IMG/VR virus record: IMGVR_UViG_3300036770_008729
Location: 62,001-126,000 of that record
Length of the DNA stretch: 64,000 bases
Reading direction: 5' to 3' (one strand)
Below are positions 1 to 64,000 of this stretch, piece after piece. The number at the start of each line of letters is the position of its first letter. Within the stretch, counting starts at the first letter, position 1. The notes under the pieces were generated by a model. It ran no database searches. It saw only the letters and a program-made list of their open reading frames with translations, and was not told the origin of the DNA. The position numbers and the translations under genes were made by a program.

Positions 1-399
1 AAAGGGTGGAAGAATTCTTGGATTGCTTGGACTCATCCAACTACCCCAGGCAGTTCTTTTAGGAATCTGATTTTTATTCCAAATAATAAACTCTCTAAAA
101 GTAAATCCAGCTTCTTGAAATAACCTTGTGAATGTTGAGTAACTTGGTTCATTCAATTGAGATTGAAAGCAACCAATTTGTAGGCAAAATCTACCACCAT
201 CTTTTAATACACGGAAGCTTTCGGAAATCCAAACTTTACACCATTCATAATAAGCCTCTAACTTCATAGAGTCATCATGGTCTTGATAACTGATATTAAG
301 ATTGTATGGTGGTGAAGTAAAGATTAAATCAACAGAATTATTTTCCATTGATTTGAAACCTGAGATGCAATCCTGATTGTATATTTTATTAAATTCCAT
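1..399 (-). CDS. DNA methyltransferase (N6-A/N4-C, beta class), runs off the left edge
   Basis: Manual translation from ATG at 399: MEFNKIYNQDCISGFKSMENNSVDLIFTSPPYN...RVLKDGGRF...IIWNK; SPPY catalytic motif; not in ORF track. Confidence 0.85.
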   Translation of the reverse strand, partial: MEFNKIYNQDCISGFKSMENNSVDLIFTSPPYNLNISYQDHDDSMKLEAYYEWCKVWISESFRVLKDGGRFCLQIGCFQSQLNEPSYSTFTRLFQEAGFTFREFIIWNKNQIPKRTAWGSWMSPSNPRILPPF

Positions 400-439
400 A
401 CTTATTTAAAAGTATATTTTTATTTTGAGAATAAGTTTT

Positions 440-447
440 TATCTTTG
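440..447 (+). promoter_or_regulatory. Bacteroidota-type sigma70 -7 element TAnnTTTG (TATCTTTG)
   Basis: Matches the known Bacteroidota -7 consensus, upstream of ATG 462. Confidence 0.55.
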
Positions 448-461
448 TGTAAAATTAAAAT

Positions 462-650
462 ATGGCAACAGAAAAAAACATAGTAAAGTTAGAAAAAGAA
501 ATCCGAGCTAAAATGATGCAAATTCGCTCCGGTAAAACAACACCCAAAGATTCTGGTATTGGTAAGTTAATCAACTTGATGAAAAGTTTTGATGAGCCGT
601 TACACGGACAAATTATGAATGAGTATAAACAATTAATAACTAAACAATGA
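462..650 (+). CDS. hypothetical protein
   Basis: 62 aa ORF behind a TAnnTTTG motif, first of a 3-gene run. Confidence 0.6.
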   Translation: MATEKNIVKLEKEIRAKMMQIRSGKTTPKDSGIGKLINLMKSFDEPLHGQIMNEYKQLITKQ

Positions 651-656
651 GTACAA

Positions 657-866
657 ATGACAAAAACAATTAAATTTATCTTGATTACTTTCGCAGTAAT
701 CTTACTCGAAACTCTCTACTTCGAGTTCGCGGTCAGTAGAGAAATTAACCTATGGATAGGTAGTATCCTTTCCATTTTAGCGGTGTTCCTTCTATTAGGA
801 TACGGACACTATATTTACAAACTCCTAATTGATGTATTAAAAATTAAAAACAACGAAAACCAATAA
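657..866 (+). CDS. small membrane protein (2 TM)
   Basis: Two hydrophobic stretches; directly upstream of SPFH gene. Confidence 0.65.
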   Translation: MTKTIKFILITFAVILLETLYFEFAVSREINLWIGSILSILAVFLLLGYGHYIYKLLIDVLKIKNNENQ

Positions 867-869
867 ACT

Positions 870-1853
870 ATGATTTCACTTATTATTCTTTCAGTTTCAA
901 TCCTAATCTCTTTAGGATTTCTCTATTCAACTAGAGATAATGCCTTTACTATCACACAAGATAAGTATGGCTCAACAAATAAACAATTTAAAATTACATG
1001 GTTAACAAAACCAGTTCTTATTTTAATAATTGGTATATTGACCTCTATCATTCAACCATTCGCTTTAGAGCGAGTTGATGCTGGTCATGTTGGATTAAAA
1101 GTTCAATTATCCGGAGACAATCGAGGTATATCTGATTATCAATATAAAACAGGTTGGGTAGTTCAGAATACTTGGATTGAAAAATTATATGAGTTTCCTA
1201 CATTCCAACAACATATTGAATATGGTGACCAAACTGTAATCACAAAAGGTGGTTTCTCTGCTATCATTAAACCTACATTCAACTACTCACTTAAATCAGA
1301 TGCTGTTGGTGATATGTTTGAACAATTACGATTAGGAGTTAAAGAAATTGAGCAGGGTTGGCTTATGACTGCTATTGTTGGTTCAGTAAATGATGTTGCT
1401 AATAGATGGGTAGTTGATGATATCTTTAATAAAAGAGAAGAGTTTGAATCAGCCATTATCACAGAGTGTAATAAAAGAACTTCTAAATGGTTTATTATCT
1501 CTCAATTAAGAACTAACATTGTTCCACCTGACGCACTTAAATCAGCCATCGAAGCAAAAACAAAAGCTGTTCAAGATGCTCAAGCCGCTATTCAACAAGC
1601 ACTTGTTGCAGAAGCTCAGGCTAAAAAGAAAATTGCAATTGCTAGAGGTGACTCGGCTTCTGTTGTTATTAATGCTTCGGGTCAGGCGGCAGCTACTATT
1701 ATCACAGCTGATGGTGAAGCTAAGGCGATGAAATTAAAACAAGCACAATTATCTCAGTTGTATATAGATTATATCAGAGCAACCAATTGGGATGGTAAGT
1801 ATCCTCAAACGATGTTAGGTGGTAATACATCCACTTTGTTGAATATAAAATAA
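870..1853 (+). CDS. SPFH/band 7/prohibitin family membrane protein
   Basis: N-terminal TM helices, RVDAGHVGLKV motif, Ala-rich coiled coil (AIEAKTKAVQDAQAA...AEAQAKKKIAIARG), WDGKYPQ tail. Confidence 0.9.
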   Translation: MISLIILSVSILISLGFLYSTRDNAFTITQDKYGSTNKQFKITWLTKPVLILIIGILTSIIQPFALERVDAGHVGLKVQLSGDNRGISDYQYKTGWVVQNTWIEKLYEFPTFQQHIEYGDQTVITKGGFSAIIKPTFNYSLKSDAVGDMFEQLRLGVKEIEQGWLMTAIVGSVNDVANRWVVDDIFNKREEFESAIITECNKRTSKWFIISQLRTNIVPPDALKSAIEAKTKAVQDAQAAIQQALVAEAQAKKKIAIARGDSASVVINASGQAAATIITADGEAKAMKLKQAQLSQLYIDYIRATNWDGKYPQTMLGGNTSTLLNIK

Positions 1854-1870
1854 TCTAAATTGTTAGAAAC

Positions 1871-1897
1871 AAAAAACCCACCATTGGTGGGTTTTTT
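1871..1897. terminator. bidirectional intrinsic terminator
   Basis: aaaaaacccacc-att-ggtgggtttttt between convergent genes; near-identical to 11888-11914. Confidence 0.85.
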
Positions 1898-2786
1898 ATT
1901 GTAGGTTATAGGAAAACATTGTATCTGAACCTTCTTCTTTATCATCATTTTCTGAATAGAAGTTAATTCCCTGATAAACTAATTCTGACATGACTTTCTC
2001 AAACATATCATAAGTAGCTCCGTGTTGTTTCATAAAATCTTCAAACTCTCTATAAGTTATTTTTTCACCTTTATCTTGTCTTGCTTTTAGTTTAGGAAAT
2101 AAATCTTCTACAATTTCCTCTACTAATTTGAAATCAGCTTTATCTCTAAATCCAGATTCAAAGCTTTCGTGAAATCTTTTAATTTTATTTTTACGATAAG
2201 GACTTAATAATCCTTTAACATTCCAAGAAGGAATAAATTGTTTATTCTTTTTTTCAAAATCTTCATAAGATTCAATTCCTGTATCAACTGGGTTTTGAAT
2301 ATATTGTATGTTAGCTCCTTGTTTATTCATATCAGAAACTCTATCACCAATATCAACACCCTTAGTCATTTTACGTAGTTTTTTCCATTGATCAACAGTT
2401 TGTTTTCTAGGTAAAGAACCTTCATTTGTTTGTGTTATAACTTCGACTGTTCCATCTAAATTGAATTTTGCAATAAATGGTGTTTCGATAGCAACATCTC
2501 TTCCTCTTAAATCACAAATGATGATTGGTCCGAACTTTTCTTGAAATTTAAGTATTTCTGAGTTAATAAATTGATCAGGTCCAAAATCTAAAGTTCTACT
2601 TACATTACGAGCACTGACTGGTTGATTTGGTAATAAACATTGTTTTTCATCATTAGTTTCTGCTAAAAATACAAATTGAAATACATCACCTGGATTGTTT
2701 TGAATTAAAGAAACTAACTTTCTAGAACCTGTGGTGTATTCCGCACTTCCTCCAAATGGTTTTAACTGACCTCTAATAATCTTCAT
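1896..2786 (-). CDS. hypothetical protein
   Basis: 296 aa ORF; internal KIKRFHESFES resembles the CTS-like motif; acidic C-terminus. Confidence 0.7.
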   Translation of the reverse strand: MKIIRGQLKPFGGSAEYTTGSRKLVSLIQNNPGDVFQFVFLAETNDEKQCLLPNQPVSARNVSRTLDFGPDQFINSEILKFQEKFGPIIICDLRGRDVAIETPFIAKFNLDGTVEVITQTNEGSLPRKQTVDQWKKLRKMTKGVDIGDRVSDMNKQGANIQYIQNPVDTGIESYEDFEKKNKQFIPSWNVKGLLSPYRKNKIKRFHESFESGFRDKADFKLVEEIVEDLFPKLKARQDKGEKITYREFEDFMKQHGATYDMFEKVMSELVYQGINFYSENDDKEEGSDTMFSYNLQ

Positions 2787-3226
2787 TATAATTCGTTAAA
2801 CTTTTTGATTTTTCCACCATCATTAGAAAGTGATTTTTCACCTTTAAGTGGTTCGTGATTTGTCTTTGCTTTTTTAGTAGGAACATCTACTTCTTGTAAA
2901 GAATTTTCAGGCTTTAATTTCTTATCCTTTTTTCCAAACTTTATAAAGTTTTGCTTTTTCATATCTTTACTAAGCTTCTGAGATTTATTATCTATTGCAT
3001 ACATTTTAACAGTTGATGCAACTTCTTCTGAAAGAAACTTTTCACCATCTAATTTTTTATTAGAAGGCTTTGTTGATTTCATAATCATTTTAGGATTACT
3101 CAATGATTTATCAGCATCTAACTTGTTATTAGTTGGATTTTTAGCTTTTACATGACCTTGCTCCTTAGCATCATCAGAAAGATTTGGTAGCTCATCATTA
3201 ATAGGATGTTGTTTCAAATGTTTCAT
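2786..3226 (-). CDS. Lys-rich hypothetical protein
   Basis: Likely start MKHLKQHPINDE at 3226, preceded by ATAAATATAAC; ends IKKFNEL. Confidence 0.65.
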   Translation of the reverse strand: MKHLKQHPINDELPNLSDDAKEQGHVKAKNPTNNKLDADKSLSNPKMIMKSTKPSNKKLDGEKFLSEEVASTVKMYAIDNKSQKLSKDMKKQNFIKFGKKDKKLKPENSLQEVDVPTKKAKTNHEPLKGEKSLSNDGGKIKKFNEL

Positions 3227-3253
3227 AGTTATATTTATCAATTATTTTTTTAG

Positions 3254-3700
3254 TTAGAACTCATCATCATCTATTATAGTTGGATCATATGGATGAAAAT
3301 CTCTTCTTTTCTTATAGTTAATTGTAGGTTTTTTCTCAATAAAATCTTCTATTTTATCATACAACCTTAAACACTCATCATCTATATCTTTTAATTGTAA
3401 TTCTTTACCATTGTAACTGATAGTTCTGTTGTTATCATCAAGTGTAACATTTCCATCCATTAGATATATGATGTAAACACCGGGTTCGATTTCTACTACA
3501 CCTTTTACAACTTTTATACCATCTTGAAGGCGAGCGGATTGAATAGAGTGATTGTCAATCATTCTGTGAATTTTTTCTAATGTATCTCTGTCCTCTTTTT
3601 TATCGATGTTCAAAACTCTACGAGTTCCTCTTACAAGTCTTTGCATTAAAGGTTCCTTTTTAGGCTCTTCAAATTCTTCGAATAATTTTATATACTTCAT
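3254..3700 (-). CDS. hypothetical protein with CTS-like N-terminus
   Basis: Starts MKYIKLFEEFE; AATATATA 4 nt upstream. Confidence 0.75.
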   Translation of the reverse strand: MKYIKLFEEFEEPKKEPLMQRLVRGTRRVLNIDKKEDRDTLEKIHRMIDNHSIQSARLQDGIKVVKGVVEIEPGVYIIYLMDGNVTLDDNNRTISYNGKELQLKDIDDECLRLYDKIEDFIEKKPTINYKKRRDFHPYDPTIIDDDEF

Positions 3701-3704
3701 ATAT

Positions 3705-3712
3705 TATATATT
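3705..3712 (-). promoter_or_regulatory. AATATATA motif 4 nt before ATG (putative phage late promoter)
   Basis: Recurrent fixed-spacing motif before many starts. Confidence 0.5.
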
Positions 3713-3724
3713 AATTTTTTTTTA

Positions 3725-3732
3725 TATATTTG
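3725..3732 (+). promoter_or_regulatory. TAnnTTTG (TATATTTG) host-type promoter element
   Basis: Upstream of ATG 3741; divergent from the AATATATA-driven gene. Confidence 0.6.
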
Positions 3733-3740
3733 TAATTGAA

Positions 3741-4265
3741 ATGAATAAATGGAAATTTATAAAAGCACTCAACTCACCACTTAAACCATTTAAGTTAAAA
3801 TTTTACTTTGGTAAAATAAGTGTAGGTGTGCCTTATTTCTTCCCACGTAGAACCGTAAAAGATCCTGGTAAACCCGGATACCTTAAATTTGTAGATAAAA
3901 AATTTGGCATTGATGTAGTTTCACTTGGATGGAAAACTAAATGGAGTAGTACTGATTATCGATTAGAATGGGAGCCAAGAATATCATTTGTTTTTTTTAA
4001 GTGGCAATTTGTTATCTTCTTCAATGCACCAGAGTCAGAACACTATTGGCCGATTTGGCTTTACTATCATAATGATACCGATAAGACTAAATCGATTAAA
4101 GAAAGAATCGAACAATGTCAACAGGAATATCCCCAGATATGGGAAAGATCTCAAAATGGAAAAAAAGAGACCATAAATTATTATGACTATGTCTTAAAAG
4201 ATAAATGGAAAAAGAAACCACTTGATGAGGTTAGAGATAAAAAATTAGATAAGATATTAAAATAA
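3741..4265 (+). CDS. aromatic-rich hypothetical protein with C-terminal RDKKLDKIL tail
   Basis: Start reassigned to ATG 3741 (MNKWKF) behind promoter motif. Confidence 0.75.
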   Translation: MNKWKFIKALNSPLKPFKLKFYFGKISVGVPYFFPRRTVKDPGKPGYLKFVDKKFGIDVVSLGWKTKWSSTDYRLEWEPRISFVFFKWQFVIFFNAPESEHYWPIWLYYHNDTDKTKSIKERIEQCQQEYPQIWERSQNGKKETINYYDYVLKDKWKKKPLDEVRDKKLDKILK

Positions 4266-4269
4266 GTTA

Positions 4270-7200
4270 TCAATTTATTTTGTTAACAATTTTGTTTATA
4301 ACCTTAATATATTCTAAATCTATAATCTTTATTAGGTAAATTCCAGTCTTAGATTCTCCTAAATCTTGTTTTATTTTAGTAATACCTTGACTAACACTTT
4401 GCTTTTTTTGACTTATAAGTTTACCACTAATATCATAAACTTCTATCATAAGCTGTGTTTGATTTTTAGTAATATATTCTACAACAAACTCATTTTGTGT
4501 TGGATTAGGATATACTTTTGCATCCACTTCATCTAATTTAATTTGTGAAGTCTTAACAATCAAACTATCATTATTAGGATTTGCTTGTCTTTGTGTTATA
4601 CAACCAGCTTGTATTACTAAAGTTCTCCAAGTACTAGTTCCACAATTAGTTACTGATCGAACTGATAAAGTTCCTCCATTGAATCCCGATGAGAATGTAA
4701 CATCGATTATTCTACTAATGGAAGAACCAGTAGTTCCATTTGGTAACATCCATTGATAACTTGTTGCGCCATTTACTGCTACAATACTGTAAGTGGATGT
4801 TGCTCCTATGTTACCACATGTTGGTCCTGAGATTGCTCCGGGCACTGGTGGTGTTTTACTTATTGATAATGTTCTTGCTGTACTTCTAACACCACAAGCG
4901 TTTTGTGCTTGAACTTGTATAGTACCTCCAGTAAATTGTGGACTAAACTGTACTAATACATTTCTAGTACCTTGACCTTGAACTATTGTGGCGTTGGATG
5001 GTGCTGTCCAAAAATATGAAGTCGCTCCTGATACTGTACTGCTTGAATACAATACATTACTTGATGTTTGATCTACATTAGTATAAGCAGAACAAACATT
5101 TGTTGTACCTGTAATTCTAGTTGGTGTTGCAGGTGCATTAGTACCCGAACTTGTGACAGTTAAGGTACTTGGTGATCCAGTACCACAACTATTGATTGAT
5201 GCCACTGTTATGTTCCCACTTACAAATGAACTTGTAATAGTGACTTGGATAGTATTAGTACCTTGACCATTGTTTAATGTAATACCATTTGGTACTGTCC
5301 AAGAATAACCAATAGTGGCGTCATACATTGGTGATATTGAGTATGAAGTAGTTGTAGCACAAGTACTTGTTGGACCACTAATCGGACCTGGTATTCCAGG
5401 TAAAGAGTTGATTGTGATAGTAGATGAAGCTGATGATATACAATTGCCTGTTGATGCAGTGTATGTCATTGTACTTGTATTTTTAGCATAAACTGTATTT
5501 CTAATATCACCAGTATAAGATTGTGTTGCTGTTGGATTTATATATAATCCAGTTAATGGTGACCAGGTTACCATTGTTGGAGCATATATACCAAACTTCA
5601 TGTTTGGACGATACTTACTACTTATAAGATTGTTTGCTTCATTAAGTGGTTCACAAACTGAAAAGTCATTATCATAACCTCCATAAACTGAGTTAAATGA
5701 AGTTTGACTAAACTCTACTGCTGAGTTTGTACCAGTACAGTTGCTACAAGAATTGTTTACATCATTGTCGTGACAGATCTCTATTACAATATTGTAAAGT
5801 GGATTCCATGTAAATGATTGATTAAAAGAATATACTTTCCATCCAACTGTAGGTGCTTGTTCTTGTCCAGTAGTGTAAACAGTTACAAAAGGACCTACGG
5901 TAACACTTAAAAGACTACCACTTTCTGTAATATAACCATAAGATAAGTTGTCATTTATGGTGTGAGCTATTTTAATTGTAAAGTTATTTTGGTAACCAGT
6001 ACCTTGTGATAGTACTTTTAATGCTAATGAATTTATATCACCAGCAACTAAACCAAGTGCAAGTAATTCTGATGATCTAATTAGATATTGCACTCTTGAA
6101 CCTTCATAGCTACTTGTATAAGGTGTAATACCTGATTGACCAGTAAGAGTTGTATTGACTCCTAATTGACGACTGAATGTAGCTGATCCTCCTGTTGCTG
6201 TTAATGTTGTAATTGAATTACTACAAGCAGTTGTTATTGAAGGTGTAACTGATAAAGCAGATGGTGTTGGGTTTATTTGTATGTCTACAGATGAAGAAGA
6301 ACTACAACCATCTAAAGTCGATGTTAAAGTATATGTTCCTTCATTATTGTATGTAGCGTTATTAATAGTTGGTGACTGTTGTGATGATGTATAGTTATTT
6401 GGTCCAACCCAACTAAATGTATTACCAATATCAGAACTTCCAATTAAACTTATAGTTGAATTTTGACATACAGAACTATTGTTTGTACTAGCATCTGTTA
6501 AAGGTATAGCTTTTATAGTCACACTAACTGGTATATTTGATGAACCACATTCTGAGGTAATAGTTAGTGAGTAGTTACCAGCATCAGCATTTGTAGTATT
6601 GTCAATTAAGAGTGATGGTGTTTCAGCACTTGGATTGATTGATGGATCAATTACTATACTATTTTTATACCATTGGTATTGCACTTGACTACCAGTTGCT
6701 ACAACTGTTAAATCTATTGGATCATTAAAACAAACAGATGATATTGTTGATGGTTGTGAAACAATTTGTAAAGTAGGTATTCCAGTTATATTAATAACAT
6801 CACTAACACTACAACTTCTGTAAGTTGAAGTTAAAGTATAACTATTTAATCCTACTAAAGCAGATGGTATAGTTGCATTTAAAGTACTTGCTGAAAAACT
6901 AGGACCTGTCCAACTGATTGTTGGTGCTACTGTATTTAAAGTAATGGTAATGCTCCAGTCATTAAATGTACCTATATCACCAGTATAGTCATCAGTAATA
7001 CGAAGTGTCCAAACACCATCAGCACTTCCAGTTAAGTTAGAAAAAGGTTGCTCAGGTGTGTATGTTCCTGTGAATGGAGCTGTACCTGATGTTATAGCGG
7101 TACCTGAAGTAGAGAATACTGTGTTAACATAGTTGTCACCAGTACTTCCATTATCACTTGATAAATCTATTGAAGAACCATTTGGAGCAATTAAAGTTAA

Positions 7201-8763
7201 ATCTAAGTCCGCATCAAATGGATGTGTTATGTTTAGTAATACTGAGGTTATTTGATTAGCATTAGCACCAGTTCCACTAACAGTAATAGTTCTGTCTATA
7301 CTTGAAACATCAGGTATTAATAATGAGGATGTATTTGAACCACTAAATGATGGATTCATATTTGGTGAAACTCCATCTAAGTTGATTTCACTACTCTGAC
7401 AAATACTAAAGTCTGTTCCGGCTTCAGCAGTTGGATAAACATTGTTTATGTTGACAGCTACATCATATACAATATTACCAGGACCAGCTCCATTTGTATT
7501 AGTACTAAATTCAAACTGCGATTCTTTAATAACATCAAACGATAAACTATTACTACCAGTTGTTGTAGGAGCAGTTACTGAAAAAGTATATGTGGTAGTT
7601 GATCCAGCAGCTAAGTTGTTAGCATCTATTTTTTGATAACTTGCTTGGTCATTCCATTTAACACCTATATTATAGTCATCTCCACCTCCATCAATCCAAG
7701 AAACAGTACCAGTATTTTTAACAGTTACAGTTATCTGACGAGTTTCTCCTGCACACCACCAAGAGTTGCCTGTATTAGAACTTATCCAAGTTGCAAGATA
7801 TGGTGTAGGTGGAGGTGTCCAAGTATAAGTTAATCCTGAGGCTGGTTTAACTGTGTTTGATAATCTTACAGTAGCACTATTAGTCCCACCTGCTGTAGTA
7901 CTTGACCAACTAGTTGTAGTTGTACGATTTGCAAAATCAGCATTAGAATTTCCTCTTAATCCAATTTCAAAACCAACTGCTGTAGTGTTTGTAGGTCCAA
8001 GTATGCTGTAGACAAAATCTATCGTATTTGTTGTCTCGTTTAATCTAATTTGAAAATCATACAATTCACCAAAACCACCATTTGTAGTATATCTTTGAAA
8101 TCCAGTCCATTGAACTACTAATGTTTGATTTGGAGCAGTTCCAATTGTTTCATAACGAATACCAAATTTTGGATTTGAAAATCTGAAATGAAAACCAGTA
8201 CCTTTTGAAGTTGCTGCGGATGATATTGTAACTGTGTTTGTTCCTATAGCAGTTACAGTTGCATTGTTTGGTATACCAGATCCTGATACCTTATCACCGA
8301 TAGATATTTGACTAATATCACCACTTGTTATTGTGATTGTAGTACTACCACTTGTTCTATTTGCTAAAAAAGAACCTCTACCAATTAAGTCTCCTCCCAT
8401 AGCAGATATTACGTTGTTGGAGGTTCCCAAAGATAATGGGGACATACTGTTTATTGGTAAAGTACCTAATGAAATCCAACCATTAGTACTGATACCAAAC
8501 TGAGTGTAGATTGTATTGTTATAAACAAAATTAAACCCAATTGGTAGTAACGCTGATGAGACGTTATCGTCTAAAAATCCTGCTGTAGTATTTGGTAATG
8601 TTCCAGTATATACACTGTTTGTCCAATTAGTAAAGTTGTTGTAATTGGTTCCTCCTGTAATTTCAGTATATGTTCCTGATGAGGATGAAAAGGTATAATT
8701 ATTTACTTGTGATAATAAGTTGAATGAAATTAGAGTAAGAAGAAGGGTTAGTAATTTTTTCAT
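4270..8763 (-). CDS. large secreted multidomain protein with T9SS type A C-terminal sorting domain (P-proprotein-like, Ig-like and PKD-like repeats)
   Basis: Signal peptide MKKLLTLLLTLISFNLLSQ (ATG 8763); P-domain (LNITHPFDADLDLTLIAPNG...GVWTLRITDD); PKD-like repeats (YSWTVPNG...GQGTNTI); CTD VYPNPTQ...IEVYDISGKLI...GIYLIKI. Confidence 0.85.
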   Translation of the reverse strand: MKKLLTLLLTLISFNLLSQVNNYTFSSSSGTYTEITGGTNYNNFTNWTNSVYTGTLPNTTAGFLDDNVSSALLPIGFNFVYNNTIYTQFGISTNGWISLGTLPINSMSPLSLGTSNNVISAMGGDLIGRGSFLANRTSGSTTITITSGDISQISIGDKVSGSGIPNNATVTAIGTNTVTISSAATSKGTGFHFRFSNPKFGIRYETIGTAPNQTLVVQWTGFQRYTTNGGFGELYDFQIRLNETTNTIDFVYSILGPTNTTAVGFEIGLRGNSNADFANRTTTTSWSSTTAGGTNSATVRLSNTVKPASGLTYTWTPPPTPYLATWISSNTGNSWWCAGETRQITVTVKNTGTVSWIDGGGDDYNIGVKWNDQASYQKIDANNLAAGSTTTYTFSVTAPTTTGSNSLSFDVIKESQFEFSTNTNGAGPGNIVYDVAVNINNVYPTAEAGTDFSICQSSEINLDGVSPNMNPSFSGSNTSSLLIPDVSSIDRTITVSGTGANANQITSVLLNITHPFDADLDLTLIAPNGSSIDLSSDNGSTGDNYVNTVFSTSGTAITSGTAPFTGTYTPEQPFSNLTGSADGVWTLRITDDYTGDIGTFNDWSITITLNTVAPTISWTGPSFSASTLNATIPSALVGLNSYTLTSTYRSCSVSDVINITGIPTLQIVSQPSTISSVCFNDPIDLTVVATGSQVQYQWYKNSIVIDPSINPSAETPSLLIDNTTNADAGNYSLTITSECGSSNIPVSVTIKAIPLTDASTNNSSVCQNSTISLIGSSDIGNTFSWVGPNNYTSSQQSPTINNATYNNEGTYTLTSTLDGCSSSSSVDIQINPTPSALSVTPSITTACSNSITTLTATGGSATFSRQLGVNTTLTGQSGITPYTSSYEGSRVQYLIRSSELLALGLVAGDINSLALKVLSQGTGYQNNFTIKIAHTINDNLSYGYITESGSLLSVTVGPFVTVYTTGQEQAPTVGWKVYSFNQSFTWNPLYNIVIEICHDNDVNNSCSNCTGTNSAVEFSQTSFNSVYGGYDNDFSVCEPLNEANNLISSKYRPNMKFGIYAPTMVTWSPLTGLYINPTATQSYTGDIRNTVYAKNTSTMTYTASTGNCISSASSTITINSLPGIPGPISGPTSTCATTTSYSISPMYDATIGYSWTVPNGITLNNGQGTNTIQVTITSSFVSGNITVASINSCGTGSPSTLTVTSSGTNAPATPTRITGTTNVCSAYTNVDQTSSNVLYSSSTVSGATSYFWTAPSNATIVQGQGTRNVLVQFSPQFTGGTIQVQAQNACGVRSTARTLSISKTPPVPGAISGPTCGNIGATSTYSIVAVNGATSYQWMLPNGTTGSSISRIIDVTFSSGFNGGTLSVRSVTNCGTSTWRTLVIQAGCITQRQANPNNDSLIVKTSQIKLDEVDAKVYPNPTQNEFVVEYITKNQTQLMIEVYDISGKLISQKKQSVSQGITKIKQDLGESKTGIYLIKIIDLEYIKVINKIVNKIN

Positions 8764-8982
8764 GGTCAATAATTACTTTTAGTATATATTCAATAAATGT
8801 AAAAATTGATGAATGAAAAAGAAAGAATCGAAATTTATACAAATTGTCTACAGAATTTCTACAAATAATTTTACTCCGATATTTGTTATTATCATCCTGG
8901 TAGATTTATCACTCTGGATAAATTAAGAAGTGATAAGTTAAATATGTTGGGGATTTAATTTGGTCTCCAATAGATTTTTCAC

Positions 8983-8990
8983 TATTTTTG
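8983..8990 (+). promoter_or_regulatory. TAnnTTTG (TATTTTTG) element 4 nt before ATG 8995
   Basis: Consensus match with conserved spacing. Confidence 0.6.
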
Positions 8991-8994
8991 TATT

Positions 8995-9142
8995 ATGACT
9001 CTAAATGAATTAGAAAAAATAGCAGACTTTTATATGATGGATTTAGAATCTATCATTGATGATATTGATGGTGCAGTAGGCTTTTGAGGAAAAACCTAAA
9101 TCAGAAATAAGAAATGATAAATTAGAAGAATTGGGAATATGA
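8995..9142 (+). pseudogene. small gene split by a +1 frameshift at TTT-TGA (mutation, assembly error or programmed shift)
   Basis: MTLNELEKIADFYMMDLESIIDDIDGAVGF stops at 9085-9087; +1 frame continues EEKPKSEIRNDKLEELGI and ends in an ATGA overlap with the next gene. Confidence 0.55.
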
Positions 9143-9420
9143 TGACAATAGACGAATTAAAATCTTTAAGAAAAGGAGAATTGGTTGTTTTCACTAAGAT
9201 AGATGAAAAGATTACTGAATATCATAATCACCAAGTAGGTGATGAAATGATTTTTATAGAAATTGAAGACGCATATAAGATTGGATCAAGTGGTAGAGAT
9301 GTTGTTAATTTTCTAAGAAACTCATACACAATCTCACACTTCTCTTATGAGATATGCCATTATATAGAAAGAAAATCTAAACTAGAAAGAGATAGAAAAA
9401 TAAAAGACTTAGGACTATGA
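9139..9420 (+). CDS. hypothetical protein (SH3/KOW-like start) with RDRKIKDL tail
   Basis: LRKGELVVF start; ATGA overlaps on both sides. Confidence 0.7.
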   Translation: MMTIDELKSLRKGELVVFTKIDEKITEYHNHQVGDEMIFIEIEDAYKIGSSGRDVVNFLRNSYTISHFSYEICHYIERKSKLERDRKIKDLGL

Positions 9421-9818
9421 AATTTTACTATGATAATAATATAGGATATGAATGCTCCTGGAAAAATAATCTGAAAGGTGGTTATAATTCTTGGTCCAAT
9501 ATGGAATTTGCTAAAATTAAAGTAAGAATACCTATTAGTCTATACAGAAAGATTCTATTTGACTTAAAAGAATATGATGGTGACGATCCTACTTTAGAAT
9601 TTAAGATTTATAAATTTAAAAATGAGGAAGTAGATTGGGGAACTTATTCAACAAACGATGCTGAACTTTGGAAATACATTGCTATCATAGAAAGAATATC
9701 TTATTCATCGGAATTTAATGATAATACTGTTATGGCTCAAATTGAATGTTTAATTCAATATAATGATAAGTGTAATAAGTCAGAGTTAAGAGATGTGATT
9801 TTAAGTGAGTTGATATGA
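9417..9818 (+). CDS. hypothetical protein with RDVILSEL tail
   Basis: 133 aa ORF, coupled to neighbours. Confidence 0.7.
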   Translation: MKFYYDNNIGYECSWKNNLKGGYNSWSNMEFAKIKVRIPISLYRKILFDLKEYDGDDPTLEFKIYKFKNEEVDWGTYSTNDAELWKYIAIIERISYSSEFNDNTVMAQIECLIQYNDKCNKSELRDVILSELI

Positions 9819-10039
9819 ATTTACCAGATAGTATTCCACATAGTATAGATTGTCCTTGTGGACAAATTGCTAATTTAGAATGGCAGTATCCAAGTGCTCT
9901 TCATAAATATCTATCTTATTATTGTAAGGATTGTAAAAATTCATTCACAACAACTTCATCTGATGAGGTATCAATGTGTATTTTCAATTCTAAGAAAAGA
10001 AGTCTTAAACGAAAAAATAAAATTAAAAAAATTATATGA
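9815..10039 (+). CDS. zinc-ribbon-like protein with RKNKIKKII tail
   Basis: CPCG...CKDC cysteine pairs. Confidence 0.65.
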   Translation: MNLPDSIPHSIDCPCGQIANLEWQYPSALHKYLSYYCKDCKNSFTTTSSDEVSMCIFNSKKRSLKRKNKIKKII

Positions 10040-10052
10040 TGCTTTTAAAAGC

Positions 10053-10083
10053 GAAAAACAGGAGTAGCGAATTCCTGTTTTTC
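10053..10083. terminator. inverted repeat, likely terminator
   Basis: gaaaaacagga-gtagcgaat-tcctgtttttc, 11 bp perfect stem after ORF 9815-10039. Confidence 0.6.
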
Positions 10084-10221
10084 TATAGCCATAGCCATAC
10101 CGGTCCCAAAAGGGGCATACTAGCCCACCGGTTAAAATTATATATTAAAAATTAAACTTCCGTAAAAATAAAAAGTAAAAAGAAAAGAAAGGCAAATAAA
10201 TGTTTAACTTAAAACCAAACA

Positions 10222-10533
10222 ATGGTGAAGAACGAAATCAAAATTGAGTTGTCAAACTCAGAAACCTTAAAATCAATTTTTGAAAAAGCTTACTTTGAAG
10301 AAGGAATTCAGGGTAAAATTATTGGAAAAAATAACTACATTACAATCATACCAGAAGATGATATTAATTGGACTATTTTTAAAGGTCTAAATAATGTTAC
10401 TGTTAAAATTACAAACGAAATCATCGATGGTGCTGCTCGATTCTTAATCGATGATACACATGATACTGAAATAAGATTATATCCTATTTCTATCTATTGT
10501 ATCAAAGAAGAAGATAGATATATCTTTTATTAA
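10222..10533 (+). CDS. hypothetical protein
   Basis: 103 aa ORF with a long A-rich leader. Confidence 0.7.
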   Translation: MVKNEIKIELSNSETLKSIFEKAYFEEGIQGKIIGKNNYITIIPEDDINWTIFKGLNNVTVKITNEIIDGAARFLIDDTHDTEIRLYPISIYCIKEEDRYIFY

Positions 10534-10548
10534 AAACAAAATTACCCT

Positions 10549-11625
10549 ATGATAAACTTTGACTTTAATGATATACTGATTACACCTGCTGTTACCTCAA
10601 CAATCAGAAGTAGAAAAGAAATAAATCCCTACTATCAAACAGAGAGTAATTGGCTTCCTATTATAGTATCACCAATGGATACTGTAATTGGTCTTGATAA
10701 TTGGAAATTATTTCTAGACCAAAAAATGCCAATCTGTTTTCCACGAGGTATCAGACCAGAAAATATCAAAGAAGAAGACCAACAATTACTCAACATTTTT
10801 GGTAGTTCTATTTTCTTTTCATATTCATTAGATGAAACGGCTGATTTAGTTAGATTGTTAAATGAAAATCCTAAATTAGACCTTTACCACAATATCTTAA
10901 TTGATATTGCTAATGGTCACATGCAACACATGGTAGATGTTGTTAGAGATCTTAAGAAAAGAACAAAAGTCAAAGTTATGGTTGGTAACATCGCCAATCC
11001 TCTTACCTATCAAACTTTATCTGAAGCGGGTGCTGATTATGTTAGAGTTGGTATTGGATTTGGTGGTGGTTGCCTCACTGCTATGAATACTGGTATTGGT
11101 TATTCAATGGCATCACTTATTGATAAATGTGACCAAGTAAAAAAGAACTTAAAAGGTAAAGGTAAAAGTTATGCGGCTATTGTAGGTGATGGTGGTTTTA
11201 GAGAATACTCAGATATCATCAAAGCTTTAGCTTTAGGAGCTGATTATGTTATGTTAGGATCAATGTTGAATAAATGTTTAGAATCCAGTGGTCAGACATA
11301 TTTAAATTGTAAATTTTTTAGAATACCAGTATTTGGAGAAGTTGCAAAATATCTTTACAAAAGAAAATTCAAATTGGAAAAGAAGTTCAGAGGTATGTCT
11401 ACAAAAGAAGTTCAGAAGAAGTGGGGTAAAGAAAAACTTACCACTTCGGAAGGTGTTGTTAGATTAAGAACTGTGAAATATACTCTTTCTGGATGGAGAG
11501 AAAATTTTGAAGATTATTTGAAATCTTCAATGTCTTATACCAATTCAAGAGACTTAAAAAGTTTCGTTGGTGAGGTTGAATGGACTTTAATATCTCAGAA
11601 TGCATTTTTGAGATTTAATAAATAA
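10549..11625 (+). CDS. GMP reductase / IMP dehydrogenase family oxidoreductase
   Basis: FNDILITP, SPMDTV, IDIANGH, VRVGIGFGGGCLT (catalytic Cys loop), GDGG...KALALGADYVMLGSML, RGMS, SEG; no CBS domains. Confidence 0.85.
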   Translation: MINFDFNDILITPAVTSTIRSRKEINPYYQTESNWLPIIVSPMDTVIGLDNWKLFLDQKMPICFPRGIRPENIKEEDQQLLNIFGSSIFFSYSLDETADLVRLLNENPKLDLYHNILIDIANGHMQHMVDVVRDLKKRTKVKVMVGNIANPLTYQTLSEAGADYVRVGIGFGGGCLTAMNTGIGYSMASLIDKCDQVKKNLKGKGKSYAAIVGDGGFREYSDIIKALALGADYVMLGSMLNKCLESSGQTYLNCKFFRIPVFGEVAKYLYKRKFKLEKKFRGMSTKEVQKKWGKEKLTTSEGVVRLRTVKYTLSGWRENFEDYLKSSMSYTNSRDLKSFVGEVEWTLISQNAFLRFNK

Positions 11626-11674
11626 ACTTAGTATGAATTTATTCATATAAAAAAAGTAAAAAACAAAAAAACAA

Positions 11675-11866
11675 ATGAAAAAAGGAACAGTAAAATTCTT
11701 TAACGAAACTAAAGGTTTTGGTTTTATTAAAGAAGAAAACGGGCAGGACATTTTTGTTCATGTGACCGGATTAAAAGATGAAATTCGTGAAAATGATGAA
11801 GTTGTCTTTGATGTAGAAGAAGGTAAAAAAGGATTAAACGCTATCAATGTAGCTTTAGCTAACTAA
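11675..11866 (+). CDS. csp: cold-shock protein (Bacteroidota-type)
   Basis: GTVKFFNETKGFGFI, DIFVHVTGL, GKKGLNAINV. Confidence 0.95.
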   Translation: MKKGTVKFFNETKGFGFIKEENGQDIFVHVTGLKDEIRENDEVVFDVEEGKKGLNAINVALAN

Positions 11867-11887
11867 ATATATTCTTGTTACAAAAAG

Positions 11888-11914
11888 AAAAACCCACCAA
11901 TTGGTGGGTTTTTT
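11888..11914. terminator. bidirectional intrinsic terminator
   Basis: aaaaacccacca-at-tggtgggtttttt between convergent genes. Confidence 0.85.
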
Positions 11915-11932
11915 ATTTATCGTGAGTATAGG

Positions 11933-12736
11933 TCACTTTTTCACCATAAAGAAGAACGAACTTGTTGATTGGCCTTTAATTTCTTCCTCCACTTCTTTAA
12001 CTTCTTCTTTACCTTGCGTAACAAGATCTGCGGCCTGTATTTTCACGCCACCTGGTAAGGTAAAGTCGTACCTTCCTACCATATTTCCTAAACTTATCTT
12101 AGAATAACCTACAACATATTTAAAGAAAAGATCATCTCTAAATAGATTTTCACGTGGTATATTAGCATAAGCCTCCATAACTACATCGTATTCAACTTTG
12201 GTCAATATATGTATTCTATGATTTAGTTGATTAAATTGATATTTAAGTGTATATTTATTCAACTGATTCATCATATCAGACATATTATCTAATAAGGTTT
12301 TATAAACACCTAACTCACCTATGGTTGTAACATAAGAAGAAAGATAAGGTTGATTAGTAACACCTAAGTTTACTGATAAATTTGGAGTATTAATACCTAA
12401 TTGAAATAAGTTAATATTTCTAACTTCATAAAGATAAACTACTGACTGAATTTCACACGGAACATTTACATAATTCCACTTTGTAAACTCTTCAGAATAA
12501 AATGCTTCTTTTTTGATTAAAAAATACATTTTCTGAACTGCATATTGATACCATCTATAAAAATAAGGAAGTGCTCTTGTTTCAACAATTTGTCTGATTG
12601 TAGCATCTGGTAGAGTTCTTGGTAGAGAGCAATTGACGGTTAACTCATTTTGAATAAAATCAATTAACTCTTCGATTGTGTAACCACCTTGATAAGGAAC
12701 ATAATCGGCATTACCATAACCATTATAATCAGCCAT
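11933..12736 (-). CDS. T4 gp13-like neck (head completion) protein
   Basis: C-terminal KISLGNMVGRYDFTLPGGVKI...GKEEVKEVEEEI resembles gp13; upstream TATAAATA (12742-12749) and AATATATA (12757-12764). Confidence 0.7.
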   Translation of the reverse strand: MADYNGYGNADYVPYQGGYTIEELIDFIQNELTVNCSLPRTLPDATIRQIVETRALPYFYRWYQYAVQKMYFLIKKEAFYSEEFTKWNYVNVPCEIQSVVYLYEVRNINLFQLGINTPNLSVNLGVTNQPYLSSYVTTIGELGVYKTLLDNMSDMMNQLNKYTLKYQFNQLNHRIHILTKVEYDVVMEAYANIPRENLFRDDLFFKYVVGYSKISLGNMVGRYDFTLPGGVKIQAADLVTQGKEEVKEVEEEIKGQSTSSFFFMVKK

Positions 12737-12781
12737 AAAAATATTTATATTTTAGGTATATATTAAAAAACTTTTAGACAA

Positions 12782-13114
12782 TTATCTTAAAAGCCAATCA
12801 CCACATTTAATTTGTTTGTAGTTTGATACATCGTCTTTCCACTCGTATATCCAACATTCGATGTCATTTGATGTAATTATCTTAGTTCTGATATATTCTG
12901 GTCCTTCAAAATCATCTAATTCTGGGAATATTTCTGGATTAACTAAATAAACATCACCCCATACTTTACCATTACCTTTTCTGATAAAACCGGGATAAAA
13001 ATCATTTACTTGATACATTGAACCAGTGATATAAGTTTTACCGCAAAACTTGGCATCTTTAAGAAGAGTTTTTCCGATATCTCTAAATACTCCGTAAACG
13101 AATAAATGTTCCAT
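12782..13114 (-). CDS. gamma-glutamylcyclotransferase (GGCT/AIG2-like)
   Basis: LFVYGVFR, YPGF, VWGDVY, LDDFEG, WIYEW. Confidence 0.85.
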   Translation of the reverse strand: MEHLFVYGVFRDIGKTLLKDAKFCGKTYITGSMYQVNDFYPGFIRKGNGKVWGDVYLVNPEIFPELDDFEGPEYIRTKIITSNDIECWIYEWKDDVSNYKQIKCGDWLLR

Positions 13115-13125
13115 ATAGTATATAT

Positions 13126-13818
13126 TTATTTTATATATGAGCTATCTATTTCAAATCCTATAAAATTTCGATTTAATTCTTTTGCTTTGCTTGCTGTGGT
13201 TCCACTTCCCATAAATGGATCTAAAACTAAATCATCTTCTTCAGTTGTTAATTTGATACAAAGTTCTGGTATAAGTGGATGAAAAGGTGCGGGATGACCG
13301 GATTGTTTGATTGGTGGAATATCCCAAACTTCACTCTTGAATTCTTTAGGTAGATTATCTTTGAATACTTTAGGCTTTTCTTTTACTAGCCAGAAGATAT
13401 ATTCGGTGGTTGGTGTCAATATATCTTTTCTGATATTTGGTGAGTTTTTTCTATTCCAAATTATTATTTGATATAGTTTGAAATTGGTATCTCTAACTAG
13501 TTCATATGGATTGTAAGCGATATTTTTGTTTCTTCTAACTTTATGATTGTAGAACATTGAACCATCTGGCTTTAGTATTCTATGACATTCGTTTAAAATT
13601 TCTTTTTGCCAATTAGTATAATCTTCCTCATTCATATCATCACCATAAGTTGAGTAATCGATATTAAATTTAGACCAGATTTGATTTCCTATTTTCTTTT
13701 TACCACTTAGTCCTTTTTTGTTATAAGGTGGTGATGTGATGATAGTATTAATTGAATTATCTGAAATATTTTTCATTCCAGATAAACAATCTAAATTATG
13801 AATTTTATTAATTTCCAA
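13126..13818 (-). CDS. DNA methyltransferase (N6-A/N4-C, beta class)
   Basis: TSPPYN, HPAPF, VLDPFMGSGTT, FIGFEID. Confidence 0.92.
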   Translation of the reverse strand: MEINKIHNLDCLSGMKNISDNSINTIITSPPYNKKGLSGKKKIGNQIWSKFNIDYSTYGDDMNEEDYTNWQKEILNECHRILKPDGSMFYNHKVRRNKNIAYNPYELVRDTNFKLYQIIIWNRKNSPNIRKDILTPTTEYIFWLVKEKPKVFKDNLPKEFKSEVWDIPPIKQSGHPAPFHPLIPELCIKLTTEEDDLVLDPFMGSGTTASKAKELNRNFIGFEIDSSYIK

Positions 13819-14895
13819 TTAAGCATTAAAGTTTTTAGAATTTTTCAATTTCTCTAAAATTGATTTTTCTTCTAAATTAATACTTTTAGGTATAGAAATT
13901 GAAATCTTTACAAATAAGTCACCAAGTCCTAAATTGATATCGGGAACTCCTTTACCTGTTAGTCTTATTACTTTGCCGTGATGTGTTCCTGGTTCTATTG
14001 TTATTGAAACTTCTCCATGTGGAGTTTTAACTTTTAGGTTTGCTCCAATGATGGCATCAATAACTGAGATATTCTTTTCAACAATTATATTATTCTGTTC
14101 TCTGGTAAAATAAAATTCTCTAATTTCTTCAACTACAATTTGTAAATTACCTGGAACACCATCTTTTATATGATTTCCATACCCGGTCATATTAAGTTGC
14201 ATTCCATTAGAAACTCCAATTGGAATTTCTACTTCTATTGTTTCTTCTCTTAATTGTGTACCGTCACCATAACATTGACCACATTTATTTTTGACTTGTT
14301 TGCCGGCACCGCCACAATCAGGACAAGTTGTAGTTTGTCTTATTTGACCAAATGGTGTATTTTGAACAACTGTTCTATTTCCCGATCCACCACAAGGTAA
14401 ACAATCTCTAGTATCAGTTCCACCCTTTCCATTACAAGAGTTACAACTGTATTGTCTTTTATATTTTAATTTCTTCTTACAACCTTTAATAATTTCATCA
14501 ATTGTAAGTGAGACTTTTATTCTTAAATCGGCACCTCTTGCTTGAGGTCTTTGTTGATAGTTTCTATTCCTATTTCCGAAACCACCACCGAATATGTCTC
14601 CAAATTGACTGAAGATATCATCCATGTTAAATCCATGTCCTTGTCCGCCAAATGGATTACCTCCTCCAAATGGATTACCATCAGCTGTTCCAAATCTGTC
14701 ATAATTAGCTCTTTTTTGAGAGTCTGACAAAACATCATATGCTTCGGCTGCTTCTTTAAATTTAGATTCTGCATCAGGATTTCCTGGATTTCGGTCAGGA
14801 TGGTATTGCATAGCCATCTTACGGTAGGCTTTCTTTATTTCATCTTCTGATGAACCTTTGTTAACTCCTAATATATTGTAGTAATCTTTACTCAT
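13819..14895 (-). CDS. dnaJ: DnaJ chaperone
   Basis: J domain DYYNILGV...HPD, G/F region, four CxxCxGxG zinc repeats, C-terminal domain. Confidence 0.96.
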
Positions 14896-14917
14896 AATCT
14901 TTTTATTATATCAAATT

Positions 14918-15232
14918 TTATGCCAATATTTTATTTAATTTTGACTCTCTATATATTTGTTTGACTGTATCTGTGAGTTTGATAAAAACCCATTTATTAT
15001 ATCTAATCTTAAAATCATCATTCATTACTAATGCCTGCATAATAGGAAGTTCATCTACTAGTTCTTTGAATATTTTATTTGCATCTTCTAACTTCCATTC
15101 AGCCATCTCACTCAATCTTTTGCAAAAATGATTCATAAATGGAGTTGCTGTATCAATTACAGTTTTAAGATATTTATCATTTCTATAGGTATCTGGTGCC
15201 CATTCACTTATTTCAACATACCAGGTAATCAC
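14918..15232 (-). CDS. hypothetical protein with RESKLNKIL tail
   Basis: 104 aa ORF in grpE-dnaJ run. Confidence 0.7.
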   Translation of the reverse strand: MITWYVEISEWAPDTYRNDKYLKTVIDTATPFMNHFCKRLSEMAEWKLEDANKIFKELVDELPIMQALVMNDDFKIRYNKWVFIKLTDTVKQIYRESKLNKILA

Positions 15233-15732
15233 TTTACTATCTTAGTAATTTTTTTATCTCTTATTTCTTCCAATATATTTTGAGATTCTATACATTTTCT
15301 AATTGATTTAGCAACATAGTTATCTACAATTAGTGTTAGAGTTTCAAGAGTTCTATCTAACTCATCGAAATGAAATAATGATGTTTTAACCTTTGGTATC
15401 ATAATCAATAGGTAATCTATGAATTCATCAATATCAAAAGATAATCGATATAATTCTTTTTGATAATCTGTTAATATCTCTGGAGTTTCAATGAAAAACT
15501 TTGCCCAAACTCTTCTAATAGAAGGTAAAATTAAATCTAAAAAATCATCATCACTTTCATAGAATGAACCCTGGAATATATCATCTTCGAATAGATGCAG
15601 TTTCTTATCTAAGACATAGTTTAATATATTCTTTAGTGATTCGGAGTTTCTTACACCTGAACAAACTGAATCTATAACAATTAATCTATATTGTTCATCA
15701 TCTCTGATGGCGAAGATGTTAGCGTGTTTCAT
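15229..15732 (-). CDS. hypothetical protein with RDKKITKIV tail
   Basis: 167 aa ORF, coupled to neighbours. Confidence 0.7.
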   Translation of the reverse strand: MKHANIFAIRDDEQYRLIVIDSVCSGVRNSESLKNILNYVLDKKLHLFEDDIFQGSFYESDDDFLDLILPSIRRVWAKFFIETPEILTDYQKELYRLSFDIDEFIDYLLIMIPKVKTSLFHFDELDRTLETLTLIVDNYVAKSIRKCIESQNILEEIRDKKITKIVK

Positions 15733-16205
15733 TTACCTAAAATGATTTTCGGATATCTAAATGGTTTTCCATTTAATGAATAACCTTTACCTACTACATC
15801 AATGATTTTAGATTCACCAACTTCCATAACAGAAATTACTTCATGTAAATCCTCATCATATGTTTCTGTTTGAATTTCTTCAATACCTTGACTTTTTAAG
15901 AAACTTTGTAGTTTTGTAGATATAAGGTCTAGACCTTTTTTTGCTTCATCATTTTTAACTGACTTTATTGCGAAAGTTAAATCGTTATCCATATCTAAAA
16001 GTGAAGTAAGCATTTTAACTTTTGTATTAGATACAAGTTCTTCTTTTTCTTTAACAACTCTTCTTTTATAATTGTCAAAATCAGCATAAAGAAGAAGATA
16101 TTTTTTCTCAGATTCGGATAATTTTTGTTCTAATTCTTTATGTTTTTCTAATAATTCATCAAAAGGAGTTACGACTTTCTCCGTGTTTTCAGTATTTTCT
16201 TCCAT
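15729..16205 (-). CDS. grpE: GrpE nucleotide exchange factor
   Basis: ADFDNYKRR, DEDLHEVI, KGYSLNGKPFR. Confidence 0.9.
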   Translation of the reverse strand: MEENTENTEKVVTPFDELLEKHKELEQKLSESEKKYLLLYADFDNYKRRVVKEKEELVSNTKVKMLTSLLDMDNDLTFAIKSVKNDEAKKGLDLISTKLQSFLKSQGIEEIQTETYDEDLHEVISVMEVGESKIIDVVGKGYSLNGKPFRYPKIILGK

Positions 16206-16208
16206 AAA

Positions 16209-16694
16209 TTAATAATTGAATTTTAAAAGTTTTTTTACGTTATTTGAATTGTAGAATTCATAAGTTACATTCTTATCTACAATTTTATGTATATCTAATT
16301 TATCTATTTCTATTTTTATAGCATCAATATATTCAATTAACTCTTTAAGAGCTTTGGCGTAAGTTGAGCTTGGTTCCCAATAATCAGGAAACTTATCTAC
16401 AAACTTCTCAACAGCAGAATCGAAAGTCCTTTTTCTAACAAGTAATAAATCTTTTTCTTTAATTGATTTGTTGGTTAAAAATTCCATGACATAAGTATTG
16501 AATCTATGAATAAGATTATCAGTTTCAATTACTTTCAAAAGACCCATAACAAGAGCATCTCTTTCAGATATTTCTAATTCTTTATTTTCTTTTAGTATTT
16601 TTTCGGCTTCTTTTTCAGAACCAACTATGTAGTAAACATAATTGTCCCATAAGCACCTTTTAACAATGTCTTCAGCATGCAGAGTTATTTTCAT
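16209..16694 (-). CDS. hypothetical protein
   Basis: 161 aa ORF heading the grpE-dnaJ-MTase run. Confidence 0.7.
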   Translation of the reverse strand: MKITLHAEDIVKRCLWDNYVYYIVGSEKEAEKILKENKELEISERDALVMGLLKVIETDNLIHRFNTYVMEFLTNKSIKEKDLLLVRKRTFDSAVEKFVDKFPDYWEPSSTYAKALKELIEYIDAIKIEIDKLDIHKIVDKNVTYEFYNSNNVKKLLKFNY

Positions 16695-16817
16695 GTATAA
16701 ATTTATTTTTTTATTTTATAGGTTTTTAATAAAAAAAGTTGATTTTTTCTAAAATTTATGAATATATAACTTACTCTAATTCTAAAGATTAGAGACAAAA
16801 AAAATAACTTATATGAA

Positions 16818-17051
16818 TTGAAGAAACTTGTAAATTCCGAAGTAGATACACCGACAGGTAAGGCTACTCTAAGCGAAATTTATGTCACTGAACTTGGTTT
16901 CATTATGGCTAAAATTTATTATCCTAAAACTAAAGCTTGGATAAATCACAAAATAGGAGATTTGGATAACCTTCTAAAAGATATAAATGTATCTACCAAG
17001 TCTGGAATTATGAGAAAAATGAAAATAGATTTTAAGAAAGAGTTGATTTAA
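16818..17051 (+). CDS. hypothetical protein (start uncertain)
   Basis: TTG start; nearest ATG at 16813 is out of frame; followed by terminator. Confidence 0.55.
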   Translation: MKKLVNSEVDTPTGKATLSEIYVTELGFIMAKIYYPKTKAWINHKIGDLDNLLKDINVSTKSGIMRKMKIDFKKELI

Positions 17052-17066
17052 TCAACTCTTTTTTTA
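17035..17066. terminator. intrinsic terminator between convergent genes
   Basis: aaagagttgat-tta-atcaactcttt followed by T-run. Confidence 0.75.
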
Positions 17067-17088
17067 TACATCGCTACTATTAGATCCT

Positions 17089-17511
17089 TTAAGCATTAAA
17101 ACCTGGTGGATCTATAAACAATTCTAAATTGGTGATATACCAATACTCTTCAAAGTCTTTTAATCTCTGTATATCAACTTTAAATCTATTCAATGATTCT
17201 AGAGATGTTCCCCAATAACCATAGGCATTTCCTTTACTACCATGTTTTTCTATAACATCTATCATTCTTAGAATAGTAGGTTTAACTTCAATCCAATAAG
17301 TAGATTTAGGGAAAATAAATTTGAATGTGTAAATTGCAATTCCATAGAATCTATCACACTCACACTTTACCTCACCTCCAGAAATAGGTTCATCTGTAAG
17401 TTCTCTACATATATCAACTAAATCTGAAAAAAGATTATCATTTAAATCTAAAAGATCTGGTCTAGTCAAAGTTAAAGATTCAAACTGATTATAACTTTTT
17501 ATTCTTTTCAT
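17089..17511 (-). CDS. CTS-like protein, apparent paralog of the 43714-47428 family
   Basis: MKRIKSYNQFES; LVDICRELTDE helix; AATATATA 5 nt upstream. Confidence 0.75.
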   Translation of the reverse strand: MKRIKSYNQFESLTLTRPDLLDLNDNLFSDLVDICRELTDEPISGGEVKCECDRFYGIAIYTFKFIFPKSTYWIEVKPTILRMIDVIEKHGSKGNAYGYWGTSLESLNRFKVDIQRLKDFEEYWYITNLELFIDPPGFNA

Positions 17512-17536
17512 ATTTTTATATATTAATAAAATTTAT

Positions 17537-17544
17537 TATATTTG
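17537..17544 (+). promoter_or_regulatory. TAnnTTTG element 4 nt before ATG 17549
   Basis: TATATTTG. Confidence 0.6.
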
Positions 17545-17548
17545 TGGT

Positions 17549-17965
17549 ATGATAAACGAAACAAAAATCAAACGCATACAGGATAAAATTAAGTTAGCAA
17601 TCTCCAAAATTGAACAAGAAGAAAATGTTAAAATTGATTTTAATTCTGTTAGATTTAATGTTGCTCAATACACAACTCAAATGTCGGTTAAAACATTAGA
17701 TAAGACTGAAAAGGTTGATAATGTCTTTAAAGCTATGTGTTCAAGGCTTGGTTTTACTCAAAATATTATTGGAATGAAATTTGACGGACCAAATGGTATT
17801 TACGAAATTATAGATATACAAACTAAAAATAGAAAGTATCCAGTAATTGCTGTTGCACCAAGTGGAACAAGGTATAAATACTCAGTTGCTCATATCAAAA
17901 AACTTATCGGTGGTGATAAGATTATAAATAGAAACGCAAATTTAGACAAACTAATAGATGGATAA
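17549..17965 (+). CDS. hypothetical protein with RNANLDKLI tail
   Basis: 138 aa ORF heading the adk-ligase run. Confidence 0.7.
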   Translation: MINETKIKRIQDKIKLAISKIEQEENVKIDFNSVRFNVAQYTTQMSVKTLDKTEKVDNVFKAMCSRLGFTQNIIGMKFDGPNGIYEIIDIQTKNRKYPVIAVAPSGTRYKYSVAHIKKLIGGDKIINRNANLDKLIDG

Positions 17966-18191
17966 TATATCATATAAAGTAGCAAATGGTAAACTCTATA
18001 AGCAATCTAAAGAACTAAATTTAGAATTTCTTTATGAGACTCAAGAAGATGTTTATTTTTGTTTAGAAAAAGATGATACTACTTATTATTTATCTGAGAG
18101 TTTAATCACCGGAAAGATTACTGTATCTGATGAGCATAGTAATGTATATCCTGGTGATAGAATGTTAAACTTACTTAAATTAAAAATATGA
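17958..18191 (+). CDS. hypothetical protein
   Basis: 77 aa, overlapping neighbours. Confidence 0.6.
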   Translation: MDNISYKVANGKLYKQSKELNLEFLYETQEDVYFCLEKDDTTYYLSESLITGKITVSDEHSNVYPGDRMLNLLKLKI

Positions 18192-18775
18192 ATATAATAA
18201 TACTTGGTCCTCCTGGTAGTGGTAAAGGAACCGTTTGTGAAAGACTTGTAAAAGATTTTGATTATCAACTAATCTGTGCTGGTGATATTTTAAGAAATGA
18301 AAAATCATCTGGTTCGGTTTTAGGTAACAAAATTGCCGAAATAATTGATAAAGGTAATTTAGTTCCTGATCAATTGATAACTTCTTTAATATTCAAAGAG
18401 TTTGAAAAACCAATTCGACTCGGTAGAAGTTACTTAATTGATGGATATCCAAGAACAGAAAAACAAGCTTTAGATTTAGACTCGATGATTAATGTCCCTA
18501 TTGTTATTTGGTTAGAAGTTTCAGATGAAACAACTATAAAAAGAAATTTGAAAAGAGGATTAACATCTGGGCGACCTGATGATGCAAATGAGGAAATTAT
18601 AAAACAAAGATTAGAGAATTATAAAAAACAATCCTTACCTTTGAAATCTTTCTATTCTGATATGATAGTAGAAATAGATGGAGAAGGAACAATTGAAGAG
18701 GTTTATAAAAGAGTAGTTGATACTCTTTTTGAAGATGTAAAAGAAATGAAAGATATTGAAGATATATTAGAATGA
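18188..18775 (+). CDS. adk: adenylate kinase (short LID)
   Basis: GPPGSGKGT P-loop, GNLVPD, DGYPR, RGLTSGRPDD. Confidence 0.92.
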   Translation: MNIIILGPPGSGKGTVCERLVKDFDYQLICAGDILRNEKSSGSVLGNKIAEIIDKGNLVPDQLITSLIFKEFEKPIRLGRSYLIDGYPRTEKQALDLDSMINVPIVIWLEVSDETTIKRNLKRGLTSGRPDDANEEIIKQRLENYKKQSLPLKSFYSDMIVEIDGEGTIEEVYKRVVDTLFEDVKEMKDIEDILE

Positions 18776-20040
18776 ATATTAAGAGATACATACCAACCTA
18801 TGAAGAAGCTGTAGAGTTATCCTCTTTTTCTATGTCACCTTTTTATGAGACTAAATTGGTGGTTGATGGTTATAATGTGTCTTTATTTAACTATCGCTTG
18901 GCAAACTATGGTGATTTCAAAAATCCACTTCCCGGTAAAGAAGGATTTGAAATGAGAGGTCTTACTTTTGTATTCAATACTGATGGTTCTCTATACAAAA
19001 GATATATCTTATTACATAAATTTTTCAACTTAAATCAAACTGAAGATTCTCTTTATTCGGAAGTAAAAGATTTAAAAATTAAAACTATACAGAATAAAGA
19101 AGATGGTTCTATTGCTTCTTTTGTAAAACTACCTAATGGTAGAGTAGTTGGTAAAACTAAAATGGGATTTGATAATCTTCAATCTGAGGCAATCAATAGA
19201 ATCTATAATTCTAACAAAGAACTAAAGAAATTTGTTAATTGGTCATTAGATAATGATATAGTTTCAATTTTCGAATATGTGTCACCATCTAACAGAATTG
19301 TTTTAAAATATAATAAAGAAGAATTAATACTTCTTAAACTTCGTTGTAATAAAACTGGTAAGTATTTAAATATGCCTGATTATACTTTTCAGATCGGTAA
19401 TTTAAAAGTGGCTGAGTTTGAAATGTCTACTACTTTAGATGACGTTTTAAAACTTAATGAAACTGAAATTGACAAAGAAGGTAGGGTAATTCATTTTGAA
19501 GGAGACCATTTTGTTAAAGTAAAGAATAATTGGTATGTATCATTACATGGATTACTTACTGAAGACATCTATAAAGAAAATGTTATTATTTCAAACATCT
19601 TAGATGATAAGATAGATGATATAATTGGTCAGATACCACAAGATGATACCTATACTCATAACAGAATTAATAAAATAATCTCTATTGTGAAAAAGTCGGT
19701 CAATGACAAAGTGTCAGAAATAAATGACGCTTATCTACATTTTGTCAATTTAGGTATATCTAAAAAAGATTATGCTATCAATTACAGAATTGATAATGAT
19801 AACTTTGTTTTTGTTATGAATATGATAAAGCATAATGAATTGAAATCTCTTTCTGAAAAAGAAGTAATTGACATTTATAAAGATTATGATTCTTATGAGA
19901 AATCTTTAATAAGAACTGATGTTTGGGAAATGGCTAAAGAGTTTATTAGAGATAAAACCAAAAGACTATTGATTGCTAGAGATTGGTTAAAGGAAAAAGA
20001 CGATAATTTATTTTTTATAGATTTAGAAGGTGATAACTAA
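18772..20040 (+). CDS. T4 Rnl1-like RNA ligase
   Basis: EMRGLTF, HKFFNLNQ, motif I KEDGS, FEYVSPSNRIV, EGRVI, VKVKNNWYVSLH. Confidence 0.88.
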   Translation: MNIKRYIPTYEEAVELSSFSMSPFYETKLVVDGYNVSLFNYRLANYGDFKNPLPGKEGFEMRGLTFVFNTDGSLYKRYILLHKFFNLNQTEDSLYSEVKDLKIKTIQNKEDGSIASFVKLPNGRVVGKTKMGFDNLQSEAINRIYNSNKELKKFVNWSLDNDIVSIFEYVSPSNRIVLKYNKEELILLKLRCNKTGKYLNMPDYTFQIGNLKVAEFEMSTTLDDVLKLNETEIDKEGRVIHFEGDHFVKVKNNWYVSLHGLLTEDIYKENVIISNILDDKIDDIIGQIPQDDTYTHNRINKIISIVKKSVNDKVSEINDAYLHFVNLGISKKDYAINYRIDNDNFVFVMNMIKHNELKSLSEKEVIDIYKDYDSYEKSLIRTDVWEMAKEFIRDKTKRLLIARDWLKEKDDNLFFIDLEGDN

Positions 20041-20050
20041 TATATAGTTA

Positions 20051-20128
20051 ATGAAACTATTTAAATTAATTTTATCACCTTTTACTTATTATATCTTTAA
20101 AAGAATTGAATCAAGAAAAAATTTCTAA
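20051..20128 (+). CDS. putative 25 aa micro-protein
   Basis: MKLFKLILSPFTYYIFKRIESRKNF; AATATATA (20039-20046) 4 nt upstream; stop 1 nt before next ATG. Confidence 0.45.
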   Translation: MKLFKLILSPFTYYIFKRIESRKNF

Positions 20129-20129
20129 T

Positions 20130-20291
20130 ATGAAGAAGATTAAAAGGTATAAAGATTTTAACAAAAAAAGAAAAAGAACTATCATTAAAAAAGTTAGTGA
20201 TGGTCCGTATGGTTGGATTCCAAATTTTGACAGAAATTCTCCAGCACCTGAATCAAAATATGCGGTCAATATTGTTCCAGTTAAAATTTAA
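20130..20291 (+). CDS. small basic protein
   Basis: MKKIKRYKDFN...; 53 aa from ATG 20130. Confidence 0.55.
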   Translation: MKKIKRYKDFNKKRKRTIIKKVSDGPYGWIPNFDRNSPAPESKYAVNIVPVKI

Positions 20292-20407
20292 TTTTTTTAT
20301 AAACCTTTTAATTTTCTTTTTATATAACCTTTCATCAGTAATAAAAACAGTGTTTCCAAAACTTTGGTACACTATTTGATATAACAACAATAAAAAACAA
20401 AAAAACT

Positions 20408-22273
20408 ATGAGTAAAATTATTGGTATAGACTTAGGGAGTTACAACTCCGCAGTATCAGTTTACGAAGGAACTGAAGTAAAAATCATTCCTAATTCCGAG
20501 GGTGGATTAACCACTCCTTCTTATGTAGCATTTACAAAAGATGGTATTAAAGTTGGTGAACCTGCTAAAAGACAAGCAGCCGTTAATCCAGAAAAAACAA
20601 TTTTTAACATTAAGCGTTTAATGGGTAAAACTTGGGAACAAGTTAAAGACCTTAAAAGACCTTATAAAATTGTTAATTCTAATGGAAGACCTGGAGTTAA
20701 GATTGATGATAAGACCTATTCACCCGAAGAAATCTCAGCGATGATTATTCAGAAAATGAAAAAAACTGCTGAAGACTTTTTAGGACACGAAGTTAAAAAG
20801 GCTATCATTACAGTTCCTGCTCACTTTAATTCAGAAGAAAGACAAGCAACTAAACTTGCTGGTGAAATTGCTGGTCTTGAAGTAGAGCGTGTAATTGCCG
20901 AACCAACAGCTGCTATTTTGAATGTTGATTCAAAATCAGAAAAGAAGTATGCAGTTTATGACTTTGGTGGATGTACAATGGACTTGTCTATTGTAGATGT
21001 AGCTGATGGGGTGTTTGAAATTCTATCGACAGATGGTGATTTGGATTTAGGTGGTTCTTTGATTGATGAGAAAATCGTTAATTGGATAGCTGATGAATTC
21101 CAAAAGTCAGAGGGTCAAGATTTAAGAAAAGATCCTATGGCTCATCAAAGATTGTTTGAGGCGGCTGAAAAAGCAAAGATTGAATTATCCGGTTCGCAGA
21201 CCGCGGAAATCAATTTGCCTTACATTACATCTATCGATGGAGTTCCTAAACACTTAGTAAACTCCTTATCTAGATCAAAGTTTGAGCAATTGATTGATGA
21301 TATCGTTGAAAGAACAATTGACAAAGCAAAATCTGCACTTAAATCCTCTGGATTAAAAGTTGGTCAGATTGATGAAGTTTTGTTAGTTGGTGGTTCATCA
21401 AGAATTCCTTTAGCTCAAGATAAGTTAGAAAAACTTTTTGGTAAGAAACCATCTAAGTCACTTAACCCTGACACTTGTGTATCAACTGGTGCTACAATTC
21501 AAGGTGGTGTTATTACAGGTAATGTAACAGATGTTTTATTACTTGATGTTCTTCCTATCTCATTAGGTATTGAAACAATGGGTGGAGTTCTTACTAAATT
21601 AGTTGAAGCTAACACAACGATTCCGACTCGTAAATCGGAAACATTCTCAACGGCGTCTGATAATCAACCATCAGTAGAAATTAATGTTATACAAGGTGAG
21701 CGTCCAATGGCTAAAGATAATAAGTCATTAGGAAGATTTCACTTAGATGGTATTATGCCAGCACCTCGTGGAGTTCCTCAAGTAGAAGTAACTTTTGATA
21801 TCTCAGCTGATGGTATTCTTTCAGTATCAGCGAGAGATAAGGCTACCGGTAAAGAGAATAAGATTCGAATTGAAGGTAGTTCTAAACTTTCTAAAGAGGA
21901 AATCGAAAGAATGAAGGCAGAAGCTGAAGCTAACGCTGAGGTTGACCGCCTTGAAAAAGAAAAGGTTGAAAAGCTGAATATGGCTGATAGTATGATTTTC
22001 CAAACAGAAAAACAGATTAAGGAATTTTCAGACAAATTATCTGATGAAGATAAGAACTCTATCAACACTGATCTTGCAGCTCTTAAAGAAGTCCATTCTA
22101 GTAAAGAAATTGAAAAGATTGACGAAGCTATTAAGAAGCTAAATGAAACTTGGACTGCTATAAGCACTAAAATGTATCAAGCAACTCAAGAACAACCACA
22201 ACCGGAGTCAAATCCTAACTCTGGTGATGGAGGAGATAATGTCCAAGATACAACTTTCGAAGAGGTTAAGTAA
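20408..22273 (+). CDS. dnaK: DnaK/Hsp70 chaperone with divergent phosphate loops
   Basis: [44 protein letters not shown], full lid. Confidence 0.96.
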
Positions 22274-22388
22274 TGTCTACTTTTAGGTCGTAAGTCAGGA
22301 AAAGGAACGGAACTGAAACCTCTTAGAAATAAGGTAAGGAAACGAATGTAAAAAGCCTGATGTTTTGACCCCGTTCAGTTAAAGACAT
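22273..22388 (+). ncRNA. candidate structured RNA downstream of dnaK
   Basis: Nested complementary pairs ATGTCT/AGACAT, GGTC/GACC, TCAGG/CCTGA, CTTA-GAAA-TAAG hairpin and crossing AACTGAA/TTCAGTT; lies before the terminator. Confidence 0.45.
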
Positions 22389-22395
22389 GAAAGAC

Positions 22396-22423
22396 AAAAC
22401 CCAGTCAATGACTGGGTTTTTTT
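22396..22423. terminator. bidirectional intrinsic terminator
   Basis: aaaacccagtca-a-tgactgggttttttt. Confidence 0.85.
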
Positions 22424-22429
22424 ATTAAA

Positions 22430-23671
22430 TTAATCTGATGAATATTCATCGTATCCACCACCAGTGTCTCTTAATTCTTTACCACTACCTTTTTCATAAT
22501 TATAAAGACATCCATCATCATCATTAAGATAAGACATAGTATCTAAATAAGGATATTGACTAAAATCTGAATCCTCTAAAACAACTTTTATCCTACACTT
22601 TTTAGTAGTTTTTCCATCTGTAATTGATTCATATTGATCCATATTTTGATTTCTTTTCCACCAGAATCCTTGTTTTTCAGCAAATTGTTTGAATAATTCA
22701 ACATCAGAATCTTGCATAGTATAAATTCTATCCATAAACTTTGCAGGTGTTCCATCAATTAAACAATTCCAAAGAATTGCTCTGCCTTTGATTTTTTCAG
22801 CAGTATATTTTTCACCTTCAATTTTACCATCATCTCCATAAAGTATCACTAATGAAACATTTGAATTTTCTGTGTAGATTTGAAAATATTCTTTTTCAAC
22901 GTCAGCCATACAAGAATTAGCAAGTGTCCCACCACCTTTTACATATCTATTATTGTCATACCAATAAGCAATATCATCACCTGTAGCTATATCAAATTGT
23001 TTAAGAATATCTTTTGCAAAGTCATAAGTCGCTTTATATTGATTTGTAAAATCTTCAATTTCTTTATCTGAAAATGTTATTTTAGCTGATCCTAATACTG
23101 CTCTAACTAATCTACCAATTCTAATTGGATTTCTAGATGTATTCCAAAGTCTCATATCTTCAGCTTCTGTTGGTTCCATCGCTACTTTATTGATAACACC
23201 TACTCTTGGATTATCAACACCATATTCTTGAAACATAACATAAATATTACCAGAACTTTGACTAACAGTTTCACCAGTGATGATACCTATTGTTCCTGAT
23301 TCGGGTGCCCAACATCCATATTTATCTTTATCATATCCTAAGGCTCTAAATAATCGATTATTGCCTGTACTATTTGTTAAGTATCTTCCGGATTCAATAA
23401 TTTTCCAAGTCTCAGGTCTATCTTTTGTAAGTTCTTGAACTTTTCTATCTGGAGTAAAACTTACCTCTTCTTTATTGTCTGTTATATCGATATAATTTTG
23501 TGTAAGTTTATCAACTTCTTTGTGATAAAGATTAAGTAAATCATTAGCAATTTTATTTGATTTCATTCTATTCAAAAGATTAATAAATTTCTTTGAATAA
23601 ATTAATTTCGATTCTAGTAATAGTTCATACAATTTACTTTCTGTAATATATTCTTGATATCTTTTAATCAT
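22430..23671 (-). CDS. 413 aa phage protein with CTS-like N-terminus and SCM...GRAILW...MDRIY...YPYLDT motifs
   Basis: Starts MIKRYQEYITES; conserved-looking C-terminal domain of unknown function. Confidence 0.8.
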   Translation of the reverse strand: MIKRYQEYITESKLYELLLESKLIYSKKFINLLNRMKSNKIANDLLNLYHKEVDKLTQNYIDITDNKEEVSFTPDRKVQELTKDRPETWKIIESGRYLTNSTGNNRLFRALGYDKDKYGCWAPESGTIGIITGETVSQSSGNIYVMFQEYGVDNPRVGVINKVAMEPTEAEDMRLWNTSRNPIRIGRLVRAVLGSAKITFSDKEIEDFTNQYKATYDFAKDILKQFDIATGDDIAYWYDNNRYVKGGGTLANSCMADVEKEYFQIYTENSNVSLVILYGDDGKIEGEKYTAEKIKGRAILWNCLIDGTPAKFMDRIYTMQDSDVELFKQFAEKQGFWWKRNQNMDQYESITDGKTTKKCRIKVVLEDSDFSQYPYLDTMSYLNDDDGCLYNYEKGSGKELRDTGGGYDEYSSD

Positions 23672-23761
23672 AAAAATAATTTTTTTACTATTTGTATATA
23701 TTATTTTATCATTTTACAATAATTGATTTTTTAATCAAAAATATTTAAAAATATATACATC

Positions 23762-24022
23762 ATGAAAAAATTAGTTCAGTTCGCTATGAGAGATGAAATA
23801 ATAAAACTTATCAAAATTCTTGGCATTGGGCTTACCGAATTAGTAATTGAGTTTCATTTGGATTGTGGTAATTTTGAGACTATTGAATATTCATCTGAAG
23901 ATGACTCCTTACTACTTCACATTTTCAAAGATGAGGATTTAGATATAACTTTTGACTTTGATGATTTAAATGAAGAAGATCAGAAAAGAGTTTACATAAC
24001 TTTAGCCGTGTTATACAATTAA
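23762..24022 (+). CDS. acidic hypothetical protein
   Basis: 86 aa; AATATATA (23750-23757) 4 nt upstream. Confidence 0.65.
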   Translation: MKKLVQFAMRDEIIKLIKILGIGLTELVIEFHLDCGNFETIEYSSEDDSLLLHIFKDEDLDITFDFDDLNEEDQKRVYITLAVLYN

Positions 24023-25032
24023 AGTGAATTAAGCATCTGAATTAGTTCTTTCTGTGGAAATACATCAAATTTATCTTGTCTAACCTGTGTATGACTTCTT
24101 AAACCACCATTAGTGAACCATTTGCTATCAAAATTAAACCAATTTTCATCATAAATACCTTTTTCTATTTCAATTGCCCATTTGTTTTGTAGATATTTTA
24201 TCAACTTATATGTGCTGTCAATTTGAGCATCTGTATATTTCTCATAATATTTATATCCTCTGAATGGTTTATCTAATTCAACAACTTCTGAATCATTTAT
24301 TGGTTTATTTACATAATTATAGAATCTAGAGTCTTTTCCTAAAGTAAGTGGACCATAATTACAAATTTCAATTCCTATTGATTTTGAGTTTAAATCTTCA
24401 TTTTTTGATGAAGATATACCCAAGTGATACGCCCAAAACTTATCATCAAATGCTCTCAGTATTTTACCATCCCATAATACATCATCTGTTGATGATGATT
24501 TTCTTCCAATAACATAAGATGTTGCTACTTTAAGAGGTTTTGGATTTCCGTTTGAATCTAAGACAGGATTTCCATTTTTATCTTTTAGAAAATCTTTTTC
24601 CCAACCACCTATACTCCAATCAGGTCTTGATCCACCAGCGGTGTGATGTAAGTAGATTGTTTCTTTTCTAGTTTCTTTCTTGATATATTCTTCATCCGTT
24701 AAAAGATGGTCATATATTCTTAGTCCTGATTCACCTATATGTGATATTTGATTTGGAATATCCACTAACTTTATTAGCTTAGGGGTATTTTGTTCTTTTA
24801 TTGTCTTCTTTTTTTCATGATATCCAATTATATTACTCCAAGTAATTGGACCTACAACACCATCTGGTTTAAGATTTACATCTCTTTGAAAGTTTGTAAC
24901 TGACAAAAGAGTATTTTGTCCAAAAAAACCATCAACTCTGTCTTTAAAAAATCCAAACTCTTTTAATTTTGTTTGAAGAAACCTAACATCTTCTCCTGAC
25001 ATTTTAAGCATTATAACTCTTTGTAGTTTCAT
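24019..25032 (-). CDS. endolysin: N-terminal PG-binding domain plus N-acetylmuramoyl-L-alanine amidase (Amidase_2)
   Basis: GEDVRFLQ...DGFFG...FQ...DGVVGPITW; IYLHHTAG, SIGIEICN, SHTQV...DKFD. Confidence 0.88.
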   Translation of the reverse strand: MKLQRVIMLKMSGEDVRFLQTKLKEFGFFKDRVDGFFGQNTLLSVTNFQRDVNLKPDGVVGPITWSNIIGYHEKKKTIKEQNTPKLIKLVDIPNQISHIGESGLRIYDHLLTDEEYIKKETRKETIYLHHTAGGSRPDWSIGGWEKDFLKDKNGNPVLDSNGNPKPLKVATSYVIGRKSSSTDDVLWDGKILRAFDDKFWAYHLGISSSKNEDLNSKSIGIEICNYGPLTLGKDSRFYNYVNKPINDSEVVELDKPFRGYKYYEKYTDAQIDSTYKLIKYLQNKWAIEIEKGIYDENWFNFDSKWFTNGGLRSHTQVRQDKFDVFPQKELIQMLNSL

Positions 25033-25547
25033 AAAGATTCTTTATTTTTATATCTTTCGTTTTGTTTTTTTTCTAAGTAAGCTTTCAAATCAGCATAAGA
25101 AACGTTACCAGGATTCTTCAAAATCATATCGGCATTTCCATCTGGTTTAGGTTCTAATTTTCTTAGTTCTTCTTTTTTCACTCTTTCTTCATACTCTTCC
25201 TCAACTCCTTTTAGAATAAATCCTAAAAATGAATCAACTCCTTTTTCTGAAACTTTTTCTTCATCCCACTGAAATAGAAACTCTTCGAAATTTGAATTAT
25301 AATATGCTGCAATTGTATTATCTTTCACATAGTGGTCAGTATAAAATCTGATGTCACCTACATTACCCTGTGCATAAAGTGTAGATTTGTATGTTGAATA
25401 ATAAAAATTGGCAAACTTATCCTTATCACTAATCATTCTTTTACCATTTTTGTCCATAGTAGAGGAAAGTCCTAGATTTACACGGAAGTACTTACTTTGT
25501 TTAAATTTATTGATTGTATGATATCCTGCGACAATATGTAGTGCCAT
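25029..25547 (-). CDS. hypothetical protein
   Basis: 172 aa, coupled to endolysin. Confidence 0.7.
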   Translation of the reverse strand: MALHIVAGYHTINKFKQSKYFRVNLGLSSTMDKNGKRMISDKDKFANFYYSTYKSTLYAQGNVGDIRFYTDHYVKDNTIAAYYNSNFEEFLFQWDEEKVSEKGVDSFLGFILKGVEEEYEERVKKEELRKLEPKPDGNADMILKNPGNVSYADLKAYLEKKQNERYKNKESL

Positions 25548-25567
25548 ACATTATTTATTAAAATGTA

Positions 25568-26182
25568 CTACTCCTCTTTATCTTCAGTTTCTATTCCTAA
25601 ATCTTCTTTATCATCAAACTTTTCATCAAGTTCTATTTTTAGTTCAATTAGAAACTCTTCTTTAATTTTCTTAATTTCTACATTTTTGGTAATTTGTCCT
25701 ATGATATCAAATGTATCAATATCATATTTTTTGAACTTTATATAACACTTTTGAATATCATCTTCACTAAAGTCCTTATTAGGATCTTTTGAGATACCTT
25801 CTTTCAAATCAATCATTATGATTAATGTGTAAGTAGCCATATCATCAGAAAATTTAACAGTGAGTGAATCATAAAGTTTAGAATATTTAGAAATTTCAGA
25901 ACTTTCTAATCTTACTCCCAAATCTTTGAAAGACATTTTTTCCTCTTCACCTTCTTCTTCGCCCTGTTCTTTTGCCTTTTTTATACTTTTTTCTTTTTTA
26001 GATTTCTTTTCCTCATCAAAGATATCATTTTGTGGATCTATAAAATCAGCAGATTCCTCATCATCCTCTTCAAACATTCTATCAATTTTTCTTTTGATCT
26101 TCATCAAAGCCATAGAAATATATGACTCAGGAGTATCATTCATACCCTCATTGATAAACTCTGTAAACTTTATTATTTTCAT
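25568..26182 (-). CDS. acidic protein with CTS-like N-terminus
   Basis: MKIIKFTEFINEG; AATATATA 6 nt upstream. Confidence 0.75.
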   Translation of the reverse strand: MKIIKFTEFINEGMNDTPESYISMALMKIKRKIDRMFEEDDEESADFIDPQNDIFDEEKKSKKEKSIKKAKEQGEEEGEEEKMSFKDLGVRLESSEISKYSKLYDSLTVKFSDDMATYTLIIMIDLKEGISKDPNKDFSEDDIQKCYIKFKKYDIDTFDIIGQITKNVEIKKIKEEFLIELKIELDEKFDDKEDLGIETEDKEE

Positions 26183-26262
26183 ATAATCTATATATTAAAA
26201 TCACTTTTCCATTTTTGAAAAAAAGAAAAATCTATATATACCAACAAAATCAAATTAATACT

Positions 26263-26415
26263 ATGCCTTTGCCATATTTCTCTTTTCTTCCTATGTATAA
26301 TAGGATTAGAATGAAAAAAATTAGAACAATATTCAATATCAATATGGATAATAGACTGGAGGAAAAATCTTCTGACAGTAAACTTAAAATGAGTACAAGT
26401 TTGTTTAGAAACTGA
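26263..26415 (+). CDS. possible 50 aa protein upstream of prkA
   Basis: MPLPYFSFLPMYNRIRMKK...; no independent support. Confidence 0.3.
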   Translation: MPLPYFSFLPMYNRIRMKKIRTIFNINMDNRLEEKSSDSKLKMSTSLFRN

Positions 26416-26499
26416 GAGTAGAAAAAAGAAAAATGTATATATACCTTATAGAACTTATTTATTTTAACTAAATATAAAATCAAAAAATAGCCTTAAAAC

Positions 26500-28422
26500 A
26501 TGAGCTTATTATCCACCATCAAAAAGAACTTTTCACAATCTGAAAAAGATATCTCAATCGAAGAGTATCTAAAACTATGTAAATCAGATAAAAAAACTTA
26601 TCTTTCTCCTGCTGAACGAATGCTTGACGCTATCGGTGAAGCTGAACTAATCGAAACTAAATTAGACGAAAGATTAAGTAGAATATACTCAAATAGAGTA
26701 ATAAAAAGATATCCAGCATTTTCTGAATTCTTTGGAATGGAAGATACAATCGAACAAATTGTTTCTTTCTTTAAACATGCCGCACAAGGTTTAGAAGAAA
26801 AGAAACAAATTCTTTATCTTTTAGGACCTGTTGGTGGTGGTAAATCATCATTGGCTGAAAGATTAAAACAATTAATGGAAAAAAGTCACATCTATGTTTT
26901 AGTTGCGAATGACGAGGTTTCTCCTGTTTGGGAAAACCCACTTGGTTTATTTTCATCATATAGAGAACAATTAGAAGAAGAATATGGAATTCCTAAAAGA
27001 TATGTTCCGTCTTGTCCTTCACCGTGGGCTACTAAAAGATTAGCTGAGTTTGATGGTGATATCACTAAATTCAAAGTTAGAAAACTTAAAATGTCTATTG
27101 CTTCTCAAATTGGTATTTCCAAAGTTGAACCAGGTGACGAAAATAATCAAGATATCTCTTCATTAGTAGGTAAAGTTGATATTAGAAAATTAGCCGAGTT
27201 CCCACAAAATGATGCTGACGCTTATTCATATTCAGGAGCACTCTGTAAATCTAATCAGGGTTTAATGGAATTTGTTGAGATGTTTAAGGCACCGATAAAA
27301 TTATTACATCCGCTATTAACAGCAACACAAGAAGGAAATTTTAATGGCACTGAAAATTTACCAGCTATTCCTTTTCAGGGTATTTTATTAGCTCACTCTA
27401 ATGAAAGTGAATGGGAAACTTTCTCAAATGATAAGAAGAATGAGGCTTTCTTAGATCGTGTTTATATTGTGAGAGTTCCTTATTGTTTAAGAGTTGATGA
27501 AGAAGTTCAGATTTATCAAAAACTCTTAAAACATTCTTCTCTTTCAGGTTCGTCTTGTGCTCCTCAAACATTAGATTTGCTTGCTGAATTCTGTGTTATG
27601 ACTAGACTTAAAAATCCAGAAAACTCTCTACTATATTCTAAAATGAGAGTCTATAATGGTGAAAACTTAAAAGAGTCTGATCCAAAAGCTAAATCTTTAC
27701 AAGAATATAAAGATGATGCCGGTATCACAGAAGGTATGTCTGGTATTTCAACTCGTTTTGCGTTCAAAGTTCTCTCTAAGGTATTCAATCACGATTCAGA
27801 AGAAGTGGCTGCTAATCCTGTTCATCTGTTTTATGTATTAGAGCATGAAATAATTAAAGCTCAAATGACTAAGGAAGTAGAAGATTATTACTTAAATATC
27901 TTAAAATCAACTTTAACTAGTAAATACGCTGAGTTTATCGGTGATGAAATACAAAAAGCTTATGTTGATTCTTATCAAGAATATGGTCAAAATCTATTTG
28001 AGAGATACATCACTTATGCTGACCACTGGTGCCAAGATAATGATTTCAGAGATCCTGAAACCGGACAACAATTTGATAGAGCTGCACTTAATGAAGAATT
28101 AGAAAAAATTGAAAAACCAGCTGGTATTGCTAATCCAAAAGATTTTAGAAATGATTTAGTTCAATTTTATCTAAGACACAAAGCTAAAAATGGTAAATCA
28201 CCATCTTGGGACTCTTATGAGAAAATTAAGAATGTTATTGAAAAAAGAATCTTCTCTAAAACAGAAGACCTTATTCCTGTTATTTCTTTCACATCTAAGG
28301 CATCCAAAGATGAACAAAAGAAACATTCTGAATTTGTTAATAGAATGAAAGATAGAGGTTACACTAATAAACAGATTAAATTACTCACTGACTGGTATTT
28401 AAGAATTAGGAAGTCAAATTAA
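26500..28422 (+). CDS. prkA: PrkA/YeaG family AAA+ ATPase / serine kinase
   Basis: EFFGMEDTIEQIV, ILYLLGPVGGGKSSLAE, PGDENNQDIS, GLMEFVEMFKAP, NEAFLDR, GMSGISTRF. Confidence 0.95.
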   Translation: MSLLSTIKKNFSQSEKDISIEEYLKLCKSDKKTYLSPAERMLDAIGEAELIETKLDERLSRIYSNRVIKRYPAFSEFFGMEDTIEQIVSFFKHAAQGLEEKKQILYLLGPVGGGKSSLAERLKQLMEKSHIYVLVANDEVSPVWENPLGLFSSYREQLEEEYGIPKRYVPSCPSPWATKRLAEFDGDITKFKVRKLKMSIASQIGISKVEPGDENNQDISSLVGKVDIRKLAEFPQNDADAYSYSGALCKSNQGLMEFVEMFKAPIKLLHPLLTATQEGNFNGTENLPAIPFQGILLAHSNESEWETFSNDKKNEAFLDRVYIVRVPYCLRVDEEVQIYQKLLKHSSLSGSSCAPQTLDLLAEFCVMTRLKNPENSLLYSKMRVYNGENLKESDPKAKSLQEYKDDAGITEGMSGISTRFAFKVLSKVFNHDSEEVAANPVHLFYVLEHEIIKAQMTKEVEDYYLNILKSTLTSKYAEFIGDEIQKAYVDSYQEYGQNLFERYITYADHWCQDNDFRDPETGQQFDRAALNEELEKIEKPAGIANPKDFRNDLVQFYLRHKAKNGKSPSWDSYEKIKNVIEKRIFSKTEDLIPVISFTSKASKDEQKKHSEFVNRMKDRGYTNKQIKLLTDWYLRIRKSN

Positions 28423-28439
28423 AAAATAGACCCAATTTT

Positions 28440-29702
28440 ATGTCTATTAATATTGTAGATAGGAGAAAAAATCCTAAGGGTAAATCCTCTGAAAACCGTC
28501 AGAGATTCCTTAAACGGATTGAAGGTCAAATAAAAAAGGCCCTGCCTGATATTGTAAAAAATACTAATGTAAAGGATATCACTGGTACCGGTGAGAAAAT
28601 TAAAGTTCCTGTAAAAGGAATTGGTGAGCCTCAGTTCTCTTATGATAGAGAATCTGGTAATAAAAAATATATTCACCCCGGGAATAAAGAATATGTTGAA
28701 GGTGATAAAATTAAAAAACCAGATGGTGGTGAAGGCAGAGGAAATGGAAGACAGGGCTCAAACGATCCAACCGTAACAGAAGATGAATTTACAGTTACAA
28801 TTAGTAGAGAAGAATTTTTAGATTATTTCTTTCAAGATTTGGAACTTCCAGATATGGTGAAAAAACATCTTAATTCTATTGTAGATTGGAAAAGAAAAAG
28901 AGCAGGTTACTCTTCTTATGGAAATCCAAGTAGATTAAATATCACAAGATCTTATAAAAACTCTATGGCTAGGAGAATGGCTGTTGGTATGTTCTTTGAT
29001 AAGAAAATAAAAGAAATTGAAGATAAACTTAAACTCAATCCACCAGATGATGAGAGATTAAAATTAGAAACAGAATTAGATAAACTTAAAAAAATGAAAC
29101 TATCTGTCTCATTTATGGAAGAGGTAGATCTTCAATATAACAACTTTGAGAAATATCCAGTTCCAGTAACATCAGCAGTAATGTTTTGTATTATGGATAT
29201 ATCTGGTTCAATGGGTGAAAAAGAAAAAGATATCTCTAAACGATTTTTTATGCTTCTTTATATGTTCCTAACTAAACAATATGAGAGGATTGAAATTGTT
29301 TTTATCAGACACCACACAGAAGCAAAAGAAGTTGATGAACAAGAATTCTTCAACTCAAAGGAAAGTGGTGGTACTGTGGTTCTTCCAGCTCTCGAATTAA
29401 TGAAAAAGATAATTGATGAGAGATATGCACAAAATTGGAATATCTATGCGGCACAAGCTTCTGATGGTGATGTTTGGAATAAATCAGATGCTGATAATTG
29501 TTATAAGATATTAGATGTTGATTTATTGAATAGAGTTCAATATATGGTTTATATTGAGGTTTGTAGGAGAAATGATGGAGATTTGTGGGGAAATTATAAT
29601 TTGTTGGCGCAAAAGAAAAAGAATTTTCAGATAGGGAAAATATCGGAAGTTAGTGAGATATGGAAAGTGTTTCAAGACTTCTTCAAAAAGAAAGTTGCAT
29701 AG
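28440..29702 (+). CDS. yeaH: YeaH/YhbH family vWA-domain protein
   Basis: IVDRRKNPKGKS..NRQRFL, PGNKEYVEGDKI, MFCIMDISGSMG (MIDAS), FIRHHTEAKEVDEQEFF, ESGGT, QASDGD. Confidence 0.93.
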   Translation: MSINIVDRRKNPKGKSSENRQRFLKRIEGQIKKALPDIVKNTNVKDITGTGEKIKVPVKGIGEPQFSYDRESGNKKYIHPGNKEYVEGDKIKKPDGGEGRGNGRQGSNDPTVTEDEFTVTISREEFLDYFFQDLELPDMVKKHLNSIVDWKRKRAGYSSYGNPSRLNITRSYKNSMARRMAVGMFFDKKIKEIEDKLKLNPPDDERLKLETELDKLKKMKLSVSFMEEVDLQYNNFEKYPVPVTSAVMFCIMDISGSMGEKEKDISKRFFMLLYMFLTKQYERIEIVFIRHHTEAKEVDEQEFFNSKESGGTVVLPALELMKKIIDERYAQNWNIYAAQASDGDVWNKSDADNCYKILDVDLLNRVQYMVYIEVCRRNDGDLWGNYNLLAQKKKNFQIGKISEVSEIWKVFQDFFKKKVA

Positions 29703-29703
29703 A

Positions 29704-31200
29704 ATGAAAAAATCAGAGATAAAAAAACTTCTTAGTAAATCCGATTGGAATGAACATACAATAAGAGTGTTTATTGAAATAATTGATAGAATATCAAAAG
29801 AACACCTTAATTTAGATGTTTATCCTAATCAATTTGAGATTGTTTCATCTGAGCAACTTCTTGATGCTTACGCCTCAATAGGACTCCCTATTTCATATAA
29901 CCATTGGAAGTATGGAAAAGATTTTGTTATAAATCAAAATCAATATAAAAAGGGTAGAATGGGTCTTTCTTATGAAATGGTAATTAATTCTAATCCATGT
30001 ATCTCCTATAACTTAGAAGATAATGATACTTGTTTAATGACTTTGGTTTATGCACATGTACAGGGACACAATCATTTCTTTAAGAACAATTACCTTTTCA
30101 AGCAATGGACTCAGGCAGATTCAATTATTGATTATATGTTATTTGCTAGAAACTTTATTTCCAAATGTGAAGAGAAATATGGATATGAAGAAGTTGAAAT
30201 GGTATTAGATTCTTGCCACGCTCTTATGAACTATGGTGTTGATAAATATAAAAAACCAAAAAAATTAACACCCAAAGAAGAAGCTGAAAGATTAAAGAAG
30301 AAATTAGAAGATGATAGAGTTTTAGTGGATGATATTTGGAGAACACTTCCAAAAGAAGAAGAAAAGAAAAAGAAGAAAATCAAATTCCCAGAACAACCTG
30401 AGGAAAACATTCTTTATTTTATCCAGAAAAACTCACCTATACTTAAAGAGTGGCAAAGAGAAATAATTAGAATTGTAAGAAAAACCGCACAATATTTTTA
30501 TCCACAAGGTCAAACCAAAGTTATTAACGAAGGAACGGCGACTTTTACTCATGTTGAAATCATCAATAAAATGTATGAAGAAGGTTATTTAGATGATGGA
30601 TTTATGCAAGAATTTCTACACCATCATTCTAATGTTGTATATCAACCAGGATTTGATTCTAAATACTATTCTGGACTTAATCCTTATACTTTGGGTTATA
30701 ATATCTTTAAGGATATAAAAAGAATGTCTATTGATCCAACGATTGAAGATTTGCATTGGTTTCCGGATATTGCTGGAAAGGGAAATTGGAAAGAAGTATT
30801 TCTTTATGCGGTTGAGAACTTTAAGGATGAAACTTTTATTTTACAATATTTGTCTCCAAGAGTGATGAGAGATATGAAATTGTTTGAGATAACGGATTAT
30901 GAGGAAGCGCCAAACTATGAAGTATCTTCAATTCATAATGAAAAGGGATATAAAAGAATAAGACAAACTTTATCTGAATTTTACAATCGTAATAGATATG
31001 TTCCAGATATACAGGTTTATAATGTTGATATAACTGGTAATAGAGGATTAACTTTGGAATATACACCTAATGATGCAAAAGAGTTGGATGTAAAAGAGGT
31101 TGATAAGGTGTTGCCTCATATTAAGTTTCTATGGGGATTTCCGGTAAAGATAATTAAGAAGTCTTATGGAAAAATTCATACAATTTCTACAACGGATTAG
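29704..31200 (+). CDS. spoVR: SpoVR/YcgB family protein
   Basis: GLPISYNHWKYGK, YEMVINSNPC, AHVQGHNHFFKNN, KVINEGTATFTH, NPYTLG, LWGFPV; start reassigned to ATG 29704. Confidence 0.93.
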   Translation: MKKSEIKKLLSKSDWNEHTIRVFIEIIDRISKEHLNLDVYPNQFEIVSSEQLLDAYASIGLPISYNHWKYGKDFVINQNQYKKGRMGLSYEMVINSNPCISYNLEDNDTCLMTLVYAHVQGHNHFFKNNYLFKQWTQADSIIDYMLFARNFISKCEEKYGYEEVEMVLDSCHALMNYGVDKYKKPKKLTPKEEAERLKKKLEDDRVLVDDIWRTLPKEEEKKKKKIKFPEQPEENILYFIQKNSPILKEWQREIIRIVRKTAQYFYPQGQTKVINEGTATFTHVEIINKMYEEGYLDDGFMQEFLHHHSNVVYQPGFDSKYYSGLNPYTLGYNIFKDIKRMSIDPTIEDLHWFPDIAGKGNWKEVFLYAVENFKDETFILQYLSPRVMRDMKLFEITDYEEAPNYEVSSIHNEKGYKRIRQTLSEFYNRNRYVPDIQVYNVDITGNRGLTLEYTPNDAKELDVKEVDKVLPHIKFLWGFPVKIIKKSYGKIHTISTTD

Positions 31201-31220
31201 TTTTTTTAGATATTTATTCA

Positions 31221-31228
31221 TATATTTG
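31221..31228 (+). promoter_or_regulatory. TAnnTTTG element 4 nt before uvsE ATG
   Basis: TATATTTG. Confidence 0.6.
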
Positions 31229-31232
31229 TATT

Positions 31233-32159
31233 ATGGGTAATATAGGTTATTGTTGCATAAACCTTTCAATAAATGAAGGTAGAAAAAAGAAAGACCACAT
31301 CTCTGTTAATAGAGGTATGACTAAAAAAACATTTGAGACAAAAGGTCTTTCTTATGTCTCTGAACTAGCTATACAAAATATTAATGACTTACAAAAGATA
31401 TTAGAATGGAATGTTAAGAATAAGATATTTGTTTATAGAATGTCTAGTGATATGTTTCCATGTATAGGATTTTATAAACTAGAAAACCTTCCTCGTTTCG
31501 CAGCAATTTCTCAAAAATTGAAAGCAATTGGTGATTACGCTAAAATTAATTCTATCCGACTTTCTTTTCACCCAACTCATTTCTGTATTCCCGCTAGTGA
31601 GAATCCAATAGTTGTAACAAATGCAATTGATGAATTAGATAAACATGCTCAAATAATGGATATTATGGGTTTAGAACAAACACACTTCTATCCTATAAAC
31701 ATACATGTAAATACTACTAAACCGACCAGAGAAGAAGCAGCTGATAGATTTTGCAAACAGTTTTGGAATTTAAGCGAGTCTTGTAGAAAGAGATTAGTAG
31801 TAGAAAATGATGATGGTCCTAACCAGTATTCTACAAAGATGTTATATGATTTAATTTATACAAAAATTGGAGTTCCCATAACTCATGACTTTCATCACCA
31901 TAACTATGGACCACAAGATATTTCACAGGAAGAAGCACTTAAACTTGCCCATTCTACTTGGAATGGCATTAAACCAATGACTCATATGAGTTCTCCAAAA
32001 ACATTAGAAGATAATTCAGGAAAACAAACAGCACATGCAGATTACATATATGAAGAAATTAAAACTTATGGTCTTGACTTTGATACAGAAATTGAGGCAA
32101 AAGCCAAAGACCTTGCGGTATTCAGATACAGAAAACAATTTCAGATACTCAAAGGGTGA
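31233..32159 (+). CDS. uvsE: UV-damage endonuclease (UvsE/UVDE)
   Basis: IGYCCIN, YRMSSDMFP, RLSFHP, LVVENDD, DFHHH, AHADY, EIEAKAKD. Confidence 0.92.
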   Translation: MGNIGYCCINLSINEGRKKKDHISVNRGMTKKTFETKGLSYVSELAIQNINDLQKILEWNVKNKIFVYRMSSDMFPCIGFYKLENLPRFAAISQKLKAIGDYAKINSIRLSFHPTHFCIPASENPIVVTNAIDELDKHAQIMDIMGLEQTHFYPINIHVNTTKPTREEAADRFCKQFWNLSESCRKRLVVENDDGPNQYSTKMLYDLIYTKIGVPITHDFHHHNYGPQDISQEEALKLAHSTWNGIKPMTHMSSPKTLEDNSGKQTAHADYIYEEIKTYGLDFDTEIEAKAKDLAVFRYRKQFQILKG

Positions 32160-32457
32160 TCGCTTTATCACTAATGATGGTATCGGTTATGTTAAATTTG
32201 AAGTTGGTGAGAAAGTCATAGTTGATGAAATTATCTATGGTGAAGAAAAAGTAGGAGTTGTTATCGATATAAATGCACGATATGTAGTTCCTGAGATTGA
32301 GCAGAGTTGGAAGGTAGAATACTTAGTTATATTCAATCTAAAGACAGGTGATAATATCTACATACAGCCTACTAAAAAATGGCTTACTGATGTGGATTTA
32401 AGAAAATGGTCATTGGATGAAGAAAGAGAATGGAAATTAAATAATATACTATCATAA
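32035..32457 (+). CDS. hypothetical KOW/SH3-like protein with REWKLNNIL tail (start uncertain)
   Basis: FEVGEKVIV; annotated start overlaps uvsE extensively. Confidence 0.55.
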   Translation: MQITYMKKLKLMVLTLIQKLRQKPKTLRYSDTENNFRYSKGDRFITNDGIGYVKFEVGEKVIVDEIIYGEEKVGVVIDINARYVVPEIEQSWKVEYLVIFNLKTGDNIYIQPTKKWLTDVDLRKWSLDEEREWKLNNILS

Positions 32458-32726
32458 TGAGTTACAAAATTATACATTTAGGAGAAGGTCAATTTCAAGC
32501 TGTTATGGATAACGGTGAAATTAAAGAAGTTGGAAATAACATTAAAGGAATGATAAGATACACATTCTTTGAGGATTATAGTTTCCCACCAATTGATTGG
32601 GAAATAACACAAAAAGAGCTATTAGAAACTTATCATCCAAAAGTTCTGGCTGATATAGCAAGTGGTAAAATTAAACCAAGTAAAGAAAAACCAGAAGATA
32701 ATTCTGATTGGATAGAAATAATATAA
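32457..32726 (+). CDS. hypothetical protein
   Basis: 89 aa, coupled. Confidence 0.65.
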   Translation: MSYKIIHLGEGQFQAVMDNGEIKEVGNNIKGMIRYTFFEDYSFPPIDWEITQKELLETYHPKVLADIASGKIKPSKEKPEDNSDWIEII

Positions 32727-32735
32727 AATATTTAA

Positions 32736-33293
32736 ATGCAAATTAAAATACATATCGTACATTGTCAAGATTCTGATACACTTAGAATCATTCAAGACCA
32801 TGAATTAAAGAAAAACAAAACTCCTAAATTAAATGATGGATACATTTTAGTAAGGGAATGGTTTGATGATGATAGTTATGATTATAGAGAAGTTCCAGTT
32901 ACAATTGAACAAACCTTTTTAGTTATTACTAAAGGTGAGTTCATAAGAAATGATAAGAATTCATCAAAGTTAAATGCCTACTATATGTCTGGGGGTTTTG
33001 CCGAAGTCAATAGATTGGCTTATTCTTATTCTGTTAATGTTATTCTATGTGACGGAAATTGGACTTTATATGAAAATGACTTAGTTTATTCTAAGTCTGG
33101 AATAAAGGCAACTACAGGTAGTATGTATTCATATCATTTGAATGAGCCTGAGCAAATGTATATTGAGGATCTATTAGACTATGAAGTTTGGCAAAGTTTA
33201 AATCTTACAGATATTCTAAAATCCTATTTGACTCAATCCGAAATAAGAGATAGTAAAATTGATAAAATATTAGATAATGAGAGTGATACATAA
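32736..33293 (+). CDS. hypothetical protein with RDSKIDKIL tail
   Basis: 185 aa. Confidence 0.7.
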   Translation: MQIKIHIVHCQDSDTLRIIQDHELKKNKTPKLNDGYILVREWFDDDSYDYREVPVTIEQTFLVITKGEFIRNDKNSSKLNAYYMSGGFAEVNRLAYSYSVNVILCDGNWTLYENDLVYSKSGIKATTGSMYSYHLNEPEQMYIEDLLDYEVWQSLNLTDILKSYLTQSEIRDSKIDKILDNESDT

Positions 33294-33516
33294 ATCTAAT
33301 TTTGAAGACAGACCATATGTCTTAAAGACATCATTAATGTTTGTTGAGGATAATAAAATATGTGATGGGTGTGATAGACACGGAGTAAGATGTGCCTCAA
33401 TAAAACTCCTAAAAGGAGATGTTTCAATTCTTTGCCAAGATTGTATTGAGGGAATTTTAGATAGCTTAGACCCAGCTATAGTTAGAGATATTAAAATAGA
33501 TAAGATATTGGAATGA
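33277..33516 (+). CDS. zinc-finger protein with RDIKIDKIL tail
   Basis: CDGC...CQDC. Confidence 0.7.
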   Translation: MRVIHKSNFEDRPYVLKTSLMFVEDNKICDGCDRHGVRCASIKLLKGDVSILCQDCIEGILDSLDPAIVRDIKIDKILE

Positions 33517-33734
33517 ATGTAATTTGTATAAATAAAGGAAAGATAAAAAATCTCACAGAAGGTCGAAGATATCAAATAGTTAAAAAAAATAGTGGATTTC
33601 ACTTTGGATCTGATATTCCTTACTCCAATATGTGGATAATTAATGATGCTGGAATTGAAAAACACTATTCATCTAAAAGATTTTTAACAATCTCCGAATT
33701 CAGAAATATCAAAATAGATTCTATATTAAAATGA
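33513..33734 (+). CDS. small SH3-like protein with RNIKIDSIL tail
   Basis: VICI...LTEGRRY...NDAG...YSSKRF; paralog of next gene. Confidence 0.7.
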   Translation: MNVICINKGKIKNLTEGRRYQIVKKNSGFHFGSDIPYSNMWIINDAGIEKHYSSKRFLTISEFRNIKIDSILK

Positions 33735-33937
33735 TAGTTATTTGTACAGATGTGGACAATGTAGGTTCTGATATGAAATTATCACTTACAATAGGGAAAT
33801 CATATAAGGTCATTAGAGAAAATAATATAGGATTTTATTTAGAAGATGACCGTGGTTCTATTCAATGGTATTCTAAATGGAGGTTCAGTAGGTCAGAGTG
33901 GAGAGATAATCAAATAGATAAAATATTATTTACTTAG
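33731..33937 (+). CDS. small SH3-like protein with RDNQIDKIL tail
   Basis: VICT...LTIGKSY...DDRG...YSKWRF. Confidence 0.7.
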   Translation: MIVICTDVDNVGSDMKLSLTIGKSYKVIRENNIGFYLEDDRGSIQWYSKWRFSRSEWRDNQIDKILFT

Positions 33938-35094
33938 AATTTTTCTATCTCAATTCTTTTAATCTCTTCACCGAGTTCTTTTCCTTTAAATCCTTTATCC
34001 ATTAAGTCCTTAACCGATACGGTTGGTTTCCAATCAACAAATTTAATTATATTAATGTCTTTGATTTTACAGACATCAATCCATTCTAATATAGTAGAAT
34101 CTTTTATATGACAACCTAATTTGAGTTTATAAATATCAATTAATTGTTCTGGTTTGAATGATTGTAGTCTTAATAAAAATTCAACTTTGTTTGCTACTTC
34201 TCCTTCAATTTTGTATTCATCTATTAATTTTTTTGATAACCCTACAGGATTTTCTAATTTAAATAAATGTGATATCACTACAACAAAATCTTTACTATTT
34301 ATTGTAATTGTGTTGATAGAAGCTCCTGGAAAAACTTCATCCCACATATCAAATTTTGTAAAGAAATTTAAGTAATGATTAAAATCTTTCGCCTGAGACC
34401 AAGCCTTCTTAAACTCTTCCCATATTCTTTCCGCTGATATTCTTTTAATCTTACCAGTCTCTGGATCTATATTAGATAGTTGTTTTCTCTTTTCAATTGC
34501 CCTTTCCGTATCTTTATGTAGAGGATGTCCATATCTCGATGCGAATCTAAAGGCTCTTAAAATTCTAAGTGAATCTTCATCAAATCTTTCGACTGGATCA
34601 CCAACCATACGAGTTATTCCACTTTCTAAATCTTGCCTTCCACCTACCAAATCAACCACTTCTTTTTTATCTAAATCATAAAATAAAGAGTTGTAAGTGA
34701 GGTCACGACGCTTGACATCATCTTCAATGGTAACACCTAATTTAACTTCAGGATTTCTTCCCTTAGAAATGTCTTGTCTAAAAGTAGCGATTTCCATTCC
34801 ACCTGGTTGATCGTCAGTGTAGACAACTACTACACCGAAAGCTTTACCTTGTAAGTTAAAGTCATAGTTGTATGATTGTAGTATTTTAATAACCTCATCA
34901 GGAAGAGCATCGGTTGCTAAGTCAAAGTCTTTTGGTTTATCACCAGTTAGGAAATCACGAACTGATCCACCAACTAAATATAGTTTTTTACCAGCTTTTC
35001 TAAAAATGTTATTCAAATCTTTAACTGATTTTGGAATATAATCCCACATATCCGTTTTTGACTCCAAAAACTGTTCATACTTTTTTAATTTCAT
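33934..35094 (-). CDS. cca: class II CCA-adding tRNA nucleotidyltransferase with CTS-like N-terminal extension
   Basis: LVGGSVRD, DFDLAT, EIATFR, DDVKRRDLT, FDEDSLRILRAFRF, ISAERIWEE; starts MKLKKYEQFLES. Confidence 0.9.
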   Translation of the reverse strand: MKLKKYEQFLESKTDMWDYIPKSVKDLNNIFRKAGKKLYLVGGSVRDFLTGDKPKDFDLATDALPDEVIKILQSYNYDFNLQGKAFGVVVVYTDDQPGGMEIATFRQDISKGRNPEVKLGVTIEDDVKRRDLTYNSLFYDLDKKEVVDLVGGRQDLESGITRMVGDPVERFDEDSLRILRAFRFASRYGHPLHKDTERAIEKRKQLSNIDPETGKIKRISAERIWEEFKKAWSQAKDFNHYLNFFTKFDMWDEVFPGASINTITINSKDFVVVISHLFKLENPVGLSKKLIDEYKIEGEVANKVEFLLRLQSFKPEQLIDIYKLKLGCHIKDSTILEWIDVCKIKDINIIKFVDWKPTVSVKDLMDKGFKGKELGEEIKRIEIEKF

Positions 35095-35350
35095 AGAGTA
35101 TATATTCTCTAAATAATTTAGAGAAATTAGTTTTTCTCCTTTTTTCTTTCTTCTGGTGTTAAAAGTCCCTTTCCAAAGTTTTTTATTCTTTCTTCGTATC
35201 TGGTTTTGACTCTTTCAGAAATAGGAACTGGTGTTCCTTCATCATAGATGGTGATTCTTATACAATAGAATTCAAAGAAGGTGAAAAAACAATCAAGAAA
35301 AAATCTGAAATCGTTAAAAAGAAAAACCAGTAATAAAGATTGATACTATA

Positions 35351-35390
35351 AAAAAATTTGGGTATTCGTATCCACGAATACCCAAAAAAT
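35351..35390 (-). terminator. intrinsic terminator downstream of nusG
   Basis: ttgggtattcgt-atcc-acgaatacccaa 12 bp stem flanked by A/T runs. Confidence 0.8.
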
Positions 35391-35413
35391 TATTAAGGTT
35401 TACTACTAAATAA

Positions 35414-35965
35414 TTATGATTTTTTATCGATTTGCATTACACTCAATTCAATTGGTGTTTTTCTACCAAAGATTAATACAGAAACTTTTACTTTTTGATC
35501 TTTAATTTCATCAATAGTTCCAATGAACCCATTAAACGGACCATCCATAACTTTGATTTCTTCACCAATTACATAAGTAGTTTCTGGTTGTTTTGTCTGA
35601 GATTCTTCATGAAGACCTAACATTTTATTTACCTCATCTCTAGAAAGAGGTTGGATGGTTCCACTTCTATCAGTTAAGAATCCGGTAGCACCACTCATTC
35701 CTTTAAGATGGTATTTTAATTCACCAATGGCGTTTGTTTCAACGAAAACATAACCGGGGAACATTACTTTTTCCCTAGTTACTTTTTTTCCGTTTTTCAT
35801 AAAAAAACTTTTTTCCATTGGAACGATTACCTGACCGATTTTACCTTGAAGGTCTCCTTTTTCAGCTTCTTTGATAAGTCTATCGCCAACTGATTTTTCT
35901 CTCATTGCTTGCGCTCTTACTACATACCATTTCATGTTAGTAGTTGTTTCTGTAATTGTACTCAT
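35414..35965 (-). CDS. nusG: transcription elongation factor NusG (NGN + KOW)
   Basis: KWYVVRA, MFPGYVFVE, GEEIKVMDGPFNGF, VSVLIFGRKTPIEL. Confidence 0.95.
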   Translation of the reverse strand: MSTITETTTNMKWYVVRAQAMREKSVGDRLIKEAEKGDLQGKIGQVIVPMEKSFFMKNGKKVTREKVMFPGYVFVETNAIGELKYHLKGMSGATGFLTDRSGTIQPLSRDEVNKMLGLHEESQTKQPETTYVIGEEIKVMDGPFNGFIGTIDEIKDQKVKVSVLIFGRKTPIELSVMQIDKKS

Positions 35966-35967
35966 AT

Positions 35968-36441
35968 TTATTTTTGTTCTTGTATTTTTTTAATGTAAGT
36001 TAATTCTTCTTTAATAAAATCGAAATGTTTATCAATAAGAAAGTTTAAATCTAAATCTTTAATTTCTAATCTCTTTAAGAGTAATTTAAATTCTTTATCA
36101 GAGACTTTTGGTTTTTCACCAGTTTCACCTTTTGACCAGAACCAACTTGGATAAGGTTTATCTAACATGAAATTATACCAAAGATTTAAGGATGTTACTT
36201 TATCTATTGTTTTAAGATTCAAAAGTTGTGCTTTATCAGGATATTTTTTTGAGAAATTCCTATTAATAATAAAAAACCATTTTTCTTTTTGCTCATCTGT
36301 TACATATTGCCAGTCTGTTTTGTTTCTAAACATAGCATTTGTTATAGCAAGTAAATTATCTTCTATTTGTCTCATACAGTTTTTGTATCTGATTATCTCT
36401 AAATTGTTGTAAATCGTAAACTTTTGCAAAATCTTCACCAA
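35968..36441 (-). CDS. hypothetical protein, weakly reminiscent of T4 gp62 clamp-loader subunit
   Basis: FFIINRNFS..YP..AQLLN...WFWSK pattern; near RNase H. Confidence 0.4.
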   Translation of the reverse strand: MVKILQKFTIYNNLEIIRYKNCMRQIEDNLLAITNAMFRNKTDWQYVTDEQKEKWFFIINRNFSKKYPDKAQLLNLKTIDKVTSLNLWYNFMLDKPYPSWFWSKGETGEKPKVSDKEFKLLLKRLEIKDLDLNFLIDKHFDFIKEELTYIKKIQEQK

Positions 36442-36703
36442 ATATACTAACTAAATCTGAATAACTTTCTAAATTCTTTGACTCATTCATAAGTATCTTA
36501 CATATTCTACTCAATGATTCACCCAATCCATCATAGTCAGGTTTTCTGTATTCCCACCATTCACAATATTTACTAAGTATCTCTGTTAAATTATCATCTG
36601 TATATTCATTCCATAATCTAAATAAATCCATAGTAGGTTTCCACTTTATTAAAATCCAGTTGACATCAAAAATAAGATGACTACTTAATTCAACGTCTGT
36701 CAT
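36356..36703 (-). CDS. hypothetical protein with RDNQIQKL tail
   Basis: 115 aa, coupled to RNase H stop. Confidence 0.6.
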   Translation of the reverse strand: MTDVELSSHLIFDVNWILIKWKPTMDLFRLWNEYTDDNLTEILSKYCEWWEYRKPDYDGLGESLSRICKILMNESKNLESYSDLVSIFGEDFAKVYDLQQFRDNQIQKLYETNRR

Positions 36704-37680
36704 TGTGTTTGCTTTTGAGAATACTTTTCTTCCATTTTACTTAGTATTTCAAATGGTAAATTACCTAATCTCAAATCAATCAACTTCATATTACCTTTAA
36801 TATTCTCAACAATAGTATCTATTTGAGTTTTACTTAATTTCTTTTTCTCACAAATTAAATCGGCTATATTTTCATATAAATCTGGATCTTGTAAATTTAC
36901 TTCTCCGAACTCGGAGATATATTGATCGTAAATACTTTTAGCACCTTTTGCACCAATGCCTCTTTTTTTACCACCTTTTGTTTGAGACCAAACAGAACCT
37001 ATATTATCACTTACATCACCTGATATAATCTTAACAATAAGTGATTCAACAGGATTTATTTCATCAATTTCATATTTACTTATGAATCTGTTTAATAATC
37101 CTAAAAAGTCAGAATTATCATTTAGATTGAAAATATCATCATTTGGTAATTTAGATATTTTATTTAAAAATATTTGATAATTTTTAGGTAAGAAAAGTTT
37201 TTCTCTATTCCACATTTCATTACTCATAATGTTAATAAAGAGTGGTTCAATTCCATAACCTACTACTTGTTTTATATCGTGATCGTTAGATACGATAATA
37301 CAAGATCTACCATCGGTATTTGATCTATTAACTAAAAAAGAAATCCAGTCATCACCTTCAACGTGAGGTGCCTCTAAAACTTTAACAGTGCCTTTAAGAG
37401 ATTCTTTGAATTCACCATATGTGTTATAAACAAAAGTCCAATCAATATCTGAATCTTTTTTTCTGGTTGCTTTATAGTTCTGAGTAAGTTGTTTTCTCCA
37501 AGATTTTTCCTTTGAGTCTGATACAAGATAAACATTTGCAAAAGGATACCATTTCCTATAGTTAGAAATAGAATTTTCTAAAGATTTGTAAAGAGATCCA
37601 AATAGTAAATTGTTTTTATGTAGAGTGAATGTATTTTTAGATAATAAAAAATTACCATCTATGATTAAATCTACTAGCAT
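36700..37680 (-). CDS. rnh: T4-type RNase H / 5'-3' flap exonuclease
   Basis: LIIDGN, SWRK, YKATRK, EGDDWI, SNDHDIKQ, GDVSDNI. Confidence 0.88.
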   Translation of the reverse strand: MLVDLIIDGNFLLSKNTFTLHKNNLLFGSLYKSLENSISNYRKWYPFANVYLVSDSKEKSWRKQLTQNYKATRKKDSDIDWTFVYNTYGEFKESLKGTVKVLEAPHVEGDDWISFLVNRSNTDGRSCIIVSNDHDIKQVVGYGIEPLFINIMSNEMWNREKLFLPKNYQIFLNKISKLPNDDIFNLNDNSDFLGLLNRFISKYEIDEINPVESLIVKIISGDVSDNIGSVWSQTKGGKKRGIGAKGAKSIYDQYISEFGEVNLQDPDLYENIADLICEKKKLSKTQIDTIVENIKGNMKLIDLRLGNLPFEILSKMEEKYSQKQTQ

Positions 37681-37722
37681 TATACTTATTTATTTTAATA
37701 TATATAGAAAAAAATATTAGAT

Positions 37723-38625
37723 ATGTTGTTAACTAATTATATTAATGTCTTAATGAATAGAGGTAATATAGGATATTATAATAGGGTTATGTCCAATAAA
37801 TATAAAATAGGTGATTCTGTTGATATACCCATTGAATTATTATCAAAGAGTTCATACCTTAAAGTTAAGGTATCATGTGATATTTGTAAAGATGAGTCAT
37901 ATACAACATATAGAAATTATAATGATTGTTTAGGATACGGATTTTATTCTTGTCAGAAATGTAAACATATTAAAAGAAAGCTAACAAATAACGATAAGTA
38001 TGGCAAAGAAAACTATCAAAACGTTGATAAAATAAAAAAAACAATGATTAGTAAGTATGGTTTTTACAACAACAATAGAGAAAAATCTAAAAAAACCTGT
38101 ATACATAAGTATGGTGTGGATAATGTGTCAAAAGTAGAATTAGTTAAGTTAGCAAAGATTGATACAAATATCAAAAATTAGGGAGTTGATAATGTTTTTC
38201 AGTCAGAAGATATAAAACTTAAATCAAAAAAAACTATGGTTAGTAAATTTGGGGTTGAACATCCTAATCAAAATATCAACTTATTTAAAAAATCACAAAT
38301 ATCCGGATACAAAATGTGTATTTATAATGGGTTATACTATAGAGGTAAAAATGAGTTAAATTTTATAAAGTACTGTGAAGATAAATCATTGGTTATTAAA
38401 AATGGACCATCTATAAGATTTACTATGGAAGGTAAATCTAAAGTTTATCATTCTGATTTTTTTATTGAGTCGGCTAATTTGATATGTGAGATAAAGTCTA
38501 AATATACATATGAGTATAATGAAAAAATTAATATAATTAAAAGAGATGAGTGTATTAAGCAAGGATATGCATTTATATTCATAATAGATATGGATTATTC
38601 CGAATTTGACAAAATTACCCAATAA
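37723..38625 (+). pseudogene. putative homing endonuclease (Zn ribbons, KYGVxN repeats, C-terminal PD-(D/E)XK) interrupted by an in-frame TAG at 38179-38181
   Basis: Two track ORFs are in one frame; CDIC..CQKC; KYGKEN/KYGVDN/KN*GVDN/KFGVEH repeats; YHSDF...EIKS. Confidence 0.7.
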
Positions 38626-39010
38626 GTTTCTTTATATTTTGATCTCTGTTCAATTTTAATTCTTTAGAAGAAGTATCAACAATTAGATCTAAATTTTTAC
38701 ACAAAATCTTATTTTTAGTTTGTTGAAGTATCTCGCTATATTTTATAGCAAAATCAACGTCATTTACTCTGAATTCTTCAAACTCATCTTTAGTAAGTAA
38801 TACAAGTCCGGTTTGTGGACAAACTGCAAAGTGTAAATTATAATTTGTAATAAGATTTGGTCTATTTGAAGAATTACCGGTATCTATATCAAGTGCGTAA
38901 TAAGTGTGTTTTTTTGGCTCTGACCAAATGTCAATTACAATTGAATTGATTTTATTTTCAATAATACTATCTATGAAATTAGATAGTTTGACTTTCATTT
39001 GCTCTGTCAT
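38615..39010 (-). CDS. hypothetical protein with RDQNIKKLI tail
   Basis: 131 aa. Confidence 0.65.
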   Translation of the reverse strand: MTEQMKVKLSNFIDSIIENKINSIVIDIWSEPKKHTYYALDIDTGNSSNRPNLITNYNLHFAVCPQTGLVLLTKDEFEEFRVNDVDFAIKYSEILQQTKNKILCKNLDLIVDTSSKELKLNRDQNIKKLIG

Positions 39011-39299
39011 CTAAAACAGAATTAATTTTTTTATCTCTTTCTAAGATTCTGAATTTCTTTTGAAGAATTGATTCAATTTTTTCAGTAAAAACAAATCCAT
39101 TTTTAATTAACTCTTCATAAAAAGGCTTTCCTAAAACATTTATTAATGCTAAATTTTGTGCTAAAAAAGGATCTCTACCTGAATCAATTTCTACTTCTTC
39201 GCCAAAGATATTATATTTTGTTACGTTGTAATTGTAATTTGGAGTTATTTGGGCTGTTGTATTCCAAGTTCTTGTTAGGTTTGAAATAATCTTTGACAT
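38979..39299 (-). CDS. hypothetical protein with RDKKINSVL near C-terminus
   Basis: Likely ATG at 39299. Confidence 0.6.
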   Translation of the reverse strand: MSKIISNLTRTWNTTAQITPNYNYNVTKYNIFGEEVEIDSGRDPFLAQNLALINVLGKPFYEELIKNGFVFTEKIESILQKKFRILERDKKINSVLDDRANESQTI

Positions 39300-39328
39300 A
39301 CTTTTATAATCCAAAAGTTTGACTTTGT

Positions 39329-40870
39329 TTAAATAATCCTTAAGTATCTCGGAGTTTTGAACTTATCGGTTTCGATTGATAGAGCGTATCTCATTATTTT
39401 TGTAATCAAAGAATTAGATTCTTTGTGACTTACATTATGTAGTTGTAATATAGCAAGAATAATTTGCATAGACTGAATTCTTGATATAAGTCTATTTTCA
39501 CTTTTTGAAATATCAGTTCCTCTTTTTATAGGCTCAACTATTACTAATTGTCCACCTATCGAATCTCTATATTTTTTACACTGTGTAATAAGTTCCATAG
39601 TATAACTTTTTAACTGGTCAATGCTAAGTTGTTTTAATTCATTATATGATTGAAGATTTTGAATTTTATAACCAGAGCTAATTTTCTGATCAATGAATCT
39701 TTTAATTGCATTAAAAGAGATTTTACCATGTCTTGATGTTGAACCTTCTACTTCACCGTCTACATTGACATTATTTCCTGTATTAGAAGAATCAAAATTA
39801 ATTTTTCTATCTTTTATATCCACATCTTTGTTATTTCTATGTTTCCAAATAGAAGTTGTAGATATTTTCGAACCAATACCTTTTAGGTCAGATCCAACAT
39901 GAAATGATTTAATGAAGAAATCTGGTGGATTTTTATCAACCATTGAATTGGTTAATACTCCAAAACGTGATCCAATTTTTTTAAGAGATACTCCGATTAA
40001 TAATTTTTCATCAAATAAACTATTCATTTCGTCTTTTAACTTATGGATGTCTGTACACTCATCAATTCGATTATTTACTTGTTCTACATTATTTCTTGAT
40101 ACTAAATACATATCCGCTGGACAAAACTTAGATATGTTTATATCAGACCAACCACCATCTTTTGCAAATTTTTTATATTTCTTTTCTATATGAACATAAG
40201 GGGAACTATTTCCTACAAATGAGGCGTGATAAATCTCATATAAGTCATTAGTATTAACATATTCTTCTTTCCAGATTCTATTTGGAATCTTACAAAAAGT
40301 ATTAACCCAATCTTCATCCTGTAAAAAGTCATCTAGTAATTGTTCATTTACTTCAACTTTTTCTGGTGTGAAAACCAACTTTTGCATTTGAATATACTTA
40401 TAGAAGAATTCCCTCATATTTCTTGAAGTCAATAATTTATCAGGTAATGCTTGTTTTATACCAAAAAATAAACACTGAACTGATTCAAAGTTTCTAACCA
40501 TTACACCAGCACCCGATGATCCAAACTCTTTAGTCTTTTTGAATTGATTGATTTTGAACTCTTTACCATCTTTACTCATGAACACAGGAATATATCTACT
40601 ACCTGGTTTGAAATAAGACTTAGCCTTATCTATATCGTATTCATCATCTGTAGTAATTTTATCAATAGCAATCTCTGGTTCAACCCATTGTGAGTCGGAC
40701 TTCATTTTATCAACCTTAATTTTCTGATTGCTAGTTGTGGTAAGTTCTTCTTTGTTTTTAATTTTGGTTATAAGAACATCTCCTCTTTTTTGACCATTTA
40801 TCAATTTACCAAGTTCTGTTAAATCAAGTTCTGTTTCTTCTAGGAATTTTTTGAATCTCAACAATTTCAT
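39329..40870 (-). CDS. 513 aa protein with CTS-like N-terminus and PD-(D/E)XK-like nuclease motif
   Basis: MKLLRFKKFLEE; CPADMYLV...LIGVSLKK; AATATATA 5 nt upstream. Confidence 0.6.
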   Translation of the reverse strand: MKLLRFKKFLEETELDLTELGKLINGQKRGDVLITKIKNKEELTTTSNQKIKVDKMKSDSQWVEPEIAIDKITTDDEYDIDKAKSYFKPGSRYIPVFMSKDGKEFKINQFKKTKEFGSSGAGVMVRNFESVQCLFFGIKQALPDKLLTSRNMREFFYKYIQMQKLVFTPEKVEVNEQLLDDFLQDEDWVNTFCKIPNRIWKEEYVNTNDLYEIYHASFVGNSSPYVHIEKKYKKFAKDGGWSDINISKFCPADMYLVSRNNVEQVNNRIDECTDIHKLKDEMNSLFDEKLLIGVSLKKIGSRFGVLTNSMVDKNPPDFFIKSFHVGSDLKGIGSKISTTSIWKHRNNKDVDIKDRKINFDSSNTGNNVNVDGEVEGSTSRHGKISFNAIKRFIDQKISSGYKIQNLQSYNELKQLSIDQLKSYTMELITQCKKYRDSIGGQLVIVEPIKRGTDISKSENRLISRIQSMQIILAILQLHNVSHKESNSLITKIMRYALSIETDKFKTPRYLRII

Positions 40871-40900
40871 ATAAGTATATATTAATATACTTTTTTGAAA

Positions 40901-41425
40901 TTACAAAATCTTTGAAATTTGTATATCTCGATAAAGACTATTAAAAGATTCTCTTATCTCTTCATCATATGGATAGAATGATATATTTGCGTAGTAATCA
41001 TAGTATTCTTGATTGACCAACTTTTTATACTTATCATAAACTCCTTTCACTAAGTCAAAGCAATTTTCTTTCTCAGTCCATTTAACCATATTTCGAATTA
41101 AGTCAAAATCAATATCTTTAAATCCATAGAAGAAATGTTTATTTGCCCAGTTATGAATATAATTTTCTACGACTTTTTTATTAAAGTTATCAATGGATTT
41201 AGGACTTGCCATAAGTGGTGTTGTAAAGTAAAACTCAACATCCATTTTCATAATCTTCTTCGTTAATTTTAAGACAGCCTTATGACATTTACCATCTAAC
41301 ATAACATAATATATACCATCAATAATTGTGCATACTGGAATAAGATTGATTTTCTTAAAGAAAAGAAAATCACCTCTTATAATCCAATTAGAAGAATTAT
41401 CTGGTATGATGTTATTTAACTCCAT
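40901..41425 (-). CDS. hypothetical protein with RDIQISKIL tail
   Basis: 174 aa. Confidence 0.7.
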   Translation of the reverse strand: MELNNIIPDNSSNWIIRGDFLFFKKINLIPVCTIIDGIYYVMLDGKCHKAVLKLTKKIMKMDVEFYFTTPLMASPKSIDNFNKKVVENYIHNWANKHFFYGFKDIDFDLIRNMVKWTEKENCFDLVKGVYDKYKKLVNQEYYDYYANISFYPYDEEIRESFNSLYRDIQISKIL

Positions 41426-41735
41426 TATCTCTTAGAATTTTGAAAAACTCTTTATTTCTATATTCTCTAGTGTCTAACTTTTTATTATCTCTATAATAAC
41501 TTTTTGATTTATTAGGTGAGAACTTAACTTTTCTCTTAGTACCATACTTATCAGTTCTGATACTTTTATATTTCATATAATTTGAATCACCGATATAATC
41601 AGATGGCAATGGATTAGAGATCCTATTACCATTTATATCGGTATAACTACGCCAATATCTCTGATTAAAAGCGTGTACCTTAAGCCTGCGCTTAAAATGT
41701 TTTTCTTCTAAATATCTTCTTTTGGCACGATCCAT
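41412..41735 (-). CDS. basic hypothetical protein
   Basis: Start reassigned to MDRAKRR at 41735; TATATTTG on minus strand at 41745-41752. Confidence 0.6.
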   Translation of the reverse strand: MDRAKRRYLEEKHFKRRLKVHAFNQRYWRSYTDINGNRISNPLPSDYIGDSNYMKYKSIRTDKYGTKRKVKFSPNKSKSYYRDNKKLDTREYRNKEFFKILRDNGVK

Positions 41736-41763
41736 AATAATGGACAAATATAAGGATAAAATC

Positions 41764-43611
41764 CTACTTTAACAACTCAGTCTTTCTTAAATCAGAGTTT
41801 TTACCAAACCAAACATCTAAACTTACATTTGATACATCATCTTTAGTTATAGATGTCATTCTTGGATTATTAATAATGTCTTGATACTCATCATCCACTA
41901 AAGCTGCTAAACCTTTTTTATACTTAATATCAAATTGTTTTAAGTCGTTTTTTTCAACAAACTGATTATATTCTGATTGTGTATAGAAAATAAGTTTCTT
42001 TTTACCTTTTTGTTTTGGTATAGCAACCACAATAGGTGTTTCTACTTTGTAAATCATTTTTCTATCAAACATTTCTGGCCAATACTTATAGAAAAAGTTA
42101 ATAAGAAGACCTGCTATCGAATTACCATCAACATCAGCATCTACATAAAATAGAACTCTACCATATCTTAAATCCCTTAAGTCAACCGTTTGTCCTAATT
42201 TAAGACCAATTGCAGCCATCAAATTAACCACTTCCTCATTTTGAACCAGCTTCTGATTAGTCATTTCTGATACATTAACAAACTTACCTTTAAGTGCAAA
42301 GGCACCCATAGTTTCTGGAGTTCTATACTTTCTAAATGCGGAAATAGCAGAATCACCCTCAAATAAACCAATAGAACATTTCCAGCGGTCTTTACCTTTG
42401 GCATCAATCAGTTTCTCAACTTTGATTTTACTTAATTTCTTATTAAGGTCTCTTTGTAGTTTAGATTCTTCTGCATTTTTCTTTTGTTGAATCCAATCTA
42501 AAATAGAATTAACGATTTCTGATTTAATAATTTGTGCAACAAATTTAGATGTTACCTCAAAAGTAGAACCAAAATCTTTTACTTCTGTAATCAACTTCTC
42601 TTTAGTTTGTGATGAGAATGATGGATTTATTATAGTAGAGTTTAAGAAAAGAAACATATGATTTTTTAGTTCAGATGGTTTAACATCTACTTTGTGTTTC
42701 TTTAGGAAAAACTCTTTTAACTGACTAATAATTTGATTCATTATGTAATCCACGTGGGTTCCACCATCATAAGTTTCAGTAGAGTTAGCAAAACTTACTT
42801 GTTGAAATCCAGATTCTGATAAGGCAACACCGATAGACCAGGTCTTATCTTTTTTAACATCATAGAAAAACTCTTCGTGATAAAGTTTGATATAGTCCTC
42901 AAATGATTTTATATTTATGAACTTATCATTAAAATAAAATTTGATGTTGGGGTTACATCCTGCTAAGTCCCAAACTCGCTTTTCAATTACTTTAAAGTGA
43001 TCGTTATCAATCTTTTCAATTCCAAATTGAGTTAAGTCTGGTTTCCATTTTATTTCAGTAAAGTTTTTAGTACCAGGTTTTACTTTTGCTTTATCTCTGT
43101 CTCTCATATTATTATAGAATCTTTGAGAGAAGTGATTTTTACCATCACAGGTGGTTACAATAAATTCAGTTGAAAAGATGTTTGTCAATTTAGCACCCAG
43201 TCCATTTAGACCGGCTACTGTTCTTTCATCGGTGTCATCATAGTTGGATCCAGACATAAGGTTGCCAAAAATAACCTCAGGAACATATTGATTATGTTCT
43301 TTGTGTATTTGAACGATAATACCACCGTTATCTTTAACAGATAAAGTATTATTCTCTATATCAACGTGAACATCTATTCTATTTAAGCTTTTATTTCTTT
43401 GATGTTCATCAACTGCGTTTGTAATAACTTCATCAAAGATTTTGATGAATGAGGGGATGTAAGTTACGGACTTAAGTTCCATTTTACTTTCATCGTTTAT
43501 TAAGTATTTTTGAGAAGTGTTGGGTTTATTAGAGCCTACATAAGTTCCAGGTCTAAGAAGAACGTGACTAATTTGGTCTAATACTTTATATTTATCTTCA
43601 ATTTTTTTCAT
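41764..43611 (-). CDS. type II DNA topoisomerase ATPase/TOPRIM subunit (T4 gp39+gp60-like)
   Basis: HVLLRPGTYVGS, FDEVITNAVD, GLNGLGAK, LFEGDSA, DADVDG, YKKGL. Confidence 0.95.
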   Translation of the reverse strand: MKKIEDKYKVLDQISHVLLRPGTYVGSNKPNTSQKYLINDESKMELKSVTYIPSFIKIFDEVITNAVDEHQRNKSLNRIDVHVDIENNTLSVKDNGGIIVQIHKEHNQYVPEVIFGNLMSGSNYDDTDERTVAGLNGLGAKLTNIFSTEFIVTTCDGKNHFSQRFYNNMRDRDKAKVKPGTKNFTEIKWKPDLTQFGIEKIDNDHFKVIEKRVWDLAGCNPNIKFYFNDKFINIKSFEDYIKLYHEEFFYDVKKDKTWSIGVALSESGFQQVSFANSTETYDGGTHVDYIMNQIISQLKEFFLKKHKVDVKPSELKNHMFLFLNSTIINPSFSSQTKEKLITEVKDFGSTFEVTSKFVAQIIKSEIVNSILDWIQQKKNAEESKLQRDLNKKLSKIKVEKLIDAKGKDRWKCSIGLFEGDSAISAFRKYRTPETMGAFALKGKFVNVSEMTNQKLVQNEEVVNLMAAIGLKLGQTVDLRDLRYGRVLFYVDADVDGNSIAGLLINFFYKYWPEMFDRKMIYKVETPIVVAIPKQKGKKKLIFYTQSEYNQFVEKNDLKQFDIKYKKGLAALVDDEYQDIINNPRMTSITKDDVSNVSLDVWFGKNSDLRKTELLK

Positions 43612-43701
43612 TATTTGATTACCAAGATTTTTTGAGTAAGCTAAGTATATATATGTTTTTTTTTATTTTGTTTTTAGCTTTGTTTTTTAGGTGGTCAATT
43701 T

Positions 43702-43709
43702 AATATATA
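43702..43709 (+). promoter_or_regulatory. AATATATA motif 4 nt before ATG 43714
   Basis: Heads the CTS-like gene cluster. Confidence 0.5.
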
Positions 43710-43713
43710 GTAA

Positions 43714-44640
43714 ATGAAGTATTTAAAAACTTTTGAAGAAATTTATTATGATTCTAGAAAACCGGTTGATGGTTATATTGACGCTAATGATTTAGTTGGT
43801 CAAAGATTGTGGTTTCATACTAATAGAACACACCGAAACAATGGTTGGAATGGTATGATTGGTATTTATGATACTACAAGAAGTGGTAGAAAAATAGGAT
43901 TAGCGGGTAAATATACAAATGAAGTTAGATTAACTTCTCCAATTTTCTTTCAGACATCAGAGGCAGGTGCTGAAAATATAAAATCTAAAGGTGATAGAAC
44001 TTTAATTGCTGGGGTTTCTGGTGTGGTGATTCCGACTGATAGTAATACTTCTGGAATGCAAAAAATCACTTACAATCCTTTTGATGTCGGGTATTTTCAT
44101 TTACTAGATGATAGTGGTAAAAAGGAAATAGTTTCTGCTGATGAAGTTTATTTTGTGGCTTCCGAAGATGGAAAATGGGAAATATGGGCAATGAATCCAA
44201 AGTTTAAATTATTAAAAGAGAATAGACACTACCGTGGAGAACATCCTAAATCAATGCCAGATGAAGATAAAGATTATATCAATGATATTTTACTTGAACT
44301 TCAGTTATTGGATATGAGATATGAAATTGTAGAGTGTTGGTATCACAAAGACGAATCTGACCAAACGGTTGGTAATATACATAAACATAGTCGTCCTGAA
44401 GAACTGATAAAGTCATATAGGTCGATTAAAGTAAGTTTATATGATAAGGAAAGGAGATTTTTTAGAATAGATGATATAGACTCCGTTTTAACAAGTCTTA
44501 AGGTATGGTCATCGGGTAAATATGAAATTGATTTATCTTGGCCAAACGAAATGATTTATTTACCAATGGAAGATTTTATAGATGAGTTTGGTGGTGAAGA
44601 ATTATATACAATAGACATTTACATTTACAAAAGAAATTAG
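43714..44640 (+). CDS. two-domain CTS-like protein
   Basis: MKYLKTFEE; N-domain with HTNRTH...EAG...ITYNPF; C-domain YINDILLEL like neighbours. Confidence 0.8.
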   Translation: MKYLKTFEEIYYDSRKPVDGYIDANDLVGQRLWFHTNRTHRNNGWNGMIGIYDTTRSGRKIGLAGKYTNEVRLTSPIFFQTSEAGAENIKSKGDRTLIAGVSGVVIPTDSNTSGMQKITYNPFDVGYFHLLDDSGKKEIVSADEVYFVASEDGKWEIWAMNPKFKLLKENRHYRGEHPKSMPDEDKDYINDILLELQLLDMRYEIVECWYHKDESDQTVGNIHKHSRPEELIKSYRSIKVSLYDKERRFFRIDDIDSVLTSLKVWSSGKYEIDLSWPNEMIYLPMEDFIDEFGGEELYTIDIYIYKRN

Positions 44641-44643
44641 GAG

Positions 44644-45186
44644 ATGAAATACTTAAAGAAATATAAATTATTTGAATCCACTCCTGATGAAGAATGGAGT
44701 ACAGTAGAAGAAAGAGAAAATACTATTAGACATATATCACTTGAATTTGAAGACGTTGGACTTATATGTAGTATTTCTAAAGTCAGAAAAGATGTTGAAT
44801 TAGAACCAGACCGTTATAATGGTAAAACAAAAACTGATCTCTTTTTAGAAGTTTATTTGTCAAGAAATTGGTATTCACCAAATAGAGAAATACCTGGTGT
44901 AGTAAATCCTGAAGGTGGTTACCCTGGTAATCTTATTTTCTGGTATGAAATCAAAAATATAATCATTAGAATTGCTAAATGGTATTATGAAGTAGAGAGC
45001 ATTTATGATCCTATAAGTAAAGATGCTGTTTATAGAGATGAAAAGGAGAAATCACCTTTGAGATTCTTTGGTAGTGGAATAGAGATGTTGATTGGTTGTA
45101 GTAAAGAAGAGGATTTTGAGAAATTAGGTGATTTTATTTCATTTACTAATTTTAGAATAATGATTAAAATATCTGAACAAGTATAA
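44644..45186 (+). CDS. CTS-like protein
   Basis: MKYLKKYKLFES; IRHISLEFED. Confidence 0.8.
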   Translation: MKYLKKYKLFESTPDEEWSTVEERENTIRHISLEFEDVGLICSISKVRKDVELEPDRYNGKTKTDLFLEVYLSRNWYSPNREIPGVVNPEGGYPGNLIFWYEIKNIIIRIAKWYYEVESIYDPISKDAVYRDEKEKSPLRFFGSGIEMLIGCSKEEDFEKLGDFISFTNFRIMIKISEQV

Positions 45187-45190
45187 AGTT

Positions 45191-45694
45191 ATGAAGTGGA
45201 TAAAATTATATGAAAATTTCGATGATAACATTTCTATTGAAAAAGATGTTGAAGATATATTCTGGGACTTAGAGGGATTTAAAGTTGAGATTTCATTCTG
45301 GGTAAATGGTGCTCGTGGTGGTTTTTTGGCAAGTGATGAGTCTGGATCGCAAAAATATGGACCAATTGCAGATAATGGTAAATTATACTTAAAAGTTGAG
45401 GTCAAAAAAATAGAACCACCTGGTAACTTCCTTACAAAAGATGGTTTTAATTGGATAGAAACTAAATCTTACTTTAATAGATTGAGAAGTTTTTTAAGCG
45501 AGTATAGTCCAGTTAAATATAAAATCAACACTATGGTATTTAGCCACGCACCTCGTTTTAGTATTGTTAGTAACGCTGAAATACACGATACTTATCAAAC
45601 ATCATTTGATTATGTTGATTCTAAATATATAGAAAAAGATTTTACAGATAGGAATACCTTAACATCGGTATATTATTTTTTTGAAAGATTATGA
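45191..45694 (+). CDS. CTS-like protein
   Basis: MKWIKLYENF; VEDIFWDLE. Confidence 0.8.
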   Translation: MKWIKLYENFDDNISIEKDVEDIFWDLEGFKVEISFWVNGARGGFLASDESGSQKYGPIADNGKLYLKVEVKKIEPPGNFLTKDGFNWIETKSYFNRLRSFLSEYSPVKYKINTMVFSHAPRFSIVSNAEIHDTYQTSFDYVDSKYIEKDFTDRNTLTSVYYFFERL

Positions 45695-46341
45695 AATACT
45701 TAAAATTATTTGAAGAAGCCACTAATGTTCCTGATTACTTTTTACCATTAGAAAGTATCAATCATTATTTAGATCCGAAATCTGGTGTGATTTATCCTAT
45801 ATTAAAATCTGGTGGATATGATGAAAGAAATGATTTTGATTTAGAAGCCTTTACTTCTGGTCCTGAAGAAGCTCAAATTCCTGGAGATGCTCCAACTGGA
45901 AATATTTCAGATGAAGATCAAATGATTATAGACCAGTATCGTCAGTCAACTGAAAAGTATTTCAAAGATAAAATTAATTGGAGTTTAATAGATTTAGCAA
46001 AAGAAAGGTCTTTAGAAATAATTGATAATGGAGGTAGGTTATTAATCTCTGTTTCTATTAAAGTTTCAAATACCTCATCATTTTTTATCTATTATGAGGA
46101 TATAACTCACACAAGACCTAAACAATTCTGGAATATGTATTTTGAAGATTCAATGTCTATATTGTCGAAATGTACAGGCGAATTAATTTATAATTTTTTA
46201 TTATCAACAAAGTTAAATCAAGCTAACCTCCCTTGGGGTGAGGATTATATATCTTATAAAACAGGTGATACAGAAACCAGTGAATTGGTCAGACTACTTC
46301 ATAAGTTATATCCTGAAGAGAATATAAAGGCGATGAATTAA
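45691..46341 (+). CDS. CTS-like protein
   Basis: MKYLKLFEE. Confidence 0.8.
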   Translation: MKYLKLFEEATNVPDYFLPLESINHYLDPKSGVIYPILKSGGYDERNDFDLEAFTSGPEEAQIPGDAPTGNISDEDQMIIDQYRQSTEKYFKDKINWSLIDLAKERSLEIIDNGGRLLISVSIKVSNTSSFFIYYEDITHTRPKQFWNMYFEDSMSILSKCTGELIYNFLLSTKLNQANLPWGEDYISYKTGDTETSELVRLLHKLYPEENIKAMN

Positions 46342-46343
46342 TA

Positions 46344-46793
46344 ATGAAACACCTAAAAAAATATAGATTATTTGAATCACAGAAGTATAATATGGGTGAT
46401 TTTATGGATATCATTTATGATTTGCGTCTTAGGTGTTATGACTTTAACGATGGTGGTTGCACTTGGAAAATTCTACCGGAAGAAGAAATACAAATCAACT
46501 TACTTAGACTTGCCTATAATAGAACTATTGAGTCTAAAGGCGTTGTATTTAAGTTATTAATTGATATACGAAATATAAAATCAGATGATGATCTTAATTC
46601 TCAATCTCTACCTAATTGGTTTATCAATAAATGTCTAGAAATAGAATCAATGATGAGAATGTATGGATTTAAAACTCTACCTTCTATCAAAAGACCAACT
46701 GACTGGGAACATTTTGACACAATTGACGAACTAAGTGAGGCAAGTGGTCTTTTTAGAGAAGTTCAACTTCTTTTCAGAAAAATTGGAGAGTAG
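46344..46793 (+). CDS. CTS-like protein
   Basis: MKHLKKYRLFES; FMDIIYDL. Confidence 0.8.
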   Translation: MKHLKKYRLFESQKYNMGDFMDIIYDLRLRCYDFNDGGCTWKILPEEEIQINLLRLAYNRTIESKGVVFKLLIDIRNIKSDDDLNSQSLPNWFINKCLEIESMMRMYGFKTLPSIKRPTDWEHFDTIDELSEASGLFREVQLLFRKIGE

Positions 46794-46866
46794 AAGATGG
46801 GGGAGTGGACATCTACTTTTATGATTGGCATTTCTCGCTAATGCTAGCCCCTAATTCCCAATCAAC
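46789..46866 (-). ncRNA. candidate small structured RNA
   Basis: GC-rich for this genome; stems GATTGG/CCAATC, GCATT/AATGC, AGTAG(AA)GATG/CATCTACT; minus-strand TATATTTG at 46878-46885. Confidence 0.35.
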
Positions 46867-46924
46867 CAATTTATTTCCAAATATAATAATTAAATTTATA
46901 TATAACTAAAATTAATTTCTTATT

Positions 46925-47005
46925 ATGTTCAGTTCGGGAAACATCTTCATTATGATTTTTGGCATTCTGTTAGCCTTAGGATTAATTTTTAATTTTAATA
47001 TATAA
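46925..47005 (+). CDS. putative 26 aa single-TM peptide
   Basis: MFSSGNIFIMIFGILLALGLIFNFNI; below track cutoff. Confidence 0.45.
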   Translation: MFSSGNIFIMIFGILLALGLIFNFNI

Positions 47006-47008
47006 GTT

Positions 47009-47428
47009 ATGAGATACTTAAAGTCATATAAAGTATTTGAGATAAGAGAAAGTCCTTATTTAGATGGATCGGATAGTCCTATGAAAGTTAAATATGGAAA
47101 AGAAGTTATTGATAAGTGTGATGAGGTGATTGAGTATATCAAACAGATTATGTTAAACTTAGAAGATTTGAAATTTTATTGTTATGTGAATTACACACCT
47201 TTAACAAAAGTTTATCAGGAAGTTGAGCCTATTTTATTTGTTGATATAAGTCAGAATCCAGAAATACCATTAGATGAAGAAGCAAAAACAGAACTTGAGT
47301 ATACAATAGAATCAATTAAAAAATATATTGATTCAAAACATTTTTTCCTAACTGATTATCGTTTTAATGATAGAGGTGTTGAAAAGTATTCAGCAAGATT
47401 CTATCCAAAACCTGAAAAGCAAAACTGA
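47009..47428 (+). CDS. CTS-like protein
   Basis: MRYLKSYKVFE; IKQIMLNLED; AATATATA 4 nt upstream. Confidence 0.8.
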   Translation: MRYLKSYKVFEIRESPYLDGSDSPMKVKYGKEVIDKCDEVIEYIKQIMLNLEDLKFYCYVNYTPLTKVYQEVEPILFVDISQNPEIPLDEEAKTELEYTIESIKKYIDSKHFFLTDYRFNDRGVEKYSARFYPKPEKQN

Positions 47429-47429
47429 T

Positions 47430-48077
47430 ATGAAATACATTAAAACACAAGAAGAATTCAATGAAGGGTTCAATCTTAAAAAAGCACTAATCGGTGGTGC
47501 AATAGGGGCATCTATTGGTTTTTCCGCTTTACATCTTTCAGAAATTGATGGTAAAGCAAAAAAAGAAGATACTGAAATAGTATCTGGTCAGAAATTCGAT
47601 CAATTTGATGTTTATGTTAATAGTGAAGAATTTGATCTCAATATATCCGAAGATGGTGTAATAACTTCAGAATGGACTGAAGAACATGGTTCTGGTAAAA
47701 ACAGAACTACACATACTTATAGAGGAGCTACCGTTCCAAAAGGCACAACCGATATATGGGTCGAATCAAAATTCGCTGAAATAAATGGCAATGTATTTGT
47801 TAGCACTAAGCCTTTACAAAATGGCAATCATATTAGATTATCCGATTTAGATATAGAAGAACAAACTGCCACCTATACAATCTATAGTGGTGGTATGTTT
47901 GGTGACTTAGATTATATCATAGTTGATAATGGACATGTTGATGGTGAGGAATTCACAATTGATGGTAAGATAGGTAATTGGAGTTGTGATAAATTAGGAA
48001 GTCATATTTATAGTTTCACCTTTAAAAACTTTGGTGGAGGATCTGGTGGTGGTGCTGGAAGTGGAGGAAAATTTTAA
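47430..48077 (+). CDS. CTS-like protein with GxxxG hydrophobic helix and Gly-rich C-terminus
   Basis: MKYIKTQEEFNEG-FNLKKALIGGAIGASIGFSAL; ends FGGGSGGGAGSGGKF; start reassigned to 47430. Confidence 0.75.
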   Translation: MKYIKTQEEFNEGFNLKKALIGGAIGASIGFSALHLSEIDGKAKKEDTEIVSGQKFDQFDVYVNSEEFDLNISEDGVITSEWTEEHGSGKNRTTHTYRGATVPKGTTDIWVESKFAEINGNVFVSTKPLQNGNHIRLSDLDIEEQTATYTIYSGGMFGDLDYIIVDNGHVDGEEFTIDGKIGNWSCDKLGSHIYSFTFKNFGGGSGGGAGSGGKF

Positions 48078-48174
48078 AAACTTAACATTAGAAACTTAAC
48101 ATTAAGTTAATATAGAAAATTGAAATTTCCAAAGGTTTATCCTCAAATTTTAATTCATCTAAAATATATAAAGT

Positions 48175-49113
48175 ATGAAAATACTTTATGGAGTTCAACT
48201 CACAGGCAATGGGCATATCAGAAGGTCCTTACACCTTATAGAAAATCTAAGAGCAAAAGGATACAATGTAGATATACTTACATCCGGTGCTGGTAGTAAT
48301 TTAACAATTGAAGCAAAATGGAAATTTACAGGCCTCACTTTACAATACAATAACGGAAGTATTGATTGGATTAAAACTATACTCAAAGCAAAACCAATAC
48401 GACTTATAAAGGAAATTAAAAGTAAATTAGAACACTACGATTTAGTTATCTCTGATTTTGAACCAGTTTCTGCCTATTGGGCAAAATTAAATGGAGTTAA
48501 ATCTATATCAATATGTAATCAAAACTCTATAACCTTAACCGGAAATAACTTTGGAATATCTAAATGGTTTATTAAATGGTTTGCTAAATGTGATCATCTA
48601 ATTGGTTATGATTATCTACAAACTGAAAACATCTTTCAACCAATTTGTAACATATCACTCTTTGGTAGAAAAGAGAGTAAGAACATCTTAGTATACCTAC
48701 CTTATTTGAATAATAAAAAGATAGTAGATGTATTACAAAAAGTAGATTTAGATTGTATTATCTACACAAATCAAAAAGTAGATTCTTCTGGTAAAATACA
48801 AGTAAAAAAATGTAGTGAAGATTTCACAAAAGATCTATTGAGTTGTGTTAGCATTATTACTCATTCTGGATTTTCAACCACTTCAGAAGCCTTAATTTTA
48901 GGAAAAAAGATTTGGACTATACCAGTAAAAGGTCAATTAGAACAGGAACTTAATTGTAAGAAATTAAAATCCATGGGTGTTTATACAGAAGGTGAATTCA
49001 GATTATCAAACTTAAAGATATGGATTAATCAATGGAAATCAATTGAGTATAAATGGAAAGATCCTACTGATAGAGTTGTAAAAAAGATTATTGAAATATA
49101 TGAAAAAGATTAA
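48175..49113 (+). CDS. GT-B glycosyltransferase (MJ1255/VC2487-like)
   Basis: ILYGVQLTGNGHIRR, VISDFEP, HSGFSTTSEAL, PVKGQLEQELN. Confidence 0.85.
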   Translation: MKILYGVQLTGNGHIRRSLHLIENLRAKGYNVDILTSGAGSNLTIEAKWKFTGLTLQYNNGSIDWIKTILKAKPIRLIKEIKSKLEHYDLVISDFEPVSAYWAKLNGVKSISICNQNSITLTGNNFGISKWFIKWFAKCDHLIGYDYLQTENIFQPICNISLFGRKESKNILVYLPYLNNKKIVDVLQKVDLDCIIYTNQKVDSSGKIQVKKCSEDFTKDLLSCVSIITHSGFSTTSEALILGKKIWTIPVKGQLEQELNCKKLKSMGVYTEGEFRLSNLKIWINQWKSIEYKWKDPTDRVVKKIIEIYEKD

Positions 49114-49831
49114 AACACTTTTTATATCAGATGTTCATCTTGGAACTTCTAAGTCAAGAGCTGACTTACTTTTAGAAGTATTTAAGGAATGGGAATATGA
49201 AAACTTAGTTATTATTGGTGATTTTATAGACTTGACCGCACTTAAGAAGAAGTTTTTTTGGAAAGAAGACCATTCAACCGTAATACAAAAAGTTTTAAGG
49301 ATGTCGAGAAAAGATATTAAGGTAATTTACATTTTGGGAAATCACGACCACTATCTTAGAGGTCTGATTAAAGAACAAAACCTAAATATAGGTGATATAT
49401 TACTTTGTGATGAATACTATTATACAACTATAAAAGGTGAAAAAATTTATATTTGTCATGGTGACCAGTTTGATGGATTTATTAGAATGCATCCGTTTTT
49501 ATATGTTTTAGGAGATTGGGCTTATGAGTTATCATTTAAGATTAATAAGTGGTATAATAAGATTAGATTTATGTTTGGATTGGAGTATTGGTCGCTTTCT
49601 GCTTTCTTAAAGATGAAGGTAAAAAATGCAGTATCGTTTATTAATGATTTTAAGATACTTTCCATTAAGAAGTTAGAAGAGGTAAAGTGTGATTCTATAA
49701 TGATAGGTCATATTCATACACCCGCTATTGAAAGAGGAGAAAAGTCCTACTATAACACAGGGGATTTTTGCGAAAGTTGTTCGTATTTAGTTGAAACATT
49801 GGATGGTGAAATCCAGTTGAACTTTTGCTAA
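49100..49831 (+). CDS. calcineurin-like metallophosphoesterase (UDP-2,3-diacylglucosamine diphosphatase-like)
   Basis: ISDVHLG, GDFID, GNHD, HGDQFD, GHIH, NTGD. Confidence 0.88.
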   Translation: MKKIKTLFISDVHLGTSKSRADLLLEVFKEWEYENLVIIGDFIDLTALKKKFFWKEDHSTVIQKVLRMSRKDIKVIYILGNHDHYLRGLIKEQNLNIGDILLCDEYYYTTIKGEKIYICHGDQFDGFIRMHPFLYVLGDWAYELSFKINKWYNKIRFMFGLEYWSLSAFLKMKVKNAVSFINDFKILSIKKLEEVKCDSIMIGHIHTPAIERGEKSYYNTGDFCESCSYLVETLDGEIQLNFC

Positions 49832-49932
49832 TAAATTAGAACTTGAACAAAAACCATCAATACATCAAATTAACTCATCACAAAAATAATATTTATATTT
49901 TTAATACAACATATTATTCTTATATTTGTATT

Positions 49933-50209
49933 ATGGAAATATGTATGAAGAAAACTAAAGAAGAAATAGAGCATATATAAGTTTCAACTTGAAAATATAA
50001 TTGAAGCGTTAAGAATCACTTCTAACATACAAAATTGTAGTAAATTAGAAACATCACACGATAGACAAGTAAGGTCTGCTTTACAGTATGCTAAAAATGC
50101 TTTAAATGGAGATAAAGATATTGAAGTAAATTATATGACAGGAACAAACAAAAATAATATGGGAGGAGACGTAAGAACTTATGGTTTACCTTACTACATA
50201 AAGAAATAA
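49933..50209 (+). pseudogene. frameshifted small gene
   Basis: MEICMKKTKEEIEHI stops at 49978-49980; +1 frame continues YKFQLENIIEALRIT...YIKK; TATATTTG 4 nt upstream. Confidence 0.5.
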
Positions 50210-50227
50210 CAGATAAAGAGGATTAAT

Positions 50228-50389
50228 ATGAACCCACTCGACCTAATAGACGAACATCAAATCATAAGAGAAACAGTTGGATATGAGTTTCTAAAGGATG
50301 TTGAATTGGTAGACATTCCTGAAGTAATGAAGTTCTTAAAGATAGTTTACAATTATAAGAAACTAAAAACAATAGAAAGTAATGGATAG
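50228..50389 (+). CDS. 53 aa hypothetical protein
   Basis: MNPLDLIDEHQIIRETVGY...; stop overlaps next start. Confidence 0.5.
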   Translation: MNPLDLIDEHQIIRETVGYEFLKDVELVDIPEVMKFLKIVYNYKKLKTIESNG

Positions 50390-50576
50390 GCAAGAAGGAT
50401 ATTATTGGGTTAAATATAAAGGAAAATATAAAATAGCTAAATATTCTATTTTCAAATTATATGAAACTATTAAACCATTTTGGTTTATATGTTGTGACCC
50501 AACCTCGTATCAAGATTCAGATTTTGAACACATCAACGAAGTAAGAATTAAACAACCAGGCGAACTACCTGACTAG
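50382..50576 (+). CDS. small hypothetical protein
   Basis: RQEGYYWVKY motif. Confidence 0.6.
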   Translation: MDRQEGYYWVKYKGKYKIAKYSIFKLYETIKPFWFICCDPTSYQDSDFEHINEVRIKQPGELPD

Positions 50577-50620
50577 GCTTCCCAAACCCTTAAACGTATA
50601 TTTAATCAAATTAAAAAGAT

Positions 50621-50938
50621 ATGAGTAAAATAACACAACACAAATACAACGCTGATTTAGTTGTTCCAAGAGAAGAACCAAAAGCAAAATACACATTAAG
50701 AAGATTAAACGATGGTTTAACTAAAACAGGAAGCAGAATAAAATATATTGAATGGGATGAAAACACTAGCGAAGGTCAATCATCACATGACGACATAAAG
50801 GTGGGTCGATCCTTAATGTTAGAACCACGTATGCAATTCACTTGGCTAACAACTGCAATCACTGAAATAGTAGAGCAAAGAGAAGGATACATTAAGTTTC
50901 AAACAAAAAATTCAACTTATGTATTAACTGAATTGTAA
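50621..50938 (+). CDS. hypothetical protein
   Basis: 105 aa; TTAITEI...FQTKNSTY. Confidence 0.65.
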   Translation: MSKITQHKYNADLVVPREEPKAKYTLRRLNDGLTKTGSRIKYIEWDENTSEGQSSHDDIKVGRSLMLEPRMQFTWLTTAITEIVEQREGYIKFQTKNSTYVLTEL

Positions 50939-50947
50939 TTAAAAATT

Positions 50948-51166
50948 ATGGAAAAAAAATCAAAACATCCAGGAGACGTAGCAAAATGGATTGAAAAAGT
51001 AATCTATTCATGTACAAACGTAAGTCAATTACTAGTAGCAGAAAAACTAATTAGTAGATTTTTTATTTTACACGGATATTCTTCACCATATTCATTACAT
51101 TTAAAAATGGTTTCAGAAATGGCTTGGTGTAGATTATCAATACCGACTAAACAAGACAATGAGTAA
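50948..51166 (+). CDS. hypothetical protein
   Basis: 72 aa. Confidence 0.55.
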   Translation: MEKKSKHPGDVAKWIEKVIYSCTNVSQLLVAEKLISRFFILHGYSSPYSLHLKMVSEMAWCRLSIPTKQDNE

Positions 51167-51305
51167 AATTCCCATAAGCCTCATCCAATAGTTCTTGTTG
51201 TTCTTTGTTGTTCTTTGTTGTATTGTACAACATCGGTCATCATTAAATGAAAACAGTTGTACTTTTGCTAATATATAAACAAAATTTAAATATATTAATA
51301 TACCT

Positions 51306-52655
51306 ATGACTATGATGACTGAAAAATCTATTTCTGAGTTTCTCAGTAATGAATATAAGGATTTCGCCATGTATGTGGTCGAAGGACGTGCAATACCATC
51401 AAGTATTGACGGGTTCAAACCCACACAAAGAAAAATTATTCATGTTGCCAATCAAATCTGGAAAACCGGAAATGAAAAAACACTTAAAGTGTTTCAATTA
51501 AGTGGTAAGGTCGCCTCTGATTGTTTCTACCATCACGGCGATATGTCCTTATCAAATGCCATAATAAATATGGCTCAAAAGTTTAAGAACAACGCTCCCC
51601 TTTTAGAAGAAGAAGGTCAGTTTGGTTCTCTTAGGTCTCCACAACCTGGAGCTCCTCGTTATATCGGAACCAAACTAAATGATAACTTCCGTCTAATATA
51701 CAAAGACTTTGAGCTACTTCAATATAAAGAAGAAGAAGGAGAACAAATTGAACCTAAATATTTCTTACCTATTGTTCCTACCGTTTTATTAAACGGATCA
51801 TCTGGAATTGCAGTTGGATTTGCCTCAAACATCTTAAATAGAGATATAAAAAGTATTATTGATGCTTCTGTTAGAGTTCTTATGGGTAAAGAGCCAGGTG
51901 AAGTAAAACCACATTTAAATGGATTTTTAGGTGAGTTTATACAAGATACAGAAAATAATAAAAGATGGATTATTAGAGGTAAGTGTGAAAGAGTTAATAC
52001 TTCTACCGTGAGAATAACTGAACTTCCACCATCAACAACTTATGAAAAGTATGAAGAGGTTTTGGATAAATTGGTGGATGATAAAGTAATTGTTTCTTAT
52101 GATGATAACTGTAAGGATAATATAGATTATACAATCAAATTCACAAGAGTAGATTTAGAAAAGTTCGATGATGAGAAGTTGTTAAGAGTATTGAAGTTAG
52201 AGGAATCATCAACTGAGATTTACTCAACACTGGATGAGTTTGGTAAATTAAAAATATTTGATAATACAACAGACATTATTAAATACTTTGTTAATTTCAG
52301 ATTAACTTATTATCATAAGAGAAAGTCATTCTTATTAGAAAGAATGAATAAAGAATTAAAACTTCTTTCCAATCGAGGTAGATTTATTAAAGCGATTTTA
52401 GATGAGAAGCTAAAAGTTAATAATGTTGTAAAGTCAGAAATCGTAGCACAGATTGAATCTTTGAGTTTAGATAAGATAGATGATTCTTATGATTACTTAT
52501 TGAAAATGCCTATTTACTCTTTAACAAAAGAAGTATTTGAGAAGTTAAAAGAAGATTTCAAATTGAAAAAGGAAGAGATTACAAAGCTGGAAGCAACTGA
52601 TCCTAAGGATATGTATTTAGGAGATTTGGCGGAATTGAAAAAGAAGTATAAATAG
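51306..52655 (+). CDS. type II DNA topoisomerase breakage-reunion subunit (T4 gp52-like)
   Basis: RAIPSSIDGFKPTQRK, YHHGD, APRY (catalytic Tyr), LLNGSSGIAVGF, ITELP. Confidence 0.95.
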   Translation: MTMMTEKSISEFLSNEYKDFAMYVVEGRAIPSSIDGFKPTQRKIIHVANQIWKTGNEKTLKVFQLSGKVASDCFYHHGDMSLSNAIINMAQKFKNNAPLLEEEGQFGSLRSPQPGAPRYIGTKLNDNFRLIYKDFELLQYKEEEGEQIEPKYFLPIVPTVLLNGSSGIAVGFASNILNRDIKSIIDASVRVLMGKEPGEVKPHLNGFLGEFIQDTENNKRWIIRGKCERVNTSTVRITELPPSTTYEKYEEVLDKLVDDKVIVSYDDNCKDNIDYTIKFTRVDLEKFDDEKLLRVLKLEESSTEIYSTLDEFGKLKIFDNTTDIIKYFVNFRLTYYHKRKSFLLERMNKELKLLSNRGRFIKAILDEKLKVNNVVKSEIVAQIESLSLDKIDDSYDYLLKMPIYSLTKEVFEKLKEDFKLKKEEITKLEATDPKDMYLGDLAELKKKYK

Positions 52656-52718
52656 AGAAACCAGAAACTCTTAAATTTTTTCTATCTTTAATTCTAATTA
52701 ATTTAATATATTTGTACC

Positions 52719-53141
52719 ATGAAAAATCTATTCTTAGATGATATAAGAATTCCAAAAGATGCAATCGGCCTAGTTGATTCTAAATTAAATCAATTTTACT
52801 GGTCTCAAGATTGGTCTATTGTTAGAAGTTATGATGAATTCGTTCAATTTATTACCGAAAAAGGTTTGCCCGACTTTATATCATTTGACCACGACTTAGC
52901 AGACGACCACTATAACGACCTTTTTTCTGATAAAAATTGGGCAAAAAAAAATAGTGATATAAAATTAGACTACAATTCATATAAAGAAAAAACTGGATAC
53001 GAGTGTGCTAAATGGTTAGTAGATTGGTGTGTTGATAATGGATTGAAATTGCCAGATTATGTTGTTCATTCTGCTAATCCAGTTGGTAAGAGTAATATAA
53101 TTTCTTATTTAGAAAATGCTAAAAAGCATCTTTCATTATGA
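52719..53141 (+). CDS. cyclic-phosphate processing receiver-domain protein
   Basis: LFLDDIR.P, ISFDHDL, KTGYECAKWL, VHSANPVG; TATATTTG 4 nt upstream. Confidence 0.8.
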   Translation: MKNLFLDDIRIPKDAIGLVDSKLNQFYWSQDWSIVRSYDEFVQFITEKGLPDFISFDHDLADDHYNDLFSDKNWAKKNSDIKLDYNSYKEKTGYECAKWLVDWCVDNGLKLPDYVVHSANPVGKSNIISYLENAKKHLSL

Positions 53142-53156
53142 TAGACATAATTCATT

Positions 53157-53184
53157 AAAAACCTCCTTTTTAGGAGGCTTTTTT
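53157..53184 (+). terminator. intrinsic terminator
   Basis: cctcct-tttt-aggagg followed by T-run. Confidence 0.75.
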
Positions 53185-53209
53185 ATTTTATATCCTTATA
53201 TTTGTCATA

Positions 53210-53626
53210 ATGAATATAATTTTTACTGACATAGATGGTGTTCTTAATACGGTTAATAGAAATGATTGGAATAAAAATTCAATAGACCTATATAATAAAT
53301 TGTGCAAAGAATTTGACTTAAAGGCCGTTATATCTTCTACTTGGAGACTAAACCACACTAAGTCACAATTGCAAAATATATTCAATGAAAAAGGTGTAGA
53401 AGTGGAAATAATTGATTTTACAGATTCATTTCCGGATGAAGGTAGAGGAAGAGAAATTGAAGATTGGATTTTTAATAATTCTCATAGCAAATTCATCATA
53501 ATTGATGATAGTGTTAGAGATATAATTGCTTGGGGATTGCCAAATGTAGTTAGATGTAGAGGTTGGATTGGATTCTCACAAGAAGAATATGAATTGGCAA
53601 GAGAATTATTACTTAAAACTAACTAA
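53210..53626 (+). CDS. HAD-superfamily phosphatase (Swiss-Army-Knife RNA-repair-like)
   Basis: IFTDIDGVLN, ISSTWR, RGREI, IIIDD. Confidence 0.85.
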   Translation: MNIIFTDIDGVLNTVNRNDWNKNSIDLYNKLCKEFDLKAVISSTWRLNHTKSQLQNIFNEKGVEVEIIDFTDSFPDEGRGREIEDWIFNNSHSKFIIIDDSVRDIIAWGLPNVVRCRGWIGFSQEEYELARELLLKTN

Positions 53627-53628
53627 TT

Positions 53629-53796
53629 ATGAAAACAATTAAAATAAAAATACCAAAAGATAAAATACTTAAGATGAATAAAGCCGCGTCTAGACAAGCT
53701 CAAATAGAGCTCGGTATTCCACATCTAAGATCTACAATCTGTAAGTCTAAAAAAACTTATACCAGAAAAACTAAACACAAGGTACCGAAATTTTAA
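53629..53796 (+). CDS. 55 aa basic peptide, ArfA/BrfA-like candidate
   Basis: MKTIKIKIPKDKILKMNKAASRQAQIELGIPHLRSTICKSKKTYTRKTKHKVPKF; below track cutoff. Confidence 0.6.
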   Translation: MKTIKIKIPKDKILKMNKAASRQAQIELGIPHLRSTICKSKKTYTRKTKHKVPKF

Positions 53797-53826
53797 TTTC
53801 ATCTTGTGAATTTTAATATATAACTT

Positions 53827-54393
53827 ATGAAACATCTAAAAAACTATAAGTTATTTGAAAATTTAAATACACCTATCAGTATAGAACAATTCTTATCTGA
53901 AATCAATTTCCCTCAAGAATTAAGAACACAAGTAATAAACTGGTGGAATTTAAACAGAGGTGAATTTATAATTCATTGTTTTAATTTCTCATCACCTCAA
54001 CCAATAGCTGGTGTTTTTCTTGGTGTAGATGAAATTGCTATCAATAAAAGATTACCAATGCCACCTCATATTAAATTATTTTTAGCTCTTCATGAATCTG
54101 GACATTGTAATCAACACAGAGAAGGAAGATTTATGACTGGTTATTATGACACCGTAATTGCTGGTAACAAACCAGCCTTTTTACAAGCCTATATGGATCT
54201 TGAAAAAGAAGCTAATGACTATGCTTTTAATTCATTAAGAGAGATGGGATTAGAAAGATTGTATCAATTTGAGGAATCTAGATTAAGAGGAAATCAAAGA
54301 GCAGGTGAAATGGTTTGGTCAATGATGACTGCTGATATAGCGAGATTCAATCCTAATGATTTTATTGACCTTTTGAAAAAACAAATACTTTAA
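53827..54393 (+). CDS. HExxH zinc metallopeptidase-like protein with CTS-like N-terminus
   Basis: MKHLKNYKLFEN; ALHESGHCNQH; EKEANDYA; AATATATA (53815-53822) 4 nt upstream. Confidence 0.75.
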   Translation: MKHLKNYKLFENLNTPISIEQFLSEINFPQELRTQVINWWNLNRGEFIIHCFNFSSPQPIAGVFLGVDEIAINKRLPMPPHIKLFLALHESGHCNQHREGRFMTGYYDTVIAGNKPAFLQAYMDLEKEANDYAFNSLREMGLERLYQFEESRLRGNQRAGEMVWSMMTADIARFNPNDFIDLLKKQIL

Positions 54394-54428
54394 TACAAAG
54401 TATAATATATCAAAATAATTTAGTATAT

Positions 54429-54794
54429 TTGTATCCTGAAAGAATAATTTATCTCCATCCGTGGGAAGAAGTTTTCAAGTTTTCAAAGTATGATACTCAT
54501 ACAATGATTAGCTTTGTCACTTTAATTGCTAAAGACACTAAAGACGACTATTACTATTTCTACGATGATATAGATAAATTAGGTGACATTTCACGAATGC
54601 CTCTTTATATCAAAGAAGATTGGTTAAACTATAACAAAAAAGAATTAAACATCTCTGTATTAAATGTTTGTATAAAAGAGTGTAAAGATTTATTAGATAA
54701 CCCACCAACGATTGAAGATGAGCATGTATATCAACAACAATTCAATCTGCTAAACTCAATTAGAAGAGATTTAATCATAAAAGGAATAACATGA
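54429..54794 (+). CDS. hypothetical protein with RRDLIIKGI tail (start uncertain)
   Basis: Track start TTG lies inside a TATATTTG motif. Confidence 0.55.
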   Translation: MYPERIIYLHPWEEVFKFSKYDTHTMISFVTLIAKDTKDDYYYFYDDIDKLGDISRMPLYIKEDWLNYNKKELNISVLNVCIKECKDLLDNPPTIEDEHVYQQQFNLLNSIRRDLIIKGIT

Positions 54795-54949
54795 AACAAA
54801 AGAAAATAAACTTAGAAGATTTTGCACTTGTAGGAACCAAACATTGTGAGGCAAAATGTAAAAGAGAAGTTTTAGTGACAAAAGAAGGTCCAATTATTAT
54901 TTGTCACGGATGTAGTAGAATTGTCATAGACAATCGAAAAACACAGTAA
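54791..54949 (+). CDS. 52 aa zinc-ribbon-like protein
   Basis: HCEAKC...CHGC; ATGA overlap with previous gene. Confidence 0.55.
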   Translation: MKQKKINLEDFALVGTKHCEAKCKREVLVTKEGPIIICHGCSRIVIDNRKTQ

Positions 54950-55003
54950 TTTTACAAAAAACAAAAGTTGCAGCAGGATATATAAAAGAAAATATCTTAG
55001 AAT

Positions 55004-55363
55004 ATGAACTGCAAATTAATTTTTACCATAATTTTTCTAATCACTTCGATTGTTGTTAAGTCGCAAACATTCAATATCACTGATAGAAATGGTTATACCG
55101 ATGAAGTTATTGTCAAATACCAATCAGCTTTGAATGGTGCTGATTTAGAAAATTTCAGAGGAAAAACAATCACAAAAACATTCGAGTTTACAAACGGAAT
55201 AAAGTTCACTCTAATTTCTGCAAAAGAACTTTTCATTTCCGGAAAATCAATCGACTTAAATCTTTACAAAGATGAAAGACCAGAAAGTTACAGAGAGCCT
55301 GTTTTCTTTCTGACCGATACTGGTTACTTATTGGCTCAATATAAAAAATTAGAAAAACAATGA
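55004..55363 (+). CDS. secreted protein with signal peptide, coupled to T9SS cargo gene
   Basis: MNCKLIFTIIFLITSIVVKSQ; ATGA overlap with next gene. Confidence 0.7.
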   Translation: MNCKLIFTIIFLITSIVVKSQTFNITDRNGYTDEVIVKYQSALNGADLENFRGKTITKTFEFTNGIKFTLISAKELFISGKSIDLNLYKDERPESYREPVFFLTDTGYLLAQYKKLEKQ

Positions 55364-58300
55364 AAAAATTAACTCTATTTTTAATTGCGACCTTATTTAG
55401 TTTCATTGCAATTTCACAACCAGCAAATAATAATTGTGGAACTGCTCAAAACTTAGGAACATTACCAACTCCAGCGGCTTGTCCCAATGGTGTAGGTGCG
55501 AATGTCAATGTTACTGGAACAACTGTAAATGCTACTTATCCACTACCTTATAATTACTTATTAGGTTGTCAAACTGGTGGAAATCAACCAGCACCATCTC
55601 CTGATGTTTGGTATCAATTTGTGGCATCTGGAAATCAAGTCAATATAAATATAACACCTGGTTCTAGTCCATTTTTAGCTAATCCATCTATCACTCTTTG
55701 GTCTGGTAGTTGTGGTTCATTGAATGGATTCAACTGTGATAATAATGGATCTAACAATGGTAATAACTCTGCTACATTTGAACCATTAACACCAGGTCAA
55801 ACTTATTACATACAAATATCAGGTTCTTCTGCAACATCAACTGGTAACTTTAATATGACAGTAAACGCTAGTAATGATTGCAATAATTGTCTTCAAAATG
55901 TAAGTTTGGTTGCTACACCTAATCCAGTCAATGGATTTTATCAACCTGGTCAAACTATAAACTTTTGTTTAACAATAACTGGATATAATCAAGTAAGTTC
56001 AAATTGGCTTCATGGGGTAATACCAACTTTTGGTAATGGTTGGAATCTAGCTACACTTACAACAACACCGGCCAATTCTTGTTCAACTGCTGGAAATTGG
56101 CAATGGGCAAACTCTAACACATCAACTGCAACAAATCTCATCACAGGTCCCGGATTCTACTATTTCTCAGGATCTGGAGGTTCTGGTAATAACTTTGGAG
56201 ATAATGGATCGACTTGTACAAGAACTTTTTGTTGGTCTATTCAAACAAAATCAGGTTGCACATCAGGAAATAACTTAAATATATCAGTAAATACAACCGC
56301 TGATGGTGAAACTGGTTCTTGGACAAGTCCTGCTTGTCAGGGTGATCCAAATATAAACTTTGCTGCTCAATTGAATTGTTGTCAAACTACGGCTACATCA
56401 ACTTCTCTAACTTGTTTCGGTGGAACAAATGCTACGGCTACTGCAAATCCAACAGGTGTATCACCATTTAACTACTCTTGGAATACAACACCAGTTCAAA
56501 CAACTCAAACCGCTACTGGTCTTTCTGCTGGAAGTTATACAGTAACAGTAACTGATAACGGTGGTTGTGTTTCATCAGCCTCTGTTACAATCACTCAACC
56601 AACACAACTTCAAGTTACAACCACTTCAACAAATGCTAGTTGTGGTCAATTAAATGGATCTGCAACTGCTACTGCTTCAGGTGGAACTGGACCTTACTCC
56701 TACTCTTGGAATACAACTCCTGTTCAAACAACTGGAACCGCAACTGGACTTGGACCTGGAACTTATACAGTAACCGCAACATCTGCTGGTAACTGTCAAT
56801 CAACGGGTACGGTTACTATTTCATCAACTGGTTCAATAACTGCAACCTCGACATCAACTAATGTTACTTGTAATGGTGCAAATAATGGAACAGCTACTGC
56901 TAATCCAAATGGTTCTACTAATTATACTTATTTGTGGAATACAATACCTCCACAAAATACTCAAACCGCCACAGGTTTAGCTCCTGGTAGTTATACTTGC
57001 ACAGTGACAAGTTTTGGATGTCAGACAACTACAACAGTAACTATCACACAACCTCCAGTTTTAACTGCAGCAATAACAACATCAAATGTAATTTGTAATG
57101 GTGGAAATACTGGTTCGGCAGTTGTTACACCAAATGGTGGAACACCAGGATATACTTATCTTTGGACAACCTCACCAAATCAAATAACTGCTACTGCTAC
57201 AAATCTTACATCAGGAACTTACTCTGTAAATGTAACTGATTTGAATGGTTGTACTGTTATAGCATCAGCGAACATTACCCAACCTCAACAATTAAATATA
57301 ACTTTGGTATCATCACAGAATCCAGGATGTAGTGGTTCTTCAACTGGTCAAATTGTGGTTTCTGCATCAGGTGGTGTTGGACCTACTTACTTTTACACTT
57401 TGAATGGTGGAACTCCACAAACATCAGGAACTTTTACTGGATTATCAGGTGGAACTTATACTATTTCTGTAAGTGATGCAAATAACTGCACACAACAAAT
57501 ACAGGTTTCTTTGACTCAACCTTTTCCTATTTCTTCTTCTTATACAGTAACAAATGTTAATTGTAATAGTGGAAATAACGGACAAATACAATTAACGACT
57601 ATTGGAGGAACACCTCCATATACTTATCTTTGGTCTAATTCTTCTCAATCTCCAAATCTCACATCACTTACAGCGGGAACTTATTCAGTTGTTATTACGG
57701 ATGCTTCGGGTTGTCAATTTAATTTGACTAATATAGTAGTTACTCAACCAAATGCTATTAATATACTTTTAACTCCGAATCCATCTTCGATTTGTATTGG
57801 ACAATCTTCAAGTATCACTGCACTTATTGTTGGTGGGACTTTACCATACAACTTTGTATGGTCTAATGGTCAATTAACACAAAATATAACTGTTACACCT
57901 ACTACAACAACTGGTTATACTTTACAAGTATCAGATGCAAATGGTTGTGGACTTAGTGCTAATACGATTATTAATGTTAATCCACCACTCACTGTTTTAA
58001 CAACTTCCTCACAAGGAACTATTTGTGTTGGTCAATCATCGACATTAACTGCTAGTGTGACCGGAGGTAATGGTGGACCATATACTTATAACTGGAATCC
58101 AACAGCTCAATCTGGTCAGTCAATAATAGTAACACCGGGAACTACCACACTTTACACAGTGACAGTAGGTGATGGTTGTTCTACACCAGTAACTAGCACA
58201 GTAACAGTAAATGTTAATTTACTTCCGGTTGTTCAATATACAACAACTGCACTTTCAGGATGTGAGCCTTTAACTGTTACTTTTACCAATAATACACCAA

Positions 58301-58977
58301 ATGTAAATTGTGTTTGGTTTATAAATGGTAATCAAGTAACAAACTGCACCACATCTCAATCTTTTAATACATCTGGAAGTTATTCAGTAACTCTTTCAGT
58401 GACCAATACAAATGGTTGTTCTAACACATCACCAAATATATTGGTGAATGTTTATCCAAAGGCGGTTTCTAACTTTTCAGCTAACCCAATTGTAACAGAT
58501 TTATTAAACCCAAATGTTAGTTTTACCAACTTCTCTACCTCAGGAAATTATCAGTGGTCTTTTGGAGATGGAAACATTTCTTCACTTATAAACCCACAGA
58601 ATACCTATTCTGATACTGGAAGTTATAATGTTCAGTTAATTGTTGTTTCACCTGATGGGTGTAGGGACACTTCTTCACTTGAGATATACATAAGTGATTT
58701 ATTTACATTTTATATTCCTAATGCTTTTACACCGAATGGTGATGGTAAAAATGATGTATTCACACCTCAGATAAGTGGTGCAGAGTGGTATCAATTCTGG
58801 ATTTACAACAGATGGGGAGAGCAAATTTGGGACTCTGGAACTAATGGTGAACCTTGGAATGGAATCTATAAAGGTAGTTTAGTTCAACAAGATGTTTATG
58901 TTTGGAAGTTGATTGTAAAGGAAAAACAACGAGGCAAAAAGCATTTATTTACAGGACATGTTAGTGTTATTAAATAA
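55360..58977 (+). CDS. SprB-repeat/PKD adhesin-like protein with T9SS type B (gliding motility-associated) C-terminal domain
   Basis: Signal peptide; repeated YSWNT...ATGL..G.YTVTVTD..GC units; PKD (WSFGDG); CTD YIPNAFTPNGDGKNDVF...IYNRWGE...WNG...DVYVWK. Confidence 0.9.
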   Translation: MKKLTLFLIATLFSFIAISQPANNNCGTAQNLGTLPTPAACPNGVGANVNVTGTTVNATYPLPYNYLLGCQTGGNQPAPSPDVWYQFVASGNQVNINITPGSSPFLANPSITLWSGSCGSLNGFNCDNNGSNNGNNSATFEPLTPGQTYYIQISGSSATSTGNFNMTVNASNDCNNCLQNVSLVATPNPVNGFYQPGQTINFCLTITGYNQVSSNWLHGVIPTFGNGWNLATLTTTPANSCSTAGNWQWANSNTSTATNLITGPGFYYFSGSGGSGNNFGDNGSTCTRTFCWSIQTKSGCTSGNNLNISVNTTADGETGSWTSPACQGDPNINFAAQLNCCQTTATSTSLTCFGGTNATATANPTGVSPFNYSWNTTPVQTTQTATGLSAGSYTVTVTDNGGCVSSASVTITQPTQLQVTTTSTNASCGQLNGSATATASGGTGPYSYSWNTTPVQTTGTATGLGPGTYTVTATSAGNCQSTGTVTISSTGSITATSTSTNVTCNGANNGTATANPNGSTNYTYLWNTIPPQNTQTATGLAPGSYTCTVTSFGCQTTTTVTITQPPVLTAAITTSNVICNGGNTGSAVVTPNGGTPGYTYLWTTSPNQITATATNLTSGTYSVNVTDLNGCTVIASANITQPQQLNITLVSSQNPGCSGSSTGQIVVSASGGVGPTYFYTLNGGTPQTSGTFTGLSGGTYTISVSDANNCTQQIQVSLTQPFPISSSYTVTNVNCNSGNNGQIQLTTIGGTPPYTYLWSNSSQSPNLTSLTAGTYSVVITDASGCQFNLTNIVVTQPNAINILLTPNPSSICIGQSSSITALIVGGTLPYNFVWSNGQLTQNITVTPTTTTGYTLQVSDANGCGLSANTIINVNPPLTVLTTSSQGTICVGQSSTLTASVTGGNGGPYTYNWNPTAQSGQSIIVTPGTTTLYTVTVGDGCSTPVTSTVTVNVNLLPVVQYTTTALSGCEPLTVTFTNNTPNVNCVWFINGNQVTNCTTSQSFNTSGSYSVTLSVTNTNGCSNTSPNILVNVYPKAVSNFSANPIVTDLLNPNVSFTNFSTSGNYQWSFGDGNISSLINPQNTYSDTGSYNVQLIVVSPDGCRDTSSLEIYISDLFTFYIPNAFTPNGDGKNDVFTPQISGAEWYQFWIYNRWGEQIWDSGTNGEPWNGIYKGSLVQQDVYVWKLIVKEKQRGKKHLFTGHVSVIK

Positions 58978-58980
58978 ATT

Positions 58981-59009
58981 AAAAAACCTGTTGAAAGACA
59001 GGTTTTTTT
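58981..59009 (+). terminator. intrinsic terminator
   Basis: aaaaaacctgt-tgaaag-acaggtttttt. Confidence 0.8.
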
Positions 59010-59037
59010 ATTGCAATTTTTTTACTATATTTGTATT

Positions 59038-59430
59038 ATGAGAAAAGAAAGCATTATAGAAATGATTGATAAAAGAATTATTGAAAACTTTGTCAATGGT
59101 TATAGTCCAGAGTTTATTATAGCTGACATACAATCAAAAACAGATAAAATGTCTGACTTTATTACAAATCAAGGAATTGATTTAGAAAAATTTATTGATA
59201 TGGATTTTGATGTTTTAACTGATGATGATTTCTCAAAAGATAAATTACCAATGACTAGAACTAAATATACAGTTTACTATGTTAAACAATCTAGAAAAAG
59301 AATAAAAGATATAAACTGGATTATTGAGAATTGTAAAAGATTTCCACATTTATCAAAATCACAAGTATTTAGGTTGATTAAACTTAGAGAAAAGTTGAGT
59401 CGTGAGAACGCTATTGAATTACCCTTTTAA
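59038..59430 (+). CDS. hypothetical protein
   Basis: Start reassigned to ATG 59038, 4 nt after TATATTTG (59026-59033). Confidence 0.65.
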   Translation: MRKESIIEMIDKRIIENFVNGYSPEFIIADIQSKTDKMSDFITNQGIDLEKFIDMDFDVLTDDDFSKDKLPMTRTKYTVYYVKQSRKRIKDINWIIENCKRFPHLSKSQVFRLIKLREKLSRENAIELPF

Positions 59431-60162
59431 GTTTCTTATCCATTCAGAGAACTTTATTAAGCTTTCATTAAGTGTCTCAACAAAATTAAAATCTTTTAAG
59501 AAGTCACCAAAGTCTTCAACATAACCTTTTTTACTTTCATCTGTTTTGGTTTGAGTCCATTGCCAGTTAAAACTTAATTGAGTTGGTGTTTTAAACCCGA
59601 AGAATTTTAACACTTCTTTTTCTAATTCAACTGCTTCACTTCCATTCCAGTTATGACCAGTTGCTACAATTCCAACTTCTTTATCCTTTAATAAGTTAGA
59701 TTCTCCTAATGTAGTGTGTCTATTCTCAAGCCAAGTTAATCTTTCAATTAATTGTGTGTAGATAGCATTCATTTTACCCCATCTTATAGATCCAAAAAAG
59801 ATAACTATATCTGCCTCAAAGATTGCATTTGCAACTTTATACATTTCATCTGATTTATTATTGAGTGAAGCCCAACATCTAATTATTTTATGTGGATTCT
59901 TTTCTTTATCCTTTAGAAGTGCGTCTTTTAGACCACAAGTATTTCCTCTTTTAGTTGATACATTACCTTCACATGGAAAGATTTTAAGTTTAGACACATT
60001 AATAATCTCTATACCTTCAATCTTTTTAGCAATTTCATCTGCTATTATAGAAGATTTAGGAAGTTCTTTATCACCAGACCATCTATTAGAAGTAGTAAGA
60101 AAAACAATCTTTTTCTTTTGATTTTTCTTAAGATAGTTGTAAAGTCTTTTCAATTTATCCAT
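59419..60162 (-). CDS. flavodoxin-like / NAD(P)H-dependent FMN reductase family protein
   Basis: LTTSNR, IFPCEG, CWAS, ADIVIFFGSIRWG, VATGHNW; start reassigned to 60162. Confidence 0.75.
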   Translation of the reverse strand: MDKLKRLYNYLKKNQKKKIVFLTTSNRWSGDKELPKSSIIADEIAKKIEGIEIINVSKLKIFPCEGNVSTKRGNTCGLKDALLKDKEKNPHKIIRCWASLNNKSDEMYKVANAIFEADIVIFFGSIRWGKMNAIYTQLIERLTWLENRHTTLGESNLLKDKEVGIVATGHNWNGSEAVELEKEVLKFFGFKTPTQLSFNWQWTQTKTDESKKGYVEDFGDFLKDFNFVETLNESLIKFSEWIRNLKG

Positions 60163-60207
60163 ATTGTATATATAAAAAAAAGAATATACAATCTTAATAT
60201 ATACAAT

Positions 60208-60540
60208 ATGAAAAAGTTTACACAATTAAACGAAGCTAAGTTTTTTACACCAGATCCAAGTATTATTAAAAAATATGCTGCTAGAATTATTCCCCTTTAT
60301 ATAACTGGTGAATTAAAGACTAGAGATACTAAATTAGTAGATGAGTGGTTAGAGATGAATAGGTCATCTGAATCTCACAAAAATGAAAATGTTATTTGTG
60401 ATTTAGAAATTATAGCAATAAAAAACATTTTTGATAATCCACTAACTAATAATGGATATTCTCAATTAGTTCAAGATATAGATGCTGGTTGTCCACGATT
60501 AGAAAGATTTTTAAGACCTATTATTTTCAAAAAGTTCTAA
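60208..60540 (+). CDS. hypothetical protein with CTS-like N-terminus
   Basis: MKKFTQLNEAK; AATATATA (60196-60203) 4 nt upstream. Confidence 0.7.
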   Translation: MKKFTQLNEAKFFTPDPSIIKKYAARIIPLYITGELKTRDTKLVDEWLEMNRSSESHKNENVICDLEIIAIKNIFDNPLTNNGYSQLVQDIDAGCPRLERFLRPIIFKKF

Positions 60541-60601
60541 AACTTTTGAAATTATCAAACATATATATTTTATCATATCTGCATAAATTATATATAGGTT
60601 C

Positions 60602-62020
60602 ATGAAGAATATTTTTTTAACTTTAATATTTTCTCTGATATCAAATCTTTGCTTATCACAAGCTTATTCTACCTGTGCATTAGCCTCTGCGGGTATAGCT
60701 ATATCAAGTGGTGGGTGTATTAATAATCAAACCTTCACAGGGAGTGTAAATATGGCCGGTCTTTGTGTAGGCGGTAATAATCCAGCAATTCACATTAAGT
60801 TTGTAGCTGGTTCTTGTTCACAATTTACAATTACACCAACTGCCAATATCGCTAACATAGGAACTCAAATTCTAACTACTGCGTGTAGTGGTGTTGTTGG
60901 TACAACTGCTTGTCACGAAAATGTTATTGCTGGTGTTCCATTTATGGCAGATGCACATGATAATAGTGGTAATTATTTATTGACACCAGGTACAACTTAT
61001 GTTTTGAGAATATGGGGTGCTGTAGGTACCTCAACATTTAATATTTGTTATAATTCTGGAGTAACAGAGAATCCATCAAACGAATGTTCTGGTGCGTTTG
61101 GTTTAGGAACACTTCCTACGCAGTTTTATAATGGTGGTGATTGCTCATTTACTGGATCTGGAACTGATGCTACAACTTCGGATCCAGCTGCTTCTGGTTT
61201 GTGTGCTGGTTCATTGGAAAATACTCAATGGATTAAATTTCAACCATTGGCTGGTGTTTCTACATTTCAAATTATTGGTAGTTCTATCAATTGTACTGGT
61301 GGTGGATGTGGATTTCAATTTGGTATATTTTCAGGAAGTTGTGGATCTTTAATCTCTGAGGGTTGTTATGGGAATAAAGTTTGCTCTGGTGGACAGTCTG
61401 TATCAGGTCCTACTAACGTTAGTGCTACTGATGGATTTTCAATAGCTTGGTCTGGTACTTCTACAACTGGATTTACAGCAACTATTACAAAAACCGGTGG
61501 TGGTAATTTTATCGGTACAGAGGTTTTTTACTTAGTTATGGATGGCAATGCTGATGCTGATTGTCAATATACTTTACAAGGAACAAATTTACAGGCTTTA
61601 CCAATTGAATTAATCTCTTTTGAAGGTCATTTCAATGGTGAGTTAAACGTTTTACAGTGGTCATGTGCAACTGAAATAAATAATGATTATTTTAGTTTAG
61701 AAAGGTCGGATGATGGAGTAAGTTGGGGAAGTATTGTAAATATATCAGGTGTAGGTAATTCCAACTTAATAACAAATTACTCTTATTATGATAATACTTT
61801 TTTACCTGAAAGGTTTAATTACTATAGATTAAAACAAGTTGACTTCGATGGTAGTTTCAAGTACTTTGATATTATTGCAATAAACAATATGAATATAAAT
61901 AAGCCTAAACTACTAAGAGTTTATAATATCTTAGGGAATAAAGTAGACAAAGAATCAACTGGACTATTGATATATGAATACTCAGATGGTAGTTTCAAAA
62001 AGACATTCGTTAAAGATTAA
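60602..62020 (+). CDS. Cys/Gly-rich secreted protein with Bacteroidota T9SS-type C-terminal region
   Basis: Signal peptide; LPIELISF...WSCATEINNDYFSLERS...YYRLKQVDFDG; short CTD VYNILG...YEYSDGSFKK. Confidence 0.8.
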   Translation: MKNIFLTLIFSLISNLCLSQAYSTCALASAGIAISSGGCINNQTFTGSVNMAGLCVGGNNPAIHIKFVAGSCSQFTITPTANIANIGTQILTTACSGVVGTTACHENVIAGVPFMADAHDNSGNYLLTPGTTYVLRIWGAVGTSTFNICYNSGVTENPSNECSGAFGLGTLPTQFYNGGDCSFTGSGTDATTSDPAASGLCAGSLENTQWIKFQPLAGVSTFQIIGSSINCTGGGCGFQFGIFSGSCGSLISEGCYGNKVCSGGQSVSGPTNVSATDGFSIAWSGTSTTGFTATITKTGGGNFIGTEVFYLVMDGNADADCQYTLQGTNLQALPIELISFEGHFNGELNVLQWSCATEINNDYFSLERSDDGVSWGSIVNISGVGNSNLITNYSYYDNTFLPERFNYYRLKQVDFDGSFKYFDIIAINNMNINKPKLLRVYNILGNKVDKESTGLLIYEYSDGSFKKTFVKD

Positions 62021-62904
62021 TCCTCTATACAAGAAGGTGGCTTTATATTTCTTTTGAATTTCCAATGCATATTCTCCCAATCTTGTATTTCTTTATTAAG
62101 ATTTTTAATTTCCTCAGCAAATAAATTTAATTCCTCTTTTTGAGTATTAAAATCTCTTACTTTATCATTAATTTCATCTTCCTGTTGAGTAAGTTTATCT
62201 TCTTTTCTTTTAAGTTCTTTTGATAAATTTTCTAATTCTTTTTCTTTATCTGAAACTAATTTTAAGTCAGTATCAATTTTAGATTGTAGTTCTGCATACT
62301 TAGAATCTAAATCTTTTGATGATTCTAAAAGACTTCTATCAAAGTTTCTTTCTTTTTCTTTTAAGTCTTGTAATTTATCTTCTAAGTCTAGTTGTTTTTC
62401 AGTAAGATCTCTTGATCGAGTTCTTAATTCATCCTCTTTTTTATCTAATGATTTTAACTCTTCTTTATGCTCAGACTCTCTTTTTTCAACTCTTTTAAGT
62501 CTGATGTCAATCTCCTCTTCTTTGTCTTTGATTCTTCTTTCTCTATTGTTTAAGTCTGTTTCTTTCCATTCTATCTCTTTAACCTTAGATTCGTCCATAG
62601 TTGGACCACTATTTTGTGGAATGGATGAAAGAATCATATCCTCAATGAATGGTATTAATTTCTTACCTAATTGAGCAGGTTGTGGCATTTTTTCAGACCT
62701 CATAAAAGATAACAACTCAGCTTTCCAGTCAATGATTTCAAAAATCTGAGGATTCATCTCAATAACTTCTTTATCAAGTGGAATAGTGTCTCCTTTTAAT
62801 TTATATTTGAATTCTTCAATTATTGTTCCAGATTTTATTAAAAATATCTTTTTATCAGGACTTACATATTGATAATCTGATAAAAGCTTGTGTTTAATCT
62901 TCAT
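62017..62904 (-). CDS. long coiled-coil protein
   Basis: About 170 aa of E/K/L heptads; TATAAATA upstream. Confidence 0.75.
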   Translation of the reverse strand: MKIKHKLLSDYQYVSPDKKIFLIKSGTIIEEFKYKLKGDTIPLDKEVIEMNPQIFEIIDWKAELLSFMRSEKMPQPAQLGKKLIPFIEDMILSSIPQNSGPTMDESKVKEIEWKETDLNNRERRIKDKEEEIDIRLKRVEKRESEHKEELKSLDKKEDELRTRSRDLTEKQLDLEDKLQDLKEKERNFDRSLLESSKDLDSKYAELQSKIDTDLKLVSDKEKELENLSKELKRKEDKLTQQEDEINDKVRDFNTQKEELNLFAEEIKNLNKEIQDWENMHWKFKRNIKPPSCIED

Positions 62905-63006
62905 GTTAGTAGATAAATTTTATTTATATATAAAAAACCTTCTTTTTTGTTTATTATATTGAATTATTTACTTTCTAGATTAATATATAAAATAAATTTC
63001 ATAAAA

Positions 63007-63576
63007 ATGCCAAAAAGAATATTTCTAAAAGAAAATGTAGTTGTAGGGTCAAACCCACCTGGTGGTTATAAATCCTTAGAATTAAACACATCCGGTGATT
63101 TATCTTTAAAAAGTTCGGGTGGAACAGTTTCTGCAGTATCTGGTGGATCTGATATTTTTGTATTCAAAACTTCTTCTCAAGACGATTCAAGTAATACTTT
63201 AGTAAATGATACTGAGCTTTTTTTCACAGCACTTGCAAATTCTACATATATTGTTAATACTTGCTTTATCTTAAATGTAAATGATAGTAGTGGTTATATT
63301 AGTGCTAAAATAGATACTACTAACTCACCAGATGTTTATGGTGATTGGATATTATTAGATAGAGGAAGTGGTGGTCAATATTATGGACAAAGTACTCCTG
63401 TAGTAACTGATACGGTAATCTATGTTGCTGATGAGAGTGGAACATATTCGCTTAACAATAAGTTTTTGATAAAAACATCTACTGAAAGTTTGATTACTGT
63501 TCAATTTAAGTCAGATGGTTCAACTACTGCAACTATGAATACTGGTTCTTATCTTCATGCTCAAAAAGTAGCATAA
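63007..63576 (+). CDS. possible virion structural protein (fibre/decoration-like)
   Basis: S/T/G-rich beta composition; AATATATA upstream; start reassigned to MPKRIF at 63007. Confidence 0.5.
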   Translation: MPKRIFLKENVVVGSNPPGGYKSLELNTSGDLSLKSSGGTVSAVSGGSDIFVFKTSSQDDSSNTLVNDTELFFTALANSTYIVNTCFILNVNDSSGYISAKIDTTNSPDVYGDWILLDRGSGGQYYGQSTPVVTDTVIYVADESGTYSLNNKFLIKTSTESLITVQFKSDGSTTATMNTGSYLHAQKVA

Positions 63577-63613
63577 AATAGTTTTTCTTAATTTTTTTTC
63601 ATATTTTTGTAAT

Positions 63614-64000
63614 ATGAAAAAATCTCAATTAAATAATCTAATCAGATTTTGCTTTAACTTTCATCAAACTATGGATGTTATTTGGGCTCTACAAACACCT
63701 GACTATATTTGGGAAAAGTGGCAAAAGTATATTGGATTTGCACCTAATAAATTAGAATTATACCCATCTAATGACCAGACCATAAAGTGGTTAAAAACTT
63801 GGAATGTTAGTAATGAAGATTGGGAAAAATTAAAAGAAATTATCAACTTTATCCAAGTGGTAAATAGTAAGGCACTTGTGGTGTCTGGTGGTAATGATAA
63901 TGGTAGATTTAATCAATGGTCTCCATCAGAATTAATTTCTGAATTTGAAAATTTAATTGGTGATAAAAATAAAATAAATGATTTAGAATATAAAAGACTA
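63614..64000 (+). CDS. hypothetical protein, runs off the right edge
   Basis: MKKSQLNNLIRFCFNF... open to window end; TATTTTTG (63602-63609) 4 nt upstream. Confidence 0.7.
   Translation, partial: MKKSQLNNLIRFCFNFHQTMDVIWALQTPDYIWEKWQKYIGFAPNKLELYPSNDQTIKWLKTWNVSNEDWEKLKEIINFIQVVNSKALVVSGGNDNGRFNQWSPSELISEFENLIGDKNKINDLEYKRL

What the first reader, a model, noticed from the sequence alone, without database searches (positions are those of the whole stretch)
440..63614. Two 8-mer motifs sit about 4 nt before start codons and broadly separate the two tagged protein classes
Seen: TAnnTTTG ends 4 nt before ATG at 8995, 17549, 31233, 49933, 52719, 59038 and 63614, 5 nt before 53210, and farther before 462, 3741 and 41735. 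AATATATA ends 4 nt before ATG at 3700-, 13114-, 20051, 23762, 35094-, 43714, 47009, 48175, 53827 and 60208, and 5-6 nt before 17511-, 26182- and 40870-. Established: TAnnTTTG is the Bacteroidota primary-sigma -7 element; the T4 late promoter is TATAAATA. Inference: both classes make nearly leaderless mRNAs. The host-type promoter heads many runs of C-tailed proteins (early), while AATATATA heads CTS-like, neck and T9SS genes (late, phage sigma).
Basis: partly seen in the sequence, partly recalled or inferred. Interest (0 to 1): 0.65.

Follow-up and report, generated by a model that had tools for sequence, protein, structure and literature searches.

The report
Leaderless promoters in a Bacteroidota jumbo phage
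Two short DNA motifs in this 281-kb phage are very probably promoters placed so that transcripts begin at the start codon itself, which is rare in the presumed host phylum; no RNA data exist to confirm it.

Summary
Every listed coordinate checks out. Genome-wide (281 kb, 30% GC), AATATATA sits at -12..-5 of 29 gene starts against 0.43 expected. TAnnTTTG does so at 10 starts against 0.40. An unbiased 6-mer scan recovers TTAATATATA-N4-ATG at p ~1e-28.

Both motifs behave as promoters, not translation signals:
- They occur only at heads of transcription units.
- Half sit at divergent junctions, some with ATGs 16-62 nt apart.
- Some follow a terminator directly.
- In orthologous genes of relatives the same motif lies at variable distances from the ATG.

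In flavobacteria the sigma-A box occupies -12..-5 of the mapped start. The phage geometry therefore puts +1 on the A of ATG, giving leaderless mRNA. About half of roughly 134 predicted promoters are of this type.

The AATATATA class heads virion genes and genes for proteins with a capsid-targeting-like N-terminus. It also heads topoisomerase, exonuclease and other DNA-metabolism genes, so it is the main phage-specific promoter, not strictly a late one.

No gp55 homologue and no phage RNA polymerase was found. There is one ECF-like sigma, but its link to the motif is unproven. A third, bipartite class (AAACAA-N13-16-TATATA) also exists. An independent 385-kb relative reproduces the pattern.

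The parts
8983..8990 (+). H (host-type TAnnTTTG) box, 4 nt before ATG 8995
   Evidence: The frame has only 30 codons.
17537..17544 (+). H box, 4 nt before ATG 17549 (138 aa, C-tailed)
   Evidence: Divergent partner of the L site at 17511-, 37 nt away.
31221..31228 (+). H box, 4 nt before ATG 31233 (endonuclease, phrog_8420)
   Evidence: Orthologues keep the box at 4 nt or at 15-23 nt.
49921..49928 (+). H box, 4 nt before ATG 49933
   Evidence: It heads only a 15-codon frame.
52707..52714 (+). H box, 4 nt before ATG 52719 (140 aa)
53197..53204 (+). H box, 5 nt before ATG 53210 (138 aa)
   Evidence: A terminator hairpin and T-run lie directly upstream.
59026..59033 (+). H box, 4 nt before ATG 59038 (130 aa)
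   Evidence: A terminator hairpin and T-run lie directly upstream.
63602..63609 (+). H box, 4 nt before ATG 63614 (C-tailed protein)
440..447 (+). H box with a short leader (14 nt to ATG 462)
3725..3732 (+). H box, 8 nt before ATG 3741
   Evidence: Divergent partner of the L site at 3700-.
41745..41752 (-). H box, 9 nt before ATG 41735
3705..3712 (-). L (TTAATATATA) box, 4 nt before ATG 3700 (N-tagged protein)
13119..13126 (-). L box, 4 nt before ATG 13114
17517..17524 (-). L box, 5 nt before ATG 17511
20039..20046 (+). L box, 4 nt before ATG 20051
   Evidence: The frame has only 25 codons.
23750..23757 (+). L box, 4 nt before ATG 23762
26189..26196 (-). L box, 6 nt before ATG 26182 (N-tagged protein)
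   Evidence: six distinct orthologous upstream sequences (from 9 related loci) keep TAATATATA 4 nt before an ATG while the flanks diverge
35099..35106 (-). L box, 4 nt before ATG 35094 (tRNA nucleotidyltransferase)
40876..40883 (-). L box, 5 nt before ATG 40870 (513 aa, N-tagged)
43702..43709 (+). L box, 4 nt before ATG 43714; heads a run of six N-tagged paralogues
46997..47004 (+). L box, 4 nt before ATG 47009
48163..48170 (+). L box, 4 nt before ATG 48175 (glycosyltransferase, PF13528)
53815..53822 (+). L box, 4 nt before ATG 53827
60167..60173 (-).
   Evidence: Divergent pair with 60208, 45 nt apart.
60196..60203 (+). L box, 4 nt before ATG 60208
60590..60596 (+).
8783..8790 (-). Leadered L box, 19 nt before ATG 8763 (1497-aa T9SS cargo protein)
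12757..12764 (-). Leadered L box, 20 nt before ATG 12736 (head-tail adaptor, phrog_211)
23695..23702 (-). Leadered L box, 23 nt before ATG 23671
   Evidence: orthologues carry the same box 5-25 nt from the ATG
37697..37706 (.). Palindromic L core shared by divergent genes 37680(-) and 37723(+), each with an 18-nt leader
51270..51277 (+). Leadered L box, 28 nt before ATG 51306 (topoisomerase II subunit)
62982..62989 (+). Leadered L box, 17 nt before ATG 63007 (tail-fibre-like N-terminus)
43646..43673 (-). Bipartite promoter-like element AACAAA-N13-ATATATA, 34-36 nt before ATG 43611 (topoisomerase II large subunit)
   Evidence: both halves are conserved upstream of the orthologues while the spacer and leader vary

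Best explanation
The window is part of a 281-kb jumbo phage whose host is probably a member of the Bacteroidota. The phage encodes type IX secretion cargo domains, lacks Shine-Dalgarno sequences and carries TAnnTTTG boxes.

Both motifs are promoter elements on the DNA. TA(t/a)(a/t)TTTG, with a T-rich tract upstream, is the host primary-sigma '-7' box. TTAATATATA is a second, '-10-only' element that is specific to the phage. At about 69 genes either box occupies -12..-5 relative to the A of the ATG. RNA polymerase would then start on that A (T at -1, A at +1), and the mRNA would begin with AUG. Such an mRNA has no leader and would be translated through the 5'-terminal-AUG route.

The TTAATATATA class has a second mode with 13-24-nt leaders, and almost nothing in between. 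This fits the two known ways a ribosome can engage an mRNA.

Host-type promoters head small proteins and auxiliary or nucleotide-metabolism proteins, which are probably early. TTAATATATA is the phage's main promoter, found at about 108 of 375 genes. It heads virion genes, genes for capsid-targeting-like N-tagged proteins and T9SS cargo genes, but also DNA-metabolism genes, so it is probably middle plus late.

Shown: the position statistics, the location at heads of transcription units, the conservation in relatives and the split by tags. Inferred: the exact start site of the L class, the timing, and which factor reads TTAATATATA. That factor is probably host core polymerase plus a phage factor. 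The single ECF-like sigma is a candidate, but a better match for it is the bipartite AAAC-N16-TATATA class.
For: Position statistics
- See the observation check.

Geometry
- In Flavobacterium the box is T-12 A-11 ... T-8 T-7 T-6 G-5, with 4-5 nt between the box and the TSS. It lies at -12 to -5 in F. psychrophilum.
- The phage has 4 nt (13 sites) or 5 nt (5 sites) between the G and the ATG.
- The L logo reads TTAATATATA nnnT ATG A, with T at -1 in 85% of sites and no -35 element.
- Only ATG follows at that offset, never GTG or TTG for L.

Promoter rather than RNA signal
- Motif-bearing starts lie at divergent junctions in 50-56% of cases, against 12% for other genes.
- None lies within 5 nt of an upstream same-strand gene, against 53% for other genes.
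- Eight divergent pairs are both of the leaderless type, with ATGs 16-62 nt apart.
- A terminator hairpin plus T-run lies directly upstream in 8 of 69 cases, against 5 of 241.
- Leader length is bimodal: 45 genes at 4-7 nt, 3 at 8-16 nt and 36 at 17-28 nt.

Conservation
- Orthologues of 26182 keep the box at the leaderless distance while the flanks diverge. Orthologues of 23671 and 31233 carry the same boxes at 5-25 nt.
- 27 related contigs (topoisomerase 58% identical or more) show the same peaks.
- The independent 385-kb genome G007 gives TATATA at -10 in 39 starts against 3.3 expected, with the same bimodality.

Gene classes

Polymerase
- No phage RNA polymerase was found: no Rpb2_6, no T7-type polymerase, and no DxDGD motif in any called protein.
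Against: - No transcript data exist. No RNA run holds this DNA, so no start site is mapped.
- For the L class the distance from box to TSS is assumed by analogy.
  - There is no gp55 homologue.
  - The only sigma is ECF-like, and such sigmas normally need a -35 element.
  - That sigma lies in a unit headed by an L promoter itself.
  - Its orthologues do not co-vary with the motif. G007 has the motif but only a 23%-identical sigma of another subfamily. G009 has ECF-like sigmas but no motif.
- Gene starts are my own calls (first ATG of each long frame).
- About a third of the L genes share the N-terminal tag and may be paralogues, although 38 of the 55 leaderless L genes lack it.
Confidence: 0.78

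Rival explanations
1. The motifs act in the RNA, not the DNA. They would be a translation-initiation enhancer, an operator for a phage RNA-binding repressor (as with T4 RegA), or a cleavage site for an endoribonuclease that trims leaders.
For: - The spacing to the ATG is fixed.
- Bacteroidota use AT-rich, SD-free upstream regions, and upstream regions in general are A-rich here.
- GeneMarkS-2 places Flavobacterium in the class with a non-SD motif near starts.
Against: - The motifs are absent from internal genes of operons: 0% have an upstream gap of 5 nt or less, against 53% for other genes.
- The same boxes lie at variable distances in orthologues and in a second mode at 17-28 nt.
- In divergent pairs with ATGs 16-45 nt apart, any other promoter would have to sit inside the opposite gene.
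- Terminators abut the box.
- TAnnTTTG is an established DNA promoter element at exactly this distance from the TSS.
Confidence: 0.07
2. The pattern is chance in AT-rich DNA, or hitch-hiking: the boxes were copied along with the 5' ends of one expanded paralogous family (the N-tagged proteins).
For: - The genome is 70% A+T.
- 17 of the 55 leaderless L genes, and 12 of the 53 leadered ones, carry the shared N-terminal tag.
Against: - AT-matched simulations never exceed 3 hits, against 29 and 10 observed.
- The offset controls are flat.
- 38 of the 55 leaderless L genes have unrelated N-termini.
- Sequences upstream of the box are not alike.
- The pattern recurs in G007 and in about 27 other contigs.
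Confidence: 0.02
3. The boxes are promoters, but transcription starts a few nucleotides upstream or downstream of the A. The mRNAs would then carry 1-5-nt leaders or use a downstream start codon, so they would not be truly leaderless. Alternatively, TTAATATATA is read by a host alternative sigma and not by a phage factor.
For: - Spacers of 5-7 nt occur in 20 L genes and 5 H genes.
- The distance from box to TSS for the L class is unknown.
- No phage factor has been tied to the motif.
Against: - There is a sharp maximum at exactly 4 nt, with T at -1 and A at +1.
- For the H class the host rule puts +1 on the A.
- The start triplet is exclusively ATG.
- The 10-mer is 8-fold over-represented in the phage. 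The motif is confined to one subclade of related phages, and the related genome G009 has none.
Confidence: 0.13

Closest known systems
Bacteroidota primary-sigma (sigma-A/ABfr) promoters: -7 box TAnnTTTG, weak -33 TTTG
   Same: - The consensus is the same, including no G at the two n positions.
- An AT- or T-rich tract lies upstream.
- The box sits at -12..-5 if +1 is the A of the ATG.
   Different: In the hosts, 87% of leaders exceed 10 nt and only about 5.5% of mRNAs are leaderless. Here 14 of 25 such boxes sit at the leaderless distance.
Leaderless-gene signature of Actinobacteria and Deinococcus (GeneMarkS-2 group C)
   Same: - A -10-type box lies about 10 nt from the start codon.
- It occurs only at first genes of operons.
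- Leadered and leaderless units are mixed, at 25-50% leaderless. Here the figure is about 51%.
   Different: The host phylum is assigned to group B, the non-SD class with leaders (30 of 30 Flavobacterium species). Here the signature belongs to a phage, and it has two different boxes.
T4 late promoters (TATAAATA at about -10, read by gp55 with gp33 and the gp45 clamp)
   Same: - It is an AT-only element of 8-9 bp with no -35.
- It heads virion genes and genes for capsid-targeted proteins.
- The phage depends on host core polymerase.
   Different: - The consensus differs (TAATATATA).
- No gp55 homologue was found by two PHROG profiles or by tblastn.
- No T4 structural homologues were found.
- The class also heads DNA-metabolism genes.
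- T4 late mRNAs are leadered (from general knowledge, not tested here).
phiEco32 middle and late promoters read by the phage sigma gp36
   Same: - A single conserved element (AATGTA) is centred near -11.5.
- It is read by host core polymerase plus a small, divergent phage sigma with sigma-2-like and sigma-4-like domains.
- It covers middle and late genes (PMC12276001).
   Different: - The register differs by about 2 nt if +1 is the A of the ATG.
- Homology between the sigma here and gp36 was not tested.
- No evidence ties the sigma here to the motif.
- phiEco32 transcripts are not described as leaderless.
ECF (group 4) sigma promoters: -35 'AAC', a 16-17-nt spacer, then a short -10
   Same: - The third class, AAAC(AA)-N13-16-TATATA, has the AAC-N16 spacing (the spacing rule is from general knowledge).
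- The phage sigma is ECF-like, and its best solved relative is B. subtilis SigW (E 8e-8).
   Different: - The -10 is TATATA, not CGT-like.
- There are only about 14 members in this genome.
- Much of the signal in relatives comes from one orthologous promoter, that of the topoisomerase gene.

Membership tests
Bacteroidota sigma-A promoter | -7 box TAnnTTTG, with no G at the n positions | tested here: met
   18 sites at 4-5 nt from an ATG, all matching TAhhTTTG. The consensus is TATATTTG.
Bacteroidota sigma-A promoter | Box at -12..-5 of a mapped transcription start | not testable with these tools
   No RNA run holds the DNA.
Bacteroidota sigma-A promoter | Upstream AT-rich tracts or a -33 TTTG | tested here: inconclusive
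   A T-rich tract lies directly upstream of the box. There is no clear TTTG at -33 in the 18 sites. That element is also weak in F. johnsoniae.
Leaderless transcription units | Promoter box at a fixed distance of about 10 nt from the start codon, at first genes of operons only | tested here: met
Leaderless transcription units | AUG start codon at the 5' end | tested here: met
   Only ATG occurs at the offset for L. For H there are 11 ATG and 1 GTG. That the ATG is the actual 5' end is inferred, not shown.
Leaderless transcription units | Mapped 5' triphosphate end on the A of AUG | not testable with these tools
T4-type late transcription (gp55) | gp55 homologue encoded by the phage | tested here: not met
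   phrog_234 and phrog_12791 gave no match. T4 gp55 tblastn gave only chance hits at E>1.
T4-type late transcription (gp55) | Consensus TATAAATA | tested here: not met
   The consensus is TTAATATATA. TATAAATA shows no peak in the close relatives.
Phage sigma with a -10-only promoter (phiEco32 gp36 type) | Phage-encoded sigma-70-family protein | tested here: met
   A 203-aa protein at genome 149159-149770. It matches PF08281 at 1.4e-12 and PF04545 at 1.3e-6, with a weak region 2 match.
Phage sigma with a -10-only promoter (phiEco32 gp36 type) | The sigma co-occurs with the motif across relatives | tested here: inconclusive
   All four near-complete relatives encode ECF-like sigmas. However, the subfamilies differ, and G009 has sigmas but no motif.
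Phage-encoded RNA polymerase promoters (phiKZ, AR9 or T7 type) | Phage RNA polymerase gene | tested here: not met
   No match to PF00562 or PF00940, although the PF00940 control search also hit nothing anywhere. No DxDGD motif occurs in any called protein.

The most novel reading that the evidence does not exclude
A subclade of uncultured Bacteroidota jumbo and huge phages (281-483 kb) has moved about half of its transcription units to true leaderless mRNAs, in a host phylum where these are rare. It does so through two unrelated promoter types set in the same register. One of them, TTAATATATA, is a new -10-only promoter read by a phage factor that is neither gp55-like nor an identifiable orthologous sigma.
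Probability: 0.5. Interest if true: 0.65.

Novelty: new variant of a known kind. Interest (0 to 1): 0.55.

Why it matters
If the start sites are confirmed, three things follow.

1. This phage clade would show that ribosomes of Bacteroidota, which do not use Shine-Dalgarno pairing, can be fed largely with 5'-AUG mRNAs. That gives a natural system for studying leaderless initiation in this phylum.
2. It would supply very compact expression signals: a 10-nt box plus 4 nt. Both a host-dependent and a phage-dependent version would be available for genetic tools in Flavobacteriia and Bacteroidia.
3. It would improve start-codon calling and operon annotation for a large group of metagenomic huge phages. 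The boxes mark transcription units and true starts, for example 3741 and not 3606.

The unidentified reader of TTAATATATA would be a new way of redirecting host polymerase.

Tried and rejected
- **gp55-like sigma:** two PHROG profiles and a tblastn with T4 gp55 found nothing. The weak hits lie in small C-tailed proteins.
- **Phage RNA polymerase:** no match to PF00562 or PF00940, and no DxDGD motif. For PF00940 the control genomes also gave nothing, so that blank is weak.
- **Sigma70_r2 by genome search:** blank, although hmmscan sees a sub-threshold region 2 in the ECF-like protein.
- **T4 structural proteins:** phmmer with 26 T4 proteins gave no hit. Pfam sheath and terminase profiles gave no hit either. 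The virion module is therefore only partly located, through PHROG hits.
- **RNA evidence:** none of the 20 runs holding this DNA is an RNA run.
- **Population variation:** I laid DNA contigs of four runs on 58900-63900. None of the listed variants falls in a box, but only about 0.5 would be expected, so this is uninformative.
- **Close relatives of the sigma:** none in the viral contigs by peptide patterns, and one weak hit among cultured phages.
- **Sigma orthologue co-occurrence with the motif:** inconclusive.
- **Distant relatives found with the 640-aa marker (61-71% identical):** these use Shine-Dalgarno sequences and lack both patterns. The marker is probably a mobile auxiliary gene, so I replaced it with the topoisomerase.
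- **Not used:** structure prediction, complex prediction and the large protein searches, because no claim here rests on them.

Full report
**Setting.**
The window is bases 62001-126000 of a single 281,114-bp virus record with 30% G+C. IMG/VR classes it as a provirus, and CheckV puts it at 94% complete. It encodes:
- T4-type topoisomerase II subunits, an RNA ligase and a DNA methyltransferase;
- a head-tail adaptor;
- several proteins with type IX secretion C-terminal domains (Por_Secre_tail, CHU_C, SprB repeats).

Gene starts have no Shine-Dalgarno signal, only A-rich upstream sequence. The host is therefore very probably a member of the Bacteroidota. The DNA occurs in subsurface and freshwater metagenomes, and no RNA run holds it.

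**The observation.**
Three of the ATGs open only 15-30 codons (8995, 49933, 20051). Two further sites with the ATATATA core were missed (60162-, 60602+).

I tested the pattern on the whole genome in four ways.

1. *Offset control.* Of 128 AATATATA copies, 30 end exactly 4 nt before an ATG that opens 80 or more codons. A further 10, 6 and 4 do so at 5, 6 and 7 nt, against about 1 at other offsets. Of 511 TAnnTTTG copies, 10 and 5 do so at 4 and 5 nt, against about 1.3.
2. *Motif-blind scan.* I scanned all 6-mers at all positions upstream of 374 starts, taking the first ATG of each long frame so that starts were not chosen with the motif in mind. ATATAT at -11 occurs 34 times against 2.4 expected (p 5e-28). 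The scan extends the motif to TTAATATATA. It also picks up TTTGTA at -8.
3. *Simulation.* In 300 simulations from a second-order Markov model of the upstream regions, AATATATA scored 29 observed against a mean of 0.43 (maximum 3). TAnnTTTG scored 10 against 0.40 (maximum 3).
4. *Over-representation.* The 10-mer occurs 64 times against 7-8 expected. About two thirds of all AATATATA copies lie in sense orientation within 30 nt upstream of a start.

**Promoter or RNA signal?**
Five independent lines say promoter.

1. The boxes mark heads of transcription units. 50-56% of motif-bearing starts are at divergent junctions, against 12% of other genes. None lies within 5 nt of an upstream gene on the same strand, against 53%. 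This is the criterion GeneMarkS-2 uses to separate a promoter from a ribosome-binding motif.
2. Eight divergent pairs have a leaderless-type box on both sides, with the two ATGs only 16-62 nt apart. Some share one palindromic core.
3. In 8 of 69 cases a hairpin plus T-run lies directly upstream of the box, against 5 of 241 for other genes. In three of these no room is left for another promoter.
4. Conservation in relatives shows a DNA element that can move relative to the ATG:
   - Orthologues of the gene at 26182 in nine related loci (six distinct upstream sequences) carry TAATATATA 4 nt before an ATG, although the protein N-termini are only 43-59% identical and the flanks are unalignable.
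   - Orthologues of 23671 carry the same box 5-25 nt from the ATG.
   - Orthologues of 31233 carry TAnnTTTG at 4 nt or at 15-23 nt.
5. The distance from the L box to the ATG is bimodal: 45 genes at 4-7 nt, 3 at 8-16 nt and 36 at 17-28 nt.

**Leaderless geometry.**
In F. johnsoniae the box is T-12 A-11 n n T-8 T-7 T-6 G-5, and true promoters have 4 or 5 nt between the box and the start site. 87% of leaders there exceed 10 nt (PMC6847099). In F. psychrophilum the box lies at -12 to -5, and 5.5% of mRNAs are leaderless (PMC9723704).

In the phage, 13 boxes have 4 nt and 5 have 5 nt before the ATG. By the host's own rule the A of the ATG is therefore +1.

The L logo is TTAATATATA-nnnT-ATG-A, with T at -1 in 85% of sites and nothing at -35. 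Only ATG, never GTG or TTG, follows at that offset. The pyrimidine at -1, the purine at +1 and the exclusive AUG are what a 5'-terminal start codon requires. For the L class, however, the distance from box to start site is an inference.

By my calls, 55 L and 14 H genes are of the leaderless type, and 53 L and 11 H genes are leadered. That makes about 134 promoters for 375 genes, half of them leaderless.

**Distribution among relatives.**
- Using the topoisomerase as marker, 27 non-redundant contigs with 58% identity or more (462 kb in total) show the same peaks. For AATATATA, 27, 12, 8 and 4 copies lie at 4, 5, 6 and 7 nt. For TAhhTTTG, 15 and 18 copies lie at 4 and 5 nt.
- Contigs with 45% identity or less show nothing.
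- I fetched two whole relatives. G007 (385 kb, 73% identity) reproduces the de novo result: TATATA at -10 in 39 starts against 3.3 expected, p 6e-29, with the same empty zone at 8-15 nt.
- G009 (246 kb, 58% identity, 26% G+C) has neither pattern.

The trait is therefore conserved within a subclade that includes genomes of 312-483 kb. It is not universal in the wider group.

**Gene classes.**
Host-type boxes head the following, with no virion protein among them:
- small unrelated proteins;
- an endonuclease (phrog_8420), an M28 peptidase and an AAA_33 kinase;
- MgtC and a ClpB-like chaperone (the latter within the unit);
- a metallophosphoesterase.

The L box heads, or lies at the head of units with, the following:
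- a tail-spike or virion structural protein;
- a virion structural protein (phrog_1645, E 9e-125);
- a baseplate wedge subunit;
- the head-tail adaptor;
- a family with tail-fibre-like N-termini;
- the T9SS cargo proteins;
- 29 of the 48 proteins that begin MK(Y/W)(I/L)KxFExF.

That N-terminus resembles the 10-20-residue capsid-targeting propeptides of the T4 internal proteins (PMC5694885). The resemblance is only a lead.

The L box also heads both topoisomerase subunits, an exonuclease, two HNH endonucleases, a CCA-adding enzyme and a glycosyltransferase. 'Late' is therefore too narrow. 'Phage-specific, middle plus late' fits better, as for phiEco32 gp36 promoters.

At unit level the L class has 44 N-tagged and 11 C-tailed genes, and the H class has 1 and 13 (Fisher p 7e-7). 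In G007 the leaderless L genes are 18 N-tagged against 1 C-tailed. Many C-tailed genes sit in units with no recognised promoter.

**Who reads TTAATATATA?**
The genome has no detectable phage RNA polymerase and no gp55 homologue. It has exactly one sigma-70-family gene, for a 203-aa ECF-like protein at genome 149159-149770. That protein matches Sigma70_r4_2 at 1.4e-12, and its best solved relative is SigW at 8e-8.

All four near-complete relatives also encode ECF-size sigmas, but the link to the motif is weak:
- The subfamilies differ. G007, which has the motif, carries only a 23%-identical one.
- G009, which lacks the motif, has two.
- The gene here lies in a unit headed by an L promoter.

ECF sigmas normally need a -35 element, and the L class has none.

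A better match for the ECF-like sigma is a third, smaller class that I found upstream of the topoisomerase gene. It reads AAACAA(A), then 13-16 nt, then (A)TATATA, then a leader of 22-36 nt. Both halves are conserved in the orthologues while the spacer varies. Genome-wide the spacing is enriched, with 14 cases at 13-16 nt against about 0.5 per offset. It is also enriched in relatives, weakly including G009. AAAC-N16 is the classical ECF -35 spacing (from general knowledge). This assignment is a lead only.

**Verdict.**
Reading the motifs as two promoter classes that give leaderless or nearly leaderless mRNAs is well supported in silico. The early/late labels and the 'phage sigma' are only partly supported.

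The kinds of thing involved are all known: host-type and phage-specific promoters, and leaderless mRNAs. The combination is not described in the papers I could search. That combination is:
- a Bacteroidota phage clade with about half of its units leaderless;
- two unrelated boxes set in one register;
- a new -10-only consensus whose reader is unknown.

Noticed in passing
window 43714-47428 (six genes in a row); also 3254-3700(-), 25568-26182(-), 39329-40870(-), 53827-54393; about 48 genes genome-wide: A shared N-terminal peptide, MK(Y/W)(I/L)KxFE(E/D)F, sits on otherwise unrelated proteins, including a CCA-adding enzyme. It resembles the T4 capsid-targeting propeptides. It is also present in G007 and G009 (as MKHIKLFEQFISEE).
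   Followed up: partly
window 3606-4265, 9139-10039, 14918-15732, 17549-17965, 32736-33937, 38615-39299, 40901-41425, 63614-; about 38 genes genome-wide: A shared C-terminal tail, R-D-x-(K/Q)-I-(D)-K-(I/L)-L, sits on many small proteins. The stop codon often overlaps the next ATG. The tail is common in G007 and rare in G009. Its function is unknown; a docking peptide for a hub protein is one idea.
   Followed up: partly
window 4270-8763(-), 55360-58977(+), possibly 60602-62020(+): The phage encodes large secreted proteins with type IX secretion C-terminal sorting domains. One has PKD, P_proprotein and Por_Secre_tail domains; another has SprB repeats, PKD and CHU_C. They are driven by L-type or bipartite promoters.
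   Followed up: partly
window 43646-43673(-); genome-wide about 14 sites: A third promoter-like class, AAACAA-N13-16-TATATA, comes with a leader of about 20-36 nt. It is conserved upstream of the topoisomerase gene in relatives. The spacing matches the ECF sigma -35 'AAC' rule.
   Followed up: partly
genome 149159-149770 (L002:1081-1692), outside the window: This is the only sigma-70-family gene of the phage. It is ECF-like, 203 aa, and sits in a unit headed by a leaderless L promoter at genome 147332.
   Followed up: yes
window 26500-31200: A conserved block of three genes (640, 420 and 498 aa; phrog_22605, phrog_19072 and phrog_35217) is shared at 61-90% identity with many viral contigs. These include contigs whose genes use Shine-Dalgarno sequences, so the block is probably a mobile auxiliary module rather than a lineage marker.
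   Followed up: partly
window 8995, 20051, 49933: Well-formed leaderless promoters are followed by frames of only 30, 25 and 15 codons. The one at 49933 is followed by about 240 nt without a long frame. These may be small proteins, leader peptides or non-coding RNAs.
   Followed up: no
window 63169-63594 and around 59045-59056: In contigs of related strains, deletions and breaks of similarity end just upstream of the H box at 63602 and just inside the gene at 59038. This hints that promoter-plus-gene cassettes are exchanged as units.
   Followed up: no
window 63007-63576; genome 207164, 232593, 238923, 274073, 276824: A family of proteins shares the N-terminus MP(K/R)R(I/L)(F/L)L...G, which looks like tail fibres. 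All are behind L boxes.
   Followed up: no
window 3606 versus 3741: The first ATG of this frame (3606) overlaps the opposite gene by 95 nt. The H box 8 nt before 3741 suggests that 3741 is the true start.
   Followed up: no

What the first reader, a model, noticed from the sequence alone, without database searches (positions are those of the whole stretch)
3254..60540. About 15 unrelated proteins share an N-terminal peptide resembling the T4 capsid-targeting sequence
Seen: MKYIKLFEEFE (3700-), MKRIKSYNQFES (17511-), MIKRYQEYITES (23671-), MKIIKFTEFINE (26182-), MKLKKYEQFLES (35094-), MKLLRFKKFLEE (40870-), MKYLKTFEE, MKYLKKYKLFES, MKWIKLYENF, MKYLKLFEE, MKHLKKYRLFES, MRYLKSYKVFE, MKYIKTQEEFNE (43714-48077), MKHLKNYKLFEN (53827) and MKKFTQLNE (60208). 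The pattern is basic residues, two spaced aromatics, then Glu near residue 9-12. Established: T4 internal proteins IPII/IPIII carry a 10-residue capsid-targeting sequence (MKTYQEFIAE) removed by the gp21 prohead protease after Glu. Inference: this is a modular 'package me' tag defining a large set of proteins loaded into the head and injected with the DNA.
Basis: partly seen in the sequence, partly recalled or inferred. Interest (0 to 1): 0.85.

Follow-up and report, generated by a model that had tools for sequence, protein, structure and literature searches.

The report
Capsid-loading tag shared by megaphage proteins
Fifteen unrelated proteins in this stretch of a giant bacteriophage genome start with the same 12-residue peptide, which looks and behaves in silico like the phage T4 tag that loads proteins into the virus head, and relatives put it on over 100 genes each, pointing to a very large pre-packed set of proteins.

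Summary
All 15 N-termini sit at the stated starts. Thirteen form one tight motif, M-K-[YH]-[LI]-K-x-[YF]-x-x-F-E; two are looser. The protein bodies are unrelated.

The window is from a Bacteroidota-type megaphage. Its 642-kb relative LR756502.1 carries the tag on 126-180 of 929 genes. The tag also occurs at hundreds of ORF starts in AT-rich viral contigs.

Five results favour a T4-type capsid-targeting sequence:
- The tag shares T4's aromatic-x-x-aromatic spacing and its hydrophobic-x-Glu cleavage-type end.
- Relatives have a T4-like head module: portal, gp21-family protease with conserved catalytic His/Ser fused to a scaffold, and gp23-type capsid protein.
- That scaffold holds twelve 14-residue repeats ending Y-S-E-Y-I-A-E, close to the T4 tag, and has the genome's highest [LIV]-x-E density.
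- Tagged genes share a TAATATATA box with head and tail genes.
- Tagged bodies are depleted in [LI]-x-E and enriched in [LI]-x-D, replicated in three data sets.

Packaging, cleavage and injection are not shown, and no protease lies in the window. I read this as a new, greatly expanded variant of a known mechanism (confidence about 0.6).

The parts
3254..3700 (-). Tagged gene, 148 aa, N-terminus MKYIKLFEEFEE. No Pfam or PHROG family and no homologue in LR756502.1.
   Evidence: (leave-one-out score 23.2)
17089..17511 (-). Tagged gene, 140 aa, MKRIKSYNQFES. It is the only member without a hydrophobic residue at P3 before the Glu (Q-F-E).
   Evidence: (13.0)
22430..23671 (-). Tagged gene, 413 aa, MIKRYQEYITES. 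Its Y-Q-E-Y-I-T-E-S is the T4-type ('class B') tag, closest to the T4 peptide and to the scaffold repeat. The LR756502.1 orthologue (51% identity) begins MNIKKYDDYISE. Function unknown.
25568..26182 (-). Tagged gene, 204 aa, MKIIKFTEFINE (class B, F-x-E-F-I-N-E). The LR orthologue (62% identity) begins MKIRKFTEFINE.
33934..35094 (-). Tagged CCA-adding tRNA nucleotidyltransferase, 386 aa, MKLKKYEQFLES. The PolyA_pol head domain starts at residue 38. Y6, F9, L10 and E11 are invariant in 23 aligned homologues, yet residues 1-13 have pLDDT below 50 in the AlphaFold model.
39329..40870 (-). Tagged gene, 513 aa, MKLLRFKKFLEE. It matches phrog_1462 (unknown function) and has a basic body (pI 9.1). 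The gene at the equivalent position next to topoisomerase in LR begins MRFISNFLGFQQVNE.
43714..44640 (+). First gene of a tandem array of tagged genes, 308 aa, MKYLKTFEEIYY, with a Phage_L5_gp82 domain at residues 56-149.
44644..45186 (+). Tagged gene, 180 aa, MKYLKKYKLFES. It lies inside the operon and has no box of its own.
   Evidence: (22.1)
45191..45694 (+). Tagged gene, 167 aa, MKWIKLYENFDD.
45691..46341 (+). Tagged gene, 216 aa, MKYLKLFEEATN. Its body is 30% identical to part of a tagged LR gene at 21692(-).
46344..46793 (+). Tagged gene, 149 aa, MKHLKKYRLFES.
   Evidence: 18.3
47009..47428 (+). Tagged gene, 139 aa, MRYLKSYKVFEI, with its own box.
47430..48077 (+). Tagged gene, 215 aa from the internal ATG, MKYIKTQEEFNE. 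A Gly-rich hydrophobic segment follows the tag. The LR orthologue (43% identity) begins MRNIKTYKQHNEE.
53827..54393 (+). Tagged gene, 188 aa, MKHLKNYKLFEN.
   Evidence: 18.1
60208..60540 (+). Weak member, 110 aa, MKKFTQLNEAKF. It has the box and an L-N-E site but lacks the second aromatic residue.
   Evidence: (-4.5)
3705..3713 (-). TAATATATA box, 4 nt upstream of the ATG at 3700.
17517..17525 (-). TAATATATA box, 5 nt upstream of the ATG at 17511.
23695..23703 (-). TAATATATA box, 23 nt upstream of the ATG at 23671. This is the long-leader spacing seen at head genes of relatives.
26189..26197 (-). TAATATATA box, 6 nt upstream of the ATG at 26182.
35099..35106 (-). AATATATA box (variant GAATATATA), 4 nt upstream of the ATG at 35094.
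40876..40884 (-). TAATATATA box, 5 nt upstream of the ATG at 40870.
43701..43709 (+). TAATATATA box, 4 nt upstream of the ATG at 43714. It heads the array 43714-46793.
46996..47004 (+). TAATATATA box, 4 nt upstream of the ATG at 47009. It heads the pair 47009-48077.
53814..53822 (+). TAATATATA box, 4 nt upstream of the ATG at 53827.
60195..60203 (+). TAATATATA box, 4 nt upstream of the ATG at 60208.

Best explanation
The shared N-terminal dodecapeptide is a capsid-targeting and processing tag of the T4 type, used by a Bacteroidota-infecting megaphage lineage.

Proposed mechanism, with each step marked shown or inferred:
1. Tagged genes are transcribed late, together with head genes, from a TAATATATA-type promoter, often as almost leaderless mRNAs. 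The shared box and its spacing are shown; the timing is inferred.
2. The basic-aromatic-x-x-aromatic part of the tag forms a short amphipathic helix that docks onto the scaffolding core of the prohead. In this lineage the core is built from tandem 14-residue repeats that resemble the tag. The sequence resemblance is shown; docking is inferred.
3. The gp21-family prohead protease, fused to that scaffold, cuts after the Glu of the hydrophobic-x-Glu site at residues 8-12. This frees the mature cargo inside the head while the scaffold is cut into 14-mers. The motif, its density and the catalytic residues are shown; cleavage is inferred.
4. The cargo stays in the head and enters the host with the DNA (inferred). 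The cargo is mostly small, fast-evolving proteins with no recognisable family. It also includes a CCA-adding enzyme here, and in the relative an RNA ligase and a lysozyme-domain protein.
For: (a) The tag is a modular linear motif.
- It sits on 15 unrelated bodies in the window and on 126 in LR756502.1. The 141 tagged proteins fall into 122 BLAST clusters.
- Y6, F9, L10 and E11 are invariant across homologues of the CCA-adding enzyme, yet AlphaFold leaves residues 1-13 outside the fold with pLDDT below 50.

(b) It resembles the T4 tag at the positions mapped experimentally.
- In T4, residues 4 and 7 are needed for targeting and residues 8 and 10 for processing (PMC9026906). T4 has Y4, F7, I8 and E10.
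- Here the same aromatic-x-x-aromatic-[ILV]-x-E is found in 23671 and 26182, and aromatic-x-[ILV]-F-E in the main class.
- 14 of 15 have [LIVFY]-x-E ending at residues 8-12.

(c) Relatives have a T4-type head module.
- Portal_T4 scores 1e-57 and Gp23 4e-28.
- The protease domain's best PDB match is T4 gp21 (5JBL, E = 8.7e-5). Its invariant H72 and S127 align to T4 H85 and S140.
- The capsid protein N-terminus KKWGPVLEN aligns to T4 gp23 NKWKPLLEG.

(d) The scaffold looks like a substrate of the same protease.
- The protease-scaffold protein has 40 [LIV]-x-E sites in 699 aa, rank 1 of 483 proteins.
- Twelve sites are exactly 14 residues apart, in repeats LDKNIxYSEY[IL]AE[NSH].
- 76 homologues average 5.2 sites per 100 aa against 1.9 for neighbouring proteins.
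- T4 gp22 has 7.4 per 100 aa. Each T4 internal protein has exactly one site, inside its tag.

(e) The tag tracks the scaffold site consensus across lineages.
- T4: tag F-I-A-E-A, gp22 L-I-A-E-A.
- Chryseobacterium phage MA9V-2: tags F-I-N-E-A, scaffold sites mostly I-N-E-S-A.

(f) Tagged bodies avoid the cleavage motif.
- LR756502.1: [LI]-x-E observed/expected 0.96 against 1.10 in untagged proteins; [LI]-x-D 1.39 against 1.17; permutation p = 0.0002-0.0008.
- 273 tagged against 737 untagged IMG/VR proteins: 0.96 against 1.27, and 1.41 against 1.12; p = 0.0002.
- The window: 0.69 against 1.14.
- In T4, Asp at the cleavage position blocks processing (PMC9026906).

(g) The promoter box is shared with structural genes.
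- It lies upstream of terminase, portal, protease, capsid and large tail-like genes in LR756502.1.
- In the window TAATATATA occurs 16 times against 3.6 expected, and 9 of the 16 sit directly upstream of tagged genes.

(h) Tagged genes lie inside the head module of relatives: two directly upstream of the portal and one after the capsid gene, conserved across IMG/VR loci.
Against: - There are no virion data. The lineage is uncultured, and nothing shows packaging, cleavage or injection.
- The window contains no protease, scaffold or capsid gene. Its 281-kb contig was not among the protease-bearing loci retrieved, so the head module is inferred from relatives that share 50-85% protein identity and gene order.
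- The Pfam Peptidase_S77 hit is below the gathering score (20.2 against 27 bits).
- The cleavage-motif avoidance is modest. At offset 2 the tagged/untagged ratio is 0.92 for Glu and 1.16 for Asp, and other offsets fluctuate between 0.88 and 1.16. Paralogues inflate the IMG/VR sample.
- Tagged bodies are mostly acidic (pI 4.5-5.7), unlike basic T4 IPII/IPIII.
- Between 126 and 180 distinct cargo species, 14-19% of genes, is far beyond any known phage.
- The box also precedes untagged genes, so it does not mark the class uniquely.
- Some codon positions are more uniform than genome usage: Ile9 is ATA in 96%, Tyr7 is TAT in 92%.
- The main class differs in register from T4, with Glu directly after the second aromatic residue.
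Confidence: 0.6

Rival explanations
1. The tag does bind the prohead core and is cut by the protease, but the tagged proteins are transient assembly factors or core fillers. They are degraded or expelled before DNA packaging, as T4 gp22, gp67 and gp68 are, and are not delivered to the host.
For: - Tagged genes lie inside the head module of relatives.
- The tag resembles the scaffold repeat.
- The acidic bodies would be unfavourable next to packed DNA.
Against: - Tagged bodies are depleted in the cleavage motif, whereas true core proteins are enriched in it. T4 gp22, gp67 and gp68 carry 3.8-7.4 sites per 100 aa, and the protease-scaffold protein here carries 5.7.
- Most tagged genes are accessory, variable and unrelated. 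They include enzymes (CCA-adding enzyme, RNA ligase, lysozyme domain) that have no role in assembly.
Confidence: 0.12
2. The peptide is a linear motif for some other shared partner that is not the capsid. Candidates are the phage's own DnaK-DnaJ-GrpE system encoded in the window, an intracellular compartment or assembly site, or a regulated-proteolysis signal.
For: - The tag is conserved yet lies outside the fold.
- Its basic and hydrophobic character suits Hsp70 binding (my own knowledge of DnaK peptide preferences).
- A complete Hsp70 system is encoded at 13819-14895, 15729-16205 and 20408-22273.
- The very large number of tagged genes is easier to accept for a cytoplasmic sorting signal.
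Against: - It does not explain the invariant Glu with a hydrophobic residue at P3.
- It does not explain the match to the T4 tag at the experimentally mapped positions.
- It does not explain the tag-like scaffold repeats, the way tag and scaffold site consensus track each other across lineages, or the specific shift from [LI]-x-E to [LI]-x-D in tagged bodies.
Confidence: 0.15
3. The conservation is selected at the nucleotide level. It could be a promoter plus start cassette that drives translation of nearly leaderless mRNAs, or a recombination module that shuffles accessory genes, like the promoter-stem-loop cassettes of T4-type phages.
For: - The box lies only 4-7 nt from the ATG.
- Some codons are more uniform than genome usage: Ile9 ATA 96%, Tyr7 TAT 92%, and an excess of C-ending His/Tyr at position 3.
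- Tagged genes cluster in variable arrays.
Against: - At K5, F7, N8, E9, F10 and E11, synonymous codon use equals genome usage.
- Genes inside operons keep the tag without the box (44644, 45191, 45691, 46344, 47430).
- Genes with a long leader keep it too (23671).
- Conservation follows amino-acid classes (Y/F, I/L/V, K/R).
Confidence: 0.05
4. The similarity is a chance by-product of AT-rich codon usage just after start codons.
For: The genome is about 30% G+C, and Lys-rich N-termini are common.
Against: - Thirteen hits where about 0.2 are expected.
- The score distribution is bimodal.
- Other gene starts score at most 5.5.
- The aromatic residues and Glu are invariant in homologues.
Confidence: 0.01

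Closest known systems
Capsid targeting sequence (CTS) of phage T4 internal proteins IPI, IPII and IPIII, removed by prohead protease gp21
   Same: - A short N-terminal peptide shared by otherwise unrelated proteins.
- A basic start, two aromatic or hydrophobic residues three apart, then [IL]-x-Glu.
- A genome with a T4-type portal, gp21-family protease, scaffold and gp23-type capsid protein.
- Cargo genes that are variable.
(PMC9026906; PMC3012670.)
   Different: - The scale is 15 genes in 64 kb and 126-180 per genome, against 3 in T4.
- The main tag class is 11-12 residues with Glu directly after the second aromatic residue (Y-K-[ILV]-F-E).
- The cargo is mostly acidic.
- The protease is fused to a scaffold made of tag-like 14-residue repeats.
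- The hosts are Bacteroidota.
- Nothing has been tested experimentally.
Polymorphic internal-protein loci of T-even phages: diverse defence-countering proteins sharing only the CTS
   Same: It is the same logic of a conserved address label on fast-changing cargo. PMC3012670 states that the T-even internal proteins are a highly diverse set with only a conserved CTS. Ten of the 15 tagged genes here have no homologue in a relative that shares gene order.
   Different: Here the cargo genes are spread through the whole genome in arrays. They include recognisable enzymes (CCA-adding enzyme, RNA ligase, lysozyme domain).
Ejection and inner-body proteins of phiKZ-like giant phages (SPN3US, 201phi2-1) with protease-removed propeptides
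   Same: These are giant phages with about 50 head proteins, many packaged and ejected. They have a gp21-related protease that cuts after Glu, and propeptides thought to target proteins to the prohead (PMC5694885).
   Different: Their propeptides are mostly 80-130 residues long and are not one shared peptide. Their cleavage motif is A/S/G-x-E, whereas here the motif is aliphatic-x-E. A/G/S-x-E is not depleted in the tagged bodies.
Phage P1 Dar antirestriction proteins, and encapsulin cargo-loading peptides (analogues only)
   Same: Short terminal peptides direct cargo into an HK97-fold shell during assembly. This rests on my own knowledge, plus PMC9024508 for P1.
   Different: The sequences and machinery are unrelated. 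Encapsulin tags are C-terminal and are not removed.

Membership tests
T4-type capsid targeting sequence | A short (10-19 residue) N-terminal peptide shared by proteins whose mature parts are unrelated | tested here: met
   There are 15 tags in the window, and the bodies give no BLASTP hit better than E = 0.17. The 141 tagged proteins fall into 122 clusters.
T4-type capsid targeting sequence | Two aromatic or hydrophobic residues three apart in the N-terminal part (T4 residues 4 and 7, needed for targeting; PMC9026906) | tested here: met
   Y/F at position 7 and F at position 10 in the main class; positions 5/8 or 6/9 in 23671, 26182, 35094 and 40870. This is a sequence-level test only. The 60208 peptide lacks the second aromatic residue.
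T4-type capsid targeting sequence | The peptide ends in a gp21-type site, aliphatic or hydrophobic-x-Glu (T4 residues 8 and 10) | tested here: met
   14 of 15 have [LIVFY]-x-E with the Glu at residues 8-12. The exception is 17511, which has Q-F-E. In LR756502.1, 97 of 126 have [LIVF]-x-E within the first 20 residues.
T4-type capsid targeting sequence | The same genome encodes a gp21-family prohead protease and a scaffolding core | tested here: inconclusive
   This is met in the relative LR756502.1 and in 76 IMG/VR relatives. None lies in the window, and none was found on its 281-kb contig.
T4-type capsid targeting sequence | Detectable sequence homology to the T4 peptide | tested here: inconclusive
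   The peptide is too short for statistics. In 23671, K-R-Y-Q-E-Y-I-T-E matches the T4 peptide read from L015 at 6 of 9 positions. The main class scores poorly against it in the ungapped register.
T4-type capsid targeting sequence | The protein is present in virions with the peptide removed after Glu | not testable with these tools
   The lineage is uncultured and no proteome is available. Indirect evidence: tagged bodies avoid [LI]-x-E.
T4-type capsid targeting sequence | The peptide alone suffices to package a foreign protein | not testable with these tools
   This needs a packaging assay.
Peptidase S77 / T4 gp21 prohead protease (699-aa protein of the relative, L005:29272-31371) | Pfam PF03420 at or above its gathering score | tested here: not met
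   20.2 bits against 27; E = 4.6e-4.
Peptidase S77 / T4 gp21 prohead protease (699-aa protein of the relative, L005:29272-31371) | A family profile finds solved gp21 as its best match | tested here: met
   A profile of 14 homologues hits 5JBL (prohead core protein protease) at E = 8.7e-5. The next hit has E = 0.38.
Peptidase S77 / T4 gp21 prohead protease (699-aa protein of the relative, L005:29272-31371) | Catalytic His and Ser conserved (T4 H85 and S140; the assignment is from my own knowledge) | tested here: met
   Invariant H72 (GEFDHP) and S127 (VSSR) align to T4 GELNH85P and VS140SR.
Peptidase S77 / T4 gp21 prohead protease (699-aa protein of the relative, L005:29272-31371) | Gene order portal - protease - (scaffold) - major capsid protein | tested here: met
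   Portal_T4 at 222545, the protease-scaffold gene at 225272 and Gp23 at 227452. The order is the same in Chryseobacterium phage MA9V-2, whose gene is annotated as prohead core protein serine protease.

The most novel reading that the evidence does not exclude
A widespread clade of freshwater and environmental megaphages devotes about one gene in six to capsid cargo addressed by a peptide tag. The tag is in effect one copy of the scaffold's own 14-residue repeat, so any protein that acquires it co-assembles with the scaffold, is trimmed by the fused protease, and is delivered with the DNA. The cargo would be a proteome of more than 100 species available in the first minute of infection. It would include tRNA-repair enzymes (CCA-adding enzyme, RNA ligase), a lysozyme-domain protein, and scores of fast-evolving candidate anti-defence proteins.
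Probability: 0.45. Interest if true: 0.85.

Novelty: new variant of a known kind. Interest (0 to 1): 0.77.

Why it matters
- **An experimental handle on uncultured giants.** If right, a simple sequence rule predicts the internal and ejected proteome of phages with 0.6-0.8 Mb genomes that nobody can yet grow.
- **A pointer to new function.** It flags hundreds of proteins with no known family as candidates for immediate-early host takeover or anti-defence roles.
- **A mechanism for cargo recruitment.** It suggests the tag is a mimic of the scaffold repeat, an idea that could also explain the T4 tag, since the T4 scaffold protein gp22 starts with a similar L-I-A-E-A.
- **A large natural library of packaging tags.** These could be useful for phage-based protein delivery.
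- **Part of why these genomes are so large.** A sizeable share of their genes may be payload.

Tried and rejected
- **Codon bias or chance:** rejected.
- **Hidden paralogy of the 15 proteins:** rejected at BLAST level. Profile-level remote homology was not tested.
- **Purely nucleotide-level conservation:** largely rejected by synonymous variation and by tags inside operons, though some codon uniformity remains.
- **Function of the tagged proteins:** Pfam, PHROGs and PDB sequence searches were mostly empty. The hits were PolyA_pol in 35094, Phage_L5_gp82 in 43714 and phrog_1462 in 40870. Of the 20 longest tagged proteins in LR756502.1, only one had a family, Phage_lysozyme.
- **A cultured relative with many tags and a virion proteome:**
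  - The first 50 kb of Tenacibaculum phage PTm1 has one weak hit.
  - The 735-kb phage LR756501.1 almost lacks the main class and has looser F-x-N-E tags.
  - The common 222-aa tagged family has no useful cultured homologue.
  - Chryseobacterium phage MA9V-2 has only two T4-type tags in its head module, and I did not look in the MA9V papers for virion proteomics.
- **Protease on the window's own contig:** not found on IMGVR_UViG_3300036770_008729, 281 kb.
- **Prior description:** no paper describing this tag in huge phages turned up.
- **A/G/S-x-E as the cleavage motif, as in phiKZ-like phages:** it is not depleted in tagged bodies, so it was not pursued.

Full report
**Source and context**

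The window is about 30% G+C and densely coding with the standard code. Its topoisomerase II large subunit is 71% and 69% identical to those of the uncultured huge phages LR756502.1 (642 kb) and LR745206.1 (635 kb). The window shares gene order with LR756502.1 at 475-520 kb, with 50-85% protein identity. An exact 35-mer places it on IMG/VR contig IMGVR_UViG_3300036770_008729, 281 kb.

Two giant proteins carry type IX secretion sorting domains, which points to a Bacteroidota host. The capsid protein of the relative groups with the 'Mahaphage' genomes, the Lak phages, and jumbo phages of Tenacibaculum, Chryseobacterium, Flavobacterium and Sphingomonas.

**The observation**

All 15 peptides start at an ATG at the reported coordinates.

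- A leave-one-out position matrix scores 13 of them at 4.8 or above.
- Internal 12-mers average -12.5 (sd 5.5), and only 0.23% reach 5.
- No other gene start in the window exceeds 5.5.
- The 23671 and 60208 peptides are weak in that register.
- Without the first 15 residues the proteins show no similarity (best E = 0.17).
- Synonymous codons vary inside the motif.

So the motif is real, far beyond chance, acts at the peptide level, and sits on unrelated bodies.

**Scale**

I fetched LR756502.1 in 14 pieces and scanned every ATG followed by at least 50 codons.

- 127 score 8 or above, nearly all at the first ATG of their ORF. That is 126 of 929 called genes.
- A looser rule (a basic residue, aromatic-x-x-aromatic, then hydrophobic-x-E) adds 54 more where 12 are expected by chance. 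The union is about 180 genes, 19%.
- Many of the additions are strikingly T4-like, for example MIKRYSQFIKE, MVKKYFEFINE and MSRIRKYKEFITES.
- The 141 tagged proteins (126 from LR756502.1 plus the 15 in the window) fall into 122 BLAST clusters.
These loci hold 331 matrix hits, 312 of them at first ATGs, in contigs of 22-42% G+C, often as tandem arrays.
- Two 50-kb samples of the more distant 735-kb phage almost lack the main class but do have looser F-x-N-E tags.

**Conservation among orthologues**

Ten of the 15 tagged genes have no homologue in LR756502.1. The orthologues of 23671, 26182, 35094 and 47430 keep the tag.

The tagged CCA-adding enzyme has many metagenomic homologues; the 120 listed are 73-100% identical. 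118 of them begin M-[KR]-[LI]-K-x-Y-x-x-F-L-E-[SA], with only the x positions varying. AlphaFold2 on that alignment folds the enzyme (mean pLDDT 78.6) but leaves residues 1-13 at pLDDT below 50. The tag is therefore an invariant linear motif outside the fold.

**Comparison with T4**

- The literature maps T4 targeting to residues 4 and 7 and processing to residues 8 and 10. Asp at position 10 blocks processing but not targeting (PMC9026906).
- T-even internal proteins are diverse and share only the tag (PMC3012670).
- All gp21-type proteases cut after Glu (PMC5694885).
- The tags here keep the aromatic-x-x-aromatic spacing. In 14 of 15 they also keep [LIVFY]-x-E ending at residues 8-12.

**Head machinery in relatives**

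LR756502.1 encodes a terminase homologue, then Portal_T4 (1e-57), a 699-aa protein, and Gp23 (4e-28), in T4 order.

- The 699-aa protein's N-terminal domain hits Peptidase_S77 below threshold (20.2 against 27 bits).
- A profile of 14 homologues finds T4 gp21 (5JBL) as its top PDB match (E = 8.7e-5). Invariant H72 and S127 align to T4 H85 and S140.
- The capsid protein's N-terminal propeptide aligns to that of gp23. It has only two candidate sites, V-L-E20 and I-N-E43.

**The scaffold**

- The C-terminal part of the 699-aa protein contains twelve exact 14-residue repeats, LDKNIxYSEY[IL]AE[NSH]. Each ends in a T4-tag-like Y-x-E-Y-I-A-E.
- The protein has the highest [LIV]-x-E density of all 483 proteins of at least 150 aa (5.7 per 100 aa).
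- 76 IMG/VR homologues average 5.2 against 1.9 for their neighbours, and are the densest protein in 72 of 76 loci.
- T4 gp22, gp21, gp68 and gp67 show 7.4, 4.3, 4.3 and 3.8. The T4 internal proteins have exactly one site each, inside the tag.
- Tag and scaffold-site consensus agree within each lineage. In T4 the tag has F-I-A-E-A and gp22 has L-I-A-E-A. In MA9V-2 the tags have F-I-N-E-A and the scaffold sites are mostly I-N-E-S-A.

From this I infer that the tag mimics a scaffold repeat.

**Cleavage-motif avoidance**

| Data set | [LI]-x-E observed/expected, tagged vs untagged | [LI]-x-D observed/expected, tagged vs untagged | Permutation p |
|---|---|---|---|
| LR756502.1 | 0.96 vs 1.10 | 1.39 vs 1.17 | 0.0002-0.0008 |
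| IMG/VR, 273 vs 737 proteins | 0.96 vs 1.27 | 1.41 vs 1.12 | 0.0002 |
| Window, [LIV]-x-E | 0.69 vs 1.14 | not compared here | not computed |

A/G/S-x-E is not depleted. Offset 2 is the most negative of offsets 1-5, but the effect is modest. I treat this as supportive rather than decisive.

**Promoter**

- TAATATATA occurs 16 times in the window against 3.6 expected. No shuffle out of 100 reaches 16.
- Nine of the 16 lie 4-6 nt (23 nt for 23671) upstream of tagged genes. The remaining tagged genes are downstream in the two arrays, or carry a variant box.
- In LR756502.1 the AATATATA box has two spacings.
  - At 4-8 nt from the ATG it precedes most tagged genes and some structural genes.
  - At 18-30 nt it precedes terminase, portal, protease, capsid and large tail-like genes.
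- I read it as the late promoter. Other window genes carry the Bacteroidota-type TAnnTTTG box instead.

**Cargo**

- Almost all tagged proteins lack any known family.
- The exceptions are the CCA-adding enzyme, an L5_gp82 domain and phrog_1462.
- In LR756502.1 the exceptions are a lysozyme-domain protein and the orthologue of the window's T4-type RNA ligase. That orthologue carries MKKLHRYNSFIKES on a 20-residue extension.
- Tagged bodies in the window are mostly acidic.

**Verdict**

It is a greatly expanded and sequence-shifted variant of the T4 capsid-targeting system, not a new category. I found no prior description of it in huge phages.

Noticed in passing
window 13819-14895(-), 15729-16205(-), 20408-22273(+): The phage encodes a complete Hsp70 system: DnaJ, GrpE and DnaK (HSP70 E = 1.8e-214). 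All three are conserved in LR756502.1.
   Followed up: partly
window 26500-28422(+), 28440-29702(+), 29653-31200(+): A PrkA / DUF444 (YeaH-like) / SpoVR triad sits contiguously here. It is 75-86% identical to LR756502.1 copies that are split between about 274-277 kb and about 520 kb in that genome. This is an unusual stress-kinase module for a phage.
   Followed up: no
window 4270-8769(-) and 55360-58977(+): Two giant proteins (1499 and 1205 aa) have signal peptides, PKD/SprB repeats and type IX secretion sorting domains (Por_Secre_tail, CHU_C). The phage appears to use the host's T9SS.
   Followed up: partly
window 18772-20040(+), 33934-35094(-), 52719-53141(+): A set of RNA-repair-type genes: a T4 Rnl1-type RNA ligase, a CCA-adding enzyme and a cyclic-phosphate-processing receiver domain (cREC_REC). 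The ligase orthologue in LR756502.1 carries a clear tag on a 20-residue extension that the window copy lacks (it begins MNIKRYIPTYEE).
   Followed up: partly
window upstream of 462, 17549, 31233, 52719, 53210: A Bacteroidota-type TAnnTTTG (-7) box lies 4-14 nt before the ATG of these untagged genes. They probably form a separate, host-sigma-dependent class, also with very short leaders.
   Followed up: partly
L005:29272-31371 (LR756502.1); also L139:23914-26337 and L137:16980-20603: Protease-scaffold fusion proteins of 699-1207 aa. The Mahaphage versions contain 12 or more perfect 14-residue repeats, each with a cleavage-type site. They may be the most regular phage scaffold yet described.
   Followed up: yes
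window 47430-48077(+): Immediately after the tag this protein has a Gly-rich hydrophobic stretch (ALIGGAIGASIGFSAL) that resembles a membrane segment. The stretch is conserved in the LR orthologue. SPN3US ejection protein gp47 is reported to have a similar feature after its propeptide (PMC5694885).
   Followed up: no
window 3606-4265(+) versus 3254-3700(-): A 219-aa plus-strand ORF overlaps the start of the tagged minus-strand gene by 95 nt and fills the 570-nt gap after the 1499-aa gene. Neither ORF has a homologue in LR756502.1. Which one is real in the overlap is unresolved, though the tag and box favour the minus-strand gene.
   Followed up: no
window 35414-35965(-), 870-1853(+), 13126-13818(-), 31233-32159(+), 24019-25032(-), 10549-11625(+): Other notable genes: a NusG homologue, an SPFH/Band 7 protein, an N6/N4 DNA methylase, a UvdE UV endonuclease, a peptidoglycan-binding amidase (likely endolysin) and a GMP-reductase/IMPDH-like enzyme. 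ARAGORN found no tRNA genes in the window.
   Followed up: no
IMG/VR loci L020, L041, L045, L048, L051, L052, L056: A very common family of 222-264 aa proteins starting MKHIKPYKIFE[SN] occurs in tandem arrays of up to seven copies spaced about 670-800 bp. The nearest cultured-phage homologues are hypothetical proteins of Vibrio phages.
   Followed up: partly

What the first reader, a model, noticed from the sequence alone, without database searches (positions are those of the whole stretch)
3741..54794. About 17 small proteins end in the same R-(D/N/E)-x-K-(I/L)-x-x-(I/L) tail
Seen at or near C-termini: RDKKLDKIL (4265), RNDKLEEL (9142), RDRKIKDL (9420), RDVILSEL (9818), RKNKIKKII (10039), RESKLNKIL (14918), RDKKITKIV (15229), RNANLDKLI (17965), REWKLNNIL (32457), RDSKIDKIL (33293), RDIKIDKIL (33516), RNIKIDSIL (33734), RDNQIDKIL (33937), RDNQIQKL (36356), RDQNIKKLI (38615), RDKKINSVL (38979), RDIQISKIL (40901). 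The bodies are unrelated (zinc ribbons, SH3-like barrels, helical domains), and none of these proteins carries the N-terminal CTS-like tag. Inference: a portable amphipathic helix acting as a docking tag for one hub (phage or host), an oligomerisation helix, or a degron. I do not recognise a described function.
Basis: partly seen in the sequence, partly recalled or inferred. Interest (0 to 1): 0.8.

Follow-up and report, generated by a model that had tools for sequence, protein, structure and literature searches.

The report
Shared C-terminal tag on early phage proteins
About one in six proteins of a group of giant (~0.6 Mb) phages of Bacteroidota, all small, early-type and of unknown function, end in the same short helix (…R-D-x-K-I-x-x-I-L), which looks like an undescribed address or recognition tag read by one common partner.

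Summary
In the window, 16 intact genes and 2 decayed ones end in R-[DEN]-x-K-[IL]-x-x-[IL]-[LG]: 12 strict-pattern hits at C-termini against 0.12 expected. The related complete 635-kb phage LR745206 has 126-174 such genes out of 990, against 1.6-6.8 expected.

The constraint acts on the protein, not the DNA:
- Synonymous codons vary freely.
- The tail is better conserved than the body in orthologues.
- The bodies are unrelated, and none of 30 has a Pfam domain.
- One widespread family carries the extra 17-residue linker and tail only in these phages.

The tail is predicted to be helical. Tail genes sit behind host-type TAnnTTTG promoter boxes. They never carry the N-terminal T4-CTS-like tag, whose genes sit behind a phage-specific TTAATATAT motif.

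A more distant 636-kb relative, LR756504, uses a shifted consensus (R-K-x-K/I-I-x-x-L-L-stop) on 46 unrelated bodies. That is the pattern expected if one reader co-evolves with the tag. Other giant or Bacteroidota phages sampled lack the tail.

Best reading: a portable recognition tag on early proteins that docks them to one partner, for recruitment or for timed removal. The partner and the outcome are unknown. I found no published description.

The parts
3741..4265 (+). Tail-bearing gene (174 aa from the ATG at 3741; the ORF is open from 3606). Tail ...PLDEVRDKKLDKILK*, R codon at 4233.
   Evidence: A TAnnTTTG box lies 9 nt before the ATG. Homologues in other phages end about 17 aa earlier, without the tail.
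8806..8958 (+). Decayed tail gene. ORF 8806-8868 stops at an in-frame TAA; the same frame continues to ...LDKLRSDKLNMLGI* (8920-8958).
8995..9142 (+). Decayed tail gene. ORF 8995-9087 (30 aa), then the tail ...KSEIRNDKLEELGI* in the +1 frame (R codon at 9110). The break lies at or just after the T run at 9082-9085.
   Evidence: An intact, longer orthologue is at L027 12637-12861. No indel variant at depth 44 in the source run.
9139..9420 (+). Tail-bearing gene, 93 aa, ...LERDRKIKDLGL* (LG-type tail).
   Evidence: The stretch 9143-9420 is missing in one related population (X6), with both neighbouring ORFs left intact.
9417..9818 (+). Tail-bearing gene, 133 aa, ...KSELRDVILSELI* (I at position 3).
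   Evidence: Its tail-bearing orthologue in LR745206 shows 50% tail identity against 32% body identity.
9815..10039 (+). Tail-bearing gene, 74 aa, with Cys pairs (CPCG...CKDC), ...LKRKNKIKKII* (K at position 1).
14918..15232 (-). Tail-bearing gene, 104 aa, ...KQIYRESKLNKILA*. It lies between the DnaJ and GrpE genes.
   Evidence: tail 80% identical, body 59%.
15229..15732 (-). Tail-bearing gene, 167 aa, ...LEEIRDKKITKIVK*.
   Evidence: The Atlas search gave only weak leads.
17549..17965 (+). Tail-bearing gene, 138 aa, ...IINRNANLDKLIDG*.
   Evidence: tail 90% identical, body 61%. TATATTTG lies 4 nt before the ATG.
32035..32457 (+). Tail-bearing gene (start uncertain; it overlaps 31233-32159), ...LDEEREWKLNNILS*.
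32736..33293 (+). Tail-bearing gene, 185 aa, ...QSEIRDSKIDKILDNESDT* (6-residue acidic extension).
   Evidence: A weak PHROG match covers only the tail region.
33277..33516 (+). Tail-bearing gene, 79 aa, with two CxxC pairs, ...AIVRDIKIDKILE*.
33513..33734 (+). Tail-bearing gene, 73 aa, ...ISEFRNIKIDSILK*.
33731..33937 (+). Tail-bearing gene, 68 aa, with a weak DUF6501-like body whose profile ends before the tail, ...SEWRDNQIDKILFT*.
   Evidence: Orthologues keep the tail with class-conserving changes.
36356..36703 (-). Tail-bearing gene, 115 aa, ...QQFRDNQIQKLYETNRR*.
38615..39010 (-). Tail-bearing gene, 131 aa, ...LKLNRDQNIKKLIG*.
38979..39314 (-). Tail-bearing gene, 111 aa, ...ILERDKKINSVLDDRANESQTI*.
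   Evidence: In the AlphaFold model the tail is part of a long C-terminal helix, residues 78-109.
40901..41425 (-). Tail-bearing gene, 174 aa, ...NSLYRDIQISKIL*. It lies two genes from the topoisomerase II large subunit gene (41764-43611).
   Evidence: Orthologues from 100% down to 27% identity keep the tail. AlphaFold pLDDT 92.5, tail is helix 164-173. No PDB fold match.
54429..54794 (+). Weak variant tail ...NSIRRDLIIKGIT*. The called TTG start lies inside a TAnnTTTG box, so the true start is probably downstream.
   Evidence: In its orthologue family 16 of 19 members score as tails.

Best explanation
The tail is a portable C-terminal module of about 12-17 residues: a short polar linker followed by a 2.5-3-turn helix, [K]-[S/Q]-[E]-Phi-R-[D/E/N]-x-K-[I/L]-x-x-[I/L]-[L/G]-(0-2 residues)-stop. 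During evolution it has been appended to more than 100 unrelated small, soluble proteins of unknown function in one group of ~0.6-Mb Bacteroidota phages.

I propose that it is an address or recognition tag for the early protein class. The helix presents a stripe made of I/L residues with the invariant Arg at its centre. That stripe docks into a groove on one common reader protein, phage- or host-encoded, and so brings all tagged proteins to one place or machine. The most likely outcome is recruitment or sorting. The second most likely is hand-over to an AAA+ protease for timed clearance of early proteins.

Shown here: the tag exists, it is selected at the protein level, it is portable and helical, it is restricted to this phage group, it is tied to host-type promoter boxes, it excludes the N-terminal CTS-like tag, and its consensus shifts by lineage.

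Inferred: that there is a single reader, the docking geometry, and what docking leads to.
For: 1. It is not chance and not base composition. AT-rich phages outside the group have none.
2. Selection acts on the protein. Synonymous codon use at tail positions matches the genome. Adjacent tails are no more alike in DNA than random pairs. In all 6 orthologue pairs the tail is more conserved than the body, and families keep the tail down to 27% identity.
3. It is portable. Bodies fall into 136 clusters from 143 proteins. A family with more than 387 members carries the linker and tail only in this phage group, and whether a genome uses tails at all goes with it: 0 of 88 genes against 6 of 34.
4. It is helical in two models with different bodies.
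5. A common reader is suggested. In LR756504 the consensus shifts on 46 unrelated bodies: position 1 D/E/N to K (p = 2e-17), position 4 to I, position 7 to L, and the stop comes directly after L8 (p = 5e-16).
6. It marks a distinct class. Runs of genes that include tail genes have the Bacteroidota -7 box TAnnTTTG upstream in 35% of cases against 14% for other runs (p = 2e-4). Runs with CTS-like N-tag genes have TTAATATAT in 54% against 10% (weaker replicate). There is no overlap between the two tags.
7. Tail proteins have no known domains: 0 of 30 with a Pfam hit, against 8-10 of 30 size-matched controls.
8. Seventeen strong copies are internal or N-terminal, and P0004 has one at each end. So recognition does not need the free carboxyl end.
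Against: - No reader has been identified, and nothing here shows binding.
- The early class is inferred from promoter-like boxes only. No expression data were used, and only about a third of tail-gene runs have the exact box.
- The lineage shift could partly reflect shared ancestry or mutational drift rather than co-evolution with a reader.
- Absence in other phages rests on samples of 50-150 kb.
- In the 174-aa family the tail has high pLDDT and could pack on its own body. Contacts could not be inspected.
- A tag on 13-18% of all proteins is unusually frequent for a docking motif.
Confidence: 0.45

Rival explanations
1. Degron. The tail marks early proteins for timed destruction by an AAA+ protease. 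The candidate is the phage's own PrkA/YeaG-type enzyme (window 26500-28422, with DUF444 and SpoVR neighbours), or host ClpXP, Lon or FtsH.
For: - The tail is near the C-terminus and found on early-type genes.
- Close PrkA copies (66-86% identity) occur in all three tail-positive complete genomes, LR745206, LR756502 and LR756504. They were not found in tail-less LR756501, Lak, MA9V-2 or PTm5.
- PrkA is an ATP-dependent Lon-like protease in vitro (PMC9512850). YeaG is required for broad starvation-induced proteolysis of cytoplasmic proteins (PMC13684143).
Against: - PrkA is also in Ralstonia phage RsoM2USA, where a 50-kb sample next to it has no tails.
- The co-occurrence is confounded by relatedness.
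- From general knowledge, known C-degrons are usually unstructured and need the extreme C-terminus. This tail is a conserved helix, tolerates up to 12 extra residues, and occurs internally.
- YeaG-dependent proteolysis is described as largely nonspecific (PMC13684143).
Confidence: 0.22
2. Self-association helix. The tails pair with each other in short coiled coils, so that tagged proteins form homo- or hetero-oligomers or a common assembly without a separate reader.
For: - The spacing of R, I/L and I/L fits d-a-d positions of a heptad.
- An unrelated protein (P0005) repeats ADRDSKIEELGAEV about ten times, as in a coiled coil.
- In one model the tail is the end of a 32-residue helix.
- A lineage-wide consensus shift is also expected if tails must match each other.
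Against: - By general coiled-coil knowledge, ten residues are too short for a stable coiled coil on their own.
- Indiscriminate mixing of more than 100 different proteins seems costly.
- The upstream residues are not conserved as heptads.
- The 174-aa family shows a helix-break-helix, not one long helix.
Confidence: 0.13
3. Chaperone handle. The tail recruits the phage-encoded DnaK-DnaJ-GrpE system to newly evolved, poorly folding proteins.
For: The window encodes DnaK (20408-22273), DnaJ (13819-14895) and a GrpE-like protein (15729-16205). Two tail genes sit between DnaJ and GrpE, and this arrangement is conserved in L083.
Against: - Phage DnaK also occurs in tail-less LR756501 (150 kb sampled) and in Lak phages.
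- From general knowledge, DnaK prefers extended runs of 4-5 hydrophobic residues without acidic residues. That does not fit a helix with conserved D/E/N and polar positions 5 and 6.
Confidence: 0.07
4. By-product of gene-cassette turnover. The tail-coding ends plus the ATGA stop/start overlaps are recombination joints, and the peptide has little function of its own.
For: - A related population lacks exactly one tail gene (9143-9420). The junction lies inside the repeated ...GGxxTATGA after two LG-type tails, and both flanking ORFs stay intact.
- Other populations diverge upstream of 9142.
- Tail genes more often overlap the next gene by ATGA: 24% against 13%.
- Tail genes cluster together.
Against: - Synonymous sites are free.
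- Adjacent tails are no more alike in DNA than random pairs: 0.60 against 0.59 overall, and 0.45 against 0.48 at third codon positions.
- The tail is more conserved than the body in orthologues.
- Tails are also present where the next gene is convergent, for example at 4265 and 33937.
Confidence: 0.06

Closest known systems
T4 capsid targeting sequence (CTS) of internal proteins
   Same: A short terminal peptide shared by otherwise unrelated phage proteins, which addresses them to one destination. These phages also have a CTS-like tag, MK[YH]LKxYKxFE, on at least 41 proteins.
   Different: The CTS is N-terminal, is cleaved by the prohead protease, and sits on late head proteins (from general knowledge). 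The tail is C-terminal, sits on early-type genes, and never occurs on the same protein as the CTS-like tag.
Encapsulin cargo-loading peptides
   Same: Short conserved C-terminal peptides, behind a flexible linker, on unrelated cargo proteins. They dock into a pocket of one partner, an HK97-fold shell.
   Different: The sequence is different (Gly/Ser/Leu-rich, extended rather than helical; from general knowledge). They serve a few cargoes per system, not more than 100. No evidence here that tail proteins are encapsidated.
C-terminal translocation signals of type IV secretion effectors (e.g. Dot/Icm)
   Same: Tens to hundreds of unrelated proteins in one genome share a short C-terminal signal read by one machine.
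   Different: Those signals are loose compositional biases rather than a sharp motif with an invariant Arg (from general knowledge). No secretion machine is implicated here.
Adaptor- or protease-read degradation tags (ssrA/SspB, ClpX C-motifs, MuA RRKKAI)
   Same: Short C-terminal tags that give a common fate to unrelated proteins.
   Different: No sequence match. The tail tolerates 0-12 further residues and occurs internally. It is genome-encoded on more than 100 genes rather than added or rare.
MinD/FtsA-type membrane targeting helices
   Same: A short helix near the C-terminus containing basic and aliphatic residues.
   Different: The tail has a conserved acidic or polar position 1, Arg in the middle of the apolar stripe, and a hydrophobic moment below background. 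Tail proteins are not enriched in membrane features.

Membership tests
T4-type capsid targeting sequence | N-terminal position, with a (L/I)-x-E protease site after about 10 residues | tested here: not met
   The tail is C-terminal in 128 of 145 strong copies. The CTS-like tag is a separate motif on other proteins, with no overlap.
T4-type capsid targeting sequence | Carried by late, virion-packaged proteins | tested here: inconclusive
   Tail-gene runs carry host-type TAnnTTTG boxes rather than the TTAATATAT motif seen before N-tag genes. This is promoter inference only; there are no proteomics data.
ClpX/ssrA-type C-terminal degron | Recognition element at the extreme C-terminus with a free carboxylate (LAA-COOH or RRKKAI-COOH type) | tested here: not met
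   0-12 residues follow the motif, and 17 strong copies are internal or N-terminal. No sequence resemblance.
ClpX/ssrA-type C-terminal degron | Shortens the half-life of the tagged protein | not testable with these tools
   Needs stability assays.
Membrane targeting amphipathic helix (MinD/FtsA type) | High helical hydrophobic moment, with a basic polar face and no conserved acidic residue | tested here: not met
   Mean moment 0.234 against 0.289 for random windows of the same proteins. Position 1 is D/E/N in 82% of tails found with the looser pattern.
PIP-box / clamp-binding motif | Q-x-x-[ILM]-x-x-[FY]-[FY] or QL[SD]LF | tested here: not met
   Logo: no Q at the anchor position and no aromatic pair. 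Positions 7 and 8 are I/L/V and L/G/I.
Type IX secretion C-terminal domain | C-terminal beta-sandwich domain of 70-100 aa, plus an N-terminal signal peptide | tested here: not met
   The tail is 12-17 aa. Pfam finds Por_Secre_tail and CHU_C only in other window proteins, 4270-8769 and 55360-58977. Tail proteins have no Pfam hit, and their N-termini show no signal peptide by eye.
HeH/SAP DNA-binding motif | Two helices joined by an extended linker, about 35 aa | tested here: not met
   Only one short helix, then the stop. No Pfam SAP or HeH hit.
One fast-evolving paralogue family | Bodies detectably related or of one fold | tested here: not met
   143 bodies fall into 136 BLASTP clusters. Lengths range from 56 to 731 aa. 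Two AlphaFold models have different architectures. The same body exists with and without the tail. Profile-level or fold-level comparison of all bodies was not done.

The most novel reading that the evidence does not exclude
The largest known phages run a two-tag addressing system for their own proteome. The N-terminal CTS-like tag sends late proteins to the head. The C-terminal R-D-x-K-I-x-x-I-L tag is read by a dedicated receptor that co-evolves with it, and sends more than 100 early proteins of unknown function to another common destination, such as a phage-built compartment or machine, or a programmed clearance route. That would be a sorting system of a kind not described for any bacterial virus.
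Probability: 0.3. Interest if true: 0.9.

Novelty: new variant of a known kind. Interest (0 to 1): 0.8.

Why it matters
Most genes of giant phages have no known function. A single tag that marks 13-18% of them as one functional class gives a handle on that unknown fraction. It predicts one reader protein that can be looked for. It splits the proteome into at least two addressed classes, early tail proteins and late CTS-like proteins. It also offers a ready-made peptide for pull-downs and reporter fusions.

The tail also works as a simple sequence marker for this phage group, and as a natural example of how a short motif spreads over unrelated genes.

Tried and rejected
- DNA motif (promoter, terminator or recombination site) translated in one frame: rejected. 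Synonymous codons follow genome usage, nothing is conserved downstream, and adjacent tails are not more alike in DNA.
- Composition artefact of an AT-rich genome: rejected by per-protein shuffles and by equally AT-rich phages without tails.
- One paralogous family: rejected.
- Translation coupling to the next gene: rejected as the cause, because tails also precede convergent genes. Tail genes do overlap the next gene by ATGA more often.
- Membrane-binding helix: rejected.
- Capsid targeting: unlikely, because a separate CTS-like tag exists and the two never co-occur.

Searches that gave nothing:
- Pfam and PHROGs on tail proteins.
- Foldseek against the PDB for the 174-aa family.
- Tail profile against PDB sequences.
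- ESM Atlas, scores below 0.75.
- Three literature searches.
- The tail profile against 1.84 billion proteins. It lacked power and gave only 3 hits at E <= 1e-3, so the global distribution could not be mapped that way.

I dropped it.

My first inference, that the tail is absent below about 62% topoisomerase identity, was too strong. LR756504 (45% identity) has a variant tail elsewhere in its genome.


Full report
WHERE THE WINDOW COMES FROM

The window is 30% G+C. It is identical to part of IMG/VR contig IMGVR_UViG_3300036770_008729, which is 281,114 bp long (locus L014). Its nearest complete relatives are the uncultured phages LR745206 (634,780 bp) and LR756502 (642,428 bp), at 75-78% DNA identity over parts of the query and 69-71% topoisomerase II identity.

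The window encodes proteins with type IX secretion sorting domains and SprB repeats, which points to a Bacteroidota host. The same DNA occurs in subsurface, freshwater and lagoon metagenomes from several studies.

THE OBSERVATION

Sixteen end intact ORFs.

The one ending at 9142 is the tail of a decayed gene. The 30-codon ORF 8995-9087 is followed by the tail in the +1 frame, and an intact, longer orthologue exists at L027 12637-12861. The source run shows no indel variant there at depth 44. A second remnant ends at 8958, behind an in-frame TAA.

Enrichment is very strong:
- Window: 12 C-terminal hits against 0.12 expected after shuffling each protein.
- LR745206: 126 of 990 called genes match R[DNE]x[KQNIA][IL]xx[ILV] within 13 residues of the stop, against 1.6 expected.
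- LR745206 with the looser pattern R...[IL]..[ILV][LIGCFM]: 174 genes against 6.8.

The logo is K/I/L, S/Q/E, E, I/L, R (invariant), D/E/N, x, K (79%), I/L, N/K/D, x, I/L/V, L/G/I, then 0-2 residues and the stop. There are two flavours...IL(x)* and ...LGI*.

PROTEIN-LEVEL OR DNA-LEVEL CONSTRAINT

The constraint is on the protein.
- Codon choice at R, D, E, N, K and I follows the genome-wide synonymous usage. The only deviation is a mild excess of A-ending codons at three I/L positions.
- Nothing is conserved downstream of the stop.
- Tails of adjacent genes are no more alike in DNA than random pairs: 0.60 against 0.59 overall, and 0.45 against 0.48 at third codon positions.
- In all six orthologue pairs between the window and LR745206, the tail is more conserved than the body.
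- The family of window gene 40901-41425 keeps the tail from 100% down to 27% identity.
- Close orthologues of 33731-33937 change D to E, I to L and L to I, but keep the pattern.

PORTABILITY

With tails trimmed, 143 tail proteins fall into 136 BLASTP clusters. Two AlphaFold models have different bodies: an alpha/beta fold with no PDB match, and a hairpin plus helices.

The clearest case is the family of window gene 3741-4265. It has more than 387 homologues. In most of them the protein ends at ...ILKxKY(L). Only members from this phage group carry an extra 17 residues, a linker plus the tail. Contigs that hold the tail-less form come from other, smaller phages (24-27% G+C) and have no tail among 88 genes. 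A contig with the tailed form, syntenic with the window, has 6 tails among 34 genes.

So tail use is a property of the genome, not of the protein family.

STRUCTURE

In both models the tail is helical: residues 164-173 at pLDDT of about 90 in one, and the end of a helix spanning 78-109 in the other.

On a helical wheel (my inference from the logo), I/L at positions 4 and 7 and L at position 8 form one stripe, and the invariant Arg lies in the middle of it. Consistent with that, the hydrophobic moment is lower than in random windows of the same proteins. This argues against a membrane-binding helix and for a specific protein contact.

Seventeen strong copies in LR745206 are internal or N-terminal, against 128 at the C-terminus. 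One metagenomic protein has a copy at each end. The free carboxyl end is therefore preferred but not required.

WHICH PROTEINS CARRY IT

- They are small, with a median of 108-113 aa.
- They are mostly soluble.
- They cluster along the genome: 36 adjacent pairs against 15.9 expected.
- They lack known domains: 0 of 30 have a Pfam hit, against 8-10 of 30 size-matched proteins without the tail.
- They never carry the N-terminal tag MK[YH]LKxYKxFE: 0 of 41 in LR745206, p = 0.007. From memory, that tag resembles the T4 capsid targeting sequence MKTYQEFIAE.

PROMOTER CLASSES

Gene runs that contain tail genes have the Bacteroidota -7 promoter box TAnnTTTG upstream in 22 of 62 cases, against 36 of 261 other runs (p = 2e-4). 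The reverse-complement control gives 13%.

Runs with N-tag genes instead have TTAATATAT in 14 of 26 cases, against 6 of 62 tail-gene runs.

The window shows the same split:
- TAnnTTTG lies 4-9 nt before the ATG at 3741, 8995 and 17549.
- TTAATATATA lies 5-8 nt before the ATG at 17511(-), 26182(-), 40870(-), 43714 and 53827.

A smaller set of related loci agrees in direction. I read this as tail genes being a host-polymerase (early) class, and N-tag genes a phage-promoter (late) class. This is inference from sequence only.

DISTRIBUTION AND LINEAGE SHIFT

Around the topoisomerase gene, loci with at least 64% identity to the window's topoisomerase have 1.4-5.9 tails per 10 kb, apart from a few loci at 65-72% identity with 0-0.8. 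Loci at 63% or less have almost none.

That does not mean absence in the more distant relatives. LR756504 (636 kb, 45% topoisomerase identity) has 66 tailed genes among 495 sampled, against 3.9 expected, on 46 unrelated bodies. Its consensus is different: R-K-x-K/I-I-E/N-E/D-L-L-stop.
- Position 1 changes from D/E/N to K (p = 2e-17).
- Position 4 becomes I in 94% of tails.
- Position 7 becomes L.
- The stop follows directly after L8 (p = 5e-16).
- The LGI flavour is missing.

A concerted change over dozens of unrelated proteins is what a shared reader co-evolving with its tag would produce.

No enrichment was found in samples of the following:
- LR756501 (735 kb; 150 kb sampled)
- Lak-A1
- Chryseobacterium phage MA9V-2
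- Tenacibaculum phage PTm5
- Ralstonia phage RsoM2USA

CANDIDATE READERS

- Phage DnaK also occurs in tail-less LR756501 and in Lak phages.
- PrkA at 66-86% identity is in all three tail-positive complete genomes, but a 57% copy is in tail-less RsoM2USA.
- PrkA/YeaG proteins are AAA+ Lon-like proteases linked to bulk cytoplasmic proteolysis (PMC9512850, PMC13684143). That keeps the degron reading alive, but it is not evidence for it.

CASSETTE DYNAMICS

One related population lacks exactly 9143-9420, which is one tail gene. The junction lies in the repeated ...GGxxTATGA that follows two LG-type tails, and both neighbouring ORFs stay intact. Two other populations diverge upstream of 9142. Tail genes overlap the next gene by ATGA more often than other genes, 24% against 13%.

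This shows how tail genes are gained and lost as units. It may also help the tail move to new bodies, but it does not explain why the peptide is conserved.

VERDICT

The finding is a real and very strong signal, and I found no description of it. It is a portable C-terminal helical tag on the early, function-unknown proteins of one group of giant Bacteroidota phages.

The best-supported mechanism is recognition by one common partner. My estimates:

| Reading | Confidence |
|---|---|
| Docking or sorting tag read by one partner | about 0.45 |
| Degron | about 0.2 |
| Self-association helix | about 0.13 |
| Chaperone handle | about 0.07 |
| By-product of cassette turnover | about 0.06 |

Noticed in passing
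window 43714-46793(+), 53827-54393(+), 33934-35094(-), 39329-40870(-), 17089-17511(-), 22430-23671(-), 25568-26182(-): At least 11 proteins start with MK[YH]LKxYKxFE or close variants, a tag resembling the T4 capsid targeting sequence with an L-x-E site. LR745206 has at least 41 of them. None also has the C-terminal tail.
   Followed up: partly
window, upstream of 43714, 53827, 40870(-), 17511(-), 26182(-), 23671(-): The motif TTAATATAT(A) lies 5-8 nt before the start codon of N-tag genes (about 25 nt before the start at 23671). It is probably a phage-specific (late) promoter. In LR745206 it precedes 54% of N-tag gene runs against 10% of tail-gene runs.
   Followed up: partly
window, upstream of 3741, 8995, 17549; also 41747(-) and 54429: The Bacteroidota -7 box TAnnTTTG ends only 4-9 nt before the ATG, which suggests leaderless or nearly leaderless early transcripts. 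At 41412-41747(-) and 54429-54794 the called TTG start is itself part of such a box, so the real start is probably further downstream.
   Followed up: partly
window 8806-9142: Two decayed tail genes lie side by side, one with an in-frame TAA at 8866-8868 and one frameshifted and shortened at about 9085. The frameshift shows no variant in the source run.
   Followed up: yes
window 9143-9420: Presence/absence polymorphism of exactly one tail gene in a related population (run X6). The junction lies in the repeated TATGA stop/start overlap. Populations X4 and X5 have different sequence upstream of 9142.
   Followed up: partly
window 13819-16205(-), 20408-22273(+), 26500-31200(+): The phage encodes a full DnaK, DnaJ and GrpE-like set, and a PrkA-DUF444-SpoVR triad. 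I assigned DnaJ, GrpE and DUF444 from N-terminal sequence, gene order and Pfam on the syntenic locus L083; DnaK, PrkA and SpoVR were confirmed by Pfam on the window itself.
   Followed up: partly
window 4270-8769(-), 55360-58977(+): Large phage-encoded proteins with PKD and SprB repeats and type IX secretion C-terminal sorting domains (Por_Secre_tail, CHU_C). They would be exported by the host's secretion system and mark the host as Bacteroidota.
   Followed up: no
window 33270-33665(-): A 131-codon ORF on the opposite strand overlaps three real tail genes. It is almost certainly spurious, and it displaced them in a greedy gene call.
   Followed up: no
P0005 (361 aa, from the 1.84-billion-protein library): An unrelated membrane-anchored protein with about ten tandem 14-residue repeats, ADRDSKIEELGAEV. 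Each repeat contains the LG-type tail core, which shows that the motif is compatible with a coiled-coil heptad with Arg at a core position.
   Followed up: no
P0004 (113 aa): A DUF6501-like small protein with the motif at both ends (QRNEKIDKLFDEN near the N-terminus, EWRNEKIDKLLDENN at the C-terminus).
   Followed up: no
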